DNA of 64,000 nucleotides, from NCBI RefSeq assembly GCF_003918875.1, contig NW_025765492.1, forward strand, positions 744,001 through 808,000, given 5' to 3'. The translations under genes were made by a program, and so were the position numbers. This DNA comes from Haliotis rubra. Taxonomy: Eukaryota. The notes beneath the pieces are model-generated. The model saw nothing but the letters and a program-made list of their open reading frames with translations, made no database searches and was not told where the DNA came from. Below are positions 1 through 64,000 of this stretch, piece by piece. Every line of letters begins with the position of its first letter. Positions within the stretch are counted from its first letter, which is position 1.

Positions 1-135
1 TGTCGCTTCACGCCCTTGCTCCTGTCTGCTTTAAACGTAGTTATGCTTTCATACATGGCATATGCAAAACCACAGTACAGTTATAAAGCCAATAGATATA
101 CTATGAATTGCATCTTAACATTGCAATGGTTTCAG

Positions 136-671
136 AGAGGTGCCCCGCTGGTGACGATCCCACCGTAACGTGTGATCCCGCTCTGTGTTCAGTGGCTCCA
201 GCCGCATTCAGAGATCAACTCTGCTGCTCCACTTGCAAGCCTGTGATCACAGCGTTCACGTTACCTCCAACAAACCCTGCCAGAACCACGGCCTCCATGA
301 TGGCGGGACCTACGGGAGGGCCACCTAGAGGAGGAACCACGGCCTCCATGATGGCGGGACCAACAGGGGGTGCACCTAGAGGAGGAACCACGGCCTCCAT
401 GATGGCGGGACCAACCGGAGGTGCACCTAGAGGAGGAACAACTGCGTCGATGATGGCGGGACCTACCGGAGGTGCACCTAGAGGAGGAACAACTGCGTCG
501 ATGATGGCGGGACCAACAGGAGGTGCACCTAGAGGAGGAACAACTGCGTCGATGATGGCCGGACCTACAGGACAACCTGCTAGAAGGACGACAGCATCGA
601 TGTTTTCTGCAGTTGGGGGAGGCGGACTTGGTGCCCGTACGACAGCATCCGTGTTTCCTGTTGTAGCTTGA
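136..671 (+). CDS. Terminal exon A: 6-Cys domain plus Met/Gly/Thr-rich 17-aa repeat (GGTTASMMAGPTGGAPR, about 6 copies); 5' exons lie outside the window
   Basis: Acceptor tttcag|AG (phase 1), then RCPAGDDPTVTCDPALCSVAPAAFRDQLCCSTCK, 51-bp repeats, stop TGA at 671, AATAAA at 832-837. Confidence 0.8.
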
Positions 672-1065
672 ACGTCATCAAAATAGCGCTGGTTGTTTGA
701 AATACAACATATTGTGCTCCATTTTATACATTTGTTTCAGTGAGCGATTCACAGCTGTCATATTCCAATAGATATACAAACTGAAAGATACACAGTAACC
801 ATTAGGGACATGTAAAAACCGTAACCTCAAGAATAAAACGTACCAACTCAGGCATCTGGTTTATATTTTATGGGGAATAGTGTCAAAGGAGAAACCTAGA
901 TATATAGGCAAGATTACTCCCTTTGTCTTTACCTAACTATACGTTTGGATTAGTTGCGATTGCCGGACCGCCATTGTGGTCGAGTGATCTGATGTATACG
1001 TATAGGCGTACAAAGTCATGGTTCTTTGACCAGCACAGACGTTATTGGAGTTCCATCAGTGCATA

Positions 1066-1492
1066 TGTAGCGGCCATAAACTTTCCGAGTCCCGTGCTGG
1101 GACTCGAACCACGGACCTTCTGATCCGAAGTCGGACGCCTTGTCCACATGACCAAAGAGGTTATCCCCGTCAGCAAGCTGACAAGGTAAGGATGTCATCT
1201 GTGGGATGACTCCACGTCCTGCTACATACTCCCCCGTCAACAGAAGGCACGTCCCGAGCCGCATAGTTGGGTACTGAGACTTATTTTGCTCAAATTTCAT
1301 ATGAACGTGCTCAGCCCCACGTTAGGCGCCAATGTAGCGGTCATAAAATGTCGAGTCCCGTGCTGGGATTCGAACCACGAACCTTCTATTCCCAAGTCGG
1401 ACGCCTTGTCCACATGACCAAAGAGGTTAACCCCGTCAGCAAGCTGACAAGGTAAGGATGTCATCTGTGGGATGACTCCACGCCCTGCTACT
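1066..1492 (-). mobile_element. TRIM (miniature non-autonomous LTR retrotransposon) with tRNA-Arg-like sequence in its LTRs
   Basis: Two ~160-bp direct repeats (1066-1226, 1333-1492) bounded by TGTAGC...GCTAC(A), with a 106-bp interior. Minus-strand PBS TGGCGCCTAACGTGGGGC (1314-1331) is one mismatch from the tRNA-Lys primer site. Purine tract GGGGGAGTA precedes the other LTR. No TSD seen. Confidence 0.85.
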
Positions 1493-1918
1493 GTTATCTG
1501 TGAATACAGCTAAGCTTGTATATCGTATGTGCATCAATCGAACCATTCACTTTACGAAGGTACGTGTGGAACTGCACGATGGCGTATGTTATCAATGATG
1601 TCTGAACAGCTTATTTTTGTTGCGTGTCTTACAAGGCAAATTATGTAAACGACTGAGATAATTTTACTGGCAATTCAATGTTTCAAATAAGTTTAATGTT
1701 CTATTATTTCGTGACATATTTCAAAAGCTAATCGCATTGTTTTCATGGATGCTTTAAGTTTGACATCAACTTTTTTTAATTATTCGCTACCTGGTTGCAA
1801 TTTGTCAGCCATAATGTACAGAGTGGGTATCAGTAGTTGCACTGATCCAATTAAGATCAACAATGCAGGGAACCCGTCATCAATAATGTTAACTGTTTTT
1901 TAATCTCCTCTACTGCAG

Positions 1919-4900
1919 CCAACTGCCCCGCTGGGGATGATCCTGACACCGGCTGCCAAGCATCATCTTGCACGAACCAAACCCTGGCTGATATATCATG
2001 TTGTGCCACCTGCAAAGATGATGTGTCCACACCAGGTACCAGCTCTACATTCACAGCTACGACTGCTTCTGTTGTCAATCCGTCTCTTGGAACAAGATCG
2101 AACACTCCTCTATCCAGTATCGGAGGAACGTCAGGTTCACAACCTATTGGTACTGGAGGAACATCAGGTAGCCTTCCAACGTTTACAGAAATACCGTCAG
2201 ATACATCACCATCCACAACGGCACCAGCAAGTACGCCAGCGTCCACAAGTATCGAAGGAACGTCAGGTTCACAACCTATTGGTACTGGAGGAACATCTGG
2301 TAGCCTACCAACTTTTACAGAAATAACGTCAGATACATCACCATCCACAAGGGGACCAGCAAGTACGCCAGCGTCCACAAGTATCGAAGGAACGTCAGGT
2401 TCACAACCATTGGTACTGGAGGAACATCTGGTAGCCTACCAACGTTAACAGAAACAACGTCAACATCACCACACAAGGGTACGCCAACGTCCACAAGTAT
2501 CGTCAGGTTCACAACCATTTCGTCAGGATTAACAGGAACACCAACGACATCAGTCAGTAACGTCAGCTATCACATCGGATACATCACCGCCCACGGTAAC
2601 CACAACTTCAGGTTCCAACACACCACCTACAGCCACAGAAGGGGCATCAGGTACACAAACTGCAATAAGTACACCAGTTACAACAGCAACATCAGGTACA
2701 TCACGGGCCACAGTTAGTGGAGGTACATCGGGTACACCACCCACAGTTAGTGGACAGACATCGAATACACCACCACGAACAGTTAGTGTAGGTACATCGG
2801 GTACACTGCCCACAGTTAGTGGAGGGACATCAGGTACATCACCACCAACAGTTAGTGGACAGACATCGGATACAACACCACCAACAGTTAGTGTAGGTAC
2901 ATCGGGTACACCACCACTCACAGTTAGTGAAGGTACATCGGGTACACCACCACCAACGGTTAGTGGACAGACATCAGGGACACCACCACCAACGGTTAGT
3001 GGACAGACATCAGGTACACCACCAACAACGGTTAGTGGACAGACATCGGGTACACCACCAACAACGGTTAGTGGACAGACATCAGGTACACCACCACCAA
3101 CGGTTAGTGGACAGACATCAGGTACACCACCACCAACGGTTAGTGGACAGACATCAGGTACACCAACCACAACACAACGTTAGTGGACAGACATCGGGTA
3201 CACCACCAACAACGGTTAGTGGACAGACATCGGGTACACACCAACAACGGTTAGTGGACAGACATCACCAACGGTTGGGACAGACATCAGGTACACCACC
3301 CACAGTTACTGGAGAGACATCGGGTACACCACCACCAACGGTTAGTGGACAGACATCAGGTACACCACCACCAACGGTTAGTGGACAGACATCAGGTACA
3401 CCACCACCAACGGTTAGTGGACAGACATCAGGTACACCACCACCAACGGTTAGTGGACAGACATCGGGTACACCACCAACAACGGTTAGTGGACAGACAT
3501 CGGGTACACCACCAACAACGGTTAGTGGACAGACATCAGGTACACCACCACCAACGGTTAGTGGACAGACATCAGGGTACACCACCACCAACGGTTAGTG
3601 GACAGACATCAGGTACACCACCACCAACGGTTAGTGGACAGACATCAGGTACACCACCACCGGTTAGTGGACAGACATCAGGTACACCACCACCAACGGT
3701 TAGTGGACAGACATCAGGTACACCACCACCAACGGTTAGTGGACAGACATCAGGTACACCACCACCAACGGTTAGTGGACAGACATCAGGTACACCACCA
3801 CCAACGGTTAGTGGACAGACATCGGGTACACCACCACCAACGGTTAGTGGACAGACATCAGGTACACCACCACCAACGGTTAGTGGACAGACATCAGGTA
3901 CACCACCACCAACGGTTAGTGGACAGACATCAGGTACACCACCACCAACGGTTAGTGGACAGACATCAGGTACACCACCACCAACGGTTACTGGACAGAC
4001 ATCACGGTACACCACCAACAACGGTTAGTGGACAGACATCAGGTACACCACCACCAACAGTTAGTGGAGAGACATCGGGTACACCACCACCAACGGTTAG
4101 TGGACAGACATCAGGTACACCACCACCAACGGTTAGTGGAGAGACATCAGGTACACCACCACCAACGGTTAGTGGAGGTACATCAGGTACACCACCACCC
4201 ACAGTTAGTGGACAGACATCGGGTACACCACCACCCACAGTTAGTGGAGAGACATCAGGTACACCACCACCCACAGTTAGTGGAGAGACATCAGGTACAC
4301 CACCACCCACAGTTAGTGGACAGACATCAGGTACACCACCACCCACAGTTAGTGGACAGACATCAGGTACACCACCACCCACAGTTAGTGGAGAGACATC
4401 AGGTACACCACCACCCACGGTTAGTGGACAGTTAGTGGAGACATCACGGTTAGTGGACGAGACATCACCCACCACACAGTTAGTGGAGAGACATCAGGTA
4501 CACCACCACCCACAGTTAGTGGACAGACATCAGGTACACCACCACCCACAGTTAGTGGACAGACATCGGGTACACCACCACCCACAGTTAGTGGAGAGAC
4601 ATCGGGTACACCACCACCCACAGTTAGTGGAGGTACATCAGGGTACACCACCACCCACAGTTAGTGGAGAGTACATCGGGTACACCACCACCCACAGTTA
4701 GTGGAGGTACATCGGGTACACCACCACCCACAGTTAGTGGAGTGACATCGGGTACACCACCACCCACAGTTAGTGGAGAGACATCAGGTACACCACCACC
4801 CACAGTTAGTGGACAGACATCAGGTACACCACCAGCCACAGTTAGTGAAGGTACATCGGGTACACCACCACCCACAGTTAGTGGACAGACATCAGGTACA

Positions 4901-7900
4901 CCACCACCCACAGTTAGTGGACAGACATCAGGTACACCACCACCCACAGTTAGTGGAGAGACATCGGGTACACCACCAGCCACAGTTAGTGGACAGACAT
5001 CAGGTACACCACCACCCACAGTTAGTGGAGAGACATCGGGTACACCACCACCCACAGTTAGTGGAGGTACATCAGGTACACCACCACCCACAGTTAGTGG
5101 AGAGACATCAGGTACACCACCACCCACAGTTAGTGGACAGACATCAGGTACACCACCACCCACAGTTAGTGGACAGACATCAGGTACACCACCACCCACA
5201 GTTAGTGGAGGGTACATCACCACCCACAGGTACACCACCACCACCCACAGTTAGTGGAGAGACATCAGGTACACCACCACCCACAGTTAGTGGAGAGACA
5301 TCAGGTACACCACCACCCACAGTTAGTGGAGAGACATCGGGTACACCACCACCCACAGTTAGTGGAGGTACATCGGGTACACCACCACCCACAGTTAGTG
5401 GAGGTACATCAGGTGGAGAGACACCACCACCCACAGTTAGTGGAGAGACATCTGGTACACCACCACCCACAGTTAGTGGAGAGACATCAGGTACACCACC
5501 ACCCACAGTTAGTGGAGAGACATCGGGTACACCACCACCCACAGTTAGTGGAGGTACATCAGGTACACCACCACCCACAGTTAGTGGAGGTACATCAGGT
5601 ACACCACCACCCACAGTTAGTGGAGAGACATCGGGTACACCACCACCCACAGTTAGTGGAGAGACATCGGGTACACCACCACCCACAGTTAGTGGAGAGA
5701 CATCAGTTAGTTAGTGGACAGACATCAGGTACACCACCACCCACAGTTAGTGGACAGACATCAGGTACACCACCACCCACAGTTAGTGGACATCAGGTAC
5801 ATCGGGTACACACCACCACCCACAGTTAGTGGAGGGACATCAGGTACACCACCACCCACAGTTAGTGGACAGACATCGGGTACACCACCACCCACAGTTA
5901 GTGGAGGGACATCAGGTACACCACCACCCACAGTTAGTGGACAGACATCAGGTACACCACCACCCACAGTTAGTGGAGGGACATCAGGTACACCACCACC
6001 CACAGTTAGTGGAGAGACATCAGGTACACCACCACCCACAGTTAGTGGAGGTACATCGGGTACACCACCACCCACAGTTAGTGGAGAGACATCGGGTACA
6101 CCACCACCCACAGTTAGTGGAGGTACATCGGGTACACCACCACCCACAGTTAGTGAAGGTACATCAGGTACACCACCCACAGTTAGTGGACACCACCCAC
6201 AGTTAGTGGAGGTACATCAGGTACACCACCACCCACAGTTAGTGGACAGACATCAGGTACACCACCACCCACAGTTAGTGAAGGTACATCAGGTACACCA
6301 CCACCACCCACAGTTAGTGGACAGACATCAGGTACACCACCACCCACAGTTAGTGGAGACATCAGGTACATCACCACCACACAGTTAGTTAGTGAAGGTA
6401 CATCGGGTACACCACCACCCACAGTTAGTGGAAGGGTACATCGGGTGGACATCCACCACCCACAGTTAGTGGAGAGACATCACCACCCACAGGTACACCA
6501 CCACCCACAGTTAGTGGAGAGACATCAGGTACACCACCACCCACAGTTAGTGGAGAGACATCAGGTACACCACCACCCACAGTTAGTGGAGAGACATCAG
6601 GTACACCACCACCCACAGTTAGTGGACAGACATCAGGTACACCACCACCCACAGTTAGTGGAGACATCAGGTACACCACCACCCACAGTTAGTGGAGACA
6701 TCAGGTACACCACCACCCACAGTTAGTGGAGGTACATCGGGTACACCACCACCCACAGTTAGTGGAGGTACATCAGGTACACCACCACCCACAGTTAGTG
6801 GAGAGACATCGGGTACACCACCACCCACAGTTAGTGGAGAGACATCAGGTACACCACCACCCACAGTTAGTGGACAGACATCAGGTACACCACCACCCAC
6901 AGTTAGTGGAGAGACATCAGGTACACCACCACCCACAGTTAGTGGACAGACATCAGGTACACCACCCACAGTTAGTGGACAGACATCGGTACACCACCAC
7001 CCACAGTTAGTGGAGAGGGTACATCGGGTACACCACCACCCACAGTTAGTGGACAGACATCAGGGTACACCACCACCCACAGTACATCGGGTACACCACC
7101 ACCCACAGTTAGTGGACAGACATCAGGTACACCACCACCCACAGTTAGTGGAGAGACATCAGGTACACCACCACCCACAGTTAGTGGACAGACATCGGGT
7201 ACACCACCACCCACAGTTAGTGGAGAGACATCAGGTACACCACCACCCACAGTTAGTGGAGAGACATCAGGTACATCAGTAGTGGAGTTAGTGACATCGG
7301 GTACACCACCACCCACAGTTAGTGGACAGACATCAGGTACACCACCACCCAGTTAGTGGACAGACATCAGGTACACCACCACCCACAGTTAGTGGAGAGA
7401 CATCGGGTACACCACCACCCACAGTTAGTGGACAGACATCAGGTACACCACCACCCACAGTTAGTGGAGACACATCGGGTACACCACCACCCACAGTTAG
7501 TGGAGACACATCAGGTACACCACCACCCACAGTTAGTGGACACATCAGGTACATCGGGTACACCACCACATCCACACCACCATCCACAGTTAGTGGAGAG
7601 ACATCAGGTACACACACCACCCACCACCCACAGTTAGTGAAGGTACATCGGGTACACCACCACCCACAGTTACTGAAGGTACATCGGGTACATCCCCATC
7701 CACAGTTACTGGAGGTACATCGGGTACACCACCACCCACAGTTAGTGGAGGTACATCAGGTACACCACCACCCACAGTTAGTGGAGGGACATCGGGTACA
7801 CCACCGCCTACAGTTAGTGGAGAGACATCGGGTACACCATCACCCACAGTCACTGGAGGTACATCGGGTACACCACCACCCACAGTTAGTGGAGAGACAT

Positions 7901-8379
7901 CGGGTACACCACCATCCACAGTTACTGGAGGTACATCGGGTACACCACCACCCACAGTTAGTGGAGGGACATCGGGTACACCACCGCCTACAGTTAGTGC
8001 AGAGACATCGGGTACACCATCACCCACAGTTAGTTATGGTACATCGGGTACATCACAATCCACAGTTACTAGAGGTACATCGGGTACATCACCACCCACA
8101 GTTAGTGAAGGTACATCGGGTACACCACCACCCACAGTTAGTGGAGGTACATCGGGTACACCACCACCCACAGTTAGTGGAGGGACATCGGGTACATCAC
8201 CATCCACAGTTAGTGGAGGTACATCGGGTACACCACCACCCACAGTTAGTGAAGGTACATCGGGTACATCACCACCCACAGTTAGTGAAGGTACATCGGG
8301 TACACCACCACCCACAGTTAGTGGAGGTACACCGGGTACATCACCATCCACAGTTACTGGAGGTACATCGACTACATGA
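1919..8379 (+). CDS. Terminal exon B: 6-Cys domain plus giant Pro/Thr/Ser/Gly mucin repeat (TPPPTVSG[Q/E/G]TSG)n; frame broken many times in this assembly
   Basis: Acceptor ctgcag|CC (phase 1), NCPAGDDPDTGCQASSCTNQTLADISCCATCK, 36-bp tandem array ~2700-8370, stop TGA 8377-8379, AATAAA 8788-8793. The small indels in the array are probably consensus errors. Confidence 0.7.
2700..8370 (+). repeat. 36-bp coding minisatellite (acaccaccacccacagttagtggagagacatcaggt), roughly 150 copies
   Basis: Directly visible; variant subtypes are regionally clustered. Confidence 0.97.
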
Positions 8380-9016
8380 CAATCTACAGAGGTAGATCAG
8401 GTACACCACCACCTACAGCTACAGGAGGGACACCACCACCTCCAGCTGCAGGAGGAACCTCAGGTAGAATATCTTCATCAACTGTTTTTCCAAAGACAAC
8501 ATTGGTTTTTGCAACAACGGGATCGATTTTCTTTAAGAACCTGTAACAACACCGTAGTAAGGCTGAACTCAAATGTTTTATATATCAGTTAATCATATAA
8601 CAATATTACATGTCACTGTAATGAACTGATGTTGTAAGTGGAACCATGCCATGCCTTCCACTACGTTTGTGTCATAGGAAATCTGCGATAATACTGCAAG
8701 TCTCTGTTTCGGTATTCTGGTTATTCATTCATTCAACCTATTTTGTCAGATAACAGTCATTTCAACTTGTAAAGACATATCAAACATAATAAAATTTATT
8801 TTCTGACGTTCATGTTGTTGCTTTGTCTCATATGCATATAACACCTTTAGACATCTCACTGACAGCACATCAGAACTAGGTTTGGTGGAGAACTGTTTAC
8901 TCTGCTGTTTACTGTGCTTCTTTGCAACATCCCACCAAATCTAAGTATACGAACGTTTGGATGAATATGCCAGCTAATGGCAGTGGTGGACCATGTTCTT
9001 TACCAGTATTCATGAC

Positions 9017-10460
9017 TTAGTGGAGAGACATCTGGTACACCACCACCCACAGTTACTGGAGGTACATCGGGTACACCACCACCCACAGTTAGTGGAGGTA
9101 CATCAGGTACACCACCGCCTACAGTTAGTGGAGGGACATCGGGTACACCACCATCCACAGTTACTGGAGGTACATCGGGTACACCACCACCCACAGTTAG
9201 TGGAGGTATATCAGGTACACCACCACCCACAGTTAGTGGAGAGACATCGGGTACACCATCACCCACAGTTAGTGAAGGTACATCGGGTACATCACCGCCT
9301 ACAGTTAGTGGAGAGACATCGGGTACACCATCAGCCACAGTTAGTGAAGGTACATCGGGTAGATCACCACCCACAGTTAGTGAAGGTACATCAGGTACAT
9401 CACAACCCACGGTTAGTGAAGGTACATCGGGTACATCACCATCCACAGTTACTGGAGGGACATCAGGTACATCACCGCCTACAGTTAGTGGAGGTACATC
9501 GGGTACATCACCACCTACGGTTAGTGGAGGTACATCGGGTACATCACCACCCACAGTTAGTGAAGGGACCTCGGGTACATCACCACCCACAATTAGTGGA
9601 GGTACATCGGGTACATCACCACCCACAGTTAGTGAAGGTACATCGGGTACATCACCATCCACAGTTAGTGGAGGTACATCGGCTACATGACAATCTACAG
9701 AGGTAGATCAGGTACACCACCACCTCCAGCTGCAGGAGGAAGCTCAGGTACAATATCTTCAACAACTGTATTTCCAAAGACAACATTGTTTTTTGCAACA
9801 ACGGGATCGATTTTCGTTAAGAACCTGTAACAACACCGTAGTTAGGCTGAACTCAAATGTAGAATAGGGAACTGAATATAATGTAAAATGTCTTTGTCAT
9901 TTGTGGAGGTGGCTCTGCATGATTTCACATTGGTATTGTTTTTCTTTACTAAATAGTGTGAAGGAATTAGACACTCAAATTGACATCAATATTTTATCAT
10001 TATTCGAGGCGTTTATTCTGTTTATATATCAGTTGATCATATAAAAATATTACGTGTCACTGTGCTCATATGAACTCATGTTGTAAGTGGAACCATGTCA
10101 TGCCTTCCACTACGTTTATGTCATAGGAAATCTGCGATAATACTGCAATTCTCTGTTTCGGTATTCTGGTTATTAATTCATTCAACCTATTTTGTCAGAT
10201 GACAGTCATTTCAATTTGTAAAGACATCAAATATAATAAAATTTATTTTCTGACGTTCATGTTGTTGTTTTGTCTCATATGCATATAACACCTTTAGACA
10301 TCTCACTGACAGCACATCAGAACTAGGTTTGGTGGAGAACTGTTTACTCTGCTGTTTACTGTGCTTCTTTGCAATATCACAAATCTAAGTATACGAACGA
10401 TTGGATGAATATGCCAGCTAATGGTAGTGGTGGACCATGCTCTTTGCCAGTATTCATGAC
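9017..10460 (+). pseudogene. Tandem duplicate of the 3' part of exon B and its 3' UTR, without acceptor or Cys domain
   Basis: 36-bp repeats 9017-9690, the same TGA (9688-9690), and a copy of the 8380-9016 sequence with about 160 bp extra near 9860-10020. Confidence 0.75.
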
Positions 10461-11885
10461 TGATTCGGTTATCTAATGCTGGTAGTGGATCATGCTCTTT
10501 GCCAGTATTCATGACTGATTCGATCATCTAATGCTGATGATGGACCATCCTCTAGCCAGTAGTGTTGGATGATTAAGTTATGTAATACTGGTGATGGACC
10601 ATGCTCTTTGCCAGTAGTGCTGGATGATTAAGTCATCTAATGCTGGTGATGGACCATGCTCTTGGCCAGTAGTGTTCGATGATTAGGTCATCTAATACTG
10701 GTGGTGGACCATGCTTTAGACTAGTAGTGTTGGATGATTAGGTCATCTAATACTGGTGGTGGACCATGCTTTAGACTAGTAGTGTTGGATGATTAGGTCA
10801 TCTAATACCGGTGGTTGACCATGCTCTAGACTAGTAGTGTTGGGTGATTAAGTTATGTAATACTGGTGATGGACCATGCTCTTTGCCAGTAGTGCTGGAT
10901 GATTAAGTCATCTAATGCTGGTGATGGACCATGCTCTTGGCCAGTAGTGTTCGATGATTAGGTCATCTAATACTGGTGGTGGACCATGCTTTTGACTAGT
11001 AGTGTTGGATGATTAGGTCATCTAATACTGGTGGTGGACCATGCTTTAGACTAGTAGTGTTGGATGATTAGGTCATCTAATGCTGGTGGTGGGCCATGCT
11101 CTAGACTAGTAGTGTTGGGTGATTAAGTTATGTAATACTGGTGATGGACCATGCTCTTGGCCAGTAGTGTTGGATGATTAGGTCATCTAATGCTGGTGAT
11201 GGACCATGCTCTTGGCCAGTAGTGTTGGATGATTAAGTCATCTAATACTGGTGATGGACCATGCTCTTTGCCAGTAGTGCTGGATGATTAGGTCATCTAA
11301 TGCTGGTGGTGGATCATGCTCTTTGCCAGTAGTGCTGGATGATTAAGTCATCTAATGCTGGTGATGGACCATGCTCTTGGACAGTAGTGTTGGATGATTA
11401 GGTCATCTAATACTGGTGATGGACCATGCTTTAGACTAGTAGTGTTGGATGATTAGGTCATCTAATACTGGTGGTGGACCATGCTTTAGACTAGTAGTGT
11501 TGGATGATTAGGTCATCTAATGCTGGTGGTGGACCATGCTCTAGACTAGTAGTTTTGGATGATTAGGTCATCTAATACCGGTGGTTGACCATGCTCTAGA
11601 CTAGTAGTGTTGGGTGATTAAGTTATGTAATACTGGTGATGGACCATGCTCTTTGCCAGTAGTGCTGGATGATTAAGTCATCTAATGCTGGTGATGGACC
11701 ATGCTCTTGGCCAGTAGTGTTGGATGATTAGGTCATCTAATACTGGTGGTGGACCATGCTTTAGACTAGTAGTGTTGGATGATTAGGTCATCTAATACTG
11801 GTGGTGGACCATGCTTTAGACTAGTAGTGTTGGATGATTAGGTCATCTAATACTGGTGGTGGACCATGCTCTTTACAAGTAGTTT
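10420..11885. repeat. 55-bp minisatellite, about 26 units, with higher-order structure
   Basis: Unit ggatgattaggtcatctaatactggtggtggaccatgctttagactagtagtgtt; a variant unit recurs at 10571, 10846, 11121 and 11616. Confidence 0.95.
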
Positions 11886-12314
11886 TGAACAATGGAGGAA
11901 TGTCAAGAAGTCATCTCAAATGTCGGACTGTAGCAACAGCAAAAACAGAATGGCATTTAAAAAAGCTCGTTTTGTCAGGGGACTAACCTGAGCAGACAAG
12001 AGTTACTGAATAGTGCAGTCAATAGCCTTTAAGCCGAACAGAACGTGGAAAGGGACTTAACACTGCATCCACTGTGCCATATGCCCTTGGGTTATAAAGA
12101 AACCTTACGTCGATGGAATCATGTTCCTTTCACCTAAACGAAAATAATATTAACAAATCGTGTACTTCTGTATATGTCATGCCTAAAGCATCCTCAGTGG
12201 CATCCTCTTGATAATTGGTGGATCCAAATTGCTGATTTTGAACTGATTTAGGGTTGTTTTTTGAGGGTTGGAACTCCTACATATTTAATACATATATTCA
12301 TGTTTACTTCACAG

Positions 12315-14996
12315 AAAACTGTCCGGCGGGTGATGATCCAGATCTAGTCTGCCAAACCTTCTTCTGTGCCAACCAGACCCTGGCCAACGAGTTCTGCTGC
12401 GCCACCTGTAAACCTTTAGTCACTGATACCACGGGTTCAAGCATAACAGCAGCATCCGTCACCGCATCTACAGTCACGTCAGTGGGGACATCTGGGAGCA
12501 GTGCTACCCTGACGACAGGAGGCACATCTGGAAGCAGTGCTACCTTGACAACAGGAGGCACATCTGGAAGCAGTGCTACAATGACGACAGGAGGCACTTC
12601 TGGGAGCAGTGCTACCTTGACAGGAGGAACATCTGGAACTAGTGCTACCATGACGACAGGGGGCACATCTGGAAGCAGTGCTACAATGACGACAGGAGGC
12701 ACATCTGGAAGCAGTGCTACCATGACAACAGGAGGCACATCTGGGAGCAGTGCTACCTTGACAACAGGTGGCACATCTGGAAGCAGTGCTACCATGACAA
12801 CAGGTGGCACATCTGGAAGCAGTGCTACCATGACAACAGGTGGCACATCTGGAAGCAGTGCTACCATGACAACAGGTGGCACATCTGGAAGCAGTGCTAC
12901 CTTGACAACAGGTGGCACATCTGGAAGCAGTGCTACCTTGACAACAGGTGGAACATCTGGGAGCAGTGCTACCTTGACAACAGGAGGCACATCTGGAAGC
13001 AGTGCTACGTTGACAACAGGAGGAACATCTGGGAGCAGTGCTACCTTGACAACAGGAGGCACATCTGGAACTAGCGCTACAATGACAACAGGAGGCACAT
13101 CAGGAACGAGCGCTACCTTGGGAACTAGACATTGACAACAGGAGGCACATCAGGAACGAGCGCTACCTTGACAACAGGAGGCACATCAGGAACGAGCGCT
13201 ACAATGACGACAGGTGGCACATCAGGAACGAGCGCTACCATGACAACAGACAACAGGAGGCACATCTGGAAGCAGTGCTACCATGACAACAGGAGGCACA
13301 TCAGGAACGAGCGCTGACAACAGGAGGCACATCTGGAAGCGCTACCTTGTGTCACCATGACAACAGGAGGCACATCTGGAAGCAGTGCTACCATGACAAC
13401 AGGACATCAGGAAGCAGCACTACCTTGACAACAGGAGGCACATCTGGAAGCAGTGCGACCTTGAGTGCTACCTTGACAACAGGAGGAACATCTGGAAGCA
13501 GTGCTACAATGACGACAGGTGGCACATCGGGAACTAGCGCTACAATGACAACAGGAGGCACATCAGGAACGAGCGCTACCTTGACAACAGGAGGCACATC
13601 AGGAACGAGCGCTACAATGACGACAGGTGGCACATCAGGAACTAGCGCTACCTTGACAACAGGAGGCACATCAGGAACGAGCGCTACCATGACAACAGGA
13701 GGCACATCTGGAACTAGCGCTACAATGACAACAGGAGGCACATCAGGAACGAGCGCTACAATGACAACAGGAGGCACATCTGGAACTGAGCGCTACCATG
13801 ACAACAGGAGGCACATCTGGAAGCAGTGCTACCTTGACAACAGGAGGCACATCTGGAACGAGCGCTACCATGACAACAGGAGGCACATCTGGAAGCAGTG
13901 CTACCATGACAACAGGAGGCACATCTGGAAGGAAATGACGAGGAGGCACATCTGGAACGCGCTACAATGACGACAGGAGGCACATCAGGAACTAGCGCTA
14001 CCTTGACAACAGGAGGCACATCTGGAAGCAGTGCGCAATGACAACAGGACACATCAGGTGCTACCTGACAACAGGCACATCTGGAAGCAGCGCTACAATG
14101 ACGACGGAGGCACTTCTGGAACTAGCGCTACAATGACAACAGGAGGCACATCAGGAACGAGCGCTACAATGACAACAGGAGGCACATCAGGAACTGAGCG
14201 CTACAATGACGACAGGTGGCACATCAGGAACTAGCGCTACCTTGACAACAGGAGGCACATCTGGAAGCAGTGCTACCATGACAACAGGAGGCACATCTGG
14301 AAGCAGTGCTACAATGACAACAGGAGGCACATCAGGAACTAGCGCTACCTTGACAACAGGAGGCACATCTGGAAGCAGTGCTACCATGACAACAGGAGGC
14401 ACATCTGGAAGCAGTGCTACCATGACAACAGGGGGCACATCTGGAAGCAGTGCTACCATGACAACAGGAGGCACATCTGGAAGCAGTGCGACAATGACGA
14501 CAGGTGGCACATCAGGAACTAGCGCTACCTTGACGACAGGAGGCACATCTGGAAGCAGTGCTACCTTGACAACAGGGGCACATCTGGAAGCAGTGCTACC
14601 ATGACAACAGGAGGCACATCTGGAAGCAGTGCGACAATGACGACAGGAGGCACATCAGGAACTAGCGCTACCCTGACAACAGGTGGCACATCTGGAAGCA
14701 GTGCTACCATGACAACAGGAGGCACATCTGGAAGCAGTGCTACCATGACCACAGGAGGCACATCTGGAAGCAGTGCTACCATGACAACAGGAGGCACATC
14801 AGGAACTAGCGCTACCTTGACAACAGGAGGCACATCTGGAAGCAGTGCGACAATGACGACAGGAGGCACATCTGGAAGCAGTGTTACCATGACAACAGCA
14901 TCTCTATTCCCAGCTACCGCAACCCAGGGGATTAGTATATCTTCAACTGCTGCAACCCCACCTACGACAGCCTCTCTGTTTTCAACATCAACATAG
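12315..14996 (+). CDS. Terminal exon C: 6-Cys domain plus Thr/Gly/Ser mucin repeat (TTGGTSG[S/T]SAT[M/L])n; central frameshifts probably assembly noise
   Basis: Acceptor ttcacag|AA (phase 1), NCPAGDDPDLVCQTFFCANQTLANEFCCATCK, 36-bp repeats ~12480-14895, ends TTASLFSTST-TAG at 14996, AATAAA 15572-15577. Confidence 0.75.
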
Positions 14997-16189
14997 ATTA
15001 ATGTAGCAGTACTGATTTTTTGTATAAACGATCACATGTACACATCAATTGGTCAAACATCTAACGAATTACATAAGAGAAATGTTTGTATCATAAACGA
15101 TGTAGCGGGGTATTGCCATTACTGAGGGACAACGTTCACATGCATATTCATCATGTTTATAATTTTCTTTTGTTGATGGTCATGCTTAATTATCCACAAT
15201 ATAAATGTTTCATGTTTAGTGATGCAGTGTTTTCATTTTTCTTTCCTTGCTGCTATTTTGTTTGATTTTGGTTTTTGAATGTGTTGAGGTTGAGTATTAA
15301 TGTTACGTAGTTTTCATATTATTGATGATATATTTAAATTCATTTTTCATCTTACAGCTGCTGTATGTTATGATATGGATTGTTGTCGAGGGTCGGTTAG
15401 GTTCCTGAGTACTGAAACAGTCACGACCAGGTTCGATTCCCCATATCGGTGCAATGTGAGAAGTCCATTTCTGGTGTCCCCCGCCGTAATGTCTGATGGA
15501 ATATCACTCACTTTGAAATGATTAAGATGTTGTTAATTTCATTTATGCTTTTGTTTTGCAAATCGAATGATAATAAAAGTAGTCCTTCAAAGTCTTCTCT
15601 TGAGATTTATATCATTACTATACCCACAAAGAAATACATCGCGGTGGTTCCCGGAGAAAGCATTTGTCTTATGCCTTTGCTGTGATTTACCTTTGTAGTG
15701 GTGTAATTCTTAAATGATCGAATCTTGGCATCGAATCTAGTGATTGATAGCATGAGCAAAGAATCAATATGTGGGTCACTCAGAGTATACCCTGTAACAA
15801 CCCGATCATCATACAGTTGCCAATATGTAGCCCAGTGGTACAAGTGTTCGCAAGCCACGACGATTCCACGGGTTCGATTCCCTTCATGGGGTGTATTACA
15901 ATGGGTAATACAATATGTGTTTGAAACATTGTGCTGGGTTGCGTGAAACATTTGGTAAATTGACATTGTCAAATGGCTGAAATGTGTACAAATGCTCAGA
16001 AGTACATCCCGCCTCATGAATATATACGCAAACAGGTGTTATTCCGTGTCTGAGGCATCTGTCACTCATGGATGCCTGGGAATGGAATGTTGTTCTTAGT
16101 CTTATACGACAGTAGACCAGCCGGCCAGTAAACAACACACTGAACTGACAGCGTCAAACAAATTATGGTTGTGTGTATTGTGTTACTGT

Positions 16190-16310
16190 TGAGTATATGT
16201 GTGCCCAGAGTATATGTGTGCCCAGAGCATATGTGTGCCCAGAGCATATGTGTGCCCAGAGCATATGTGTGCCCAGAGTATATGTGTGCCCAGAGTATAT
16301 GTGTGCCCAC
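16190..16310. repeat. 18-bp tandem repeat (atatgtgtgcccagag[c/t]), about 6 copies
   Basis: Directly visible. Confidence 0.9.
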
Positions 16311-16867
16311 AGACTAAGAGTGAACTATACAAGCGGCATGAGTCGGGCAAGCAAGAACGCGCGCGCGCACTCACACACACACACATTAATACATGCATTA
16401 GCTTCATCATAGGACAAATATCCGAGTGTGTGTGTAAATGAAGCCAGACATTTCGTACACGACATGAACACAACCGGAATATTTTTGTTCGACATGGCTT
16501 ACCGACTGTGATTCCACTCGTCCAGGTTACCAGCAATATCGTCATGTCAACGGAGCGATCACATTTTTGACATAATGCACGACGGGATTATTTCTATCCC
16601 ATGGAGAACTCAACATTTTAGATGACTTATTCGAAAGGTCAAACAATTATGTTGTATTGGCTGATGGTGACATATATAACAATAACACAAAAATCCATGG
16701 TCTCTTCCAGATAATCACGGCATCAGTTATAAAATAAGCAAATTCTTACATAGTATATATGATAATGGAAAGATGTGTCAGAAGCAATAATGAATTATGT
16801 GATACTTTCAAAAGCCAACTTGGCGTAAGCCAGGGCTATATTCTAAGTGATTATTTGTTTTCTTTCT

Positions 16868-17750
16868 GGATTTACACTACGTCCGCATTTTTTGACGCAT
16901 GCGTTACCGAGTGCGTCTTTTTCCAATACACTAGGGGCTTGATGAATATCAGATGGAGGAAAAATCCTAGCATCTCTGGCAGTTTCTGTGCATTAGGAAG
17001 AGAACAGAACACGGAGATGGTGTGAACATCCCTTAAACCAACAAACATTACTTGAAGGAGCCTATAATCGTCTTATAAGGGAATTATTAGGGAATTATAT
17101 AAAATCAATCTTTTATGAGTTTTCGAAATATTGAACTAAACGTATGTAGAAAATATTTACTTTCATACCAACATTGTTCTCTCATACACTCAGGTATTAC
17201 AAATTCCACATATATAGAATTTGAGCAGTACTGACTTCCCTGGGGAACATAGTTCTGAGGGTTCTGTTGACGTGAACCAGATTGAGCCTCATGAAATATT
17301 TGGGCCATTTTATTTTTCATAAGACTTTTAGAAGCATCTTGAAGTAGCTTATTCTGAGAATGAAATTTATCAAAGGTTTGTCATATTTACGTATATGTTA
17401 TGCACAGAAAGGCGCAGAAACACATTGTAAATAATATCTCATAAAAAACACAGCCTGTCTGCAATTGGAATCGCGTATTTTTATCGAAAGATGAGGAAAT
17501 AGCCTTACCTGATTGTAAATCACCTGGGGAAATACCTTATTGGAATGACGTCATCAGGGGAATTCCTAATGCGAGTTCATTTGCGTTGAGTCAAAAATAG
17601 GAGGCCTACCTATCTAAATCGCTTCGAATCGCAATGCATGCAAAATTCGCACCTAGTGTATTGTCTAAATGGAAAATGTACTGCTTGCGTTTTTTCGGAC
17701 GCAACGCATGACGCCACGCGGAGAAAATCGGACGTAGTGTAAATCCAACC
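16868..17750. mobile_element. Non-autonomous TIR element (PIF/Harbinger-like ends) inserted in the LINE RT domain
   Basis: Perfect 18-bp inverted repeat GGATTTACACTACGTCCG at 16868 and 17729-17746; RT homology resumes on both sides. Confidence 0.75.
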
Positions 17751-18557
17751 TTAATGAATGAATTGGCAAACCAGATTCATGATAACTGCACCAATGGTAT
17801 CCAGCTACTTCAGTAACAGTTCAGTTGTTCTTATTATTTGCTGACGATGCTGTTCTTTTCACAAGTACAATACGTGGCCTACAAAATGTGGTTAAAGAAT
17901 TGGAAAATATTGTATGTCGGAAACTAACCGCCAACAGAGACAAGACAAAAATAATTGTTTTCAAAAATGGTGGAAAACTAGCTCTCAATGAAAAATGGTA
18001 CTACAAAGTTGATATAGAAACCATCAACACTAATAAATATTTCAGTTTAAATTTCACAAATCATCTGTCCGGGTTACTACATATGACACAAGCATCGAAA
18101 CAAGCAAATAAAAACTTGATGGGAATACAGTGGAAACCTCATAAGTAAAATTTCAAGGGACTCGCCAATATCAACATATCAGGTTTTTACCTGTCCATAC
18201 TTATAACTCTTATTGTATATGTAAGATTCTTTTGTGTCATAGATTACTCCAGTGATGCTCTGTGGCGTCGAGATCTTTGGACTTCAAACTTTCATTGTAA
18301 TAGAAAACGTTCATTTGAATGAATGTGTGAGATTTCTAGGCGTAAAGTCGAGCACATCTGACTTAACGGTTTATGGGGATTTCGGAAGACTTCTTTTGCT
18401 TACAGAATCACAAATGAAAGTCATCAAATATTGGTTAAGAATAGCGAATATGTCTTTCTACAGATCACCTAAAAATGCTTTATGATTACAATGAATGGAA
18501 AATATAACTGGATAAGAGATGTACAACATTTACTGTTTTCTATTGGGTTTGGTAACA

Positions 18558-19953
18558 TACTCAAAGGCAAAAGTTAGTGTGATCAACACATTTGTATATA
18601 TAAATGAGAACATTTTCATAACGCATTTTAATATTCTTTATAGTACGCTTCATCCATAACCCAAACAGGGCCCGGTGAGTAGTTTTTGTTTTGCATGAGT
18701 TTTTCGTGCTTTCAAGAAGTCCGTGGAAAAAGGCAAAAAACATGCCCTTTAAAAAGTTTGGGTCTAAACCTCGAATCATTGTCACTCAAATCATTGTTTA
18801 GACGTCGACAGGTCCGAAAAACAAAAATTTGGAACACTCTGCTTGCATATCTCTATCATGCCACGGCTAACTGAAAATGAAGGAAGGCGAGCCATAGGAA
18901 TGCTTGAAACCGGAACATCCCAGTGCAACGTTGCACAGCAATTTAACGTGCACATGAACACCAGATGCCGCTTGTGGAGACGTTATCATCAAAACGACGT
19001 CGTTGCAGACCGTCCCCGAAGTGGCCATCCACCTGTAACCACACGACGGTCGTTGGATTCCAACCACCCAGTTCCTGGTGTCAACAGGATTTCGCCAAGG
19101 ACCATTCGCAGACGTCTGGATGCACACGGGATACGTGCTAGACGTCCTGCCAGACAACATACCGTGCCATTACGTCACCAACGTCTCCGACAGTAGTGGT
19201 AAAGTCTACTGAGGTAGAAAGCACGTGAGTGGAGACATGTTCTTTTCACTGACGAGTCCAGAATCCTCTTGCACCGCGCTGATGGCCGAACCCGAGTTTT
19301 CTGGCGACGTGGTGAGCGTTTTGGCGGCGGTGGAGTGATGGATTGGGGATGACATAACGAGTGCTGGACGTACACCTTTGGTAGTCATTAATGGAAATTT
19401 AACGGGTCTCAGGTACAGAGACGAAATTGTTAATCCAGTCGTCATACCGTTTCTCCAGCAGAATGGTCTAGGAAGGATCTTCAAGCAGGACAACGCCAGA
19501 CCTCATGTCGCCAGGATGGTTCAGCTGTTCTTGGCAGAAGCACAATATTAACGTCCTCCCCTGGTTCGCTAAATCCCCAGATCTGTCCCCTGTCGAACAC
19601 GTCTGGGACGAAATGTTGAGGAGATTGAGACTTTGGCCACATCCCCAAGTCACGCTTCAGGAACTACGCCAGGTGCTTCCACAGGTGCTTCACAAAACTT
19701 CTTAGGACGTGTGATTTGCCCTATGAGGCGCAGGTGTAAAAAATGCATCAATGTTCATGGTGGACATACACGTAATTGACTGTGTGAATTTCATTTTGAC
19801 CGTTCTCACACTGTGTCCTCATTAGCATGTGTCCGCCAGAAACTTTAAAATGTGCCATTTGCAATCCTATTGTGGAATGATTTTCTTGCAATATATCAGT
19901 TGTTAATTCACATATCTAACTTCAAATCAATCACAATCAATTGCCTTTGAGTA
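18558..19953 (+). mobile_element. Decayed Tc1/mariner transposon nested in the LINE
   Basis: TIR TACTCAAAGGCAA...TTGCCTTTGAGTA followed by TA. Transposase remnants MPRL...DRPRSG, VLFTDES, QQDNARPH, WFAKSPDLSPVEHVW; frameshifted. Confidence 0.9.
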
Positions 19954-20519
19954 TATATGGTATGAGCCGGTTATAGAGTCACTCACACATTGTTTGTTAT
20001 CTATAACACGCCTGACTAATATGTGTACTCAGAATTGGACCGCTCGCTGATCTCTGTCAAATAAAGTTATCTACAAAATATTTAAAATATCTGAATACAC
20101 GACAATATAATACCATTTTGAAATACTCCTGCGAGATTCCGCTGATCATCTCATTATTTATAGAAACAGGCAGATATATTGGCATCAAAAGGGAAAATAG
20201 AATGTGTAAACTGTGTAATTTAAACCTAATTGAAGACGAATATCATTTTGTCTGCGAATGTCCAACTTTCTTCTGTTTGAGAAGAAGTTATTTAAAAAGC
20301 TGTTTTTTTCTACATCATATCTTTGTAAAACCATTCAAACCAACCGCACTTTCAGCGTTTGTCAATGTGCATCCATATGCCTCGTTACACCGAGAATATT
20401 TACTTTGTCAAATGTCTACTGCCTAAATTATATGTATAATTGTACTGCAGGCCTGTGACCTTTTCAGTGCAGAAAAAATAAAGATCACAAAGGCATATCA
20501 AAAACACAAACAACCCAGA

Positions 20520-20630
20520 ACATGATTGGCTGAAATATGTTAAGCCCTAGAGATCTATGTCAAGGTTGTTGCTTAGCACAGAGTACGGTCCGTGCCTGGA
20601 GGAGAGATTTAAAAACTAAACGTCAATAAG
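20520..20630 (+). promoter_or_regulatory. Conserved promoter block and non-coding first exon of receptor copy 1 (homologues end at 29190, 37858, 49525)
   Basis: Block ttggctgaaata...tgtcaaggttgtt...ggaggagagattt is conserved upstream of all four copies and always ends at a donor (gtacgt/gtaagt). ATTGG (reverse CCAAT) in copies 1 and 2. No conserved ORF. Confidence 0.6.
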
Positions 20631-21028
20631 GTACGTTCATTTATTGCCTCTTGATTGTTACACACAAGTGGGACACGAGTGGTCCGGTTGTCCAAGCTGT
20701 GGCAGTTCATTGTGAATTGTCGGGTCCTCGAACGTGTCAGGATTCCCATCCTGAAAGACTCGAAATGGCCAGTAACTTCAAGCTGTACATTATACGCATT
20801 CCAGACTACTGTGGACATAGTGGTATTCTAGCATTTCATCTCAAGCAGAATAATCTGCATATCATTATATTAATGGAAACTATGGTTATATATATTGTAT
20901 GTTTACCTACCCGAAACACTGGGTACTACATGTTGTAAAACAATGGAAACGGATCAAATTAGAACGAAGGTTGATAAGCATGTATATAACAATGTGTGAG
21001 TGCGGTAGAGTAAAGGCCTAGGGTTAAG

Positions 21029-21274
21029 AGTGAGTGAGTTTAGTTTTACGCCGCACTCATATATATATTTCAGCTATATGGCGGCGGTCTGTAAATAATC
21101 GAGTCTGGACCAAACAATCCAGTGATCAAAGGCATGAGCATCGATCTGTGTAATTGAGAACCGATGACATGTGTCAACCAAGCCAGCGAGCCTGACCACC
21201 CGATCCCGTTAGTCGCCTCTTACGACAAGCATGGGTTACAGAAGGTTCATTCTAACCCGGACCTTCACGGGTCC
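21029..21274 (-). mobile_element. SINE-like repeat family B (~245 bp); further copies 27743-27987 (+), 32305-32550 (+), 38060-38274 (-), degenerate 29390-29570 (-)
   Basis: Near-identical dispersed copies with core cccatgcttgtcgtaagaggcgactaacggg and tail gctggaatattgctgag...(actc)n. Confidence 0.85.
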
Positions 21275-21779
21275 GAGTGTTATAAAATAATGATGTGAGT
21301 TAATCACACATCCTAGGGCCAGACTCGCAGTGTTATTTAGTGCTAACATAGTTGGCTTAAAGTGATCGTACTATATATATCGTTCGCATGGAAGATATTA
21401 TATTTCAAGTCGACCATGGAATAGATATGCACATTTCAAAATTGATATTTCAATTGCAATCATCATTAAGGGTCTCATCCGATTGTTTACTTCACAAGAC
21501 ATTTCAACATGGTAAAACTGGTAAAAACGGAAATATGATTGTAAATTTCCAAATAGAAAGTGCACTAAAGATGAATGTCATGTTTTACGTGTTTGTGAAT
21601 TCAACAAGTAAATACCTGAGCTGTTTCAACATACGGGTACATAAGGTACTTGTCACACCTATAACACACAATGAGTAAGTGAGTGAGCGAGTTGAGTTTT
21701 ACGCATATGTTGAGTATCAGCCATTGAGGTGGATGTACAAAGCATGTTATCGTTGGATCCTTGTCACTACATAGCAGTA

Positions 21780-22300
21780 CAGTGGACTCTGTATAATCCG
21801 TCACTGACTGGGACCAGAAACAAATGTCGGATTATACAGGGTGTCGGATAATTCAGTGTATCCTTGCTTGAATACTTTTCAAACAGTACAATACATTGTA
21901 ACTGGCTTATATCATAGATCATATACCTAGATCCTCACATTGGCCACTCTGCTTGTAAAAACAACGGTACAGGGGGTTCTCACACTGCCAATTACCCCCC
22001 AATTAGCAAGTGCTGGGACCAAAGAGTAACACTAAACCAGTAACGGTATGTTAGTTGTCAACTGGCCATTGACAGGTTGATTGGCTATTTTAGTCCAGTA
22101 CGGGGAGAGGATGTCGGATAGTACATATTAACAGTGTCATTGGGACGAGAAAATGGTGTCGGAATTCGGGATGTACAGATGTCGGATAATTCAATGTTTA
22201 AATGATGATAATATAGAAGAACGATGCCGGGACCCCGAAAATATGTCAGAATACACAGATTGTCGGATGATTCAGATGGCAGATTATACAGAGTCCACTG
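21780..22300. mobile_element. Tc1/mariner-pogo type MITE
   Basis: TIR CAGTGGACTCTGTATAATC at both ends, TA flanks, internal tgtcgga subterminal repeats. Confidence 0.85.
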
Positions 22301-22336
22301 TATCAGGTTTCTGTGGACTTTAGAACTTTCTAACTA

Positions 22337-22493
22337 GAGTGAGTGAGTGAGTTTAGTTTTATGCTGCTGTTAGCAATATCACAGCGGGGGACACCATAAA
22401 TGAGCTCCACTCATTGTACCCATGTGGGGAATCGAACCCGGGTCTTCGGCGTGACGAGCGAACGCTTTAACCACTAGGCTACCCTACCGCCCC
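22337..22493 (-). mobile_element. tRNA-derived SINE family A (~165 bp); further copies 23150-23319, 24935-25100, 31181-31312, 36569-36675, 36742-36912, 38280-38447, 43928-44095, 44519-44689, 50096-50258, plus older degenerate ones
   Basis: A box tagcctagtgg, B box ggttcgattccc, (actc)n or (agtc)n tail. TSDs: TTTCTAACTA here, TACTCCCTGAAGA at 43.9k, TTAACTGCAACCA at 44.5k, TCTTACACCGTTA at 50.1k. Confidence 0.92.
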
Positions 22494-22657
22494 TTTCTAA
22501 CTAAAGATATTCACAGTCCACCATAACAAACTGCATCGCTTTCACTCATATTTATCTAGATGAATACACTAACACGAAATAATATATAATGCTGAATTGG
22601 TCAAGCAGTTTCGGTCTGAATCATTGTTTATTATTTTTCAGTACAGCTCGCCAGCCT

Positions 22658-25600
22658 ATGATGTCAGCTCCAACGTACGTCGCTACCACGATACTAGTAA
22701 GTTAGTCAACTGCATTGTACTGTAATGTAAACTCTACTGACCAGGGAAAACCAAGTTCTATGGAGAGTCATCTTCTTTATTGCAATTAGTTTCGGTGTAG
22801 GTACTAACGCTATCAAGCAAGTGATGATAACGGTGATGATATCATATGCTTGATAACCGTGTTAGGACCTACACCGAAACGTCGCACTCATTGCGACAAA
22901 GAAGTTGACTATCCATAGAACTTTGTTTTCCTTCATCTTTACAACTTCTAAAATGCCTCTCATAGAAACTACTGACCAGGTTTAGACCACAATACCACAA
23001 GTATATTAACAAGCATAAGTGTCACATGTTTAACATCGCCTCCCCATATCAGTGGGTTGTGTCCACCTATTATCTCGTTTCTCTCACCCTCAAGGTTACT
23101 GACAAAAGGGAGGGACCAATCAATTAGATTTGCGTTATGTGTTTTCTGACTGACTGAGTGACTGAGTTTGGTTTTACGCCGCTTTTAGCAATATTCCAGC
23201 AACATCGCGGCGGGGGACACCAGAAATGGGCTTCACACATTGTGCCCATGTGGGGATTCGAACCCGGGTCTTCGGCGTGAGAAGCCAACGCTTTAACCAT
23301 TAGGCTACCCCACCGCCCCTGTTTTCTGAACATCGACAGTAGACTGTTATTTAGTTTTCAAAAACCTTCAGGTTACTGGATGTTTTTGTTGAAAGCTCAC
23401 TTTATCGTTATTACTGCAATATGAAAAGTTAGTCAAACACAGTTTGATGGTGTTTAAATGGATGCAAACAAGCAGCGATTACTCGATAGCGATGTACTTG
23501 ACACGAGTGTCGGAGTGCGTTCTCCACGTTGCGACTTGTAGCAACAACTTGTAGCATGCAACACAGTTGCAACGTGAGAACACCCTACTAGTAACGATTT
23601 GAAATCGCATACAACTAGTGGCAGCCGAGTTGTAAGACATCAGATTTGTCCTTATTCCTACTACAAATCGCAAGCTCTCAACCAAATACACTTCGCTCTA
23701 CCACCATGTATACTGTAATAAAACACACTTTTGCCCTGAACTATTATAGTTAAAGCACGAGGACGCTTGCGTCCGAGTGTTTTAACGTTATAATAGTTCA
23801 GGGCGAAAGTGTGTTTTATTACACTATACATGGTGGTAGGGCGAAGTGTATTTCTTTTCTAAGATACCAAATTTAATACTTTCTAAATATAATTACGATT
23901 AATTTAAGGCAGAAAACAAACGACGGTGTCGGTGACCTAAATTAAGAATCCTCGCACAGGGCTAACTGGCGCGCTGTTCTATTGATGTGTCTGCCCCCTA
24001 CGTTAAGACGAACGTTACCAGAAAAAGACAAATGATAACAGTTTGATGACGGTTTACGTTCGGATTAAATATCTTCTGAATTATTTTAATTACATCTGTC
24101 ATTAACGTAAACCATATGGGGCAATATGAACGTTGCATTTCTACTACCAGCGTAAGTTTAGATCAGTACATCCAGAGAAGTTGAGTAGTCAAGCGACATT
24201 CCACAATTGCATTGTGGAATGTAAACATTACGAACGTTACCGTGTCGCTGAAAACTTGTGAGTCGAAATGACACATTTTAACCGTCGTAAAACATAAACG
24301 TAATGTTTCCACCAGTGATGTTAGCTGCGTGAAGCAACAGCAAACCAAGAAACTGGATGCAACGGTGTAGTTTACTGTAGGAGGCCGTACGAGGCGATGA
24401 CAACTGACATGCATCGTGACGTCGCTTACATTGTGACGTAATGTAAAATGGTTCGATTACGAGGGGGCACACTAGAATGGCACAGTGACGGGATAACGTC
24501 ATTCAATTGTTACGTCATCAAAAAACTATACCTTTATTGTCTGATAATGTATTTTTTTTTCGATTGTTCTAACCGCTAGGCATCTTAGAAATTAATTCAT
24601 CATGATTTGGGGTATAGTTTGGTGATGAATGTGGACTGAGATGCTGTTTTGAAGTTTTTGTGACAGTTTTCACCGGTGGGACAGGATAGTCTAATGATCA
24701 ACGCGTTCGCTCGTCACACCCGGATTGAGTCCTCACATAAGTAAAACGTGTGAAGCCCCCAGCCGTGATATGGCTAGAGTATTGCACAAAGCGGCGTAAA
24801 ACCATACTTACTTCCCGGTGATGATCATTCTGTGTTTTATCACCACGTTCGGTCCATGGGATTGGTTATTACGTAAACTGCTGCGTTGGCACGCTGTATG
24901 GATTGAAACCACGAGGCTACCCCTAGCCGTAATAAGGGGCGGTGGGGTAGCTTAGTGGTTAAAGCGTTCGCTCGTCACTCTGAAAACTCGGGTTCTATTC
25001 CCCAAATGGATACAACGTGTGAAGCCGATTTCTGGTGTCAACCGCCGTGATATTGCTGGAATATTGCTAAAAGAGGAGTAAAAAAACTAAACACACTCAC
25101 TAACCGTGATAAAAGTGAACTCATTCACTTACGAAGTTTCACTTTTTCGAAACCTACGTTCACGATGATGATGATGCTTTGCTATATAACAAATGAACGA
25201 AACCCATTATCCCTCACACGTCACAGGAACAGTCGGAATAAAACACCTATTCAGTTACCCATGAGCGTACTGGCCTTCGTATGATAACAACACGATACTG
25301 TCAGTCTGTATATTCCAGTCCGATCCCTACGTCATGAAGGGAGATGGCGAGGCCTATGAAGGGTTCCTCGTTGACATACTCGACAAAGTTGCTGAGAAGG
25401 TTGGTTTCTACTACCTCATTCAGCCCTCAAAAGGCGGACAATACGGTTCTTACAGCAATGGACAATGGAGCGGCATGATTGGAGAGGTGGTACGAAGGGT
25501 ATGTATACACAGTAATAAACTGTGTAGTTCCTGCGATTTGTCAGTTTTGTCTGCAAAAGACCCTGCTTTTACCAAAAATGTTAATGACTATGGAAAGTGT

Positions 25601-27199
25601 GCGTCGCCTTTATATTCATACGGTTGCATAATGTATTACACACAGCAAATAAGTAGTACATTTTCAATATCTACAAAGGAAATCACATAGAAAAAAATAA
25701 GTTAGATATTTAGAACTTCTCAGGAAACACAAAACCAGTACAGCGTGGGCCTGTGAATATCAATCACTGCAGTAATTACCTATTGCGAACACCATACGTT
25801 GTCAGACACAATACGTTAACCACTGTACTTTCACATTTACCAAACGTACCTGCCAAAAAAGTCACACTAGGAGATGAGATATCGTTAACGTTTTCTTGAC
25901 CAGGAGGCAAACATAGGCCTGGGAGACGTCATCATTACCAGAGAAAGGGAACGAGTTGTGGACTTTTCCAAGCCATATCTAACCCAGACGCTACGTCTTC
26001 TGGTGAAAAAGCCTAGAATGTATGACCCTGGTCTTACTTTTTTGCTGGAACCATTCTCGGTGGAGCTTTGGTTTTATATCCTGTTTGCGCTTCTCCTCGT
26101 GGCAATCCTATTTGTCCTCATCGGTCGGTTCAACCCGTTTGAATGGAGACAAGTGCCATCGGACAAAGACCCCAGAGGTGCAAGACACAGCTTTGGCCTG
26201 AGAGAGAGTTTCATGTTTGTGTTCAGCACTATCACACTGCAAGGTAAGAACGTGAACCAGTTCAAGAAATGCACCTCACATTCCAAACGTTTCTCTTTCA
26301 ACCCATATTCCAATTTGGATGCGTTTAACAAAATGTATTCCACATTAATCTGAAACTTTCGAGGGGAACACTTAAATTGTATTCATATGATAAAAACTGG
26401 ACAAGGTATGTGACTCTAGCATAATTTTAACATGTCTAACATGATATTAATATATTTCTAAATCTTTGTTTCTAGACGTTCATGACGTGTTGCAGGTTAC
26501 CGAGAAACTCCCCGGTCTCTGGCAGGACGGGTGTTGGCCGTGTCTTGGTTCATCTTCGTCTTCTTCACCGTGGTGGCCTACATCGGAGCAGCTGTGACCT
26601 TCATGTTGGCCGGAGAAAGGATGCCATCACTGCCTTTTGAAGATCTTGAGGACATAGTTAATGGTGGGAAAATCCAAATTGGAATGGTGCGCCATGGAAG
26701 TGCGTTTAAATCTTTCAAGACGAGTAAAGTAGACATCTACCAGCGTGTGGCTGCCTACGTTGAGATGCAGAACTCGTTTGTCAACAACACTGCAGAAGGA
26801 ATTGAAAGGGTTAGACGTAGGCATGGAAACTTTGTAATGATTATGGAGTCGTTGAGAGCTGAATACATTACTGAGCGACAGTGTGATGTTATGGTGTATG
26901 GGAAAAGTCATTTTAGTAAGGCCTTGGCTTTTTTCACAATTCAAGGGTCCGGTCTCAAGCAAAAAATCGATGATGCTTTGCTCACATTGAAAGAAGATGG
27001 CACAATGCACATGCTGAAGGAGAAGTGGTGGAAAGCGGGGTTCTGTGGGCCTGCTGTGAATAAAAAAGAACCAACTATCAGGGCTGTAGAAGTTACGGTT
27101 CGGAGACTTGCAGCACCGTTCCTGCTGCTGCTGGCGGGTGCCATTCTAGCTGTTGTAGTCCTGTTGGGCGAGATCGTCTTCAGGAAACTCAGGCAGTAG
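22658..27199 (+). CDS. Minimal iGluR/IR-like receptor copy 1, ~420 aa; exons 22658-22696, 25319-25498, 25904-26243, 26496-27199
   Basis: GT-AG introns in consistent phases (0,0,1). S1 motifs TTIL-SDPYVM, YEGFLVDIL, GQWSGMIGEV, ITRERERVVDFSKPY; M1; pore STITLQG; PRSLAGR; M3; S2 with MES and two Cys; M4; short tail. Confidence 0.92.
22746..22968. mobile_element. Foldback (inverted pseudo-LTR) Penelope-like remnant; second copy 38681-38919
   Basis: Long imperfect palindrome, core tgataa-ggtgt..acacc-gaaacgtc, shared 3' tail. TSDs CTACTGACCAGG and TGTTCTGTAAC. Confidence 0.6.
23684..23853. repeat. ~170-bp near-perfect palindrome, probably part of a non-autonomous DNA element (Crypton-like) extending to ~24595
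   Basis: Arms aaatacacttcgctctaccaccatgtat...gccctgaactattata and tataatagttcagggc...catggtggtagggcgaagtgtattt around ggacgcttgcgtcc. Confidence 0.75.
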
Positions 27200-30100
27200 A
27201 GCTTCAGGCTTTTCTAAAATGCATTCATGCTTTGGGTGTCGTTTCAAAGCCACTACTTTCCTTCATATTTCCCTTCACTTTGTGTTGCGATCTCAAGTAG
27301 ATCTTAATAAGTAGTTGTGTTGACTGTTGACACTGTCAAAATGTTATCGTAGACTTATACACATTTAGATACTTGTACACCCTATATAAACATTTAACGT
27401 GAGCTTCACGATCCAAGCCTGGCGGATTAGCTGCGCAATGTGTCATTAAATATGTCATGAGACATATAAATCTATGATGTAGGGTTCAATTACAAGTTGA
27501 CGGCATGTTTTTTCTAACATCATTTATATTTTTCATCTTTGAGAAATATGTTCATTTCGCTGGTGTAGATTAAGGACGTGTGATGTTTGTGGCTGGCAAT
27601 GAAATCTAAAGTGACAGAAGCTGCTTAACAGAATTCCGTTCATTGCCAGAACCCTGAGACTATGGGTCCGCATACCAGAATTGACCCAATAAAGTTTCGT
27701 TAGTCGTGCCAGGATGATGTTGGGTTGGAATCTAATGTTATGGACCCGTGAAGGTCCGGGTTAGAATATTGATCTTTAGTAACCCATGCTTGTCGTAAGA
27801 GGCGACTAACGGGATCGGATGGTCAGGCTCGCTGGCTTGGTTGACACATGTCATCGGTTCCTAATTGCGCAGATCGATGCTCATGCTTTTGATCACTGGA
27901 TTGTGTGGTCCAGACTCGATTATTTACAGACCGCCGCCATATAGCTGGAATATTGCTGAGTGTGGCGTAAAACTTAACTCACTCACTAATGTTATCGATG
28001 GTTTGTCTGAACCAAAGTTGGAAGCATCTAAGACTTGCATCTTTTCATGCTTTCTTCTCCTACCACGCTGATATAGTTGCTATGATTGTGCTGACGCTGT
28101 ATGGAGGCTTCTTATATATCACTGACGAAAACTTTCCTTTATCAAGTTCTCACATAATTGTATTGGTGTTTGATTTTATCTGTTATGCATGGAGCAAAAT
28201 ATATTGTGACAATAATCACAGTCCTGAGTCTCATTTAAAACAAATACGGGCACCAACAATGATCAGTCTCCTCAACGAAGGGCAGCTGTAGGCGTGTTGG
28301 GTGAACACGTTTATACCCCAAACTGCTGAATTAAATACACCACACTCATAATGTGGACACAAACTATGAATTTTATAGTTGAAACATGTAACATTATTTG
28401 TCACATACTGCTTCCCAGTACCTTCATACAGTGACAATAGGAACTTTAACTGCAACAGGCAGGTGGCAGATGTGAACACAACAGACACAATACATAACTT
28501 AACAGTCTAGCTAAACACAGGCCACGAATAAATGTTCCACAACGTGACCTCGGTTGGAAGTCGTGATCATTACTGTGTTGTAATGGAAGTGATATTTTAG
28601 AACGTTTAGGGTGTGTGCTATGTAATGACTCCGTTAATGTATGTCAACTACAGCGACAAAGGGAAGGACCATCTGATATTTGGAGGGAAGTGTGTGTCCG
28701 CCAGTAGATAACAAACACAATTGTTAAACAAAAAACATACGTTGTCTACTTGGATATTCTGAACAAATGTATCTGAGAGCAAATATATACCCAGTCCCCA
28801 AAAAACTAATCTGTTATGGTAGAAATGTATTTCAGAAATACATTTCTGATTGGCCTTCCCCAAGTCATGGACTAATATGGGGGTGAGGTGACCAGGTTTG
28901 ACGGTTGTAACTCACATTTTCAGTCACGTGTTTGATTTGATTGCCGGAAAACTATTATCTGTTTAGGTGATCCCATCCGGGAACTCAACATTTTAGATGG
29001 CTAATTCGGAAAGGTCAAACGATTATGTTGTATCAGCTGATGATAACATATAACGATACTAATTTACAACAACCCAGACCATGATTGGCTGAAATATGTG
29101 GAGATATTCTGATTCATGTCAAGGTTGTTCCTCAGCACTGAGTGCGGCCCTTGCCTGGAGGAGAGATTTGAAGAACCAAAAGTTATTGGGGTAAGTTTAT
29201 TTATTGTCTTTTACAAACGGTAATAAAACAGATATTGAAGATGGACACGGGCGATTCTGCTGCCTGGGGCGCCGGTTTTCTCTGAATTGTCGGGTACCCG
29301 ACTCCCATCATTTACTTTCAGACTTCGTTCATGTTAAGGGTCTAAATATTGGGTAAAATTACTGTAAAATCGATGCCTGCATGTTAGTTTTGTTTGTTTG
29401 TTTATTTGTTCAGCAATATTCAAGCTATATGACTGCAGTCATAATCGAGTCTGAACCAGACAATACTGTGATCAAATCTATGAACATCAATCTCTTCAAT
29501 TGCGATACGATGACATGCGTCAACCATGTTTGCGAACCTGACCACCCGGTCCTCTTTGTCGCCTCTTTCCATGCATATAATAATATTGCACTTGCAGCGT
29601 GAGTGCCATAGAACAACAGCATCTTCAGTTCATGTCGAGGGCTGTCAGTTATAAACTGTGTTAATCGCACCTCCTTGGGCTAGACTCGCAATTCAGTACA
29701 GTTTAATGGCTACATAGTTGGATCAAAGCGATAGTACTATATTGAAAAATATTTTATTTCAATTCTGTGGCTGTTCTGTAACAGTTCTGTCTTGTGTTGA
29801 CCCTATGACAAAAAACACATTCAACTTGTTTGAGAGACATTAGAAGTTGCCTCGTAAGTGGATTTGTGTGTTTCATAATAGAGTGGAGAGATCTATTAAG
29901 AACACAATGGAATGGATCGGGTATTCCAGTTGTGTGGATCGATGCTCGTAATGCCCATCCTGTCTGGCCCAAACACCAAGAAAACATGCACTTGGCGTTG
30001 ATTCACAAACCATAGTATCTTTGGATCTCTCTTCCTTGATAGTGAATAAAATGTTGATAAAACGGAGTCGGGTTTCCGTGTCCCTCACATGCTTCTTAGT

Positions 30101-30323
30101 TGAGGGATTCATTGTTGACATCAAACCCTTATATAACTATAAATACGAAAATAACATATGATGATGAATCAGATAAAACATATAAAAAACACACTCGGGA
30201 AAATAAACAAAAGTTTTGCCAGGTTCATCTGTGGTGTGAATTAATAATTCCATTTCTGCATATTTCAGATTTAAACTGTTTCATACTTATTTATTCTTTT
30301 TCAGTACAAGTTAACAATCCACG

Positions 30324-33300
30324 ATGTCAGCTCCAACCTACACCGTTACCTCGATACTAGTAAGTTACTGAAAGTATCCTTTGATTCAGGCCAAGTTCAA
30401 ACCTCATCGCGACATATTAAGCTTAAGTGGTCGTGTAATATAATTTTCATCATCGGCCCTCTAATGTGAACAGTTATTAACTTTGCAAAACTGTCATCAT
30501 TTTTACTGTAATATGAACTGAAGATTAATCCATGTTTGATGCTCGCTAAAATGTGATCGATGATGGTGATGTATTTGACAAGAGTGTCAGAGCTTTATAC
30601 ACAACGTTGGATGTGCATCGCACACTGATCCCAGTATTGTTTTGGGGTCAAAGTTAGTTGCCATGTGTATTCTTTATTTGTCAGGCTGTTTTTTTAACCA
30701 TAATTGTTAGAATTGGATGGTAATGATATTGGGCTGGGATATTGGTTGGAATGTGTTTGGAATGGTTGCCAGCGGTAAGACAGGATACGCTCAAGGTAGT
30801 CTAGTGGTTAAAGCGTTCACTCCTCACATTGAGTTTGATTCCGAAATAGGTAAAATATGTGATGGCCATGTCTGATGTCACCGCGATAAGACGTGATATG
30901 GCTAGATTATTGCTAACAGCGTCGTAACACTATACTCACTCGCTCACGTATTTGTATACACCTGGTATCACCGCACAGACATCTCAGACACATGTTAATA
31001 GTATAGTCGGATTCGTACATTTAATTCTGCTTAACCAAAGATAGTGGAAAGGGTAGTGTCGCTGTTATTAGTTCAAGGAGCTAGTTTCATTAACCAACTC
31101 ATCCTCATGTATAGGAAATGACCAACCCTAACGATTGCGGGGCATGTCTGATGTCCGGCAAAATACTTGTAGTGATTGCCTGACTGACTGACTGAGTTTG
31201 GTTTTACGCCGCTTTAAACAATATTCCAGCTACATCACGGCGGGGGAACACCAGAAATGGGCTTTACACATTGTACCCATGTGGGGATTCGAACCCGGGT
31301 CTTCGGCGTGACGTACTTGTAGTGAAAAGGAGAGAACCTACTTGTATGTCTTCTCCCGACTGACTGATGCATTACCGTCACCACAGTCGTTAGTGACATC
31401 GTACCCCAACAGCGTGGATCCTTGCTCATATCAATCACCGGATTGTCTGGTCCAGTATTCCATACAGTCGGGTCTGTTTAGGTGCTAAAACTGCGCGATT
31501 CGTTGTGTAGAGACGTACCAGTAACAGTGAGAGTTTCCAGTAATATCACGACAGGGGCACGCTAGAAAAGGGCTTGACACATTGTAACCCATGTGGAGGA
31601 TCGAACCCGTACCTGACGAGTGAACACTGTAACCACACAGCTACTCCACCACCCAAAACTGAAACATTGTTCATACCAACTGTCCTTCACTTTAAATGAA
31701 TATGTTTCATGCATTTCAATAACATCCATTTTCACAGCTGTGTAGCATTATTGCTCGAATACTAGGTTCACAATGTTTATAATTATCTGCTGTAGCGTCA
31801 TGTTCGTGTCCATGGAATTGGCTGTTACGTTAATCACTCTTTGAAAAGAAACCATTAGGCTACCCCAACACCCCAAACCGTGACAGAACTGAAATACCGT
31901 TCAAACCAGCGTTTAAACAACTCGGTCACTTACTTTCTGTAAGTTAATGATGATGATTATGATGATCAACGATACTATCTATGAGCGTATTTGTCTTCGT
32001 ATCATAGCAACATGTCTGTATATTCCAGTCCGATCCCTACGTCATGAAGAAAGATGGCGAGGGCTATAAAGGATTCCTCGTTGATGTACTCGACAAAGTT
32101 GCCGAGCTGGTGGGCTTCAAATACAACATTCGGCTCTCTAAAGACGGCAAATACGGATCTTACGGCAATGGACAATGGAGTGGCATGATTGGAGAGGTGG
32201 TACGAAGGGTATGTATACACTCTAGTTCCAGTATTTGTCTGCAATACAGGCTTTTGGCAAAGTGTTTTGTCTGTGTGTGCCTCTTTCATATTTATAAAGA
32301 TTCCACCCTTGAAGGTCCAGGTTAGAATGAACCTTCAGTAACCCATGCTTGTCGTAAGAGGCGACTAACGGGATCGGGTTGGTCAGGCTCGCTGGCTTGG
32401 TTGACACATGTCATTGGTTCCCAATTACTCAGATCGATGCTCATGCTGTTGATCACTGGATTGTTTGATCCAGACTCGATTATTTACACACCGCCGCCAT
32501 ATAGCTGGAATATTGCTGAGTGTGGCGTAAAACTAAACTCACTCACTCACTATAAAGTTTCACGTATGACATGCTTTATTACACTTAGCAAAAAACATAG
32601 CATATTTTCAATATTTAAAAAGAAAATCAAAATATATTTAGAACGGCATCGGCCTAATGTGACTAGCAGTCACTTTAGTTCCTATAAACCATAAGGTTCA
32701 CTGTTGAACTTTCACGTTTACCAACTGTATCTGCCAACAAAGTCATATCAGGAAGTGAGGACATATTTAACCTTTCCTTGACCAGGAGGCAAACATAGGC
32801 CTGGGAGACGTCACCATTACCAGAGAAAGAGAACGAGTTGTGGACTTTTCCAAGCCATACCTAAGTCAGACTCTACGTCTTCTAGTGAAAACGCCTAAAA
32901 GGTATGAACCTGGCCTTGGCTATTTTCTGCAACCATTCTCGTCGGAAATTTGGTTGTCTATCCTGTTTGCGCTTCTCCTCGTGGCAATCCTATTCGTCCT
33001 CATCGGTCGGTTCAACCCGTTTGAATGGAGACAGGTGGCATCGGACAAAGACCCCAGAGGTGCAAGACACAGCTTTGGCCTGAGAGAGAGTTTCATGTTT
33101 GTGTTCAGCACTATCACACTGCAAGGTAAAAACGTGAACCAGTTCAAGAAATGCACCTCACATTCCAAACTTTTCTCTTACAATCCCTATTCCAATATGG
33201 ATGCGTTTTAAAATATACATTCCACATTAATTTGAAACTTGGTAGGGTAACACGTAAACTGTACTTATGTGATAACAGCTGTACGTGTTGTTGGCACCAG

Positions 33301-34079
33301 CATAAGTTTAACATGTAGTGATATCAATATTTCCAAATCTTTCTGTTTCTGTTCATGACATGTTGCAGGTTACCGAGAAACGCCCCGGTCTCTGGCAGGA
33401 CGGGTGTTGGTCGTGTCTTGGTTCATCTTCGTCTTCTTCATCGTGGTGGCCTACATCGGAGCAGCTGTGACCTTCATGTCAGCCGAAGTAGGGATGCCAT
33501 CACTGCCTTTTGAAGATCTTGAAGACATAGTTGATGGTGGGGACATCCAAATTGGAATGGTGCGCCATGGGAGTTCGTTTAAATCTTTCAAGACGAGCAA
33601 AGTAGACATCTACCAGCGTGTGGCTGACTACGTTGAGATGCGGAACTCGTTTGTCAACAACACTGCAGAAGGAATTGAAAGAGTAAGACGTAGTCATGGA
33701 AACTTTGTAATGATTCTGGAGTCGTTGCAGAGCTGAATACATTACTGAGCGACAGTGTGATGTTATGGTGTATGGCAACAGTCATTTCAGTCAGGCCTTG
33801 GCTCTTTTCACAAATAAAGGGTCCGGTCTCCATCAACAAATCGATGATGCTTTGATCACATTGAGAGAAGATGGCATAATTCACATGCTGCAGGAGAGAT
33901 GGTGGAAAGCGGGGCGCTGTATTCCTCCAGATGTTGAGAAAAGACAGCAACCAACCACCAGGGCTGTACAAGTTACCTTTCGGAGACTTGCAGCACCGTT
34001 CCTGCTGCTCCTGGTGGGTGCCATTCTGGCTGTTGTAGTCCTGTTGGGCGAGATCGTCTTCAAGAAACTCAGGCAGTAG
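30324..34079 (+). pseudogene. Receptor copy 2; exons 30324-30359, 32029-32208, 32786-33125, 33369-34079; 1-bp insertion at ~33728 gives a premature TGA at 33736
   Basis: Same exon sizes as copy 1 apart from exon 4. TTGcAGAGCTGAA versus TTGAGAGCTGAA in copy 1. Otherwise intact, so a recent pseudogene or an assembly error. Confidence 0.8.
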
Positions 34080-35105
34080 GGTTTCAGGGTTTTTTAAGCT
34101 ATCTGCATTGGATGACCAGAATGCCATCGTATACTTATTCACGTTTTGATAGTTGTACACCCCATATAAACATTTACTTTGATTGACGTGTGCTTCACGA
34201 TTCCAGCCTGGACTCTATGATGTAGTGTTCAGTTAGAAGGTGACGGCATGTTTTTCTGACATCATTTACATATATTTTCACCTTTGAGTTAGATGCATAT
34301 TTTAGTGTGTACATTGAGGACGAGTGATGATGAATTTGCGGCTAGCCAACTTGTCTAAAACGCCGGAAGTCGCGTAACAGAATTCCGATCTTCACCTGAA
34401 CCCTGTGACTATGGGTCCGCATCCCAGAACTAACCCGATAAAATTTCGTTAGTCGTGCCGGTGTGATGCTGGGTTCGAATCTAATGTTAGATCCTCTCAT
34501 CCTTGGTTTGTCTGAATCATACACGCCAAAGTGGGAAGCATCTAAGACTTCCATCCTATCGGGCTGTCCTCCCTGAAGATACTGATATAGATCCTACGAC
34601 TGTGTTGACGCTTTATGTAGGTTTCCTATATATCACTGATGAACACTTTCGGTATACATTTTTTTACGTTTATTCATTCAAATCAAAGGCCACAGGCCCA
34701 TAGGACGTACATTAACCGCACATACACATTTTCTTATACCTCAATATATACACGATGAATAAATTTCACAGTTAGTACTATAGTAATACACAATGCATGA
34801 TAATAATATTATTGGTGTACCGATGGGTAAAGTTTAAATGCTAGAAATACATACTTACATTTAGCAGTGTTTGAAGACATGTGGAATTGATAAGATTTAC
34901 AAAGATTTCTATAGTATGCATCGCCATGACTTTCGGTATATAGACGTATATGTAACCTAAATCAGCTTCTCACGTTGTTGTATTGGTGTTTGATTTGATC
35001 TGTTATGTATGCAGCAGAATATATGATGACAATAATCACAGTCCTGGTTTTCATTTAAACAAACACGAGCATCAACAATGATCAGTTGTTACTCTCCTCA
35101 ACGAA

Positions 35106-35462
35106 GACCGCCTCCGTGGTGTAGTGGTTAGAGCGTCCGCCCGGAGAGCGGAAGGTCGCGGGTTCGATCCCCGACCGCGTCATACCAAAAGACGTTAAAA
35201 TATGGTACTTGTTGGTCTCTGTCTGGCGCTCGGCATTAATGGGTACAACAAGGACTGGTCGGCTCGGAGTCAGTATACTGTGTCTGAGTGGGGTATTCAT
35301 GCTTCACTGCGGCATGGTATCGCAGTGGGCTAGCACTATAAAACCAGCTTAAGTCTGGGCTAGTACAAGCAGCCGCACATACACATACACACGCATGCAC
35401 GTCGTCATATGAGCGAAATATTCCCAAGCACGACGTTAAACCCAATTTCACCTCACCTCACC
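35106..35462 (+). mobile_element. tRNA-derived SINE family C (V-domain/RUDI-like); second copy 55495-55850 (-)
   Basis: tRNA head, gtcataccaaaagacgttaaaatatggtacttg core, (cacct)n tail, TSD CTCCTCAACGAAG; empty site in paralogous flanks (28268, 44341). Confidence 0.88.
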
Positions 35463-35527
35463 TCCTCAACGAAGGACTGTTACACGCGTGTTGGGTGAAC
35501 ACGTTCATACACCAAACTGCCACATTA

Positions 35528-35872
35528 AGGGACAGTTCATAATTTATGGCTAAGGGGGGGTGATGATGATTTTATGAAGAAGCATGTACAATTTGAATGA
35601 CCCCCCTAAATTTTCTGTGACACCACCCACCACCCACCCCCAGTGAACAAAATCCCCCTTCCCATAATTTCTAAGCATATTTTTGTAATATTTTTATGTA
35701 CATAATTGCTGACCCACCTTGTACATGTGTACAAAATTGATGACCCCCTACCTCCCCAGAACAAAATGGGTAACAACCACCCCCTTGAAATCATCATCAC
35801 CATCACACCCACCACCACCACCCCCACCCCAACCCCAACCCCCAACCCCAGCCAAAAATTATGAACAGCTCT
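35528..35872. mobile_element. Small TIR element at a TAA/TTAA target
   Basis: Ends agggacagttcataatttatggct and agccaaaaattatgaacagctct; absent at the paralogous site 28330. Confidence 0.75.
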
Positions 35873-35907
35873 AAATACACCACACTCATAATGTGGACTC
35901 AAACTAT

Positions 35908-36152
35908 CAGAGGTGTGACGATACAGAAATTTCACGATACGATACGTATCGCGATATCGTGGAACGATACGATTCGATACGATGCATATCACGATATGCT
36001 ATCTTTAGTTACTTTCTTTTAAAAAGTGTATTTTGATAACAAGTAACAGACTGAGTGTAAATTTTGACATAACCGTCAATTTCTAGTGAAAATTCACAAT
36101 TTTAAGGTCAACGATACGATTGTCGATACTACGATATATCGTCACAGCTCTA
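35908..36152. mobile_element. hAT-type MITE
   Basis: TIR cagaggtgtgacgata / tatcgtcacagctcta, 8-bp TSD CAAACTAT, cgata subterminal repeats, empty site at 28360. Confidence 0.9.
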
Positions 36153-37409
36153 CAAACTATGCAGTTTATGGTTGAAACATGTAACATTATTTGTCACATA
36201 CTGCTTTTCCAGTACCTTCATACAGTGACAATAGGAACTTTAACTGCAACAGGCAGGTGGCAGATGTGAACACAGCAGACACAATACATAACTTAACAGT
36301 CTAGCTAAACACAGGCCACGAATAAATGTTCCACAACGTGACCTCGGTTGGAAGTCGTGATCATTACTGTGTTGTAATGGAAGTGATATTTTAGAACGTT
36401 TAGGGTGTGTGCTATGTAATGACTCCGTGAATGTATGTCAACTACAGCGACAAAGAGAAGGACCATCTGATATTTGGAAGGCTGCGTGTGTACGTGAGTG
36501 GGTAACAAACACAATTGTCAAACAAAAAACAATGTTGTCCATTTCGATATTCTGAACAAATGCATCCGAGTGAGTGAGTATGGTTTTACGCCGCTTTTAG
36601 CAATATTCCAGCAATATCACGGCAGGGGACACCAGAAATGGGCTTCACCGGGTATCAAACCCGGGTCTTCGGCGTGTAAATGCATCCGAGACCAAATAGA
36701 TAACCAGTCCCACAAAAAGTAATCCTTTATAACAGTTTGAATGAGTGAGTGAGTGAGAGAGTTTAGTTTTACGCCGCTTTTAGCAATATTCCAGCAATAT
36801 CACGGCAGGGGACACCAGAAATGGGCTTCACACACAGTACCCATGTGGGGAATCGAACCCGGGTCTTCGGCGTGACGAGCGAACGCCTTGACCACTAGGC
36901 TACCCCACCTTCCTACAGTTTGAATGTGTAAAAGATACATTTCTGATCGACCTTCTACGTGTTATGCACTAAAATGAGAATTATGAGACAAGGTTGACGG
37001 TTGTTGCTCACATTTTCAGTCACAGGTAAGCCTGGTCCCAGGACGAATATTTTGGTTGGAGAGAATTGTGAAGATGAAGCTCACAATATACGAATGCAAC
37101 CCTCAAACAGTGGGCAAGAAGCACAAATGTCTTATGTCTTTGTGATGATGTACCTTTGTTGAGGTGAAAGTCTTAAATGATCGAATCTGGGCAGGCCTAG
37201 TGATTGATAGCATGAGCAAAGAATGACTGTGTGGGGCATGACGATATACACACACCAAGGGCACGCTTCAGTCGAGAGCAGACCAGTAGCTGATTGCATT
37301 CATCAAATAATCGTCAATCAAATTATCATTCTGAGTCATGAGTAAATGTGTGCCCACAGGCTTAGGGATACACTATATAAGCGGCATGGCTCCGGACGGC
37401 TACAAGCAA

Positions 37410-37414
37410 ACACA

Positions 37415-37465
<51 letters not shown>

Positions 37466-37470
37466 GCGCG
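37410..37470. repeat. (CGCA)n microsatellite
   Basis: Directly visible. Confidence 0.95.
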
Positions 37471-39449
37471 TTTGACATTTTTGTTCACAACACGACCTTA
37501 ACTGCACAATGTTTGTTAGACCTGGCTTATCAGCTATGATTCCACTCGTTCCGTTTGCGAGCACTATCGTAATATCGACGGATGCAATCATGCGTTTGGG
37601 AATTGCAGGAAAACTATTATTTGCTTTGGTGATCCCATGCGAGAACTCAACATTTAAGATGACTTATTTGGAAAGGTTGAACTAATATGTTGCATCAGCT
37701 GATGGTGACATATAACGATACTGGGGTTTTTTTAACAGAATATAGTTGGCTGAAATATGTGGAGCTGTGGAAATATGTTTATTCTTGTCAAGGTTGTTAC
37801 ATAGCACAGAGTAGGGTCCGTGCCTGGAGGAGAGATTTGAAAACCGAAAGTTATTGGGGTAAGTTAATTTATTGTCTGTTTATGAGAGATCATAACACAT
37901 ATTGAAATGGGTCACAAGAGGTCCTGTTGTTCTCTGTGAATTATCGGGTACCCGAACTTGCCAGACTCCCATCATTAATGATTCTCGTTCAGACATCTTT
38001 CATGTTAAGGATCCCATTTGTTGGGTAGAATTACTGCAATATCAATACTTGCATGGACGTTTTGATTAACGCCAAACTCAGCAATATTCCAGCTACATGG
38101 CGGCGGTCTGTAAATAATCGAGTCCGGACCAGACAATCCAGTGATCAACAGCATGAGCCCCGATCTACACAATTGGGATACGATGGCATGTGTCAACCAA
38201 ATCAGCGAGCTTGACCACCCGATCCCGTTAGTCGCCTCTTACGAAGACCAATCCTAACCCGGATTCTCACGGGTATCATGAGTGAGTGAGTGAGTTTAGT
38301 TTTACGCCGCTTTTAGCAATATCTCAGCAATATCACGGCGGGGGACACCAGAAATGGGCTTCACACATTGTACCCATGTAGGGAATCGAACCCGGGCCTT
38401 CGTAGTGACGAGCGAACGCTTTAACCATTAGGCTACCCCACCGCCCCACACGCGTATCATGAAGGTTGGTAAACATGCATATAATAATATTGCACTTGCA
38501 GCGTGAGTGTGATAGAGCAACTGCACCTTCAGTTCATGTCGAGGGCTGTCAACTGTAAAGTGTGTTAATCACATCGCTAGGGCTAGACTCGCAGTTCAGA
38601 GCTACTTAATGCGTACATAGTAAGATAAAAGTGATCGTACGCATCAAAGATATATTTAAATTCTGTGTCTGTTCTGTAACTGTAAGAAAACTAATTTCTA
38701 TGTATAGTCAACTTTATTATTGCCATGAATGAGACGTCTCGATGTAGGTACTTACACCGTTATCAGCAACCGATGCTCGATAAGTGGTTGCTTGATAATG
38801 GTGATAGCGGTGTTAGTTTCTACACCGAAACGTCGCACTCATTGCAATAAAGAAGTTGACTATACATAGTAATTGGTTTTCCTTCATCTTTACAAGTTCT
38901 AAAATGGCTCTCAATGAAATGTTCTGTAACTTCCCTGTTAAGTTAATTCTTCGTTTTGACCCTATGGCCCTATCCGGCAATACACATCCAATTTCATTGC
39001 GAGGCATTAGAAGTTGCCTCGTAAACGTCCATTAATTAATAAGCTTTAAGCAATAAGAGTTAAGTATCATATGCCATCATATCATTTTACCAAAGGCGAT
39101 GCTTATTTATAACCGAATGGCTTTTAGGGATTTAAGATAAGAATATGTGTTCCAACCACCCCATCCTTGTCAGAAGACGCTACTAATTGTATCGGGTGGT
39201 GAGGCTCGAGGACTTGCATACCATCGTATTCCAGTTGCGTGGATCGCTCGATGCTCATAATGCCCACCCTGCCTGGACCAAGCAACAATAGAAAGAGAGA
39301 TCATGCACGTTAATTCACAAAGCATGCTATCGTTGGATCTCTCTTCCCTGATGGAGGGTAACAAGTTGATAAAACGGAGTCGGGTTTCCGTGCTCCTCAG
39401 ATGTTTCTCACTTGAGAGATTCACTGCACACCACATCAAACTCTTATAT

Positions 39450-39950
39450 ACGAAAAGCTGTGTTAAAAATGCCACGATTGAGTGCTGCCGACCGAAATAT
39501 CGCCATTGGTCGTGTTCAAGCCGGAGAAAGTTTTGGAACTGTTGCACGGCACCTAAATGTTCACAAAACAACGATATCCCGACTTTGGAGCCGCTACAAC
39601 AACTTCAATTTGACCAACGATCGCCCGAGAAGTGGAAGGCCAAGAATCACGACCCCCTTCAAGATCGGTACATCCGGGTCCATCACCTGCGTAATCGGCA
39701 TGCCCTACCAACCGTGACTGCCACACAAATACCAGGTTTGAGGAGAGTGTCAGCTCAAACGATTAGGAACCGTCTGAAAGAAGCGGGTTTACGTGCCTGT
39801 AGACCAGTTGTTGGACCTGTACGCCCCCTACATCTCCGCCGACGACTCAGGTGGTGCAACAACGTAAGGATATGGACTTTACAAAACTGGAGGCGCATCT
39901 GGTTTGCTGATGAATCCCGTTTTCTTTTGCAACATCACGACGGAAGAAAA
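39450..39950 (+). mobile_element. Tc1 transposase N-terminal fragment in the first intron of copy 3
   Basis: MPRLSAADRNIAIGRVQAG...DRPRSGRPRITT, VSAQTIRNRLKEAGL, WFADESRF; absent from the paralogous intron of copy 2. Confidence 0.85.
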
Positions 39951-40169
39951 CTATCGAGTAGATTCACAGGTAAATTGTGTCGAAAAGGATATATGATGAT
40001 GAATCAGATAATCCATAAAACACACACTCGGGAAAATAAACAAAGGTTTGACAGGTTCAGCTGTGGCGTGAATTGACAATACACTTCAATTTCGGTGCGT
40101 AATGCCTATTTCAGATTTAAAACGATTTATACTTATTTATTCTTTTTCAGTATAAGTCGACAACCCACG

Positions 40170-43100
40170 ATGTCAACTCCAATCTACACTGTAACCTCGA
40201 TACTAGTAAGTTACTGAAAGTATCCTTTGATTCTGGCCAAGTTCAAACCTCATCGCAACATGATTAAGCTTAAGTGGTCTTGTAATTTGATTTTCATCAT
40301 CGCCCCTCTAATGTGAACAATTAACAACTTTTCAAAGTTTCTTATTTAAAAAACCGTGCAATCATTTTCGCTGTAATATGAACTGAAGATTAAACCGATG
40401 TGCACGCCCATGTTTGATGCTGGCTAAAATGTGATCGATGATGGTGATGTATTTGACACGAGTGTCGGAGTTTTATACATAACGTTGGAAGTGTTTCGGA
40501 CACTGATCCCAGTATTGTTTGGGGTCAAAAATCAGTTGTCATATGCATTCTTTATTTTGTCCGGCTGGTTTTTACCATGACCTTCGCCATATCCATTTAT
40601 CATAACTGCTTGAATTGGATGGTAATGAAATTGGGCTGGGATGTTGGTTTTGAACGAGTTTGGAACGGTTACCACCGGTGAGACAGGAGACGCTCAAGGT
40701 AGTCTAGTGGTTAAAGCGTTCATTCCTCACACTGGGTTTGATTCCGAAATTGGTAAAATATTTGAAGCTCATGTCTGGTGTCACCGCCCCAAGCCGCGAT
40801 ATGGCTAGATTATTGCTAACAGCGTCGTAACACTATACTCACCCACTCGCCCTTTTGTATACACCAGATATCATCGCACATGTTAGACATCTCAGACGCA
40901 TGTTAATAGTATAGTCGGAATCGTACATGTAACTCTGCTTTAACCAAAGATTCTGAAAAAGGTAAACTCGCTGTCAAAAAGAACATAATTGGTTCTAGAA
41001 ACTATTTTCATTACTTTGTCCTCGTGGATAGGAAATAACCATATCTAACTAATCGCAGGGCGTGTCAGATGTCCGGCAAAATATTTGTAGTGAAAGGGAG
41101 AGAACCTACTTGTGTGTCTACTGATTTATTACCGTCAGCATAGTTGTTAGTGACATCGTACCCCAATAGCGTGGATCCTTGCTCATATCAATCACCGGGT
41201 TGACTGGTCCAGTATTCCAGCAGGTCTGTTGCAGTGCTAAAACTGTGCGATTCGCTGTGTAGAGACGTACCAGTAACAGTGAGAGTTTCCAGTAATATCA
41301 CGACAGGGGCACGGTAGAAAAGGGCTTGACACATTGTACCCATGTGGAGGATCGAACCCGTACCTGACCAGTGAACACTGTAACCACGCAGCTACTCCAC
41401 CACCCAAAACTGAAACAATGTTCATACCAACTGTCCTTCACTTTAAATGAATATGTTTCATGCATTTCAATAACATCCACTTTCACGGCTGTGTAGCATT
41501 ATTGCTCGAATACTAGGTTCACACTGTTTATAAATATCTGCTGTAGCGTCATGTTCGTGTCCATGGGATTGGCTGTTACGTTAATCACTCTTTGAAAAGA
41601 AACCATTAGGCTTCTCCAACACCCCAAACCGTAACAGAACTGAAATACCGTTCAAACCAGCGTTTAAACAACTCGGTCACTTACTTTCTGTAAAGCAATG
41701 ATCGAATCTTTGGTTCACGATGATTCTATGCGATATCACCAACGAACGAAACCCATCATCACTCACACGCTACTCGTTCCAGGAACAATCAAACACGTAT
41801 TCAACTACATATGACTGTTTTTGTCTTCGTATCATAGCAACATGTCTGTATATTCCAGTCCAAGCCCTACGTCATGAAGAAAGATGGCGACGGCTATAAG
41901 GGATTCCTCGTTGATGTACTCGACAAAGTTGCCGAGTTGGTGGGCTTCAAATACAACATTCGGCTCTCTAAAGACGGCCAATACGGATCTTACAACAATG
42001 GACAATGGAGTGGCATGATTGGAGAGGTGGTACGAAGGGTATGTATACACTCTAGTTCCAGTATTTGTCTGCAATACAGGCTTTTGGCAGATTGTTTTGT
42101 CTGTGTGTCGCTGTCCTATTTAAAACATGCTTCACTTATGACATGCTTTATTACACTCAGCAAAATAGAAAATCAAAAGATATTTAGAACTTCTCTGGAA
42201 ACAAATAATCAATACAGCATAGGCCTAATGTGATTATTACTCATTCTACTTTCTATCAGCCATAACGTTCACTGCTGAACTTTCACGTTTACCAACTGTA
42301 TTTGCCAACAATATCATATCAGGAAGTGAGGACATATTTAACCTTTCATTGACCAGGAGGCAAACATAGGTCTGGGAGACGTCATCATTACCAGAGAAAG
42401 GGAACGCGTTGTGGACTTTTCAAAGCCATACCTAACCCAGACGCTACGTCTTCTGGTGAAAAGGTCTAGAAGGTATGACCCTGGTCTTGGTCTTTTGCTG
42501 GAACCATTCTCGGTGGAGCTTTGGTTTTATATCCTGTTTGCGCTTCTCCTCGTGGCAATCCTATTCGTCCTCATCGGTCGGTTCAACCCGTTTGAATGGA
42601 GACAGGTGGCATCGGACAAAGACCCCAGAGGTGCAAGACACAGCTTTGGCCTGAGAGAGAGTTTCATGTTTGTGTTCAGCACTATCACACTGCAAGGTAA
42701 GAACGTGTACCAGTTCAAGAAATGCACCTCACATTCCAAACGTTTCTCTTACAATCCCTATTCCAATTTGGATGCGTTTAACAAAATATATTCCAAATTA
42801 ATTTGAAACTTGGAATGGGAACATTTAAACTGTACTTATATATGATAAAAACTGGACGATGTACGTGTTGTTGGCACCAGCATAAGTTTAACAGGTAGTG
42901 ATGTCAATATTGCTAAATCTTTGTTTCTAGACGTTCATGACGTGTTGCAGGTTACCGAGAAACGCCCCGGTCTCTGGCAGGGCGGGTGTTGGCCGTGTCG
43001 TGGTTCATCTTCATCTTCTTCACCGTGGTGGCCTACATCGGAGCAGCTATGACCATCATATCGGCTGAAGGAGGGATGCCATCACTGCCTTTCGAGGGTC

Positions 43101-43660
43101 TTGAGGACATAGTTGATGATGGAAGAATCAGTATTGGAATGGTGCGTCATGGAAGTGCATTTCAATCATTCAAGACGAGCAAAGAAGACATCTACCAGCG
43201 TGTGGCTAACTACGTTGAGATGCGAAACTCGTTTGTCAACAACACTGCAGAAGGAATTGAAAGAGTTAGACGTAGTCATGGAAACTTTGTAATGATTATG
43301 GAGTCGTTGACAGCTGAATACCATGCCGAGCAACTACCATGTAATGTTATGGTGTATGGCAAAAGTCATTTCAGTAAGGCATTGGCTCTTTTCACAATTC
43401 AAGGGTCCGGTCTCAAGCTGAAAATCGATGATGCATTGCGCAAATTGAGAGAAGACGGCACACTATACAAGCTGCAGGTACTATGGTGGGGAAAGTGGTT
43501 CTGCTTTCCTGGAGTTGCGAAACGACAGCAACCAACCATCAGGGCTGTACAAGTTTCCTTTCGGAGACTTGCAGCACCGTTCCTGCTCCTCATGGTGGGT
43601 GCCATTCTGGCTGTTGTAGTCTTGTTGGGCGAGATCGTCTTCAAGAAACTCAGGCAGTAG
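40170..43660 (+). CDS. Minimal iGluR/IR-like receptor copy 3, ~421 aa; exons 40170-40205, 41859-42038, 42357-42696, 42951-43660
   Basis: Intact frame and the same splice structure as copy 1. Confidence 0.92.
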
Positions 43661-45424
43661 AGTTTCGGGTTTTTTACAAAGCGATCTGCATTCATGCATT
43701 GGATGCCCTTCCAAAAGTCACGTGACCTCCTTTACATTTCCCTTCACTTTGTGTAGCCATTGTAACTACATAAGTAGTTGTGTTGACAGCTGACACTGTC
43801 AGAATTTTATCGTAGACTTATTCATATTTAGATACCTGTACACCCCATATAAACGTTTACTTTGACTAAAGTGTGCTTCACGATTCCAGCCTGGAATCTT
43901 CCATCTTATCGGGCTGTACTCCCTGAAGACTGACTGACTGAGTTTAGTTTTACGCCGCTTTTAGCAATATTCCAGCAATATCACGGCGGGGGACACCAGA
44001 AATGAGCTTAACACATTGTGCCCATGTGGGGAATCGAACCCGGGTCTTCGGCGTGACGAGCCAACGCTTTAACCATTAGGCTACCCCACCGCCCCTACTC
44101 CCTGAAGATACTGATATAGATCCTACGACTGTGTTGTCTCTTCATGTAGGTTTCCTATATATCACTGATGAACATTTTCGGTATATAGATTTATGTGTAA
44201 CCTAAATCAACTTTGTTGTATTGGTGTTTTATTATATGTTATATTGTATCTGTTATATATGGAGCAAAATATATGATGACAATAATCAGTCCTGGTTGTC
44301 ATTTAAACAAACACGGGCACCAACAATGGTAAGTTCTTACTCTCCTCAACGAAGGACTGTTATACGCGTGGTGGTTGAACACGTGAATTAAATAGACCAC
44401 ACTCATAATGTGGACACAAACTATGCATTTTACGATTGACACATGTATGTTTCAGATACTGCTTTTCCAGTAACTGTGTTCAATTACAGCAGTACAAAAG
44501 TAACTTTAACTGCAACCACTGACTGACTGACTGAGTTTAGTTTTACGCCGCTTTTAGCAATATTCCAGCAATATCACGGCGGGGGACACCAGAAATGGGC
44601 TTCACACATTGTGCCCATGTGGGGAATCGAACCCGGGCCTTCAGCGTGACGAGCCAACGCTTTAACCACTAGGCTACCTCACCGCCTCCTTAACTGCAAC
44701 CAGCCAGTTGCAGATGAAATCACGACAGACCCAGTACTTAACTGCCAACGGACTATCTAAACACAGGCCACACATAAAAGTTCCACAACGAGACCTCAGT
44801 TGGAAGTCGTGATTATTACTGTATTATAATGGTAGTGATAGTTTAGCAACGTTCTGGGTATCCTATCTAATGATTGCGTCTGTGTATATCAGCTACAGCG
44901 ACAAAGGGAGGGTGTGTGTGTACGGGAGTGGGTAACAAAACAAATTGTCAAACTAAAAACATATGTTGTCCATTTGGATATTCTGAACAAATGCATCCGA
45001 GAACAATTAGATAACCAGTCCCACAAAACCTAATATGTTATGATAGAAATGGATTTCAGAAAATAACAGTTTGAATGTGTAAAAGATACATTTCTGCTAG
45101 ATCTTCCCCTGGTTATGGACTAAAATGGGGATCAGGTGCCCAGGCTTGACGGCTGTTGCTCATCTTTAAAGTCACAGTTTAGCCTGGTCACAACTGGAAT
45201 ATAGAGGTTAGAGAGAATTATTCTGCTGTGTCACTGGCAAACCCTTATTCACAGAGGGGCGGTGGGGGTAACCTCGTTGGCTCGTCACGCCGAAGTTCGA
45301 TTCCCACATGGGCATGTGTTAAGCCCATTTCTGGTGTCCACCGCCGTGACATTGCTGGAATATTATTGCCGGCGTAAAACTGTCATCTTATTCACAGATA
45401 TTTCGGGTTCACGTCATTCACGTC

Positions 45425-46100
45425 ATGGCATTCACATCAGAAAGCAGTGTTACCATGACAACAGGAGGCACATCTTGAACGGTGATCACTTGGAGCACAT
45501 CAGAAACCAGGGCTACCTTGACCACTTGGGGCACATCTGGAAGCAGGGCTAAAATAACAACAGGCAGCACATCTGGAAGCAGTGATATCATGACGTCAGG
45601 AGGCAAACCAGGAAGCAGTGCTACCATGACAATAGGTAGCACATCTGGAGGCAGTGCTGCCATGACAACAGGAGGCAAACCTGGAAGCAGTGCTACCATG
45701 ACAACAGGATGCACATCTGGAAGCAGTGCTGCCATGGCGTCAGAAGGCAAACCAGAAGCAGTGCTACCATGACAACAGCAGGCTGTGTTCCCAGTGATCC
45801 CAACGTCAGAAGGCAAACCAGGAAGCAGTGCTACCAACAACAGCATCTGTTTTGCCAGCTGTCCCAACGTAGAGGATTAGTATACAACAGCATCTGTGTT
45901 CCCAGCTGTCCCAACGTAGAGGATTAGTATACCAGCAGCATCTGTGTTCCCAGCTGTCCCAACGTAGAGGATTAGTATACCAGCAGCATCTGTGTTCCTG
46001 CAGACGGGGTCGTCAGAACGATCTTCCACAGCTGCGACCCATCATTACGAAGGACAACGTTCACCTTGATGTCTCATGTTTTTGGTTAATGTTTTTGTTT
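45425..46100 (+). pseudogene. Degenerate remnant of mucin exon C repeats and 3' UTR
   Basis: Decayed TTG.TSGSSATM units with indels; ggacaacgttcac (46052) matches the exon C UTR (15127); no Cys domain. Confidence 0.8.
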
Positions 46101-46414
46101 TGATTGATTATATCATTGTCTGAGAATGTACTTTGAATCTATTTCTTACCTGAAACTCTTGTTAATCGTTTCGAGGCGCGGTTGGGTAACGCCAATGGCC
46201 CAAGTCCAAAAACAGACGGGTACGATGTGTTAAGCCCATTTCTGGTGTACCCCGCCAAGGGTAGCCCAATGGTCATTCACTCACTCGCACCCAATGGTCA
46301 AGTGATCGCACGACGATCACCAAACACGGAATGTAATACAAAATTTGTATTATATTCCGTGTTTGGGTAGCCAAGGGTAGCCTAATGGTCATTCACTCAC
46401 TCACACTTCTGTGT

Positions 46415-49085
46415 TACACACACACAACAGTCACACATACAACATGCACACACACAACAATCACACACACCAGTCACACACAACAGAAACACATACAAGT
46501 CATGCACACCAGTCACACACAACAGAAACACACAACAGTCACACATAAAACATGCACACACACAACAATCACACATACAACAATCACAAACACCAGTCAC
46601 ACACAACAGAAACACATACAACAGTCACTCACAGCAGTCACACACACAACAGTAACACACACAAAAGTCTCACATACAACAGTTTCACACACAACAGTCA
46701 CACACACAACAGTTTCACATACATCAGTCACACACACAACAGTTTCACATACATCAGTCACACACACAACAGGCTCACATACATCAGTCACACACACAAC
46801 AGTTTCACATACAACAGTCACTCACAGCAGTCACACACACAGCAGTCACACACAACAGTTTCACATACATCAGTCACACACAACAGTTTCACATACATCA
46901 GTCTCACACAACAGTCACACACACAACAGTCACACACACAACAGTTTCACATACAACAGTCACACACAGCAGTCATACACAACAGTCACACATACAACAG
47001 TCACACATACAACAGTTTCACATACAACAGTCACTCACAGCAGTCACACATACAACAGTCTCACACAACAGTCACACACACAACAGTTTCACACACAACA
47101 GTCACACACACAGCAGTCACGTACACAACAGTAACACACACAGTTTCACATACAACAGTCACACATACAACAGTCACACACACAGCAGTCACACACAAAC
47201 AGTCACACACACAACAGTTTCACAACAGTCAACAGTCAATACACACAACAGTTTCACATACAACAGTCACACACACAGCAGTCACGTACACAACAGTCAC
47301 ACACACAACAGTTTCACATACAACAGTCACGCATACAACAGTCAAACACACAACAGTCACACACACAACAGTTTCACAATAACAACAGTCACGCATACAA
47401 CAGTTGTACACAACAGTCATCACATACAACAGTCACACACAGCAGTCACACACACAACAGCAGTCACATACAACAGTCACACAACAGTCACACAACAGTC
47501 ACACACACAACAGTCACACACACAACAGTAACACACACAACAATAGTCACACAACAGTCGTACACAACAGTCACACACACACAGTCACACATACAACAGT
47601 TTCACTGTTACAACAGTCACACACAACAGTCACACACACACAGTCACACACACAACAGTCACACACAACAGTCAACACGCACAACAGTCACACATACAAC
47701 AGTCACACATAATACAACAGTCACACACAACAGTCACACACAACAGTCACACACAACAGTCAGTCATACACACAGTCAGTCACACAACAGTCACAACATC
47801 ACAACAGTCACAATAACAGTCACACACACAACAGTCCATCACATACAACAGTCACACACAACAGTCATAAACACAACAGTCACACATACAGCAGTGGTAC
47901 ACACAGCAGTCACACACACAACAGTCTCACATACAACAGTCACACACACAACAGTCACACATACAACAGTCATACACACAACAGTCACACACAACAGTCA
48001 CACACAACAGTCACACATACAACAGTCATACACACAACAGTCACACTCACAACAGTCACGCATACAACAGTCATACACACAAGAGTAACACATACAACAG
48101 TAACACATACAACAGTCGTACACACAGCAGTCACACACACAACAGTAACACATACAACAGTCACACACAGCAGACACACATACGACAGTCACACACATAA
48201 CAGTCATAGATACAACAGTCATACACACAACAGTCACACACAACAGTCATACACACAACAGTCATACACACACAACAGTCACACATACAACAGTCACACA
48301 CAACAGTCACACATACAACAGTCACACACACAACAGTCACACATACAACAGTCATACACACAATAGTCACACACAACAGTCATACACACAACAGTCACAC
48401 ATACAACAGTCACACACACGACAGTCACACATACAACAGTCACACACACAACAGTCACACATACAACAGTCTCACACACAACAGGCACACATACAACAGT
48501 CACACACACAACAGTCACACACACAACAGTCACACATACAACAGTCACACAACAGTCACACAGCAGTCACATACAACAGTCACACACACGACAGTCACAC
48601 ATACAACAGTCATACACACAACAGTCACACACAAACCGGTCTCACATACAACAGTCACGCATACAACAGTCATACACACAACAGTCACACACAAACCGGT
48701 CTCACATACAACAGTCACGCATACAACAGCCGTACACACAACAGTAACATATACAACAGTCATACAGACAACAGTCACACACAACAGTCTCACATACAAC
48801 AGTCACACACAACAGTTACACACAACAGTTACACATACAACAGTCATACAGACAACAGTCACACACACAACAGTCACGCATACAACAGTCACACACACAA
48901 TAGTCACATACAACAGTCACACACAGCAGTCATATATACAACAGTCACACCCAACAGTCATATATACAACAGTCACGCGCAGAACAGTCACACATGCAAC
49001 TGTCACACACAACAGACACAAATGCAACAGTCACACATGCAGAAGTCACACACAACAGTCAATCATACAACAGTCACACACTACA
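46415..49085. repeat. ~2.7-kb CA-rich simple satellite, unit about acaacagtcacac(ac/at)
   Basis: Directly visible; 13-15 bp period. Confidence 0.97.
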
Positions 49086-50697
49086 CGACACATCATCAAC
49101 TGTTTGGTGTTTCAGACATCTGGAAATTCTAAGAAAGTTTCATTCGGTATCGTTCTTATGTCATGGTACAAATGTGTGAACAGGTGAGGTTGACCACAAC
49201 TGGACAATGTTTGTCAGACTTGGCTTATCAGCTGTGATTCCACTCGTCTAGGTTATGATCGTAATGTCAACGGAGCGATCACAATGTGGGTATAATTGCA
49301 GGAAGAATACCATTTGCTTAAGTGATCCCTTCCGAAAAGGTCGATGGCTTATTGGGAAAGGTTGAACAATTATGTTGCATCAGCTGTAGTGACATATAAC
49401 CCATAATATAGTTGGCTGAAATAAGCGGAGCTGTGGAAATATGTTTATTCTTGTCAAGGTTGTTACTTAGCACAGAGTACGGTCCGCGCTTGGAGGAGAA
49501 ATTTGAGGAACCGAAAGTGATTAGGGTAAGTTTATCTATTGACTGTTTATAAACGACTATATCACACACTGAAGGGGGACACGAGTGGCACTGTTGTCCA
49601 AGTAAAGCTGCTGCAGATCATTGTGAATTGTCGGGTTCCCCGATCGTGTCAAATTCCCAGATTCTCTTTCGTGTCAAGGATCTCAAATATTGTCCAGGGT
49701 AACAATGCGGAAATATTTATACTTACATGAAGGTTGTTTGTTTGTTTGTTTGTTTGTTGTTTAACGCCGCAATCAGCAGCGTTGCTGAAGACCAATTCTT
49801 ACCCGGATGTTCAAGGTTGGTACGCATGCATATACCAATATTGCACTATTTAATGCTTACGTATTTGGATCAAAGCGATTGTACTATATGGGTCGTTCGC
49901 ATGAAACATATTTTATTTCAATTGTGTGTCTGTTCTGTAAAGTTATTGCTTGTGGTTACCCTATGACCCTATCCGCAAAACACATCGAACTTCTTTGAGA
50001 AGTTGCCTCGTAAGTGCGTAAGGTTAGCACATAATGATGAACATCTGTTTGCTACAATTAGAAGCGACTTTTCGATGAATGTTCTTACACCGTTAGGGGT
50101 AGCCTAGTGGTTAAAGCGTTGGCTCGTCACGCCGAAGACACGGGTTCGAATCCCCACATTGGTACAATGTGTGAAGCCCATTTCTGGTGTCCCCCGCCGT
50201 GATGTTGCTGGAATATTACTAAAAGCGGCGTAAAACTAAATTCAGTCAGTCAGTCAGTCTTACACCGTTATCCATCAAGGGATGGGCATGGTACGGTTAA
50301 GGGCATACATAAGCATGAGATTGTGTTTGCTGCGGTGGCTGAGTGGGTTAGATGGTTGACTTCGTGTGCTGGCGATTAGGGACTCAATCTAACACGTACT
50401 GGAAAGGGAACTTCACTGAGGTGTAATCCCAAATATAACACATGCTACAGATGGTTTATAGTTTGGAGATTCACTGATCACAACATCAAACTATGTTGAT
50501 CTGGGAGATTCATAGATACATACGAACATAGGAAATGATGAAGAATTACTTTAAAAATATCGAAAAACACACAATGTTTTGCAAGGTTCGGTGATGGCGT
50601 GAATTAACAATAAACTTCCATCCAGGCGCGTAATGCCTGATTAAGATTTTAACGGATTCATACTTATTTATTCTTTTTCAGCACAGCTCGACAACCC

Positions 50698-53600
50698 ATG
50701 ATGTCAGCTCTAAAGTACACCGTTACCTCGATACTTGTAAGTTAATTAACGTACCATTTGATATGAAAAGTACTGACCAAGTTCAAACCTCATCGTGACA
50801 TGAATAAGGCTAAGTGGTCTTGTAATATGAATTTCACCACGCGCCTCTTGAGATCGCTGTATGGAAACCCCACAAACTGTGATAAAACTGTAATATCGTC
50901 AAACCAGCGTTTAACGAATTCAGTGACTTACTGTAAAACATTTTTGTTCGAATACTTGGTTCACGATGATTGATTCTATGCGATATCATCATTATCCATT
51001 ATCACTCACAGGCTACTCGTTCCAGGAACAATCGGAGTAAAACCTGTATTCTACTATCAATGAGCGTATTTGTCTTCGTATCATAGCAACATGTCTGTAT
51101 ATTCCAGTCCAAGCCCTACGTCATGAAGAAAGATGGCGAGGGCTATGAGGGATTCCTCGTTGATGTACTCGACAAAGTTGCCGAGTTGGTGGGCTTCAAA
51201 TACAACATTCGGCTCTCTAAAGACGGCCAATACGGATCTTACAACAATGGACAGTGGAGTGGCATGATTGGAGAGGTGGTACGAAGGGTATGTATACACA
51301 ATTATAAACGGTGTAGTTCCTGTAATTTGTCTATTTTGTCTGCAATAGACCCTGATTTTACCAGAAACGTTTGGTGGTTATGAAAGGTGTGTGTGTCGCT
51401 TTTATATTCATAAAGTTGCACTTGGTGTTTTTCAAATCCTGGAATCGTTTATGACCGAATTTATCACACACAGCAAATAATAAGCACCTTTTCAATATTT
51501 AAAACAAAAATCAAAAGATATTTAGAATTTCACAGGAAAGGCATATCCAATACAGCATCGGCCTAATGGGAATATCAGTCACTATAGTTGGAAGTCCGAG
51601 ATTTGGTTATCCCAAATATACTGAGTCAAATTAGAAACTTCACAATCATATATCAAATATTACGTAATAGAATGGACACAAGAATGTGGGATAGAGGTTA
51701 TCATTTATTTGTTAAGGTCGATAGGATGAACTGAGAATGATCACAATGCCAAAAATCGGTTCCATGTGGTTACAAAATTTATCAATAAAAGACGTCAACG
51801 AAGTGTCAAGTCGCAAGAAATTAAATCTGATGCTTCAAACGTTCGATAGCGTTTATAGCCACCAAGTGCGTTCACAACTGCCAAGCAACGCCAGGATCCT
51901 GCAAACTCTGAGGTTGTTTCCTGAGAATGCGCAGATGTCTACCAAGAGTATCCCAGATGTGCTCGGTTGGATTGAGATCAGGTGACCTTGACGGCCGATC
52001 AAAAACGTTGACTCTTGCGTTCTGCAGGTAATTCCTGGTCAAGATGGCTGTATGGGGTCTGGCATTGTTATGTTGAAAGTGCAGACCATGACAATGTGCT
52101 GCCACGAATGGTATACGTTTGGGGGCTAGAACCTGGTCGCGGTAACATGCAGCATTAAGGTTCCACGGATAACCAGAAATCGGGAACGGGCAATCCCACA
52201 TAAAGCACGCCAAACGATGACACTTCCGCCCCCAAATCTCTCAACTTCCTGTACACAACACTGAGGATAACGTTCACGGCGTCGCCTCCACACTCACCAT
52301 CAGCGAATCTGAGGTTACATTTTGATTCATCACTGAAGAGAATTCGATTCAAGTCTCTGTGAGTCCATCGGATGTGTCGTTGGGCCCACAGCAAACTCTG
52401 ACGTCGATGTAATGGCGTCAAAATGGTTCCGCGACATGGTCGTCGAACTGGTCGCGCCAGTTTGTTGCAGTCGAGGCTGTAAAAAAAACCCAGTCCGACG
52501 ACTGCATCCCATTGTCCTTGCAACGTCAATTTCTGACGTCCCCGCTCCCAGCATGCCAACGGCATGCTCACGCTGCACATTTGAGAGACGCGGCATAAGA
52601 ATTGGCTGTTCTGAATAGTGCTTTAAAGTGTTTTTCCACTTTGTATTATTATACAGTTGATGGGAACATGTGCGATCAAATGCACGTGCCATGATAAGAT
52701 AACGTAATCAGTGGCACGTGAAAAACACGTTTTAGCACTATTGTGGGGTGCACGATATTTAGATTGATTCAAAAGTGCTCTGGTGAGTTGTTTCGTGAAT
52801 CGATACTTGGGGAATAATATTATAAAACCCGAACACTGTCTACTATAGTATAACAATTGATATTTCTTTTTACATATATGATTTGACTCAGTATATTCAT
52901 TGTCGCACGACGCAAAATATTAACCACTCTACGTTCATGTTTACCAAATGTATCTGCAAACAAATCCATATTAGGAGATGAGGATATTTTAACGTTTCCT
53001 TGACCAGGAGGCAAGCATAGGTCTGGGAGACGTCATCATTACCAGAGAAAGGGAACGGGTTGTGGACTTTTCCAAGCCATACCTAAGTCAGACTCTACGT
53101 CTTCTGGTGAATAAGCCTAGGAGGTATGACCCTGGTCTTAGTTTTTTGCTGGAACCATTCTCGGTGGAGCTTTGGTTGTCTATCCTGTTTGCGCTTCTCC
53201 TCGTGGCAATCCTGTTCGTCCTCATCGGTCGGTTCAACCCGTTTGAATGGAGACAGGTGGCATCGGACAAAGACCCCAGAGGTGCAAGACACAGCTTTGG
53301 TCTGAGAGAGAGTTTCATGTTTGTGCTCAGCACTATCACACTGCAAGGTAAAACTGTGAACCAGTTCAAGAAATGCACCTCACATTCCAAACGTTTCTCT
53401 TACAATCCATATTCCAATATGGATACGTTTGACAAAATATATTCCAAATTAATTTGAAACCTTGTTGGGAAACATTTAAACTGTATTCATATGATAAAAC
53501 GTGGACATGGTAAGTGTCGATGACACTAGCATACGTTTAACATGTAGTGATATTAATACTACCAAATCTTTGCTTCTGGACGTAACACGTTATATATGGG

Positions 53601-54424
53601 ATTACACTTTCTCAGTAAGTCAAGTACAGATTCTGGTACTTTTTCGAACATACCATATGACCACTTTCTAAATAACATAGTGTTTTCATGTTTCTGAACG
53701 TTCATGACGTGTTGCAGGTTACCGAGAAACGCCCCGGTCTCTGGCAGGACGGGTATTGGCCGTGTCTTGGTTCATTTTCATCTTCTTCACCGTGGTGGCC
53801 TACATAGGAGCAGCTGTGACCTTCATGTCGGCCGGAGTAAGGATGCAACCACTGCCTTTTGAAGGTCTTGAGGACATAGTTGATGGTGGTGAAATCCAGA
53901 TTGGAATGGTGCGCCATGGAAGTGCGTTTCAGAAATTCAAGACGAGCAAAATAGACATGTACCAGCGTGTGGCTGACTATGTTGAGATGCAGAACTCGTT
54001 TGTCAACAACACTGCAGAAGGAATTGAAAGAGTAAGACGTAGTCATGGAAACTTTGTAATGATTATGGAGTCGTTGACAGCTGAATACCATGCCGAGCGA
54101 CCACCATGTAGTGTTATGGTGTATGGAAAAAGTTATTTCAGTCAGGCCTTGGCTCTTTTCACAAATCAAGGGTCCGGTCTCAAGCAGAAAATCGATGATG
54201 CATTGCTCAAATTGAGAGAGGATGGAACAATACACATGCTGCAGCGGAAATGGTGGAAAGCGGGGTTCTGTGGGCCTGCTGTGTACAAAAAACAACCAAC
54301 CACCAGGGCTGTACAAGTTTCGATTCGGAGACTTGCAGCACCGTTCCTACTCCTGCTGGTGGGTGCCATTCTGGCTGTTGTAGTCCTGTTGGGCGAGATC
54401 GTCTTCAGAAAACACAGGCAGTAG
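50698..54424 (+). CDS. Minimal iGluR/IR-like receptor copy 4, ~421 aa; exons 50698-50736, 51108-51287, 53008-53347, 53718-54424
   Basis: Intact frame and the same splice structure as copy 1. Confidence 0.92.
51619..52893 (-). mobile_element. Decayed Tc1/mariner transposon in an intron of copy 4
   Basis: TIR TACTGAGTCAAAT...ATTTGACTCAGTA with TA flanks; MPRLSNVQREHAVGML, ILFSDESK, QHNNARPH, SRSPDLNPTEHIW. Confidence 0.9.
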
Positions 54425-56793
54425 AAGGCCATACTGGTTTCATGCATGAGGTGCCTGCTGAGGTCCTGTTGGGCGAGATCGTCTTCAGGTAACTTATGCA
54501 GCACACGGCCAATCTGGTTTCATGCATGAGGTGAATGCTGTTTACCTGTTGGGCGAGACTGTTTTCTGGAGACTCGTCTGTGGAGTGTCATGTCTGTTTG
54601 TAAAGATACCTGCATTCATGCATGACCTCCTTTGCATTTCCCTTCACTTTGCGTAGCCATCGTAACTACATCGTAGTAAGGAGTTGTGTTGACAGTGGAA
54701 ATTTTCAGACTGTTATCGTAGATGTATTCATATTTAGATACCTGCACACCCCATATAGACATTTACCTTGACTAACGTGTGCTTCACGATACCAGCCCGG
54801 TGGTTAATTAGCTGTGTATTCAGGTTTACTGTCATGATCTTGTGGAACACATAAATCAATGAAGCAGTGTTCAGTTAGAAGGTGACTGCATGTTTTTCTA
54901 ACATTTACATTTTATACCTTTGAGTCGGATGCATATTTCAGCCGATGGCCAGGTAGTCTCAAGTGCCAAATTCCATTCCTTAGCGGAACCCTGTGACTTT
55001 TGGCCCGCATCTCAGGATTGCCACTTATCTAATCACTTTTGTAAGTCGAAGCAGGATGATGTTGGGTTCGAATCTAAGGTTACTCTTATCCTTGGTAAGT
55101 CGGAACCATACCTAAAGTTGGAAGCATCCAAGTCTTCATCGGGCTGTCTGTATGATTGTGTTGACACTTTATGTAGACTTCTTATATACCAATTACAAAC
55201 ACTTTCAGTGTACAGATGCCTAAATCAACCTCTCTCATTATTGTATTGGTATTGTATTGGCTTATGTAAAAAGGAATATATTATGAAAACAATCACAGTC
55301 CTGGTTTTCATTTAAACACGCATGGGCACCAACAATTGCAAGTTCATAATCTCCTCAACGAAGGGACTGTTTTACGCGAGTTGGATAAATACACTGATTC
55401 ATTAAACTGCTGGTTTAATTTCACCAAACACAAAACGTACACACAAATAAGTCTTTTACGGTTGCGACATCCATATCTTTAACATCATCTCTCAGGTGAG
55501 GTGAGGTGAAATTGGGTTTAACGTCGTGCTTGAGAATATTTCCCTCATATGACGACGTGCATGCATGTGTATGTGTATGTGCGGCTGCTTGTACTAGCCC
55601 AGACTGAAGCTGGTTTATAGTGCTAGCTCACTGAGATACCATGCCGCAGTGAAGCATGAATACCCCACTCAGACACATTATACTGACTCCGAGTCGACCA
55701 GTCCTTGTTGTACCCATTAATGCCGAGCGCCAGGCAGGGACCAACAAGTACCATATTTTAACGTCTTTTGGTATGACGCGGTCGGGGATCGAACCCGCGA
55801 CCTTCCGCTCTCCGGGCGGACGCTCTAACCACTACACCACGGAGGCGGTTCACCTCTCAGGTGGTAGGTGGAAACACTACAGACAACACTAAACTACTAA
55901 CAGTCTAGCTAACTACCTATCTAATGACTCCGTGTATGTATGTGAGCTTTGGCAACAAAGGGAAGGACCGGCTAATATTTGGTTGTGTGTGTGTGTGCGT
56001 GCGTGCTTGCGTAGTCCCACAAAATGTGAGAAAAGCATACTGTATTTCAGAAATAAGTTTGAATGTATTTAGATACATTTCTACTAGACCTTTAGGTTCT
56101 TGACTAAACTGGGGATCAGGTGAAGACAGGATTGTTTATGTGGGTTTACCAAGCTGTAGTTCGTGAATGGTACCCTTTAAAACAGCTCCCTCTCATCCTG
56201 ACAACATGCTGTTGTATTTGCCTCATGGGTCAAAGTCAAGTCAAAGATGTTTATTGTATTTCCGCCCATATACATGGGTCATATACATATGGTGCAATAA
56301 GTAGTAATAAGTTCCAGACAGCAAATCATTATGCAGGCAGTAAATTATGTACAAGTAGTGAAATACGATGCAATTTTATCAGATTGTTACGTGTAATAAG
56401 CGCATAATTGATATAGTACGAGAGAGAGATGAAAGAGTAGTAGAGGGAAAGATAGAGAGGGGGCAACACCAGAAATGGGCTTCACACATATTGTCCATGT
56501 GGCGAATGGGACCCGGGATTAGCAAACGCTACCTTATCGTCCACCATTGGTCATTCCATTAACCCATTAAACAGATGAACTGACACAGAAAAGACTACTA
56601 TTTGTAATAATATTTATTTTCCACAATACTATATTGGTTATGTAAAGATAAAATCATGCAAAAATATAACAAAGCACTTTGTAAGGGATAAAATAAACCT
56701 GTCGAGCAGCTAACAAAATACAAAATATATACTGGAACAACTATGGTTCCCTATTCAAGAAGTTGAATCGTTTTATGAGTAAAACATTGAATT

Positions 56794-58820
56794 CAGGGTT
56801 CCCACGGGCATGGCAGGCCAAAATTCCCTGACTTTTCCCTGACCTTTCCCTGACAAGTATAGATTTTTCCCTGACCATTTAAGTGTTAAATACTGGCCTT
56901 CTTCCTCCCTTTCAGTCAGTCCTAACCACCCTGTTAAGATATTTCCTTCACACATATCATAAATACACACAATATTTGTTAATTTATTACATTAACCAAA
57001 ACATTGATATTTGTGATGAAGAAAATTTTCCTTGACTGTCCTGCCACAATGTTACATAATACTATTAGATACATTTGACCGTGACCATCAAATATATATT
57101 CTCAGGTGAAGTCAGTAATATATCATCTGAAAACTTTGTATTTTATATTAAAGGCTTTTGACAAAGACCATAAATGTGAAACTAATGATTTAATTGAATT
57201 GTTTCATTCAAAGTCAGGAACACATTTCTTTATTATCACAAAATGTTGTAATTATCAAAGGCGTATTTGGAAAGAATAAACATGCAAGATATAACTTTAC
57301 ATTCAACTGTACTGTACAACCATGACAACTAGATTATGAACATCATGAAACCACTTTCAATTTTGTGAATAAACAGCAAATGTCAGAACATAGGGCATAT
57401 TATAAACTTATGCTGTACTTTAACAATGAAACATATATGGTATTTTTGGCCAATATGGGCTTTCACAATTTGCTAGAAACCACCATAGCCATCATACTAT
57501 TTATAATATTTTGGAACAGTATACAAATGAATGAAAATTATCTGTTAACATAGTTATCTTTAGAAGAGGTGGATCTGTTGCCTATAAAGAAAAATGTTTT
57601 TGAAAGGCAAACAATTATCTATTGTTAATCACTATCTCGGATTAGTGTTTTTCCATACTAAACAACAGTGTTCATGAATAGCGTCTGACCCTCTGACAAA
57701 TCTGGCAGATTCGCCAACGGTCAGACAGAAGTCTACAACCCGCCGGCCCCAGTGTCTGACTGTATATTTCAAAATGACTTTGACTGAAGTTGTTTTATGT
57801 GACATGTGACACTTGTTTGTTGTTTACAAATCTTATGTTTGTTAATAATTTCAATGTCAATTATAAGAAATATTAAATCTGAAATATGTGTTTAATTTTA
57901 TTCCATGGGTCCTGTGCATTTTCAATGGATCAGACAGACATCTGAAACTTACAGGACCCAATGTCCTGTGACTTTGAAACACCATTCGTGAACACTGAAA
58001 CAAGAGTCATCAGAAGATGACAAATCCCCCAGCCGATACAAATATGAAAGAGCAAATCATCTGACAGTTACTTAAAGTTGAACTTCATTTTTTTAGACAA
58101 ATTCCAATATGTTTCCATGGAAACCAAGAAAAAAAGATATGACAAAAATCTGTAAATAGCAAAAGGCACCACTTTAGGTTCTGTTTGATATATCTGTCTA
58201 GTTTTGTTGAAAACATTGAACCGTTTTCAAGTTATGCTCCGGAAACAAAATGATTTCGGATGGACGGACAGACAGACAGACGGGCAAGGCGTCGACTATA
58301 TATGTCGTAAAATATGTTTCATATTGTTTGATTTACAAATCCAACCGATTGTGCTTCATAGAAGAATATGTCTGTTATGTCACCCGGCTGTAGAAGATGA
58401 AATTCACATTATGCTGATTTAAGAAAACCATACATGCCAAATAATTATCTGTAAAAATATCCTTCAAGTGACTTCGCTTCCATTCTATCCTCCAGAAATG
58501 AAAATGTAATATGTAATCTAGGGCTTTATGTAAAACATGTTGTTATGCTTAAAAGCAATCTCTTATCTGAACTGTAATTTATTTCATGAAATGTCTGTAA
58601 CATGTGCTGCTTCTTTGACTTTGACTACTACCATACCTGATTAGCGACATTCTGAGTCTTATTTTTCCCTGACGAAAACCCTAAATTTCCCTGAGTTAAA
58701 TCCCAAATTCCCTGACTATTCCCTGACTTTTGAAAACATATAAAAATTCCCTGACTTTTCCCTGACTTTCAGAGAAATGCCAAATTTCCCTGACTTTTTC
58801 CCTGACCTGTGGGAGCCCTG
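56794..58820. mobile_element. Non-autonomous hAT-like element with nested TIR element 57666-57997
   Basis: TIR CAGGG[T/C]TCCCAC, ttccctgac subterminal repeats at both ends, 5-bp TSD GAATT. Inner element CAGTGTTCA[T/C]GAAT is flanked by AAACAA. Confidence 0.8.
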
Positions 58821-59610
58821 GAATTGTTTATTAAAAACACAAGGACTTTCATGGCTTATTACACTCACATTTGGAGTCATCGTGTTTGTTTTTTCCACAG
58901 GACGTTACAAACAGTAAAATTGTGATTTAAAACTTTCCATGGAAACACATCAAGGATTAAAGTCTGCATCAATGTATAAAATCTTAAAGGTTTCATTTGA
59001 TCTGATATTTACATTAGTTCATGGTCAGTGCTCTTCAAACCAAAAAGAATATTATTAATTGTGACAAAACATACAGTTGGAAGTAAAAGGGTTAAAACAT
59101 GGCCATGATTCATACATACAGAAAGGTTATAGGTAATTCTATTTAATTATGTGATACATATTCTGACACCAGCTACATCTCCCCCCTTCCCTCTGTGGTA
59201 TAACAAGGGCTCTCTATATTGTATACCGGCTGTCAGTATACCGTAGATGTCAAATAAGAATAAGGGGATATATGGCCATCTAATCCTCTATAAATGTATA
59301 TAAACATATAAATACTTAAGATACTGGAATATACCTCATAAAAGATGTATTGGGTAAGTCTTAAAAATGGGATACATTATATATTGCTGGTAAAGACAAG
59401 TGTATGAGTGATATAGGTCTTAAAAACTGGACATATAATCCCAGTATTGATAATGATAAAATTTGTCACAAGCATCACAGTGAGCTAAATACATGTGACT
59501 AGTCAACTGATAAGAGGTAAAAGAACAATGTATAGCATTCATTAAAACTGATAACCTTGCAAGTATAACTACTAACAATTGCACACAATTGGCAGAAGTC
59601 TTTGGACAAA

Positions 59611-59712
59611 TCATCTGGTTAGTCTTTAGACTCGCCATCAGGCTCGTCATCTGATTAGTCTTTAGACTCGCCATCAGGCTCGTCATCTGATTAGTCTTTA
59701 GTCATCTGGTCA
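59611..59712. repeat. 36-bp tandem repeat, about 2.5 copies, just downstream of the minus-strand stop codon
   Basis: tcatctgattagtctttagactcgccatcaggctcg repeated. Confidence 0.85.
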
Positions 59713-59752
59713 GGCGTCCAGCTACTAATCAGGCTTCTGTTCCATGTTGGCT

Positions 59753-62700
59753 TCAAATACTGTAATATGAAAACAAGAGAATGTTACAATGTCTGAAAAC
59801 TGGCTGAGGTTGTTGACAGTAGTCTATCAAACAATTGCAATATGACTTGGTAGACTGATACCATCATGTATCATTCTTAATGTAATGAATTATCATGTAC
59901 TATCATTACTGTGATCAGTCTCCATGTAATCTGGTATATTCGGTGATCCAGCCAAAAGTCATAGCTTTCTTGAAGACCTTGGGGAAGCAACTCTGTATAG
60001 CAAATTGTGCCACCCTTGCAAAAAAAAGTCCTGACTCTTACCTCAGTGCCTGCAGTTGTTCTTCAAGTTCATCTTTCTTCGAAATCTTTACCTCCTGCAA
60101 GTCAATAAAATTAAGATTTGTTTACACTCTACTGGAATAAAATAACATGATTTGTGGTGTTTTCCATAATCACTGTTTAACGATTGAAAGGATAATATCG
60201 AAATCTGTATGATTTGAGACTAGGCATCGTGACACACCCTTGAAGAGATGTGTGGAAGTCAGTTCACAAATTCATTATTGTGTGTGTCCACCATTGGCGT
60301 TGATGCAGACTCGGCAACGACGATGCATAGACGACACTAAGCGATAGAAGAAAAGTTGGGGAATGTTGTTTAGGGCTGCAACGTTCGATTCATCGAAAAT
60401 CGAATCTGACACTATCACTTTTTGATTCGATATTTGAATATGTATTTAAATTATTTTCAAAAAGCGTGAACAAATTTTTTAAGTCAAACTCAAGCAGGTT
60501 CGAGCACTGAAATAAGGCGAAACATGATTGGATGACGCCGGGCTAATTATCCAATGAGAATTGTTGCTAATAGACATTGCCAAGTTGACAATGGATTTCA
60601 CACGGAAAAAGCAGACCCTGAAAGTTAAATGCAATCTGACGTTTTTACTTGTGTGAAGAATCGAATCGAAAATGATAGATTCAAGGGTCCAATATCGAAA
60701 ATCGAATAGAATCGAGGTCTGGGTGAATCGTTGCAGCCCTAATGTTGTTCCATGTCTGAACGCTTGTCCCAATTCAGATAACATCAATGGCTGATTCTGG
60801 GCTTGATGTAAACGTCGCTCCATTTCATCACAAGCATGATCGCTAGGAGACAGGTCAACAACTGGCCAGGGAAGTACCAGAATGTTCTGCTGTCTCAGGA
60901 AATCTGTCACAACATGAGCAACATGTGGACAGGCATTATCATCCTGAAGCGTTACATCTCTGTCCTTGAATTAACGGCTGCATATGAGGCCCAATGATGT
61001 CATCCCTGTATCTCAGACCAGTCAGATTGTCATTGACAATGACAAGTTGTGTCCGACCATGAGATGGGATGCCTCCCCATACCGTAACGCCCACGCCACT
61101 AAACTGTCCACGTCCACTGGTCAGTGAACAAAACACAATCTCAATCTTGTCTCCTGTACTGTAGATGCTGTCTTCACCATGCAAGACATGCCTGTCAGTG
61201 ATGTTGGAGCAAAACTGGACATATTGCAGGCCATCGGGGCCAGATGTTGTGCTCCCTGTCGGCTCGGTACAGTCCTGGAATTGACTGGACATAAGCCAGG
61301 AATAGTCCAAGTACTACTTCAAGTAGTCAAAGTGGCAGTCTGGAATTGATTCCTTAGATAGGTCAGCTGAATGTGGTTGTCTTGCTGAAGTGACGTGACG
61401 TCACGACGCGGACGACCAGTCCAAGGCAAATCTGGTCCCATTATGTTGAAAACGCAAATCTCTTGTGTTCCCATTATGTTGAAAATGTTTATTCATTGTC
61501 TCCATAGAGATGAGATCGTGTTGGGAATTGGTTAAAATTTAACTGATGGACAACCAAATATGTTAGCTGGCCATGTAGTTCTTCAAAATTTTCTTCAAAG
61601 GATGATTATGATTTTCTTGGATCTTTAAGATAAATTCAATGTTTATTCATGAAATGTAACAGAGGAAAAATATTCAAGTGTTCCAGATCCTTAGCCCAGG
61701 TCAGTGCTGATCATACTGTTCCAACAGTCTTTCAGTTACCAGTATCACAACAGTCAGCTTTAAGTGCTGAGACATAAAAGCAATAACTTCCTCGGTGAAA
61801 CCAATGAACAAAGGTCATAAACTCGGACTAAGGATCATGATTGGTTCAACTCAGCACACATAATATTACCTCCTCTGTACTGAGAGTCTGGCCAGACTGC
61901 ATCTTCATTTCCAGGGCTTCTATCTGGCGAATCTTTTTCATTAACTGTTTCTTCTTCTTAGCACCTTCGATTCCGTGCTGCAAGTTAAAGCAGGACATGT
62001 CACAAAAATCTCCATTACTTTACAATGTTGGTGTGCCAATCCAAAAATACAGTGTTGCTTCTCTGTGCAGGCAAAATATACCATATGGTAATTGTTTTAT
62101 TCGGTAGGAGAATGGACAACATAACTTTGTAATAAGTATCAGAGAACGTATCACTGGAATACTGAAAACTGATGAACTGTGATATAAACCATCAATCATT
62201 TGTGGGATGGCTAAGGGAGACAACTCTGCTCTACAAATTTCAGCACTTCAGACAACCATGTCATCCAAGCCCCCTTGTTGTGTAGGGAAGGTTTGGGTCC
62301 AAACGTGTGATGCTGAAGGCTGAATGACAGCGTCACCATGACAACTATCAGTGGGATGCTGAAGGCTGAATGACACCGTCACCATGACAACTATCAGTGG
62401 GATGCTGACGACCGCATGAGACCATCACCATGATAACAAGAAGACAAAGTCATCAATATCCCCTGCAATGGCAAAATACTCTTCATGATTATGTCTACGA
62501 GTTATGATTATGTCAAATATTTAGGTGTGTATATAGAAAAGTGGAAGGAGAGTATTGAAAAGTTTTTAAAGTTCTGCTCCAGAAAGGAGCACTATCACCA
62601 ATTTCAGTCTGTCAAACTTGTTGCCATGGAAATGTCAAAAATATTTTATTCAGAAATCCAAAACTACCAAAAGGCACCAGTACACCACCAGACCTATCTA

Positions 62701-63189
62701 TGTGCCAAGTTTGCTGAAGAAATATTGAACGGTTTTAGAGTTCTGCTCCGGAAAAGACAAATGTGCACGCATGGACGGACGGACGACGCGCACACGGAGT
62801 CCATTTTAATACCCCCTGCAAAACGCATTGTTATCCCCCCCTAACTTACAGTATCAACTGGTGTATCAGTCCCAGATCCAGAGCTGCTGCCAGCAGAATC
62901 TACAAATATATCCAAATATCAGTCTAAACATGTAATCAAGGGTGTGCTCCTATCGTACCTCCACAAAAAAGATGTTTTAATAATTTACAGCCAAAACAAC
63001 AGTAATTTAAGAACTTTATGAAGCATGTAACGATTTTACTATTATCAACAGAAAATTGTTTCTTTATTTAACTAGGCATCCAACTGTTGAGTAAATGGTA
63101 ACAGTACACACCAAACCAGTCTTTGGCAGGTATCTTCACATTGCCATTGTGAGCAGGAACTCTCGGCACAACAAAGACGGGATCAGCAC
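59753..63189 (-). CDS. 3' end of an unidentified gene; exons 63189-63112, 62899-62850, 61977-61870, 60094-60042, 59759-59753; C-terminal coiled-coil motif of the PYM/eIF2A-tail type
   Basis: Five GT-AG exons splice in frame to ...ADPVFVVPRVPAHNGNVKIPAKDWFDSAGSSSGSGTDTPVDTHGIEGAKKKKQLMKKIRQIEALEMKMQSGQTLSTEEEVKISKKDELEEQLQALSI-stop. Confidence 0.8.
60200..61450 (-). mobile_element. Decayed Tc1 element interrupted by a hAT MITE (60371-60741)
   Basis: GVTVWGGI, QDDNACPH, LPWP..DLSP remnants. MITE TIR TAGGGCTGCAACG with 8-bp TSD ATGTTGTT. Confidence 0.85.
62435..62840 (+). repeat. AACAAGA-initiated dispersed repeat with ggac microsatellite; related copy ~58000-58310
   Basis: Both copies share ccatggaaa...aaaaggcacca...gctccggaaa...ggacggac; family not assigned. 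Confidence 0.55.
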
Positions 63190-64000
63190 CTGTTGGAAGC
63201 CATTACAAATTAAAGAACATTCAAGAAAAGTAGCAAAAATGGAGATATGACCAACAGCAGCAAAATGTGACAAACAAAATGTCAACTATTACGAGGATCT
63301 AACAAATACACTATCAAACCAAAATAAGGGAACTATTTAGTTTAATGTAGTATTCGCTGAGGTGACCATTTACAACAGTGGCATGGCATCAGAATACAAC
63401 ATCTAATTGCAACGAAATTTCACATCAAAGTTTACCATTGGCAATGAAGACTGAGGTGGGTTAGTCAATATGCGGGATGGGCTGTTTGTCAATAGCCTCA
63501 ACACCATGTTTACAGACTAATCAAGGGTTTGGCTCCGATTCAGGTTGAAACATCAGTGAGTTTCTTGATCATGACCAGTTCATGGGCGGTTGTGTAATGA
63601 TGTAGAGCAGTAGCATGCGACATGCGAACTGATTTGGTTGTCAATGCACATTTGACTTGCCAAGTACATGTTGATGAGCTACTGTACCCTGTCCTGGTTC
63701 CATTCGCAATAATTATCAGTAGAAATTTTGAACAAAAAGATGTCAGCACTGGCTGGTGTTAAGGCACAATGGCGTGCAATACCAAAGGAAACTATACCCA
63801 AGTTAGTCAACATGGTCAATAGTATTCCACCAAGGTGTAACGCCCAACATGGTGGACACGCCTGATGTTGATCATGTCGATCTGATTTCCTGACAATTAT
63901 CATTATTACACCTTAACTAACATTTCATCAGTTCCCTTATGTCAGTAGTGTAACAATATCGGTGAATCATCATCATTATCATCAACATTATTTGTATCTG

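What the first reader, a model, noticed from the sequence alone, without database searches (positions are those of the whole stretch)
136..14996. Three interchangeable-looking Cys-domain plus mucin terminal exons
Seen: exons at 136, 1919 and 12315 each begin with a phase-1 acceptor just before a homologous C-x9-C-x4-C-x9/11-CC-x2-C domain. Each continues into a different repeat: Met/Arg-containing 17-mer, Pro-rich 12-mer, or Pro-free Gly/Ser/Thr 12-mer. Exon lengths are about 180, 2100 and 890 aa, each with its own stop and AATAAA. I found no ATG/signal-peptide exon between them; the A-B gap is only 1.2 kb and one third of it is a TRIM. Inference: one upstream gene picks one of at least three O-glycosylated tails by alternative last-exon usage, tuning mucus, adhesive or matrix properties.
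Basis: partly seen in the sequence, partly recalled or inferred. Interest (0 to 1): 0.8.

Follow-up and report, generated by a model that had tools for sequence, protein, structure and literature searches.

The report
Spare tail exons of abalone protease-like gene
Three related end-pieces of an abalone gene for a secreted, protease-like protein lie in a row, each coding a small six-cysteine knot plus a different sugar-coatable repeat tail; the gene probably swaps between them, but no RNA data could be reached to prove it.

Summary
Three paralogous six-Cys modules (141-236, 1924-2013, 12320-12409) each sit right behind a phase-1 AG acceptor. Each runs into a different Ser/Thr-rich tandem array with its own stop and AATAAA. 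Only A is an unbroken ORF here; B and C carry about 16 and 9 frame-breaking indel lesions.

The module is the C-terminal, PLAC-like domain of gastropod MIG-17-like (thrombospondin-repeat-less ADAMTS-type) proteins, where module plus tail always form the last exon. Exon A is the last exon of an annotated Haliotis asinina gene (P0015). Its previous exon ends in a phase-1 donor 3.4 kb upstream, so the gene body lies left of the window.

Exon B is conserved at the same place in H. asinina. Its acceptor and module are about 95% identical, against 74-77% for the flanks. It has an uninterrupted 2,676-aa Pro/Thr/Ser ORF and a conserved stop and poly(A) signal, yet it is in no gene model. No start exon was found in the gaps. 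C shows long-term purifying selection.

Alternative last-exon use is the best reading (about 0.5) but is untested: only DNA runs were reachable. The breaks in B and C look more like assembly errors than decay. The same scan noted frame-broken mucin genes elsewhere in this genome.

The parts
136..671 (+). Cassette A, a terminal exon. Acceptor AG at 134-135; six-Cys module 141-236; 17-aa repeat array 283-572; C-terminal TTASMF/TTASVFP motifs; stop 669-671.
   Evidence: Intact ORF. It is 75% identical over 178 aa to the last exon of H. asinina P0015. Between the two species the module has dN 0.027 and dS 0.345.
832..837 (+). Poly(A) signal AATAAA of cassette A.
   Evidence: Present in the same sequence context in H. 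asinina at L002 28598.
1066..1492 (.). High-copy tRNA-related repeat element (TRIM or SINE pair) inserted in the A-B gap.
   Evidence: Absent at the orthologous site of H. asinina, where L002 28829-28865 faces window 1065-1527. Depth in whole-genome contigs is 10^4-10^5.
1919..8379 (+). Cassette B. Acceptor AG at 1917-1918; six-Cys module 1924-2013; 132-nt repeats 2116-2462; 36-nt Pro/Thr/Ser array 2689-8370; stop 8377-8379. Frame-broken in this assembly.
   Evidence: The H. asinina ortholog is an unbroken 2,676-aa ORF. Its acceptor is 95.5% and its module 93.9% identical, against 74-77% in the flanks.
8788..8793 (+). Poly(A) signal AATAAA of cassette B.
   Evidence: Conserved in H. asinina at L002 37792, inside the aligned 3' UTR block.
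8993..10340 (+). B': partial duplicate of the end of B. It holds an 18.7-unit array at 9017-9688, the same stop, a 3' UTR copy and AATAAA at 10235. It has no six-Cys module and no matching acceptor.
10401..11887 (.). 55-nt satellite, 27 copies. One seed unit also lies at 8960-9016, which marks the boundary of the B' duplication.
12315..14996 (+). Cassette C. Acceptor AG at 12313-12314; six-Cys module 12320-12409; 36-nt Pro-free Gly/Ser/Thr array 12488-14898; tail with TTASLFP and TTASLFS motifs; stop 14994-14996. Frame-broken in this assembly.
   Evidence: Against B the module has pS 0.89 and pN 0.16. Repeat codons differing from the consensus are 106 synonymous against 47 non-synonymous, with no nonsense codon among 760.
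15572..15577 (+). Poly(A) signal AATAAA behind cassette C.
45218..46000 (+). Decayed fourth cassette (D). It has a relic of the module end (FCCVTGKPLFTE), a SINE insertion, a degenerate C-type array with real stop codons, and a triplicated ASVFPAVPT* tail.

Best explanation
A, B and C are paralogous terminal-exon cassettes of one gene whose body lies to the left of the window. The gene codes a secreted MIG-17-like protein: ADAMTS family, M12B protease fold plus ADAMTS cysteine-rich domain 2, no thrombospondin repeats.

Shown:
- Each cassette codes the family's C-terminal six-cysteine (PLAC-like) module plus a Ser/Thr-rich tail, with its own stop and poly(A) signal.
- In relatives, module plus tail are always the last exon, entered through a phase-1 intron.
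- Cassette A is the last exon of the orthologous annotated gene in H. asinina.
- Cassette B is conserved there with acceptor, reading frame, stop and poly(A) signal intact.

Inferred:
- The phase-1 donor of the penultimate exon is spliced to the first acceptor, A, which has the weakest pyrimidine tract. Transcription then ends at A's poly(A) site.
- Alternatively A is skipped and the donor is joined to B or C.
- The result is one protease-like body carrying a 178-aa, a roughly 2,150-aa proline-rich (mucin-type) or a roughly 890-aa proline-free tail.
- The frame breaks of B and C in this window are most likely consensus errors of the assembly inside long tandem arrays.
For: 1. A profile of the three modules finds gastropod proteins in which a Reprolysin domain and ADAMTS_CR_2 are followed by the same module and a repeat tail at the C-terminus. 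NCBI names them 'mig-17-like' or 'ADAMTS-like'.
2. H. asinina P0015 ends in a near-identical copy of exon A. Its last intron is phase 1, reading ...CCA G|gtgagc. That fits G|AG (A), G|CC (B) and G|AA (C).
3. The H. asinina locus is collinear, with A at L002 27615 and B at 29236.
4. B there is a 2,676-aa ORF without a stop, with Thr 24%, Ser 20% and Pro 19% throughout.
5. The conservation profile of B mirrors that of the annotated exon A. For B: intron 74%, last 22 intron bases 95.5%, module 93.9%, then 77%. For A: 66%, 88.6%, 91.3%, then 78.7%.
6. The poly(A) signals of A and B are conserved.
7. The B and C modules are saturated at synonymous sites (pS 0.89) but keep all six Cys and the motifs (pN 0.16). 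Both were therefore under purifying selection long after the duplication.
8. C ends, in the repeat register, with the family's TTAS-x-F C-terminal motif.
9. No ATG ORF with a hydrophobic start and a phase-1 donor lies in the A-B gap of either species. Only one poor candidate lies in the B-C gap.
10. All defects in B and C are indels. There is no nonsense substitution in 1,830 plus 760 in-register codons. The lesions are scrambled, unique and avoid the array edges. By contrast, the truly decayed cassette D has nonsense codons, a lost Cys and a SINE insertion.
Against: - There is no RNA evidence. The only runs holding the stretch are DNA contigs that run straight across introns.
- No protein in 5.8 billion clusters carries a B- or C-type module joined to anything.
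- The H. asinina annotation uses only A and calls nothing on B.
- As assembled, B and C cannot be translated.
- A long open frame in a young tandem array is partly automatic: a second frame of the H. asinina array is open for 1,858 codons.
- The C ortholog could not be reached, because L002 ends 0.8 kb behind B.
- Paralogous and more distant family genes checked have a single cassette.
Confidence: 0.5

Rival explanations
1. Only cassette A is used. B and C are duplicated terminal exons that are no longer in use, at least in this species, and are decaying. The frameshifts in the window are real.
For: - B and C are frame-broken in the window, and C's module and stop are in different frames.
- No gene model or database protein contains them.
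- The locus does produce dead copies, namely B' and cassette D.
Against: - In H. asinina, B has an intact 2,676-aa ORF, and its acceptor, module, stop and poly(A) signal are conserved well above the flanks.
- There are about 25 frame-breaking indel lesions but not one nonsense substitution in 2,590 in-register codons. I estimate about 6 would be expected under neutral decay.
- The lesions are scrambled one-off units in the array interiors.
Confidence: 0.2
2. B and C are last exons of separate neighbouring genes. Each has its own promoter and a small signal-peptide exon that was not recognised, so these are tandem genes rather than alternative ends of one gene.
For: - Tandem duplication is rife here: four glutamate-receptor-like genes, B' and D.
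- My start-exon scan is crude.
- Gene callers on other gastropod contigs predict stand-alone module-plus-tail proteins, though with implausible N-termini read from intron (P0003, P0006).
Against: - The A-B gap is only about 1.2 kb in both species. It is no better conserved than intron (74-79%) and holds no ATG ORF with a hydrophobic stretch and a phase-1 donor.
- The stretch in front of C is the B' copy, a 1.5-kb satellite and 430 nt without a usable ORF.
- In all annotated relatives the module is preceded by the protease-like body.
Confidence: 0.15
3. The modules are joined in series. Internal donors in A (and B) splice to the next acceptor, so one transcript carries two or three module-plus-repeat units.
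For: Each repeat unit of A holds a weak GAG|GTGCAC site in phase 1 that would be frame-compatible with acceptor B. I read this directly from the sequence shown.
Against: - No family member has more than one module.
- The P0015 model ends at A's stop.
- A, B and C each have a conserved stop and poly(A) signal.
- The candidate donors are weak.
Confidence: 0.05

Closest known systems
C. elegans MIG-17 and 'mig-17-like' ADAMTS-family proteins of gastropods (H. asinina P0015 and P0008, H. cracherodii P0001, Lottia P0009, Gigantopelta P0002, Littorina P0010)
   Same: - M12B protease fold, then ADAMTS cysteine-rich domain 2, then a C-terminal six-Cys module, with no thrombospondin repeats.
[quoted passage not shown]
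- Gastropod members carry Ser/Thr-rich tails of 20 to 1,000 aa behind the module.
- 'ADAM family mig-17-like' proteins were detected in snail secretions by proteomics (PMC6744689, PMC5519703).
   Different: - Here at least three module-plus-tail exons lie in a row behind one gene. The relatives that were checked have one.
- The H. asinina ortholog has lost the HExxHxxxxxH zinc site.
- Pfam's PLAC model does not score the module.
Genes with a shared 5' part and a tandem array of homologous alternative 3' terminal exons: Drosophila lola, mod(mdg4) and Broad-Complex (from my own knowledge); C. elegans mig-6/papilin long and short isoforms with or without the PLAC domain (PMC12549975)
   Same: - A constant N-terminal body.
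- Paralogous 3' cassettes, each coding its own copy of a small Cys-rich domain, with its own stop and poly(A) site.
- All cassettes are entered in the same intron phase.
   Different: - Those are nuclear BTB or zinc-finger regulators with proven isoforms; for papilin there is a single long/short choice.
- Here the product is secreted and the variable part is a giant repeat tail.
- Isoform use is not shown.
Vertebrate ADAMTS7 and ADAMTS12 (mucin-domain ADAMTS that end in a PLAC domain; domain order from PMC4349717, the mucin nature of the spacer from my own knowledge)
   Same: An ADAMTS-type protein that combines a heavily O-glycosylatable Ser/Thr/Pro stretch with a PLAC-type six-Cys module.
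   Different: - In ADAMTS7/12 the spacer lies between thrombospondin repeats and in front of the PLAC domain.
- Here there are no thrombospondin repeats and the repeats follow the module.
ShKT (ShK toxin-like, six-cysteine) domains, as found next to mucin domains in nematode surface mucins (from my own knowledge)
   Same: - The same C1-C2-C3-C4 spacing.
- A weak profile match to ShK peptides, E 0.013.
- A predicted fold of three short helices.
- The only structural match is a hookworm peptide, 6dri, at Z 2.6.
   Different: - The last three cysteines are CC-x2-C, not C-x3-C-x2-C.
- There is no Pfam ShK match.
- All matches are below significance.

Membership tests
MIG-17-like / ADAMTS-type M12B proteins | A Reprolysin (M12B) catalytic domain upstream in the same protein. 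| tested here: inconclusive
   The upstream exons lie outside the window. The ortholog P0015 aligns over the whole catalytic region with family members. Its precomputed Pfam list holds only ADAMTS_CR_2.
MIG-17-like / ADAMTS-type M12B proteins | The zinc-binding motif HExxHxxGxxHD. | tested here: not met
   H. asinina P0015 reads ANGIGRALSARTDGE where six relatives read AHE(I/L)(G/A)HxLxxxHD. The state in the window's own species is unknown.
MIG-17-like / ADAMTS-type M12B proteins | ADAMTS cysteine-rich domain 2 directly in front of the C-terminal module. | tested here: met
   PF17771 is found in P0001, P0002 and P0005 and in P0015. The module follows within 10 residues.
Canonical ADAMTS | Thrombospondin type-1 repeats. 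| tested here: not met
   No TSP1 hit in P0001, P0002 or P0005, nor in the precomputed lists of P0008, P0009 and P0015.
PLAC domain (Pfam PF08686) | A match to the family profile. | tested here: not met
   No PLAC hit at E up to 10 for exons A, B and C, nor at E up to 0.1 for full-length relatives. The resemblance rests on six Cys, the CC-x2-C end and the C-terminal position behind the ADAMTS cysteine-rich domain.
ShKT domain | Six Cys in the ShK pattern and a profile or fold match. | tested here: inconclusive
   A profile of 13 modules against PDB sequences gives ShK analogues at E 0.013 to 1.5. The AlphaFold model has pLDDT 78. Foldseek finds nothing. VIA-align gives one hit at Z 2.6.
Mucin-type (PTS) tandem-repeat domain | A long tandem array rich in Pro, Thr and Ser. 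| tested here: met
   B has 36-nt units x about 158. The H. asinina ortholog has Thr 24%, Ser 20% and Pro 19% over 2,676 aa. C is Pro-free and A is Met/Arg-containing, so only B is classical.
Mucin-type (PTS) tandem-repeat domain | Dense O-glycosylation. | not testable with these tools
   This needs glycoproteomics.
Alternative last exons of one gene | One upstream donor compatible in phase with every cassette acceptor. | tested here: met
   The ortholog has a phase-1 donor. The window has phase-1 acceptors at 136, 1919 and 12315.
Alternative last exons of one gene | Each cassette has its own stop and poly(A) signal. | tested here: met
   The signals of A and B are conserved in H. asinina.
Alternative last exons of one gene | Transcripts that join the shared donor to each acceptor. 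| not testable with these tools
   No RNA run holds the stretch. The runs that were laid are genomic contigs.
Alternative last exons of one gene | No promoter or first exon between the cassettes. | tested here: inconclusive
   A crude scan for an ATG ORF with a hydrophobic stretch and a phase-1 donor finds nothing in the A-B gap of either species. It finds one poor candidate inside a 3' UTR copy.

The most novel reading that the evidence does not exclude
A catalytically dead ADAMTS-like protein of abalone is secreted with one of at least three interchangeable C-terminal cassettes. Each cassette has its own six-cysteine module and a very different O-glycosylated repeat tail of 0.2 to 2.7 thousand residues. 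The cassettes are chosen by alternative last-exon splicing, as in the lola or mod(mdg4) type of 3' cassette array. Here, however, the gene codes an extracellular matrix or mucus protein, and the arrangement has been kept for longer than the Haliotis radiation.
Probability: 0.4. Interest if true: 0.6.

Novelty: new variant of a known kind. Interest (0 to 1): 0.5.

Why it matters
If RNA data confirm it, this would be a clear case of a secreted protein gene that swaps whole glycosylated tails, each with its own disulfide module, through a tandem array of terminal exons. That design is known mainly from insect nuclear regulators.

It would show how a mollusc can make matrix or mucus components with different physical properties from one promoter. 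It would also give a role to a protease-like protein that has lost its zinc site.

There is a practical lesson too. The 8-kb exon B is intact and conserved in H. asinina but missing from its annotation. In this assembly long coding tandem arrays are frame-broken, so mucin-type exons are under-annotated in mollusc genomes.

Tried and rejected
- **RNA evidence.** The look-up of sequencing runs (rna) returned only three runs of one study, with 0.21-0.26 of the words. Laid on 1-2700 they are genomic contigs, about 95% identical, that cross acceptor B and the intergenic DNA without joints. This gave no test of splicing.
- **Annotated isoforms.** A profile including the A, B and C N-termini (candidate lengths about 96-987 aa) found no protein with a B- or C-type module. 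A 2,000-aa B query restricted to the module region (lengths 1,100-3,500 aa) also found none.
- **Multi-cassette layout in relatives.** The H. cracherodii paralog (L001), Gigantopelta (L003) and an ENA contig (L004) each have a single module exon.
- **C ortholog in H. asinina.** The fetched locus ends 0.8 kb behind B, and no called gene lies further down to anchor another fetch.
- **Naming the module.** Pfam gives nothing, Foldseek against PDB gives nothing, and there are only weak ShK-like hints.
- **Upstream window.** The scan's notes on 'reprolysin' point to another piece of the genome.
- **Rejected: B' as a fourth usable cassette.** It has no module and no matching acceptor.
- **Rejected: a mini-intron at the end of B to rescue the out-of-frame tail.** At 27 nt it is too short, and H. 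asinina has two stops there.
Full report

A six-frame pattern scan of the whole window finds the C-x9-C-x4-C-x9/11-CC-x2-C module exactly three times. All three are on the + strand, at 141-236 (A), 1924-2013 (B) and 12320-12409 (C). The three align with 14 invariant positions, and B and C are 60% identical to each other.

Each module starts 5 nt behind an AG. That AG follows a pyrimidine-rich stretch and leaves two bases of a split codon, which is phase 1:
- A: tttcag|AG AGG TGC
- B: ctgcag|CC AAC TGC
- C: tcacag|AA AAC TGT

The arrays are as described:
- A: 51 nt x5.7, unit TTASMMAGPTGGAPRGG.
- B: 36 nt x about 158, unit GTSGTPPPTVSG/E.
- C: 36 nt x68, unit GGTSGSSATMTT.

Stops lie at 669-671, 8377-8379 and 14994-14996. 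AATAAA lies at 832, 8788 and 15572.

One correction is needed. Only A is an open frame in this assembly. B and C switch frame many times and run into stops.

**2. What the module and the gene are.**

A profile of the three modules, run against 1.84 billion representative proteins, gave seven hits. The informative ones are gastropod proteins in which a Reprolysin (M12B) domain and ADAMTS cysteine-rich domain 2 are followed by this module and a repeat tail at the very C-terminus. NCBI calls them 'metalloprotease mig-17-like' or 'ADAMTS-like'. They come from Haliotis, Lottia, Gigantopelta and Littorina. The Littorina protein carries a tail of about 1,000 aa and is named 'mucin-4-like'.

None has thrombospondin repeats. 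This is the MIG-17 layout, and MIG-17 ends in a PLAC domain (PMC6215420).

Pfam's PLAC and ShK models do not score the module. A 13-sequence profile hits ShK peptides only weakly, at E 0.013. An AlphaFold model (pLDDT 78) shows three short helices. Its only structural match is a hookworm peptide at Z 2.6. I therefore call the module PLAC-like by position and cysteine pattern. Its family is not settled.

**3. Exon A belongs to an annotated gene.**

H. asinina protein P0015 (556 aa, 'ADAMTS 4-like') ends with a near-identical copy of exon A, including the repeat and the final TTASVFPVVA.

In its locus (L002) the last exon is entered from a 54-nt penultimate exon that ends ...ACC CCA G|gtgagc. 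This is a phase-1 donor, 3.4 kb upstream. The body of the gene therefore lies left of the window. The donor's G completes GAG with A, GCC with B and GAA with C.

In the H. cracherodii paralog the same intron position and phase are seen.

P0015 has lost all three zinc-binding histidines and the catalytic glutamate, which six relatives keep.

**4. Exon B is a conserved coding exon.**

The H. asinina locus is collinear with the window. A lies at L002 27615 and B at 29236, followed by a 7.4-kb array and an aligned 3' UTR.

There B is open for 2,676 residues from the module to the stop. The composition is Thr 24%, Ser 20%, Pro 19% and Gly 14%, and the same repeat register holds from beginning to end.

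The conservation profile of B copies that of the annotated exon A:

| Segment | B | A |
|---|---|---|
| Intron | 74% | 66% |
| Last intron bases | 95.5% (last 22) | 88.6% (last 35) |
| Module | 93.9% | 91.3% |
| Behind the module | 77% | 78.7% |

Between the species the modules have dN/dS of 0.027/0.345 (A) and 0.035/0.177 (B). These rest on small counts.

The stop directly behind the array and the AATAAA are conserved for B, and the AATAAA for A.

Nevertheless nothing is annotated on B in H. asinina. No database protein carries a B- or C-type module.

**5. Exon C.**

Its ortholog could not be fetched, so the evidence is internal.
- B and C are saturated at synonymous sites (pS 0.89) but differ at only 16% of non-synonymous sites. 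They keep all six Cys, PAGDDPD, NQTLA and CCATCK. The duplication is therefore far older than the split from H. asinina (dS 0.2-0.35), and C stayed under purifying selection.
- Within the array, codons that differ from the consensus are 106 synonymous against 47 non-synonymous.
- None of the 760 in-register codons is a stop.
- In the repeat register the exon ends with TTASLFP...TTASLFSTST*, the C-terminal motif of the family.

**6. Are the frame breaks real?**

A wrap-around alignment to the unit consensus gives 14 net-frameshifting indel clusters in B and 9 in C. B also has a compensated pair at about 2418 and 2560.

Several observations favour assembly error:
- No in-register codon is a nonsense codon (0 of 1,830 and 0 of 760).
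- With that many neutral indels I would expect about six nonsense substitutions. This is my estimate from the share of one-step-to-stop changes in the unit.
- The odd units are unique and scrambled.
- They avoid the first 480-620 nt and the last 320-750 nt of the arrays (P about 0.03-0.05 each).
- Short arrays are free of indels: A, B' and the 55-nt satellite.
- Cassette D at 45218-46000 shows what real decay looks like. It has nonsense codons, a lost cysteine and a SINE insertion.
- A note of this scan reports frame-broken repeat genes elsewhere in this assembly.

I rate consensus error at roughly two in three. It cannot be settled here, because the short-read contigs stop at about 2430.

**7. 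Nothing between the cassettes looks like a gene start.**

The A-B gap is 1,247 nt. Of this, 427 nt is a high-copy element that is absent from H. asinina. The rest is conserved only at intron level.

A crude scan looked for an ATG ORF with a hydrophobic stretch and a phase-1 donor. It finds nothing in the A-B gap in either species. The B-C gap yields one poor candidate inside a 3' UTR copy.

The B-C gap itself consists of a module-less duplicate of B's end (B'), a 1.5-kb satellite and 430 nt without a usable ORF.

**8. Verdict.**

The best reading is one MIG-17-like gene, possibly a dead protease, followed by a row of paralogous terminal-exon cassettes. A is proven as a terminal exon by orthology. 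B is proven as a conserved coding exon. C is very probably one as well.

The three being alternative ends of the same transcript is the most economical way to give B and C a start codon and a signal peptide. It fits the common phase and the weak proximal acceptor (pyrimidine share 0.59 for A, 0.77 for B, 0.64 for C). This step is inferred, not shown.

Rivals are unused or decaying duplicates, separate genes with unseen first exons, and serial joining.

The design resembles the 3' cassette arrays of lola, mod(mdg4) and Broad-Complex (from my own knowledge) and the long and short papilin isoforms (PMC12549975). It would be new for a secreted protein with giant repeat tails. I score it a new variant of a known kind, with interest 0.5.

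Noticed in passing
L002 (H. asinina), protein P0015 residues about 262-276: The ortholog of the gene that owns exon A has lost the whole zinc site. It reads ANGIGRALSARTDGE where relatives read AHEIGHALSALHDGD, so it is probably a pseudoprotease.
   Followed up: partly
window 8380-8540 and 9690-9830; L002 37260-37420: Behind the stop of B (and of B') lies a relic of the family's C-terminal tail (STVFP..TTLVFATTGSIFF). It is out of frame in the window and behind two stops in H. asinina. An old premature stop seems to have cut off B's original end.
   Followed up: partly
window 8960-11887: A 55-nt satellite of 27 copies starts with a unit that also stands once at 8960-9016. The duplication that made B' is bounded by this unit.
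   Followed up: partly
window 45218-46000: A decayed fourth module-plus-array cassette lies between the third and fourth glutamate-receptor-like genes. It contains a SINE insertion and a triplicated 48-nt end, ASVFPAVPT*.
   Followed up: partly
window 46417-49081: A 2.7-kb array of a 15-nt unit (CACACACACAACAGT, 182 copies) with strong strand skew. It is open in two frames as His/Thr-rich ORFs and is probably a plain satellite.
   Followed up: no
window 25334-27199, 32044-34079, 41874-43660, 53062-54424: Four tandem copies of an ionotropic glutamate-receptor-like gene on the + strand. The last exon of the second copy is split into two ORFs (33404-33736 and 33765-34079).
   Followed up: no
window 1066-1492: The repeat element in the A-B gap is missing at the orthologous site of H. 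asinina. It reaches depths of 10^4-10^5 in whole-genome contigs of a related sample, so it is a young, very high-copy insertion.
   Followed up: partly
L002 29167-37260: An 8-kb, 2,676-codon open exon of H. asinina carries no annotation at all. Long tandem-repeat coding exons appear to be skipped by the annotation pipeline.
   Followed up: partly
L002 527-676 and 1791-1907 (minus strand): Weak protein matches to P0015 (38-40% identity) upstream on the opposite strand suggest a paralogous protease-like gene lying head to head.
   Followed up: no

Follow-up and report, generated by a model that had tools for sequence, protein, structure and literature searches.

The window analysed here, a 64,000-nucleotide stretch of Haliotis rubra contig NW_025765492.1, carries a tandem array of four genes for minimal glutamate-receptor-like channels without an amino-terminal domain (ATD) and without a signal peptide, and the encoded proteins fall into a new, single, gastropod-wide clade of leaderless ionotropic glutamate receptors (iGluRs; SH-aLRT 99). 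iGluRs are type I-like membrane proteins in which a cleavable leader exports the N-terminus. We consider it probable that the four genes are recent duplicates in H. rubra which belong to a leaderless gastropod iGluR clade, that their translation starts at the ATG of a short exon (exon A), and that helix M1 serves as an N-out signal anchor. The array does not introduce a molecule of a new kind, and RefSeq already contains its genes: the products of copies 1 and 3 match automatic RefSeq models at every residue, so that genes and starts have already been annotated.

All four copies could be modelled on the + strand with canonical AG/GT splice sites throughout, and the predicted four-gene array of minimal iGluR-like channels was thus borne out. 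Each copy consists of a non-coding exon 1, which belongs to a conserved upstream block, the ATG-bearing exon A and the coding exons B, C and D, which are located in the window as follows:

20506..20630, + strand: copy 1, upstream block and non-coding exon 1; donor after 20630, in-frame TAA at 20617
22642..22696, + strand: copy 1, exon A, 55 nt; ATG at 22658 and 22661; encodes MMSAPTYVATTIL
25319..27199, + strand: copy 1, exons B (25319-25498), C (25904-26243) and D (26496-27199, includes the stop); 420 aa, identical to P0156 (H. rubra RefSeq)
29068..29190, + strand: copy 2, upstream block and non-coding exon 1; donor after 29190
30305..30359, + strand: copy 2, exon A; ATG at 30324, in-frame TAA at 30312-30314
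32029..34079, + strand: copy 2, exons B (32029-32208), C (32786-33125) and D (33369-34079); RNA-like X1 contig at the C/D junction
33728..33728, + strand: copy 2, extra base that shifts the frame in the assembly; absent from the covering X5, X6 and X1 contigs
37736..37858, + strand: copy 3, upstream block and non-coding exon 1; donor after 37858, in-frame TAG at 37812
40151..40205, + strand: copy 3, exon A; ATG at 40170
41859..43660, + strand: copy 3, exons B (41859-42038), C (42357-42696) and D (42951-43660); 421 aa, identical to P0155 (H. rubra RefSeq isoform X5)
49392..49525, + strand: copy 4, upstream block and non-coding exon 1; donor after 49525, in-frame TGA at 49518
50682..50736, + strand: copy 4, exon A; ATG at 50698 and 50701
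51108..54424, + strand: copy 4, exons B (51108-51287), C (53008-53347) and D (53718-54424); 421 aa

Exon A measures 55 nt in all four copies and ends in phase 0 after ..T[T/S]IL, from which the frame continues with S[D/K]PYVM. For copy 2, RefSeq additionally holds an isoform X2 (P0153) with an ATG at 29096, inside the upstream block/exon 1. The literature searched yielded no published discussion of these four H. rubra genes. A 257-aa open reading frame in intron 1 of copy 3 was considered as a receptor exon and rejected; it is a Tc1/mariner transposase remnant.

The proteins of 420-421 aa (copy 2 with the extra base removed) have the arrangement S1-M1-P-M3-S2-M4 followed by a tail of 5 residues. 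The bilobed S1/S2 ligand-binding domain (SBP_bac_3 fold) was recognised by PF10613 at residues 6-110 (E 1.8e-29; PF00497, E 1.8e-17), PF00060 matched residues 125-401 (E 9e-22), and in a PDB alignment residues 5-417 were placed on residues 413-827 of GluK (E 6e-77). The AlphaFold2 model (pLDDT 88) has its first strand at residues 6-11 and helices at 126-149, 172-184, 195-224 and 388-419, corresponding to M1, the pore loop, M3 and M4, and all three approaches agree in placing the domain boundary at residues 5-6. Searches with PF01094, the amino-terminal domain, gave no match, and the protein starts at S1; together with its length and a tail of about 5 aa, this corroborates the minimal receptor architecture that had been proposed. 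AMPA and kainate subunits (GluA1-4, GluK1-3; 7ysv, 5kuf, 4u5b) similarly align end to end over residues 5-417, with E values of about 1e-77 to 1e-70, and have the disulfide of the ligand-binding domain (LBD), the ligand-binding Arg and Glu and the overall fold in common with the array proteins, which differ from them in the missing ATD, the missing signal peptide and the 5-residue C-tail.

iGluRs without an ATD are well known. The same domain set, in about 430-520 aa, is found in signal-peptide-bearing proteins such as the fish 'probable glutamate receptors' of the kainate-binding-protein type (P0160, P0162), and further such relatives occur in Lingula, Owenia, Tubulanus, hemichordates and other molluscs and are the nearest outgroups on our tree. 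All of them possess a clear hydrophobic leader 19-33 residues before S1, whereas the gastropod clade has none. By the simple hydropathy measure on which we judged the signal peptide to be absent, the maximum Kyte-Doolittle value of a 9-residue window near the N-terminus, the leaderless proteins reach 0.3-1.3 and their signal-peptide-bearing relatives at least 2.0.

Relatives were gathered mainly by exhaustive protein search, to which word-indexed searches added few members, and the tree was built without reference sequences of ionotropic receptors (IRs). On this tree, all 15 leaderless proteins group together in a single clade (SH-aLRT 99), so that one change suffices. Fourteen are named members from five gastropod lineages and span Haliotis, Gigantopelta, Patella, Babylonia, Nucella and Biomphalaria; the fifteenth, P0008, is known only from the Tara ocean metatranscriptome. 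The clade lies within a wider group of ATD-less relatives that have signal peptides and come from other molluscs as well as other phyla, its sister sequences carry signal peptides, and relatives of this type are also encoded in Haliotis itself (e.g. P0141). As the trait is common to a well-supported gastropod clade, it is not an artefact of one genome, and from the sequences compared the leaderless state looks real and old, being common to all sampled snails and limpets. The original prediction of a leaderless family is thus upheld by the low N-terminal hydropathy, the clade-wide state and upstream stops in other species (see below). The trait is gastropod-wide and no novelty of Haliotis. The clade would represent AMPA/kainate-like iGluR subunits of gastropods which descend from ATD-less, signal-peptide-bearing relatives and later lost the signal peptide, too. 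The gastropod subclasses split hundreds of millions of years ago, and the clade has apparently done without a leader since before that split while keeping the hallmarks of an extracellular LBD.

When exon 1 is spliced to exon A (donors 20630, 29190, 37858 and 49525), an in-frame stop precedes the ATG in every copy, namely TAA at 20617 in copy 1, TAA at 30312-30314 inside exon A in copy 2, TAG at 37812 in copy 3 and TGA at 49518 in copy 4, which is exactly the series, with the second stop in the 55-nt exon, that had been claimed. The RefSeq model of H. cracherodii has the same exon 1 to exon A architecture. The Gigantopelta locus has the same mini-exon, with a TAA 27 nt before the ATG; in Patella a TAA lies 9 nt before it, and two independent Tara contigs of P0008 have a TGA 66 nt upstream with no intervening ATG. 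The Babylonia locus is uninformative in this respect due to an upstream microsatellite. Translation would accordingly begin at the ATG of exon A, 5-6 residues before the first S1 strand, and exon 1 would be 5' untranslated region. An inverted CCAAT box 5' of exon 1 had been considered as a promoter mark, but it occurs in copies 1 and 2 only (copies 3 and 4 read AGTTGG) and was therefore dropped as evidence for the start site.

It might be argued that the true first coding exon has been missed, that a signal peptide reading into the TARQP/ISRQP frame comes from an exon further upstream or from an alternative promoter, and that the leaderless start merely reflects an annotation habit common to gene predictors. 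The frame across the 5' part of exon A is indeed open in copies 1, 3 and 4, as had been pointed out. Copies 1 and 4 are distinguished by three substitutions within the 15 nt preceding the ATG, none of which would alter an amino acid in the ATG frame, a pattern that could hint at translation of this stretch; copy 3, however, shows non-synonymous changes there relative to both, and copy 2 has a TAA within exon A. The one splice joint seen in reads lies between exons C and D, and the in-frame codons before the ATG in the Tara contig happen to resemble a hydrophobic leader, yet stops lie 9-66 nt 5' of the ATG in Patella, Gigantopelta and the two transcript contigs. An upstream exon with a leader in the right phase would have spoken against the original prediction, but the genomic search 5' of the four copies gave no conserved, phase-compatible candidate, with none in 7 kb for copy 4, nor does the conserved upstream block at 16447-16676 or its counterparts contain a leader-like open reading frame. 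Moreover, an exon missed by a predictor usually leaves models truncated at varying points within S1, of which P0097, P0100 and P0024 are examples, and a start Met kept a few residues ahead of strand 1 throughout the 15 members would be unusual for predictor error. We therefore regard a missed leader exon as unlikely.

In the assembly, copy 2 carries one extra base at 33728 which breaks the frame, leading to a stop after 307 aa, and the RefSeq model P0158 follows this broken frame. The read analysis covered copy 2, where transposon joints dominated the joints table. The base is missing from all contigs that cover the position, the DNA-like X5 and X6 as well as the RNA-like X1, and without it the open reading frame is complete and encodes 421 aa; all four copies are thus probably intact. 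Run X1 is called RNA-like from its exon-only cover and one splice joint, not from metadata: its contig joins 33123 to 33367, the C/D junction of copy 2, and hence represents spliced RNA. From coarse depth bins, exon A of copy 2 and the bin containing its exon 1 also seem to be covered. That the array is decaying, consisting of pseudogenes or non-functional duplicates with lost 5' ends, would fit the frameshift in the assembled copy 2, the fairly high dN/dS among the paralogues (0.41-0.64) and the strongly changed gate motif. Against this stand three intact open reading frames, a fourth that is restored once the base absent from the reads is dropped, the spliced contig, and an architecture that is the same across gastropod subclasses, which makes decay highly improbable. 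The same dN/dS values, along with the intact frames, also count in favour of functional genes.

How, then, might a leaderless subunit reach its topology? In place of a cleavable leader, the long and very hydrophobic M1 would act as an N-out (type III) signal anchor, behind which the approximately 125-residue S1 crosses the ER membrane, and the remainder would insert in the usual iGluR topology with the LBD outside. Both route and topology we infer from the features of the proteins. M1 is more hydrophobic in the leaderless clade than in the relatives (2.24 vs 1.99, p 0.003, in a test that ignores shared ancestry), the stretch preceding M1 is net negative, and there are basic residues behind both M1 and M4; in the Haliotis proteins, the first 15 residues behind M1 are about neutral in charge. 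The net charge of S1 does not differ between leaderless and leader-bearing relatives and thus provides no support for N-out insertion. Most N-out proteins have N-tails much shorter than the 124-139 residues of the array clade. A hydrophobic transmembrane domain with positive charge behind it favours N-out anchoring, as does an N-domain that is not folded (PMC6269167). In type III proteins such as GPCRs inserted by the EMC (Chitwood et al. 2018, PMC6269167), the first transmembrane domain likewise carries the N-terminus in the absence of a cleavable leader, whereas the N-domain of the array clade is mostly one lobe of the LBD, and some 125 partly foldable residues are at the hard end for such anchors. 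As S1 is unable to finish folding before S2 is made, it should nevertheless stay translocatable. If confirmed, the family would offer a natural test of the limits of N-out signal anchors for a partly foldable N-domain of 125 residues.

Since N-in insertion tends to be imposed by N-domains that are large and can partly fold (PMC6269167), the opposite orientation has to be weighed as well: S1 would be cytosolic, M1 would insert N-in, the pore loop would enter from outside as in a K+ channel, and a cytosolic ligand would be sensed. The missing leader would agree with such an arrangement, as would the loss in all four H. rubra proteins of an N-terminal sequon. However, this N-x-T, located directly before strand 1 and about where the signal-peptide-bearing relatives have one, is kept in several clade members, an NNT sequon in S2 is present in all four copies, and the LBD disulfide cysteines, C316 and C370, are invariant in 45 aligned sequences. 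The charges around M1 and M4 also fit the normal orientation, and cysteines and flanking charges together would favour normal over unusual topology. An inverted channel is therefore very unlikely; were it real, gastropods would possess a family-wide set of intracellular-ligand-gated iGluR channels, upside down relative to every known iGluR, whose clamshell senses a cytosolic metabolite.

For the leaderless state as such, there is a published precedent: the amphioxus receptors GluE1 and GluE7 are likewise animal iGluRs without a predicted canonical signal peptide (Ramos-Vicente et al. 2018, PMC6307864). These belong to the Epsilon class, to another phylum and are single genes, in contrast to the conserved gastropod clade. 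In HEK293T cells, both reached the surface only with the leader of rat GluA2 (PMC6307864), a failure which, by analogy, would count against self-sufficient leaderless insertion. It might thus be proposed that the Haliotis subunits need a partner, either a signal-peptide-bearing iGluR or IR co-receptor or a dedicated chaperone, or that they are ER-resident or intracellular in normal topology. HEK293T cells produced the amphioxus proteins without delivering them to the surface (PMC6307864), Haliotis encodes signal-peptide-bearing ATD-less relatives such as P0141 that could provide such a partner, and the array proteins have almost no C-tail for trafficking signals. On the other hand, co-translational translocation of the N-terminus of another chain is not normally rescued by a partner subunit, and a partner would be compatible with, rather than opposed to, an N-out anchor. 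We judge this reading to be unlikely. N-out insertion by M1, if confirmed, could explain the heterologous failure of other leaderless iGluRs such as GluE1 and GluE7.

Protostome IRs (Croset et al. 2010, PMC2924276), including molluscan IR-A to IR-D (PMC11682238, PMC12837371), also lack an ATD and have a partly diverged pocket, and, as with the array, they show tandem duplication and occur in molluscs. In the IR literature searched, there was no mention of missing signal peptides. On the tree, built without reference IRs, the near relatives include deuterostome proteins, a poor fit to a protostome-only family. A qPCR primer for BarIR-A.3 (PMC12837371) encodes LIGRFS, a motif of the array family, and is taken as a lead only; accession and peptide searches of the supplements of that study found no match to molluscan IR-A, and the assignment to this class was dropped, leaving the primer motif by itself.

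With regard to function, we infer from the pocket that the proteins would be ligand-gated channel subunits for an amino-acid-like ligand, possibly sensory, whereas the label of chemoreceptor is conjecture. The Arg and Glu that would bind an amino-acid ligand through its alpha-carboxyl and alpha-amino groups are kept, although pocket and gate are altered, and the abalone array might thus supply fast-evolving candidate receptors of the amino-acid type, with settlement or feeding cues as possible ligands. Of the ligand triad, R88 is nearly invariant and the Glu in MESL is present, while the Thr is replaced (GSA); from our reading of the alignments, Leu occupies the Q/R position, and the pocket Thr positions of AMPA/kainate subunits have become Ile and Ala. 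The M3 gate SYTANLAAF of these subunits is not kept in any of the four copies, which read AYIGAAVTF or AYIGAAMTI, and other members of the clade have AYTANLTAF or similar.

Scanning the window for motifs and comparing it with itself recovered one gene in four plus-strand copies between about 20.5 and 54.4 kb, the array of the original prediction. In the exon models, which were drawn from conserved splice sites, each copy consists of a conserved upstream exon (exon 1), a 55-nt exon A carrying the ATG, and three further exons, B of 180 nt, C of 340 nt and D of 704-711 nt, with AG/GT at every junction of all four copies. The predicted proteins comprise 420-421 aa, of which five residues follow M4, as had been estimated (about 420 aa with a tail of about five). 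The copy 1 protein is identical to P0156, the RefSeq Haliotis rubra 'glutamate receptor ionotropic, kainate 1-like', and that of copy 3 to P0155, 'glutamate receptor 4-like isoform X5'; thus, these genes have already been automatically annotated with exactly these starts. A further RefSeq H. rubra model, P0153 (isoform X2, 458 aa), is a chimera of copies 2, 3 and 4 (29096-29190, 40151-42696 and 53718-54424), in which exon 1 of copy 2 provides an ATG and 32 residues, exons A-C come from copy 3, and exon D comes from copy 4. It results either from read-through, from trans-copy splicing, or from a read-mapping artefact among near-identical copies.

The proteins lack an amino-terminal domain (ATD), as predicted. 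PF10613 begins at residue 6, PF00060 and PF00497 cover the remainder, and no ATD family is among the Pfam matches. Against solved structures, residues 5-417 align in a single piece to GluK 413-827, i.e. S1 through M4 (E 6e-77), with AMPA receptors scoring close behind, and an AlphaFold2 model built from 45 relatives (pLDDT 88) places the first strand at residues 6-11 and helices at the expected positions of M1, the pore helix, M3 and M4. Nor did 9-residue hydropathy reveal a hydrophobic stretch ahead of S1, in line with the proposed absence of a signal peptide (leader): the maximum is 0.3-1.3 in this family versus at least 2.0 in leader-bearing relatives, a simple measure which nevertheless separates the classes sharply.

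When the upstream exon donors (20630, 29190, 37858 and 49525) were spliced to exon A, the stop predicted ahead of the ATG was reproduced in each of the four copies:

20617, plus strand: TAA, first in-frame stop before the ATG of copy 1
30312-30314, plus strand: TAA, first in-frame stop before the ATG of copy 2, within exon A
37812, plus strand: TAG, first in-frame stop before the ATG of copy 3
49518, plus strand: TGA, first in-frame stop before the ATG of copy 4

Copies 1 and 4 (22642-22657 and 50682-50697) differ at three sites within the 15 nt preceding the ATG, all third codon positions of TARQP, and copies 2 and 3 depart from this synonymous pattern by a stop and by replacements. For each copy, all sequence from the preceding gene to exon A was scanned for an ATG-started hydrophobic ORF of 14-60 codons ending at a donor of the required phase. 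For the in-frame upstream leader exon that the original prediction had named as contrary evidence, this genomic scan gave no conserved candidate: there was none in copy 4, and copies 1-3 have a few that lack homology to one another, one lying inside a repeat. A conserved block farther upstream (16447-16676 and its counterparts) contains no leader-type ORF either. This block adjoins exon 1 in copies 2-4 and is separated from it in copy 1 by about 3.8 kb (16677-20505), which probably entered the promoter region as an insertion.

Reads were considered as well. The run X1 (50 Mb of contigs) behaves as RNA, as judged not by its label but by its exon-confined cover and by a contig joining 33123 to 33367, the exon C/D junction of copy 2. 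Its depth bins give signal at exon A and exon 1 and zero in 28900-29099. The joints listed for 28900-34899 are dominated by SINE and transposon copies and do not include the 5' joints of copy 2, so that the 5' structure in H. rubra rests on the logic of the sequence and on RefSeq models rather than on reads. As assembled, exon D of copy 2 carries an additional base at 33728 that the other copies lack, and the frame closes after 307 aa, as it does in RefSeq (P0158). The read contigs over 28900-34899, from X1 and the DNA-like runs X5 and X6, all drop one letter exactly at 33728, and removal of this base yields a clean 421-aa ORF. As the read contigs differ from the window by about 4 letters per 100, their source is a different haplotype or a different individual, and the surplus letter at 33728 is an error of the assembly or else a private allele.

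Exon D, used as the query of an exhaustive profile-free search, matched 1778 relatives. Those with a complete N-terminus fall into two classes, one with a clear leader 19-33 residues ahead of S1 and one that has no leader and starts 0-10 residues before the position of copy 1 residue 1. All named leaderless proteins are gastropod (Haliotis species, Gigantopelta, Patella, Babylonia, Nucella and Biomphalaria); one more, P0008, is from an ocean metatranscriptome. In a maximum-likelihood tree of 52 proteins, a quick search with SH-aLRT rather than bootstrap support, the 15 leaderless proteins form one clade (SH-aLRT 99), and one change of leader state suffices. The nearest outgroups (chiton, scallop, Lymnaea and Haliotis itself) have a leader and no ATD, as have the more distant ones (nemertean, annelid, brachiopod, hemichordates and fish). 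ATD-less iGluRs are well known, predictions of leaderless iGluRs have precedent, and the genes of the array are already in RefSeq; a gastropod-wide, single-origin clade without ATD and leader was not found described in the literature searched.

Other sequences provide independent checks of the start codon. Two Tara metatranscriptome contigs, each from its own sample, encode P0008, and both show a TGA 66 nt ahead of the ATG and no ATG between. The Gigantopelta locus shares the mini-exon design of the array: an acceptor is followed by a TAA 27 nt upstream of the ATG, by 16 codons and by a donor. In Patella a TAA lies 9 nt ahead of an ATG that forms the final triplet of its exon. In the RefSeq model of H. 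cracherodii, the orthologous exon 1 is spliced to exon A, and the ten additional residues of this model are due solely to an ATG of exon 1 that is specific to that lineage. In one P0008 contig (L001, 76-141), the 22 in-frame codons from the upstream TGA to the ATG, starting with TTG right after the stop, resemble a signal peptide (FSFFKFILFLKLSANLQSSA), which may be a coincidence, the UTR being AT-rich, a remnant of the lost leader, or a sign of non-AUG initiation.

Both disulfide cysteines of the ligand-binding domain are invariant in 45 sequences, several clade members have an N-x-T sequon right before strand 1, at about the same place as in leader-bearing relatives, and the NNT in S2 noted in the original prediction is kept in all four copies, which argues for a clamshell that is still turned towards the lumen and the outside. 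The M1 segment is long and strongly hydrophobic (2.24 in the leaderless clade versus 1.99 in leader-bearing proteins, p 0.003 with shared ancestry ignored), net negative residues precede it, and basic residues come after M1 and M4. N-out anchors are favoured by hydrophobic transmembrane domains followed by positive charge, and a folded N-domain stops translocation (PMC6269167); according to the title of Denzer et al. 1995, as cited there, N-domain size does not block it. S1 on its own is an incomplete domain. Together, the hydrophobic M1, its flanking charges and the incomplete S1 favour a model in which M1 would serve as an N-out signal anchor carrying S1 across. Amphioxus GluE1 and GluE7, which likewise have no predicted leader, stayed inside HEK cells until a leader was added (PMC6307864), a caution for the anchor model.

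Among the paralogues dN/dS is 0.41-0.64, peaking in S2, with the channel core most conserved, a pattern compatible with diversifying receptors. The ligand Arg and Glu are retained; the gate motif is altered, and so are the Thr positions. A chemoreceptor role of the array is a guess. At the M3 gate (26496-26600 and counterparts), AYIGAAVTF stands where SYTANLAAF is expected; since other gastropod clade members keep AYTANLTAF, the change is specific to the Haliotis array. By reading of the alignment, the pore-loop Q/R position is Leu (TLQG).

The array also harbours repeats. Introns and spacers contain scattered copies of a SINE-like element about 165 nt long, at these and other sites, in both orientations overall:

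22337-22495, 23147-23320, 31180-31313, 36746-36909, 38279-38447: SINE-like element
43928-44093, 44518-44686, 50096-50259: SINE-like element, more sites

At 31100-31299 the summed contig word depth in DNA-like runs is in the millions, and a second element (32305-32548, 21028-21272, 27742-27987) behaves in the same way as the SINE-like one. The 257-aa ORF at 39303-40076, within the first intron of copy 3, was dismissed as a transposon remnant by its Tc1/mariner transposase HTH (PF01498, E 4e-7). The spacer from copy 3 to copy 4 holds a short tandem array of 36/72 nt (45433-45998), similar to the mucin-like repeats of 12468-14898, and after it a 48-nt array. In the same spacer the 15-nt unit CACACACACAACAGT recurs about 182 times over 2.7 kb (46417-49081), which accounts for the strong GC and AT skew there. 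Just beyond copy 4, an 80-nt unit that contains the final codons of this copy, from the end of M4 and including the stop, is repeated 2.2 times (54383-54558).
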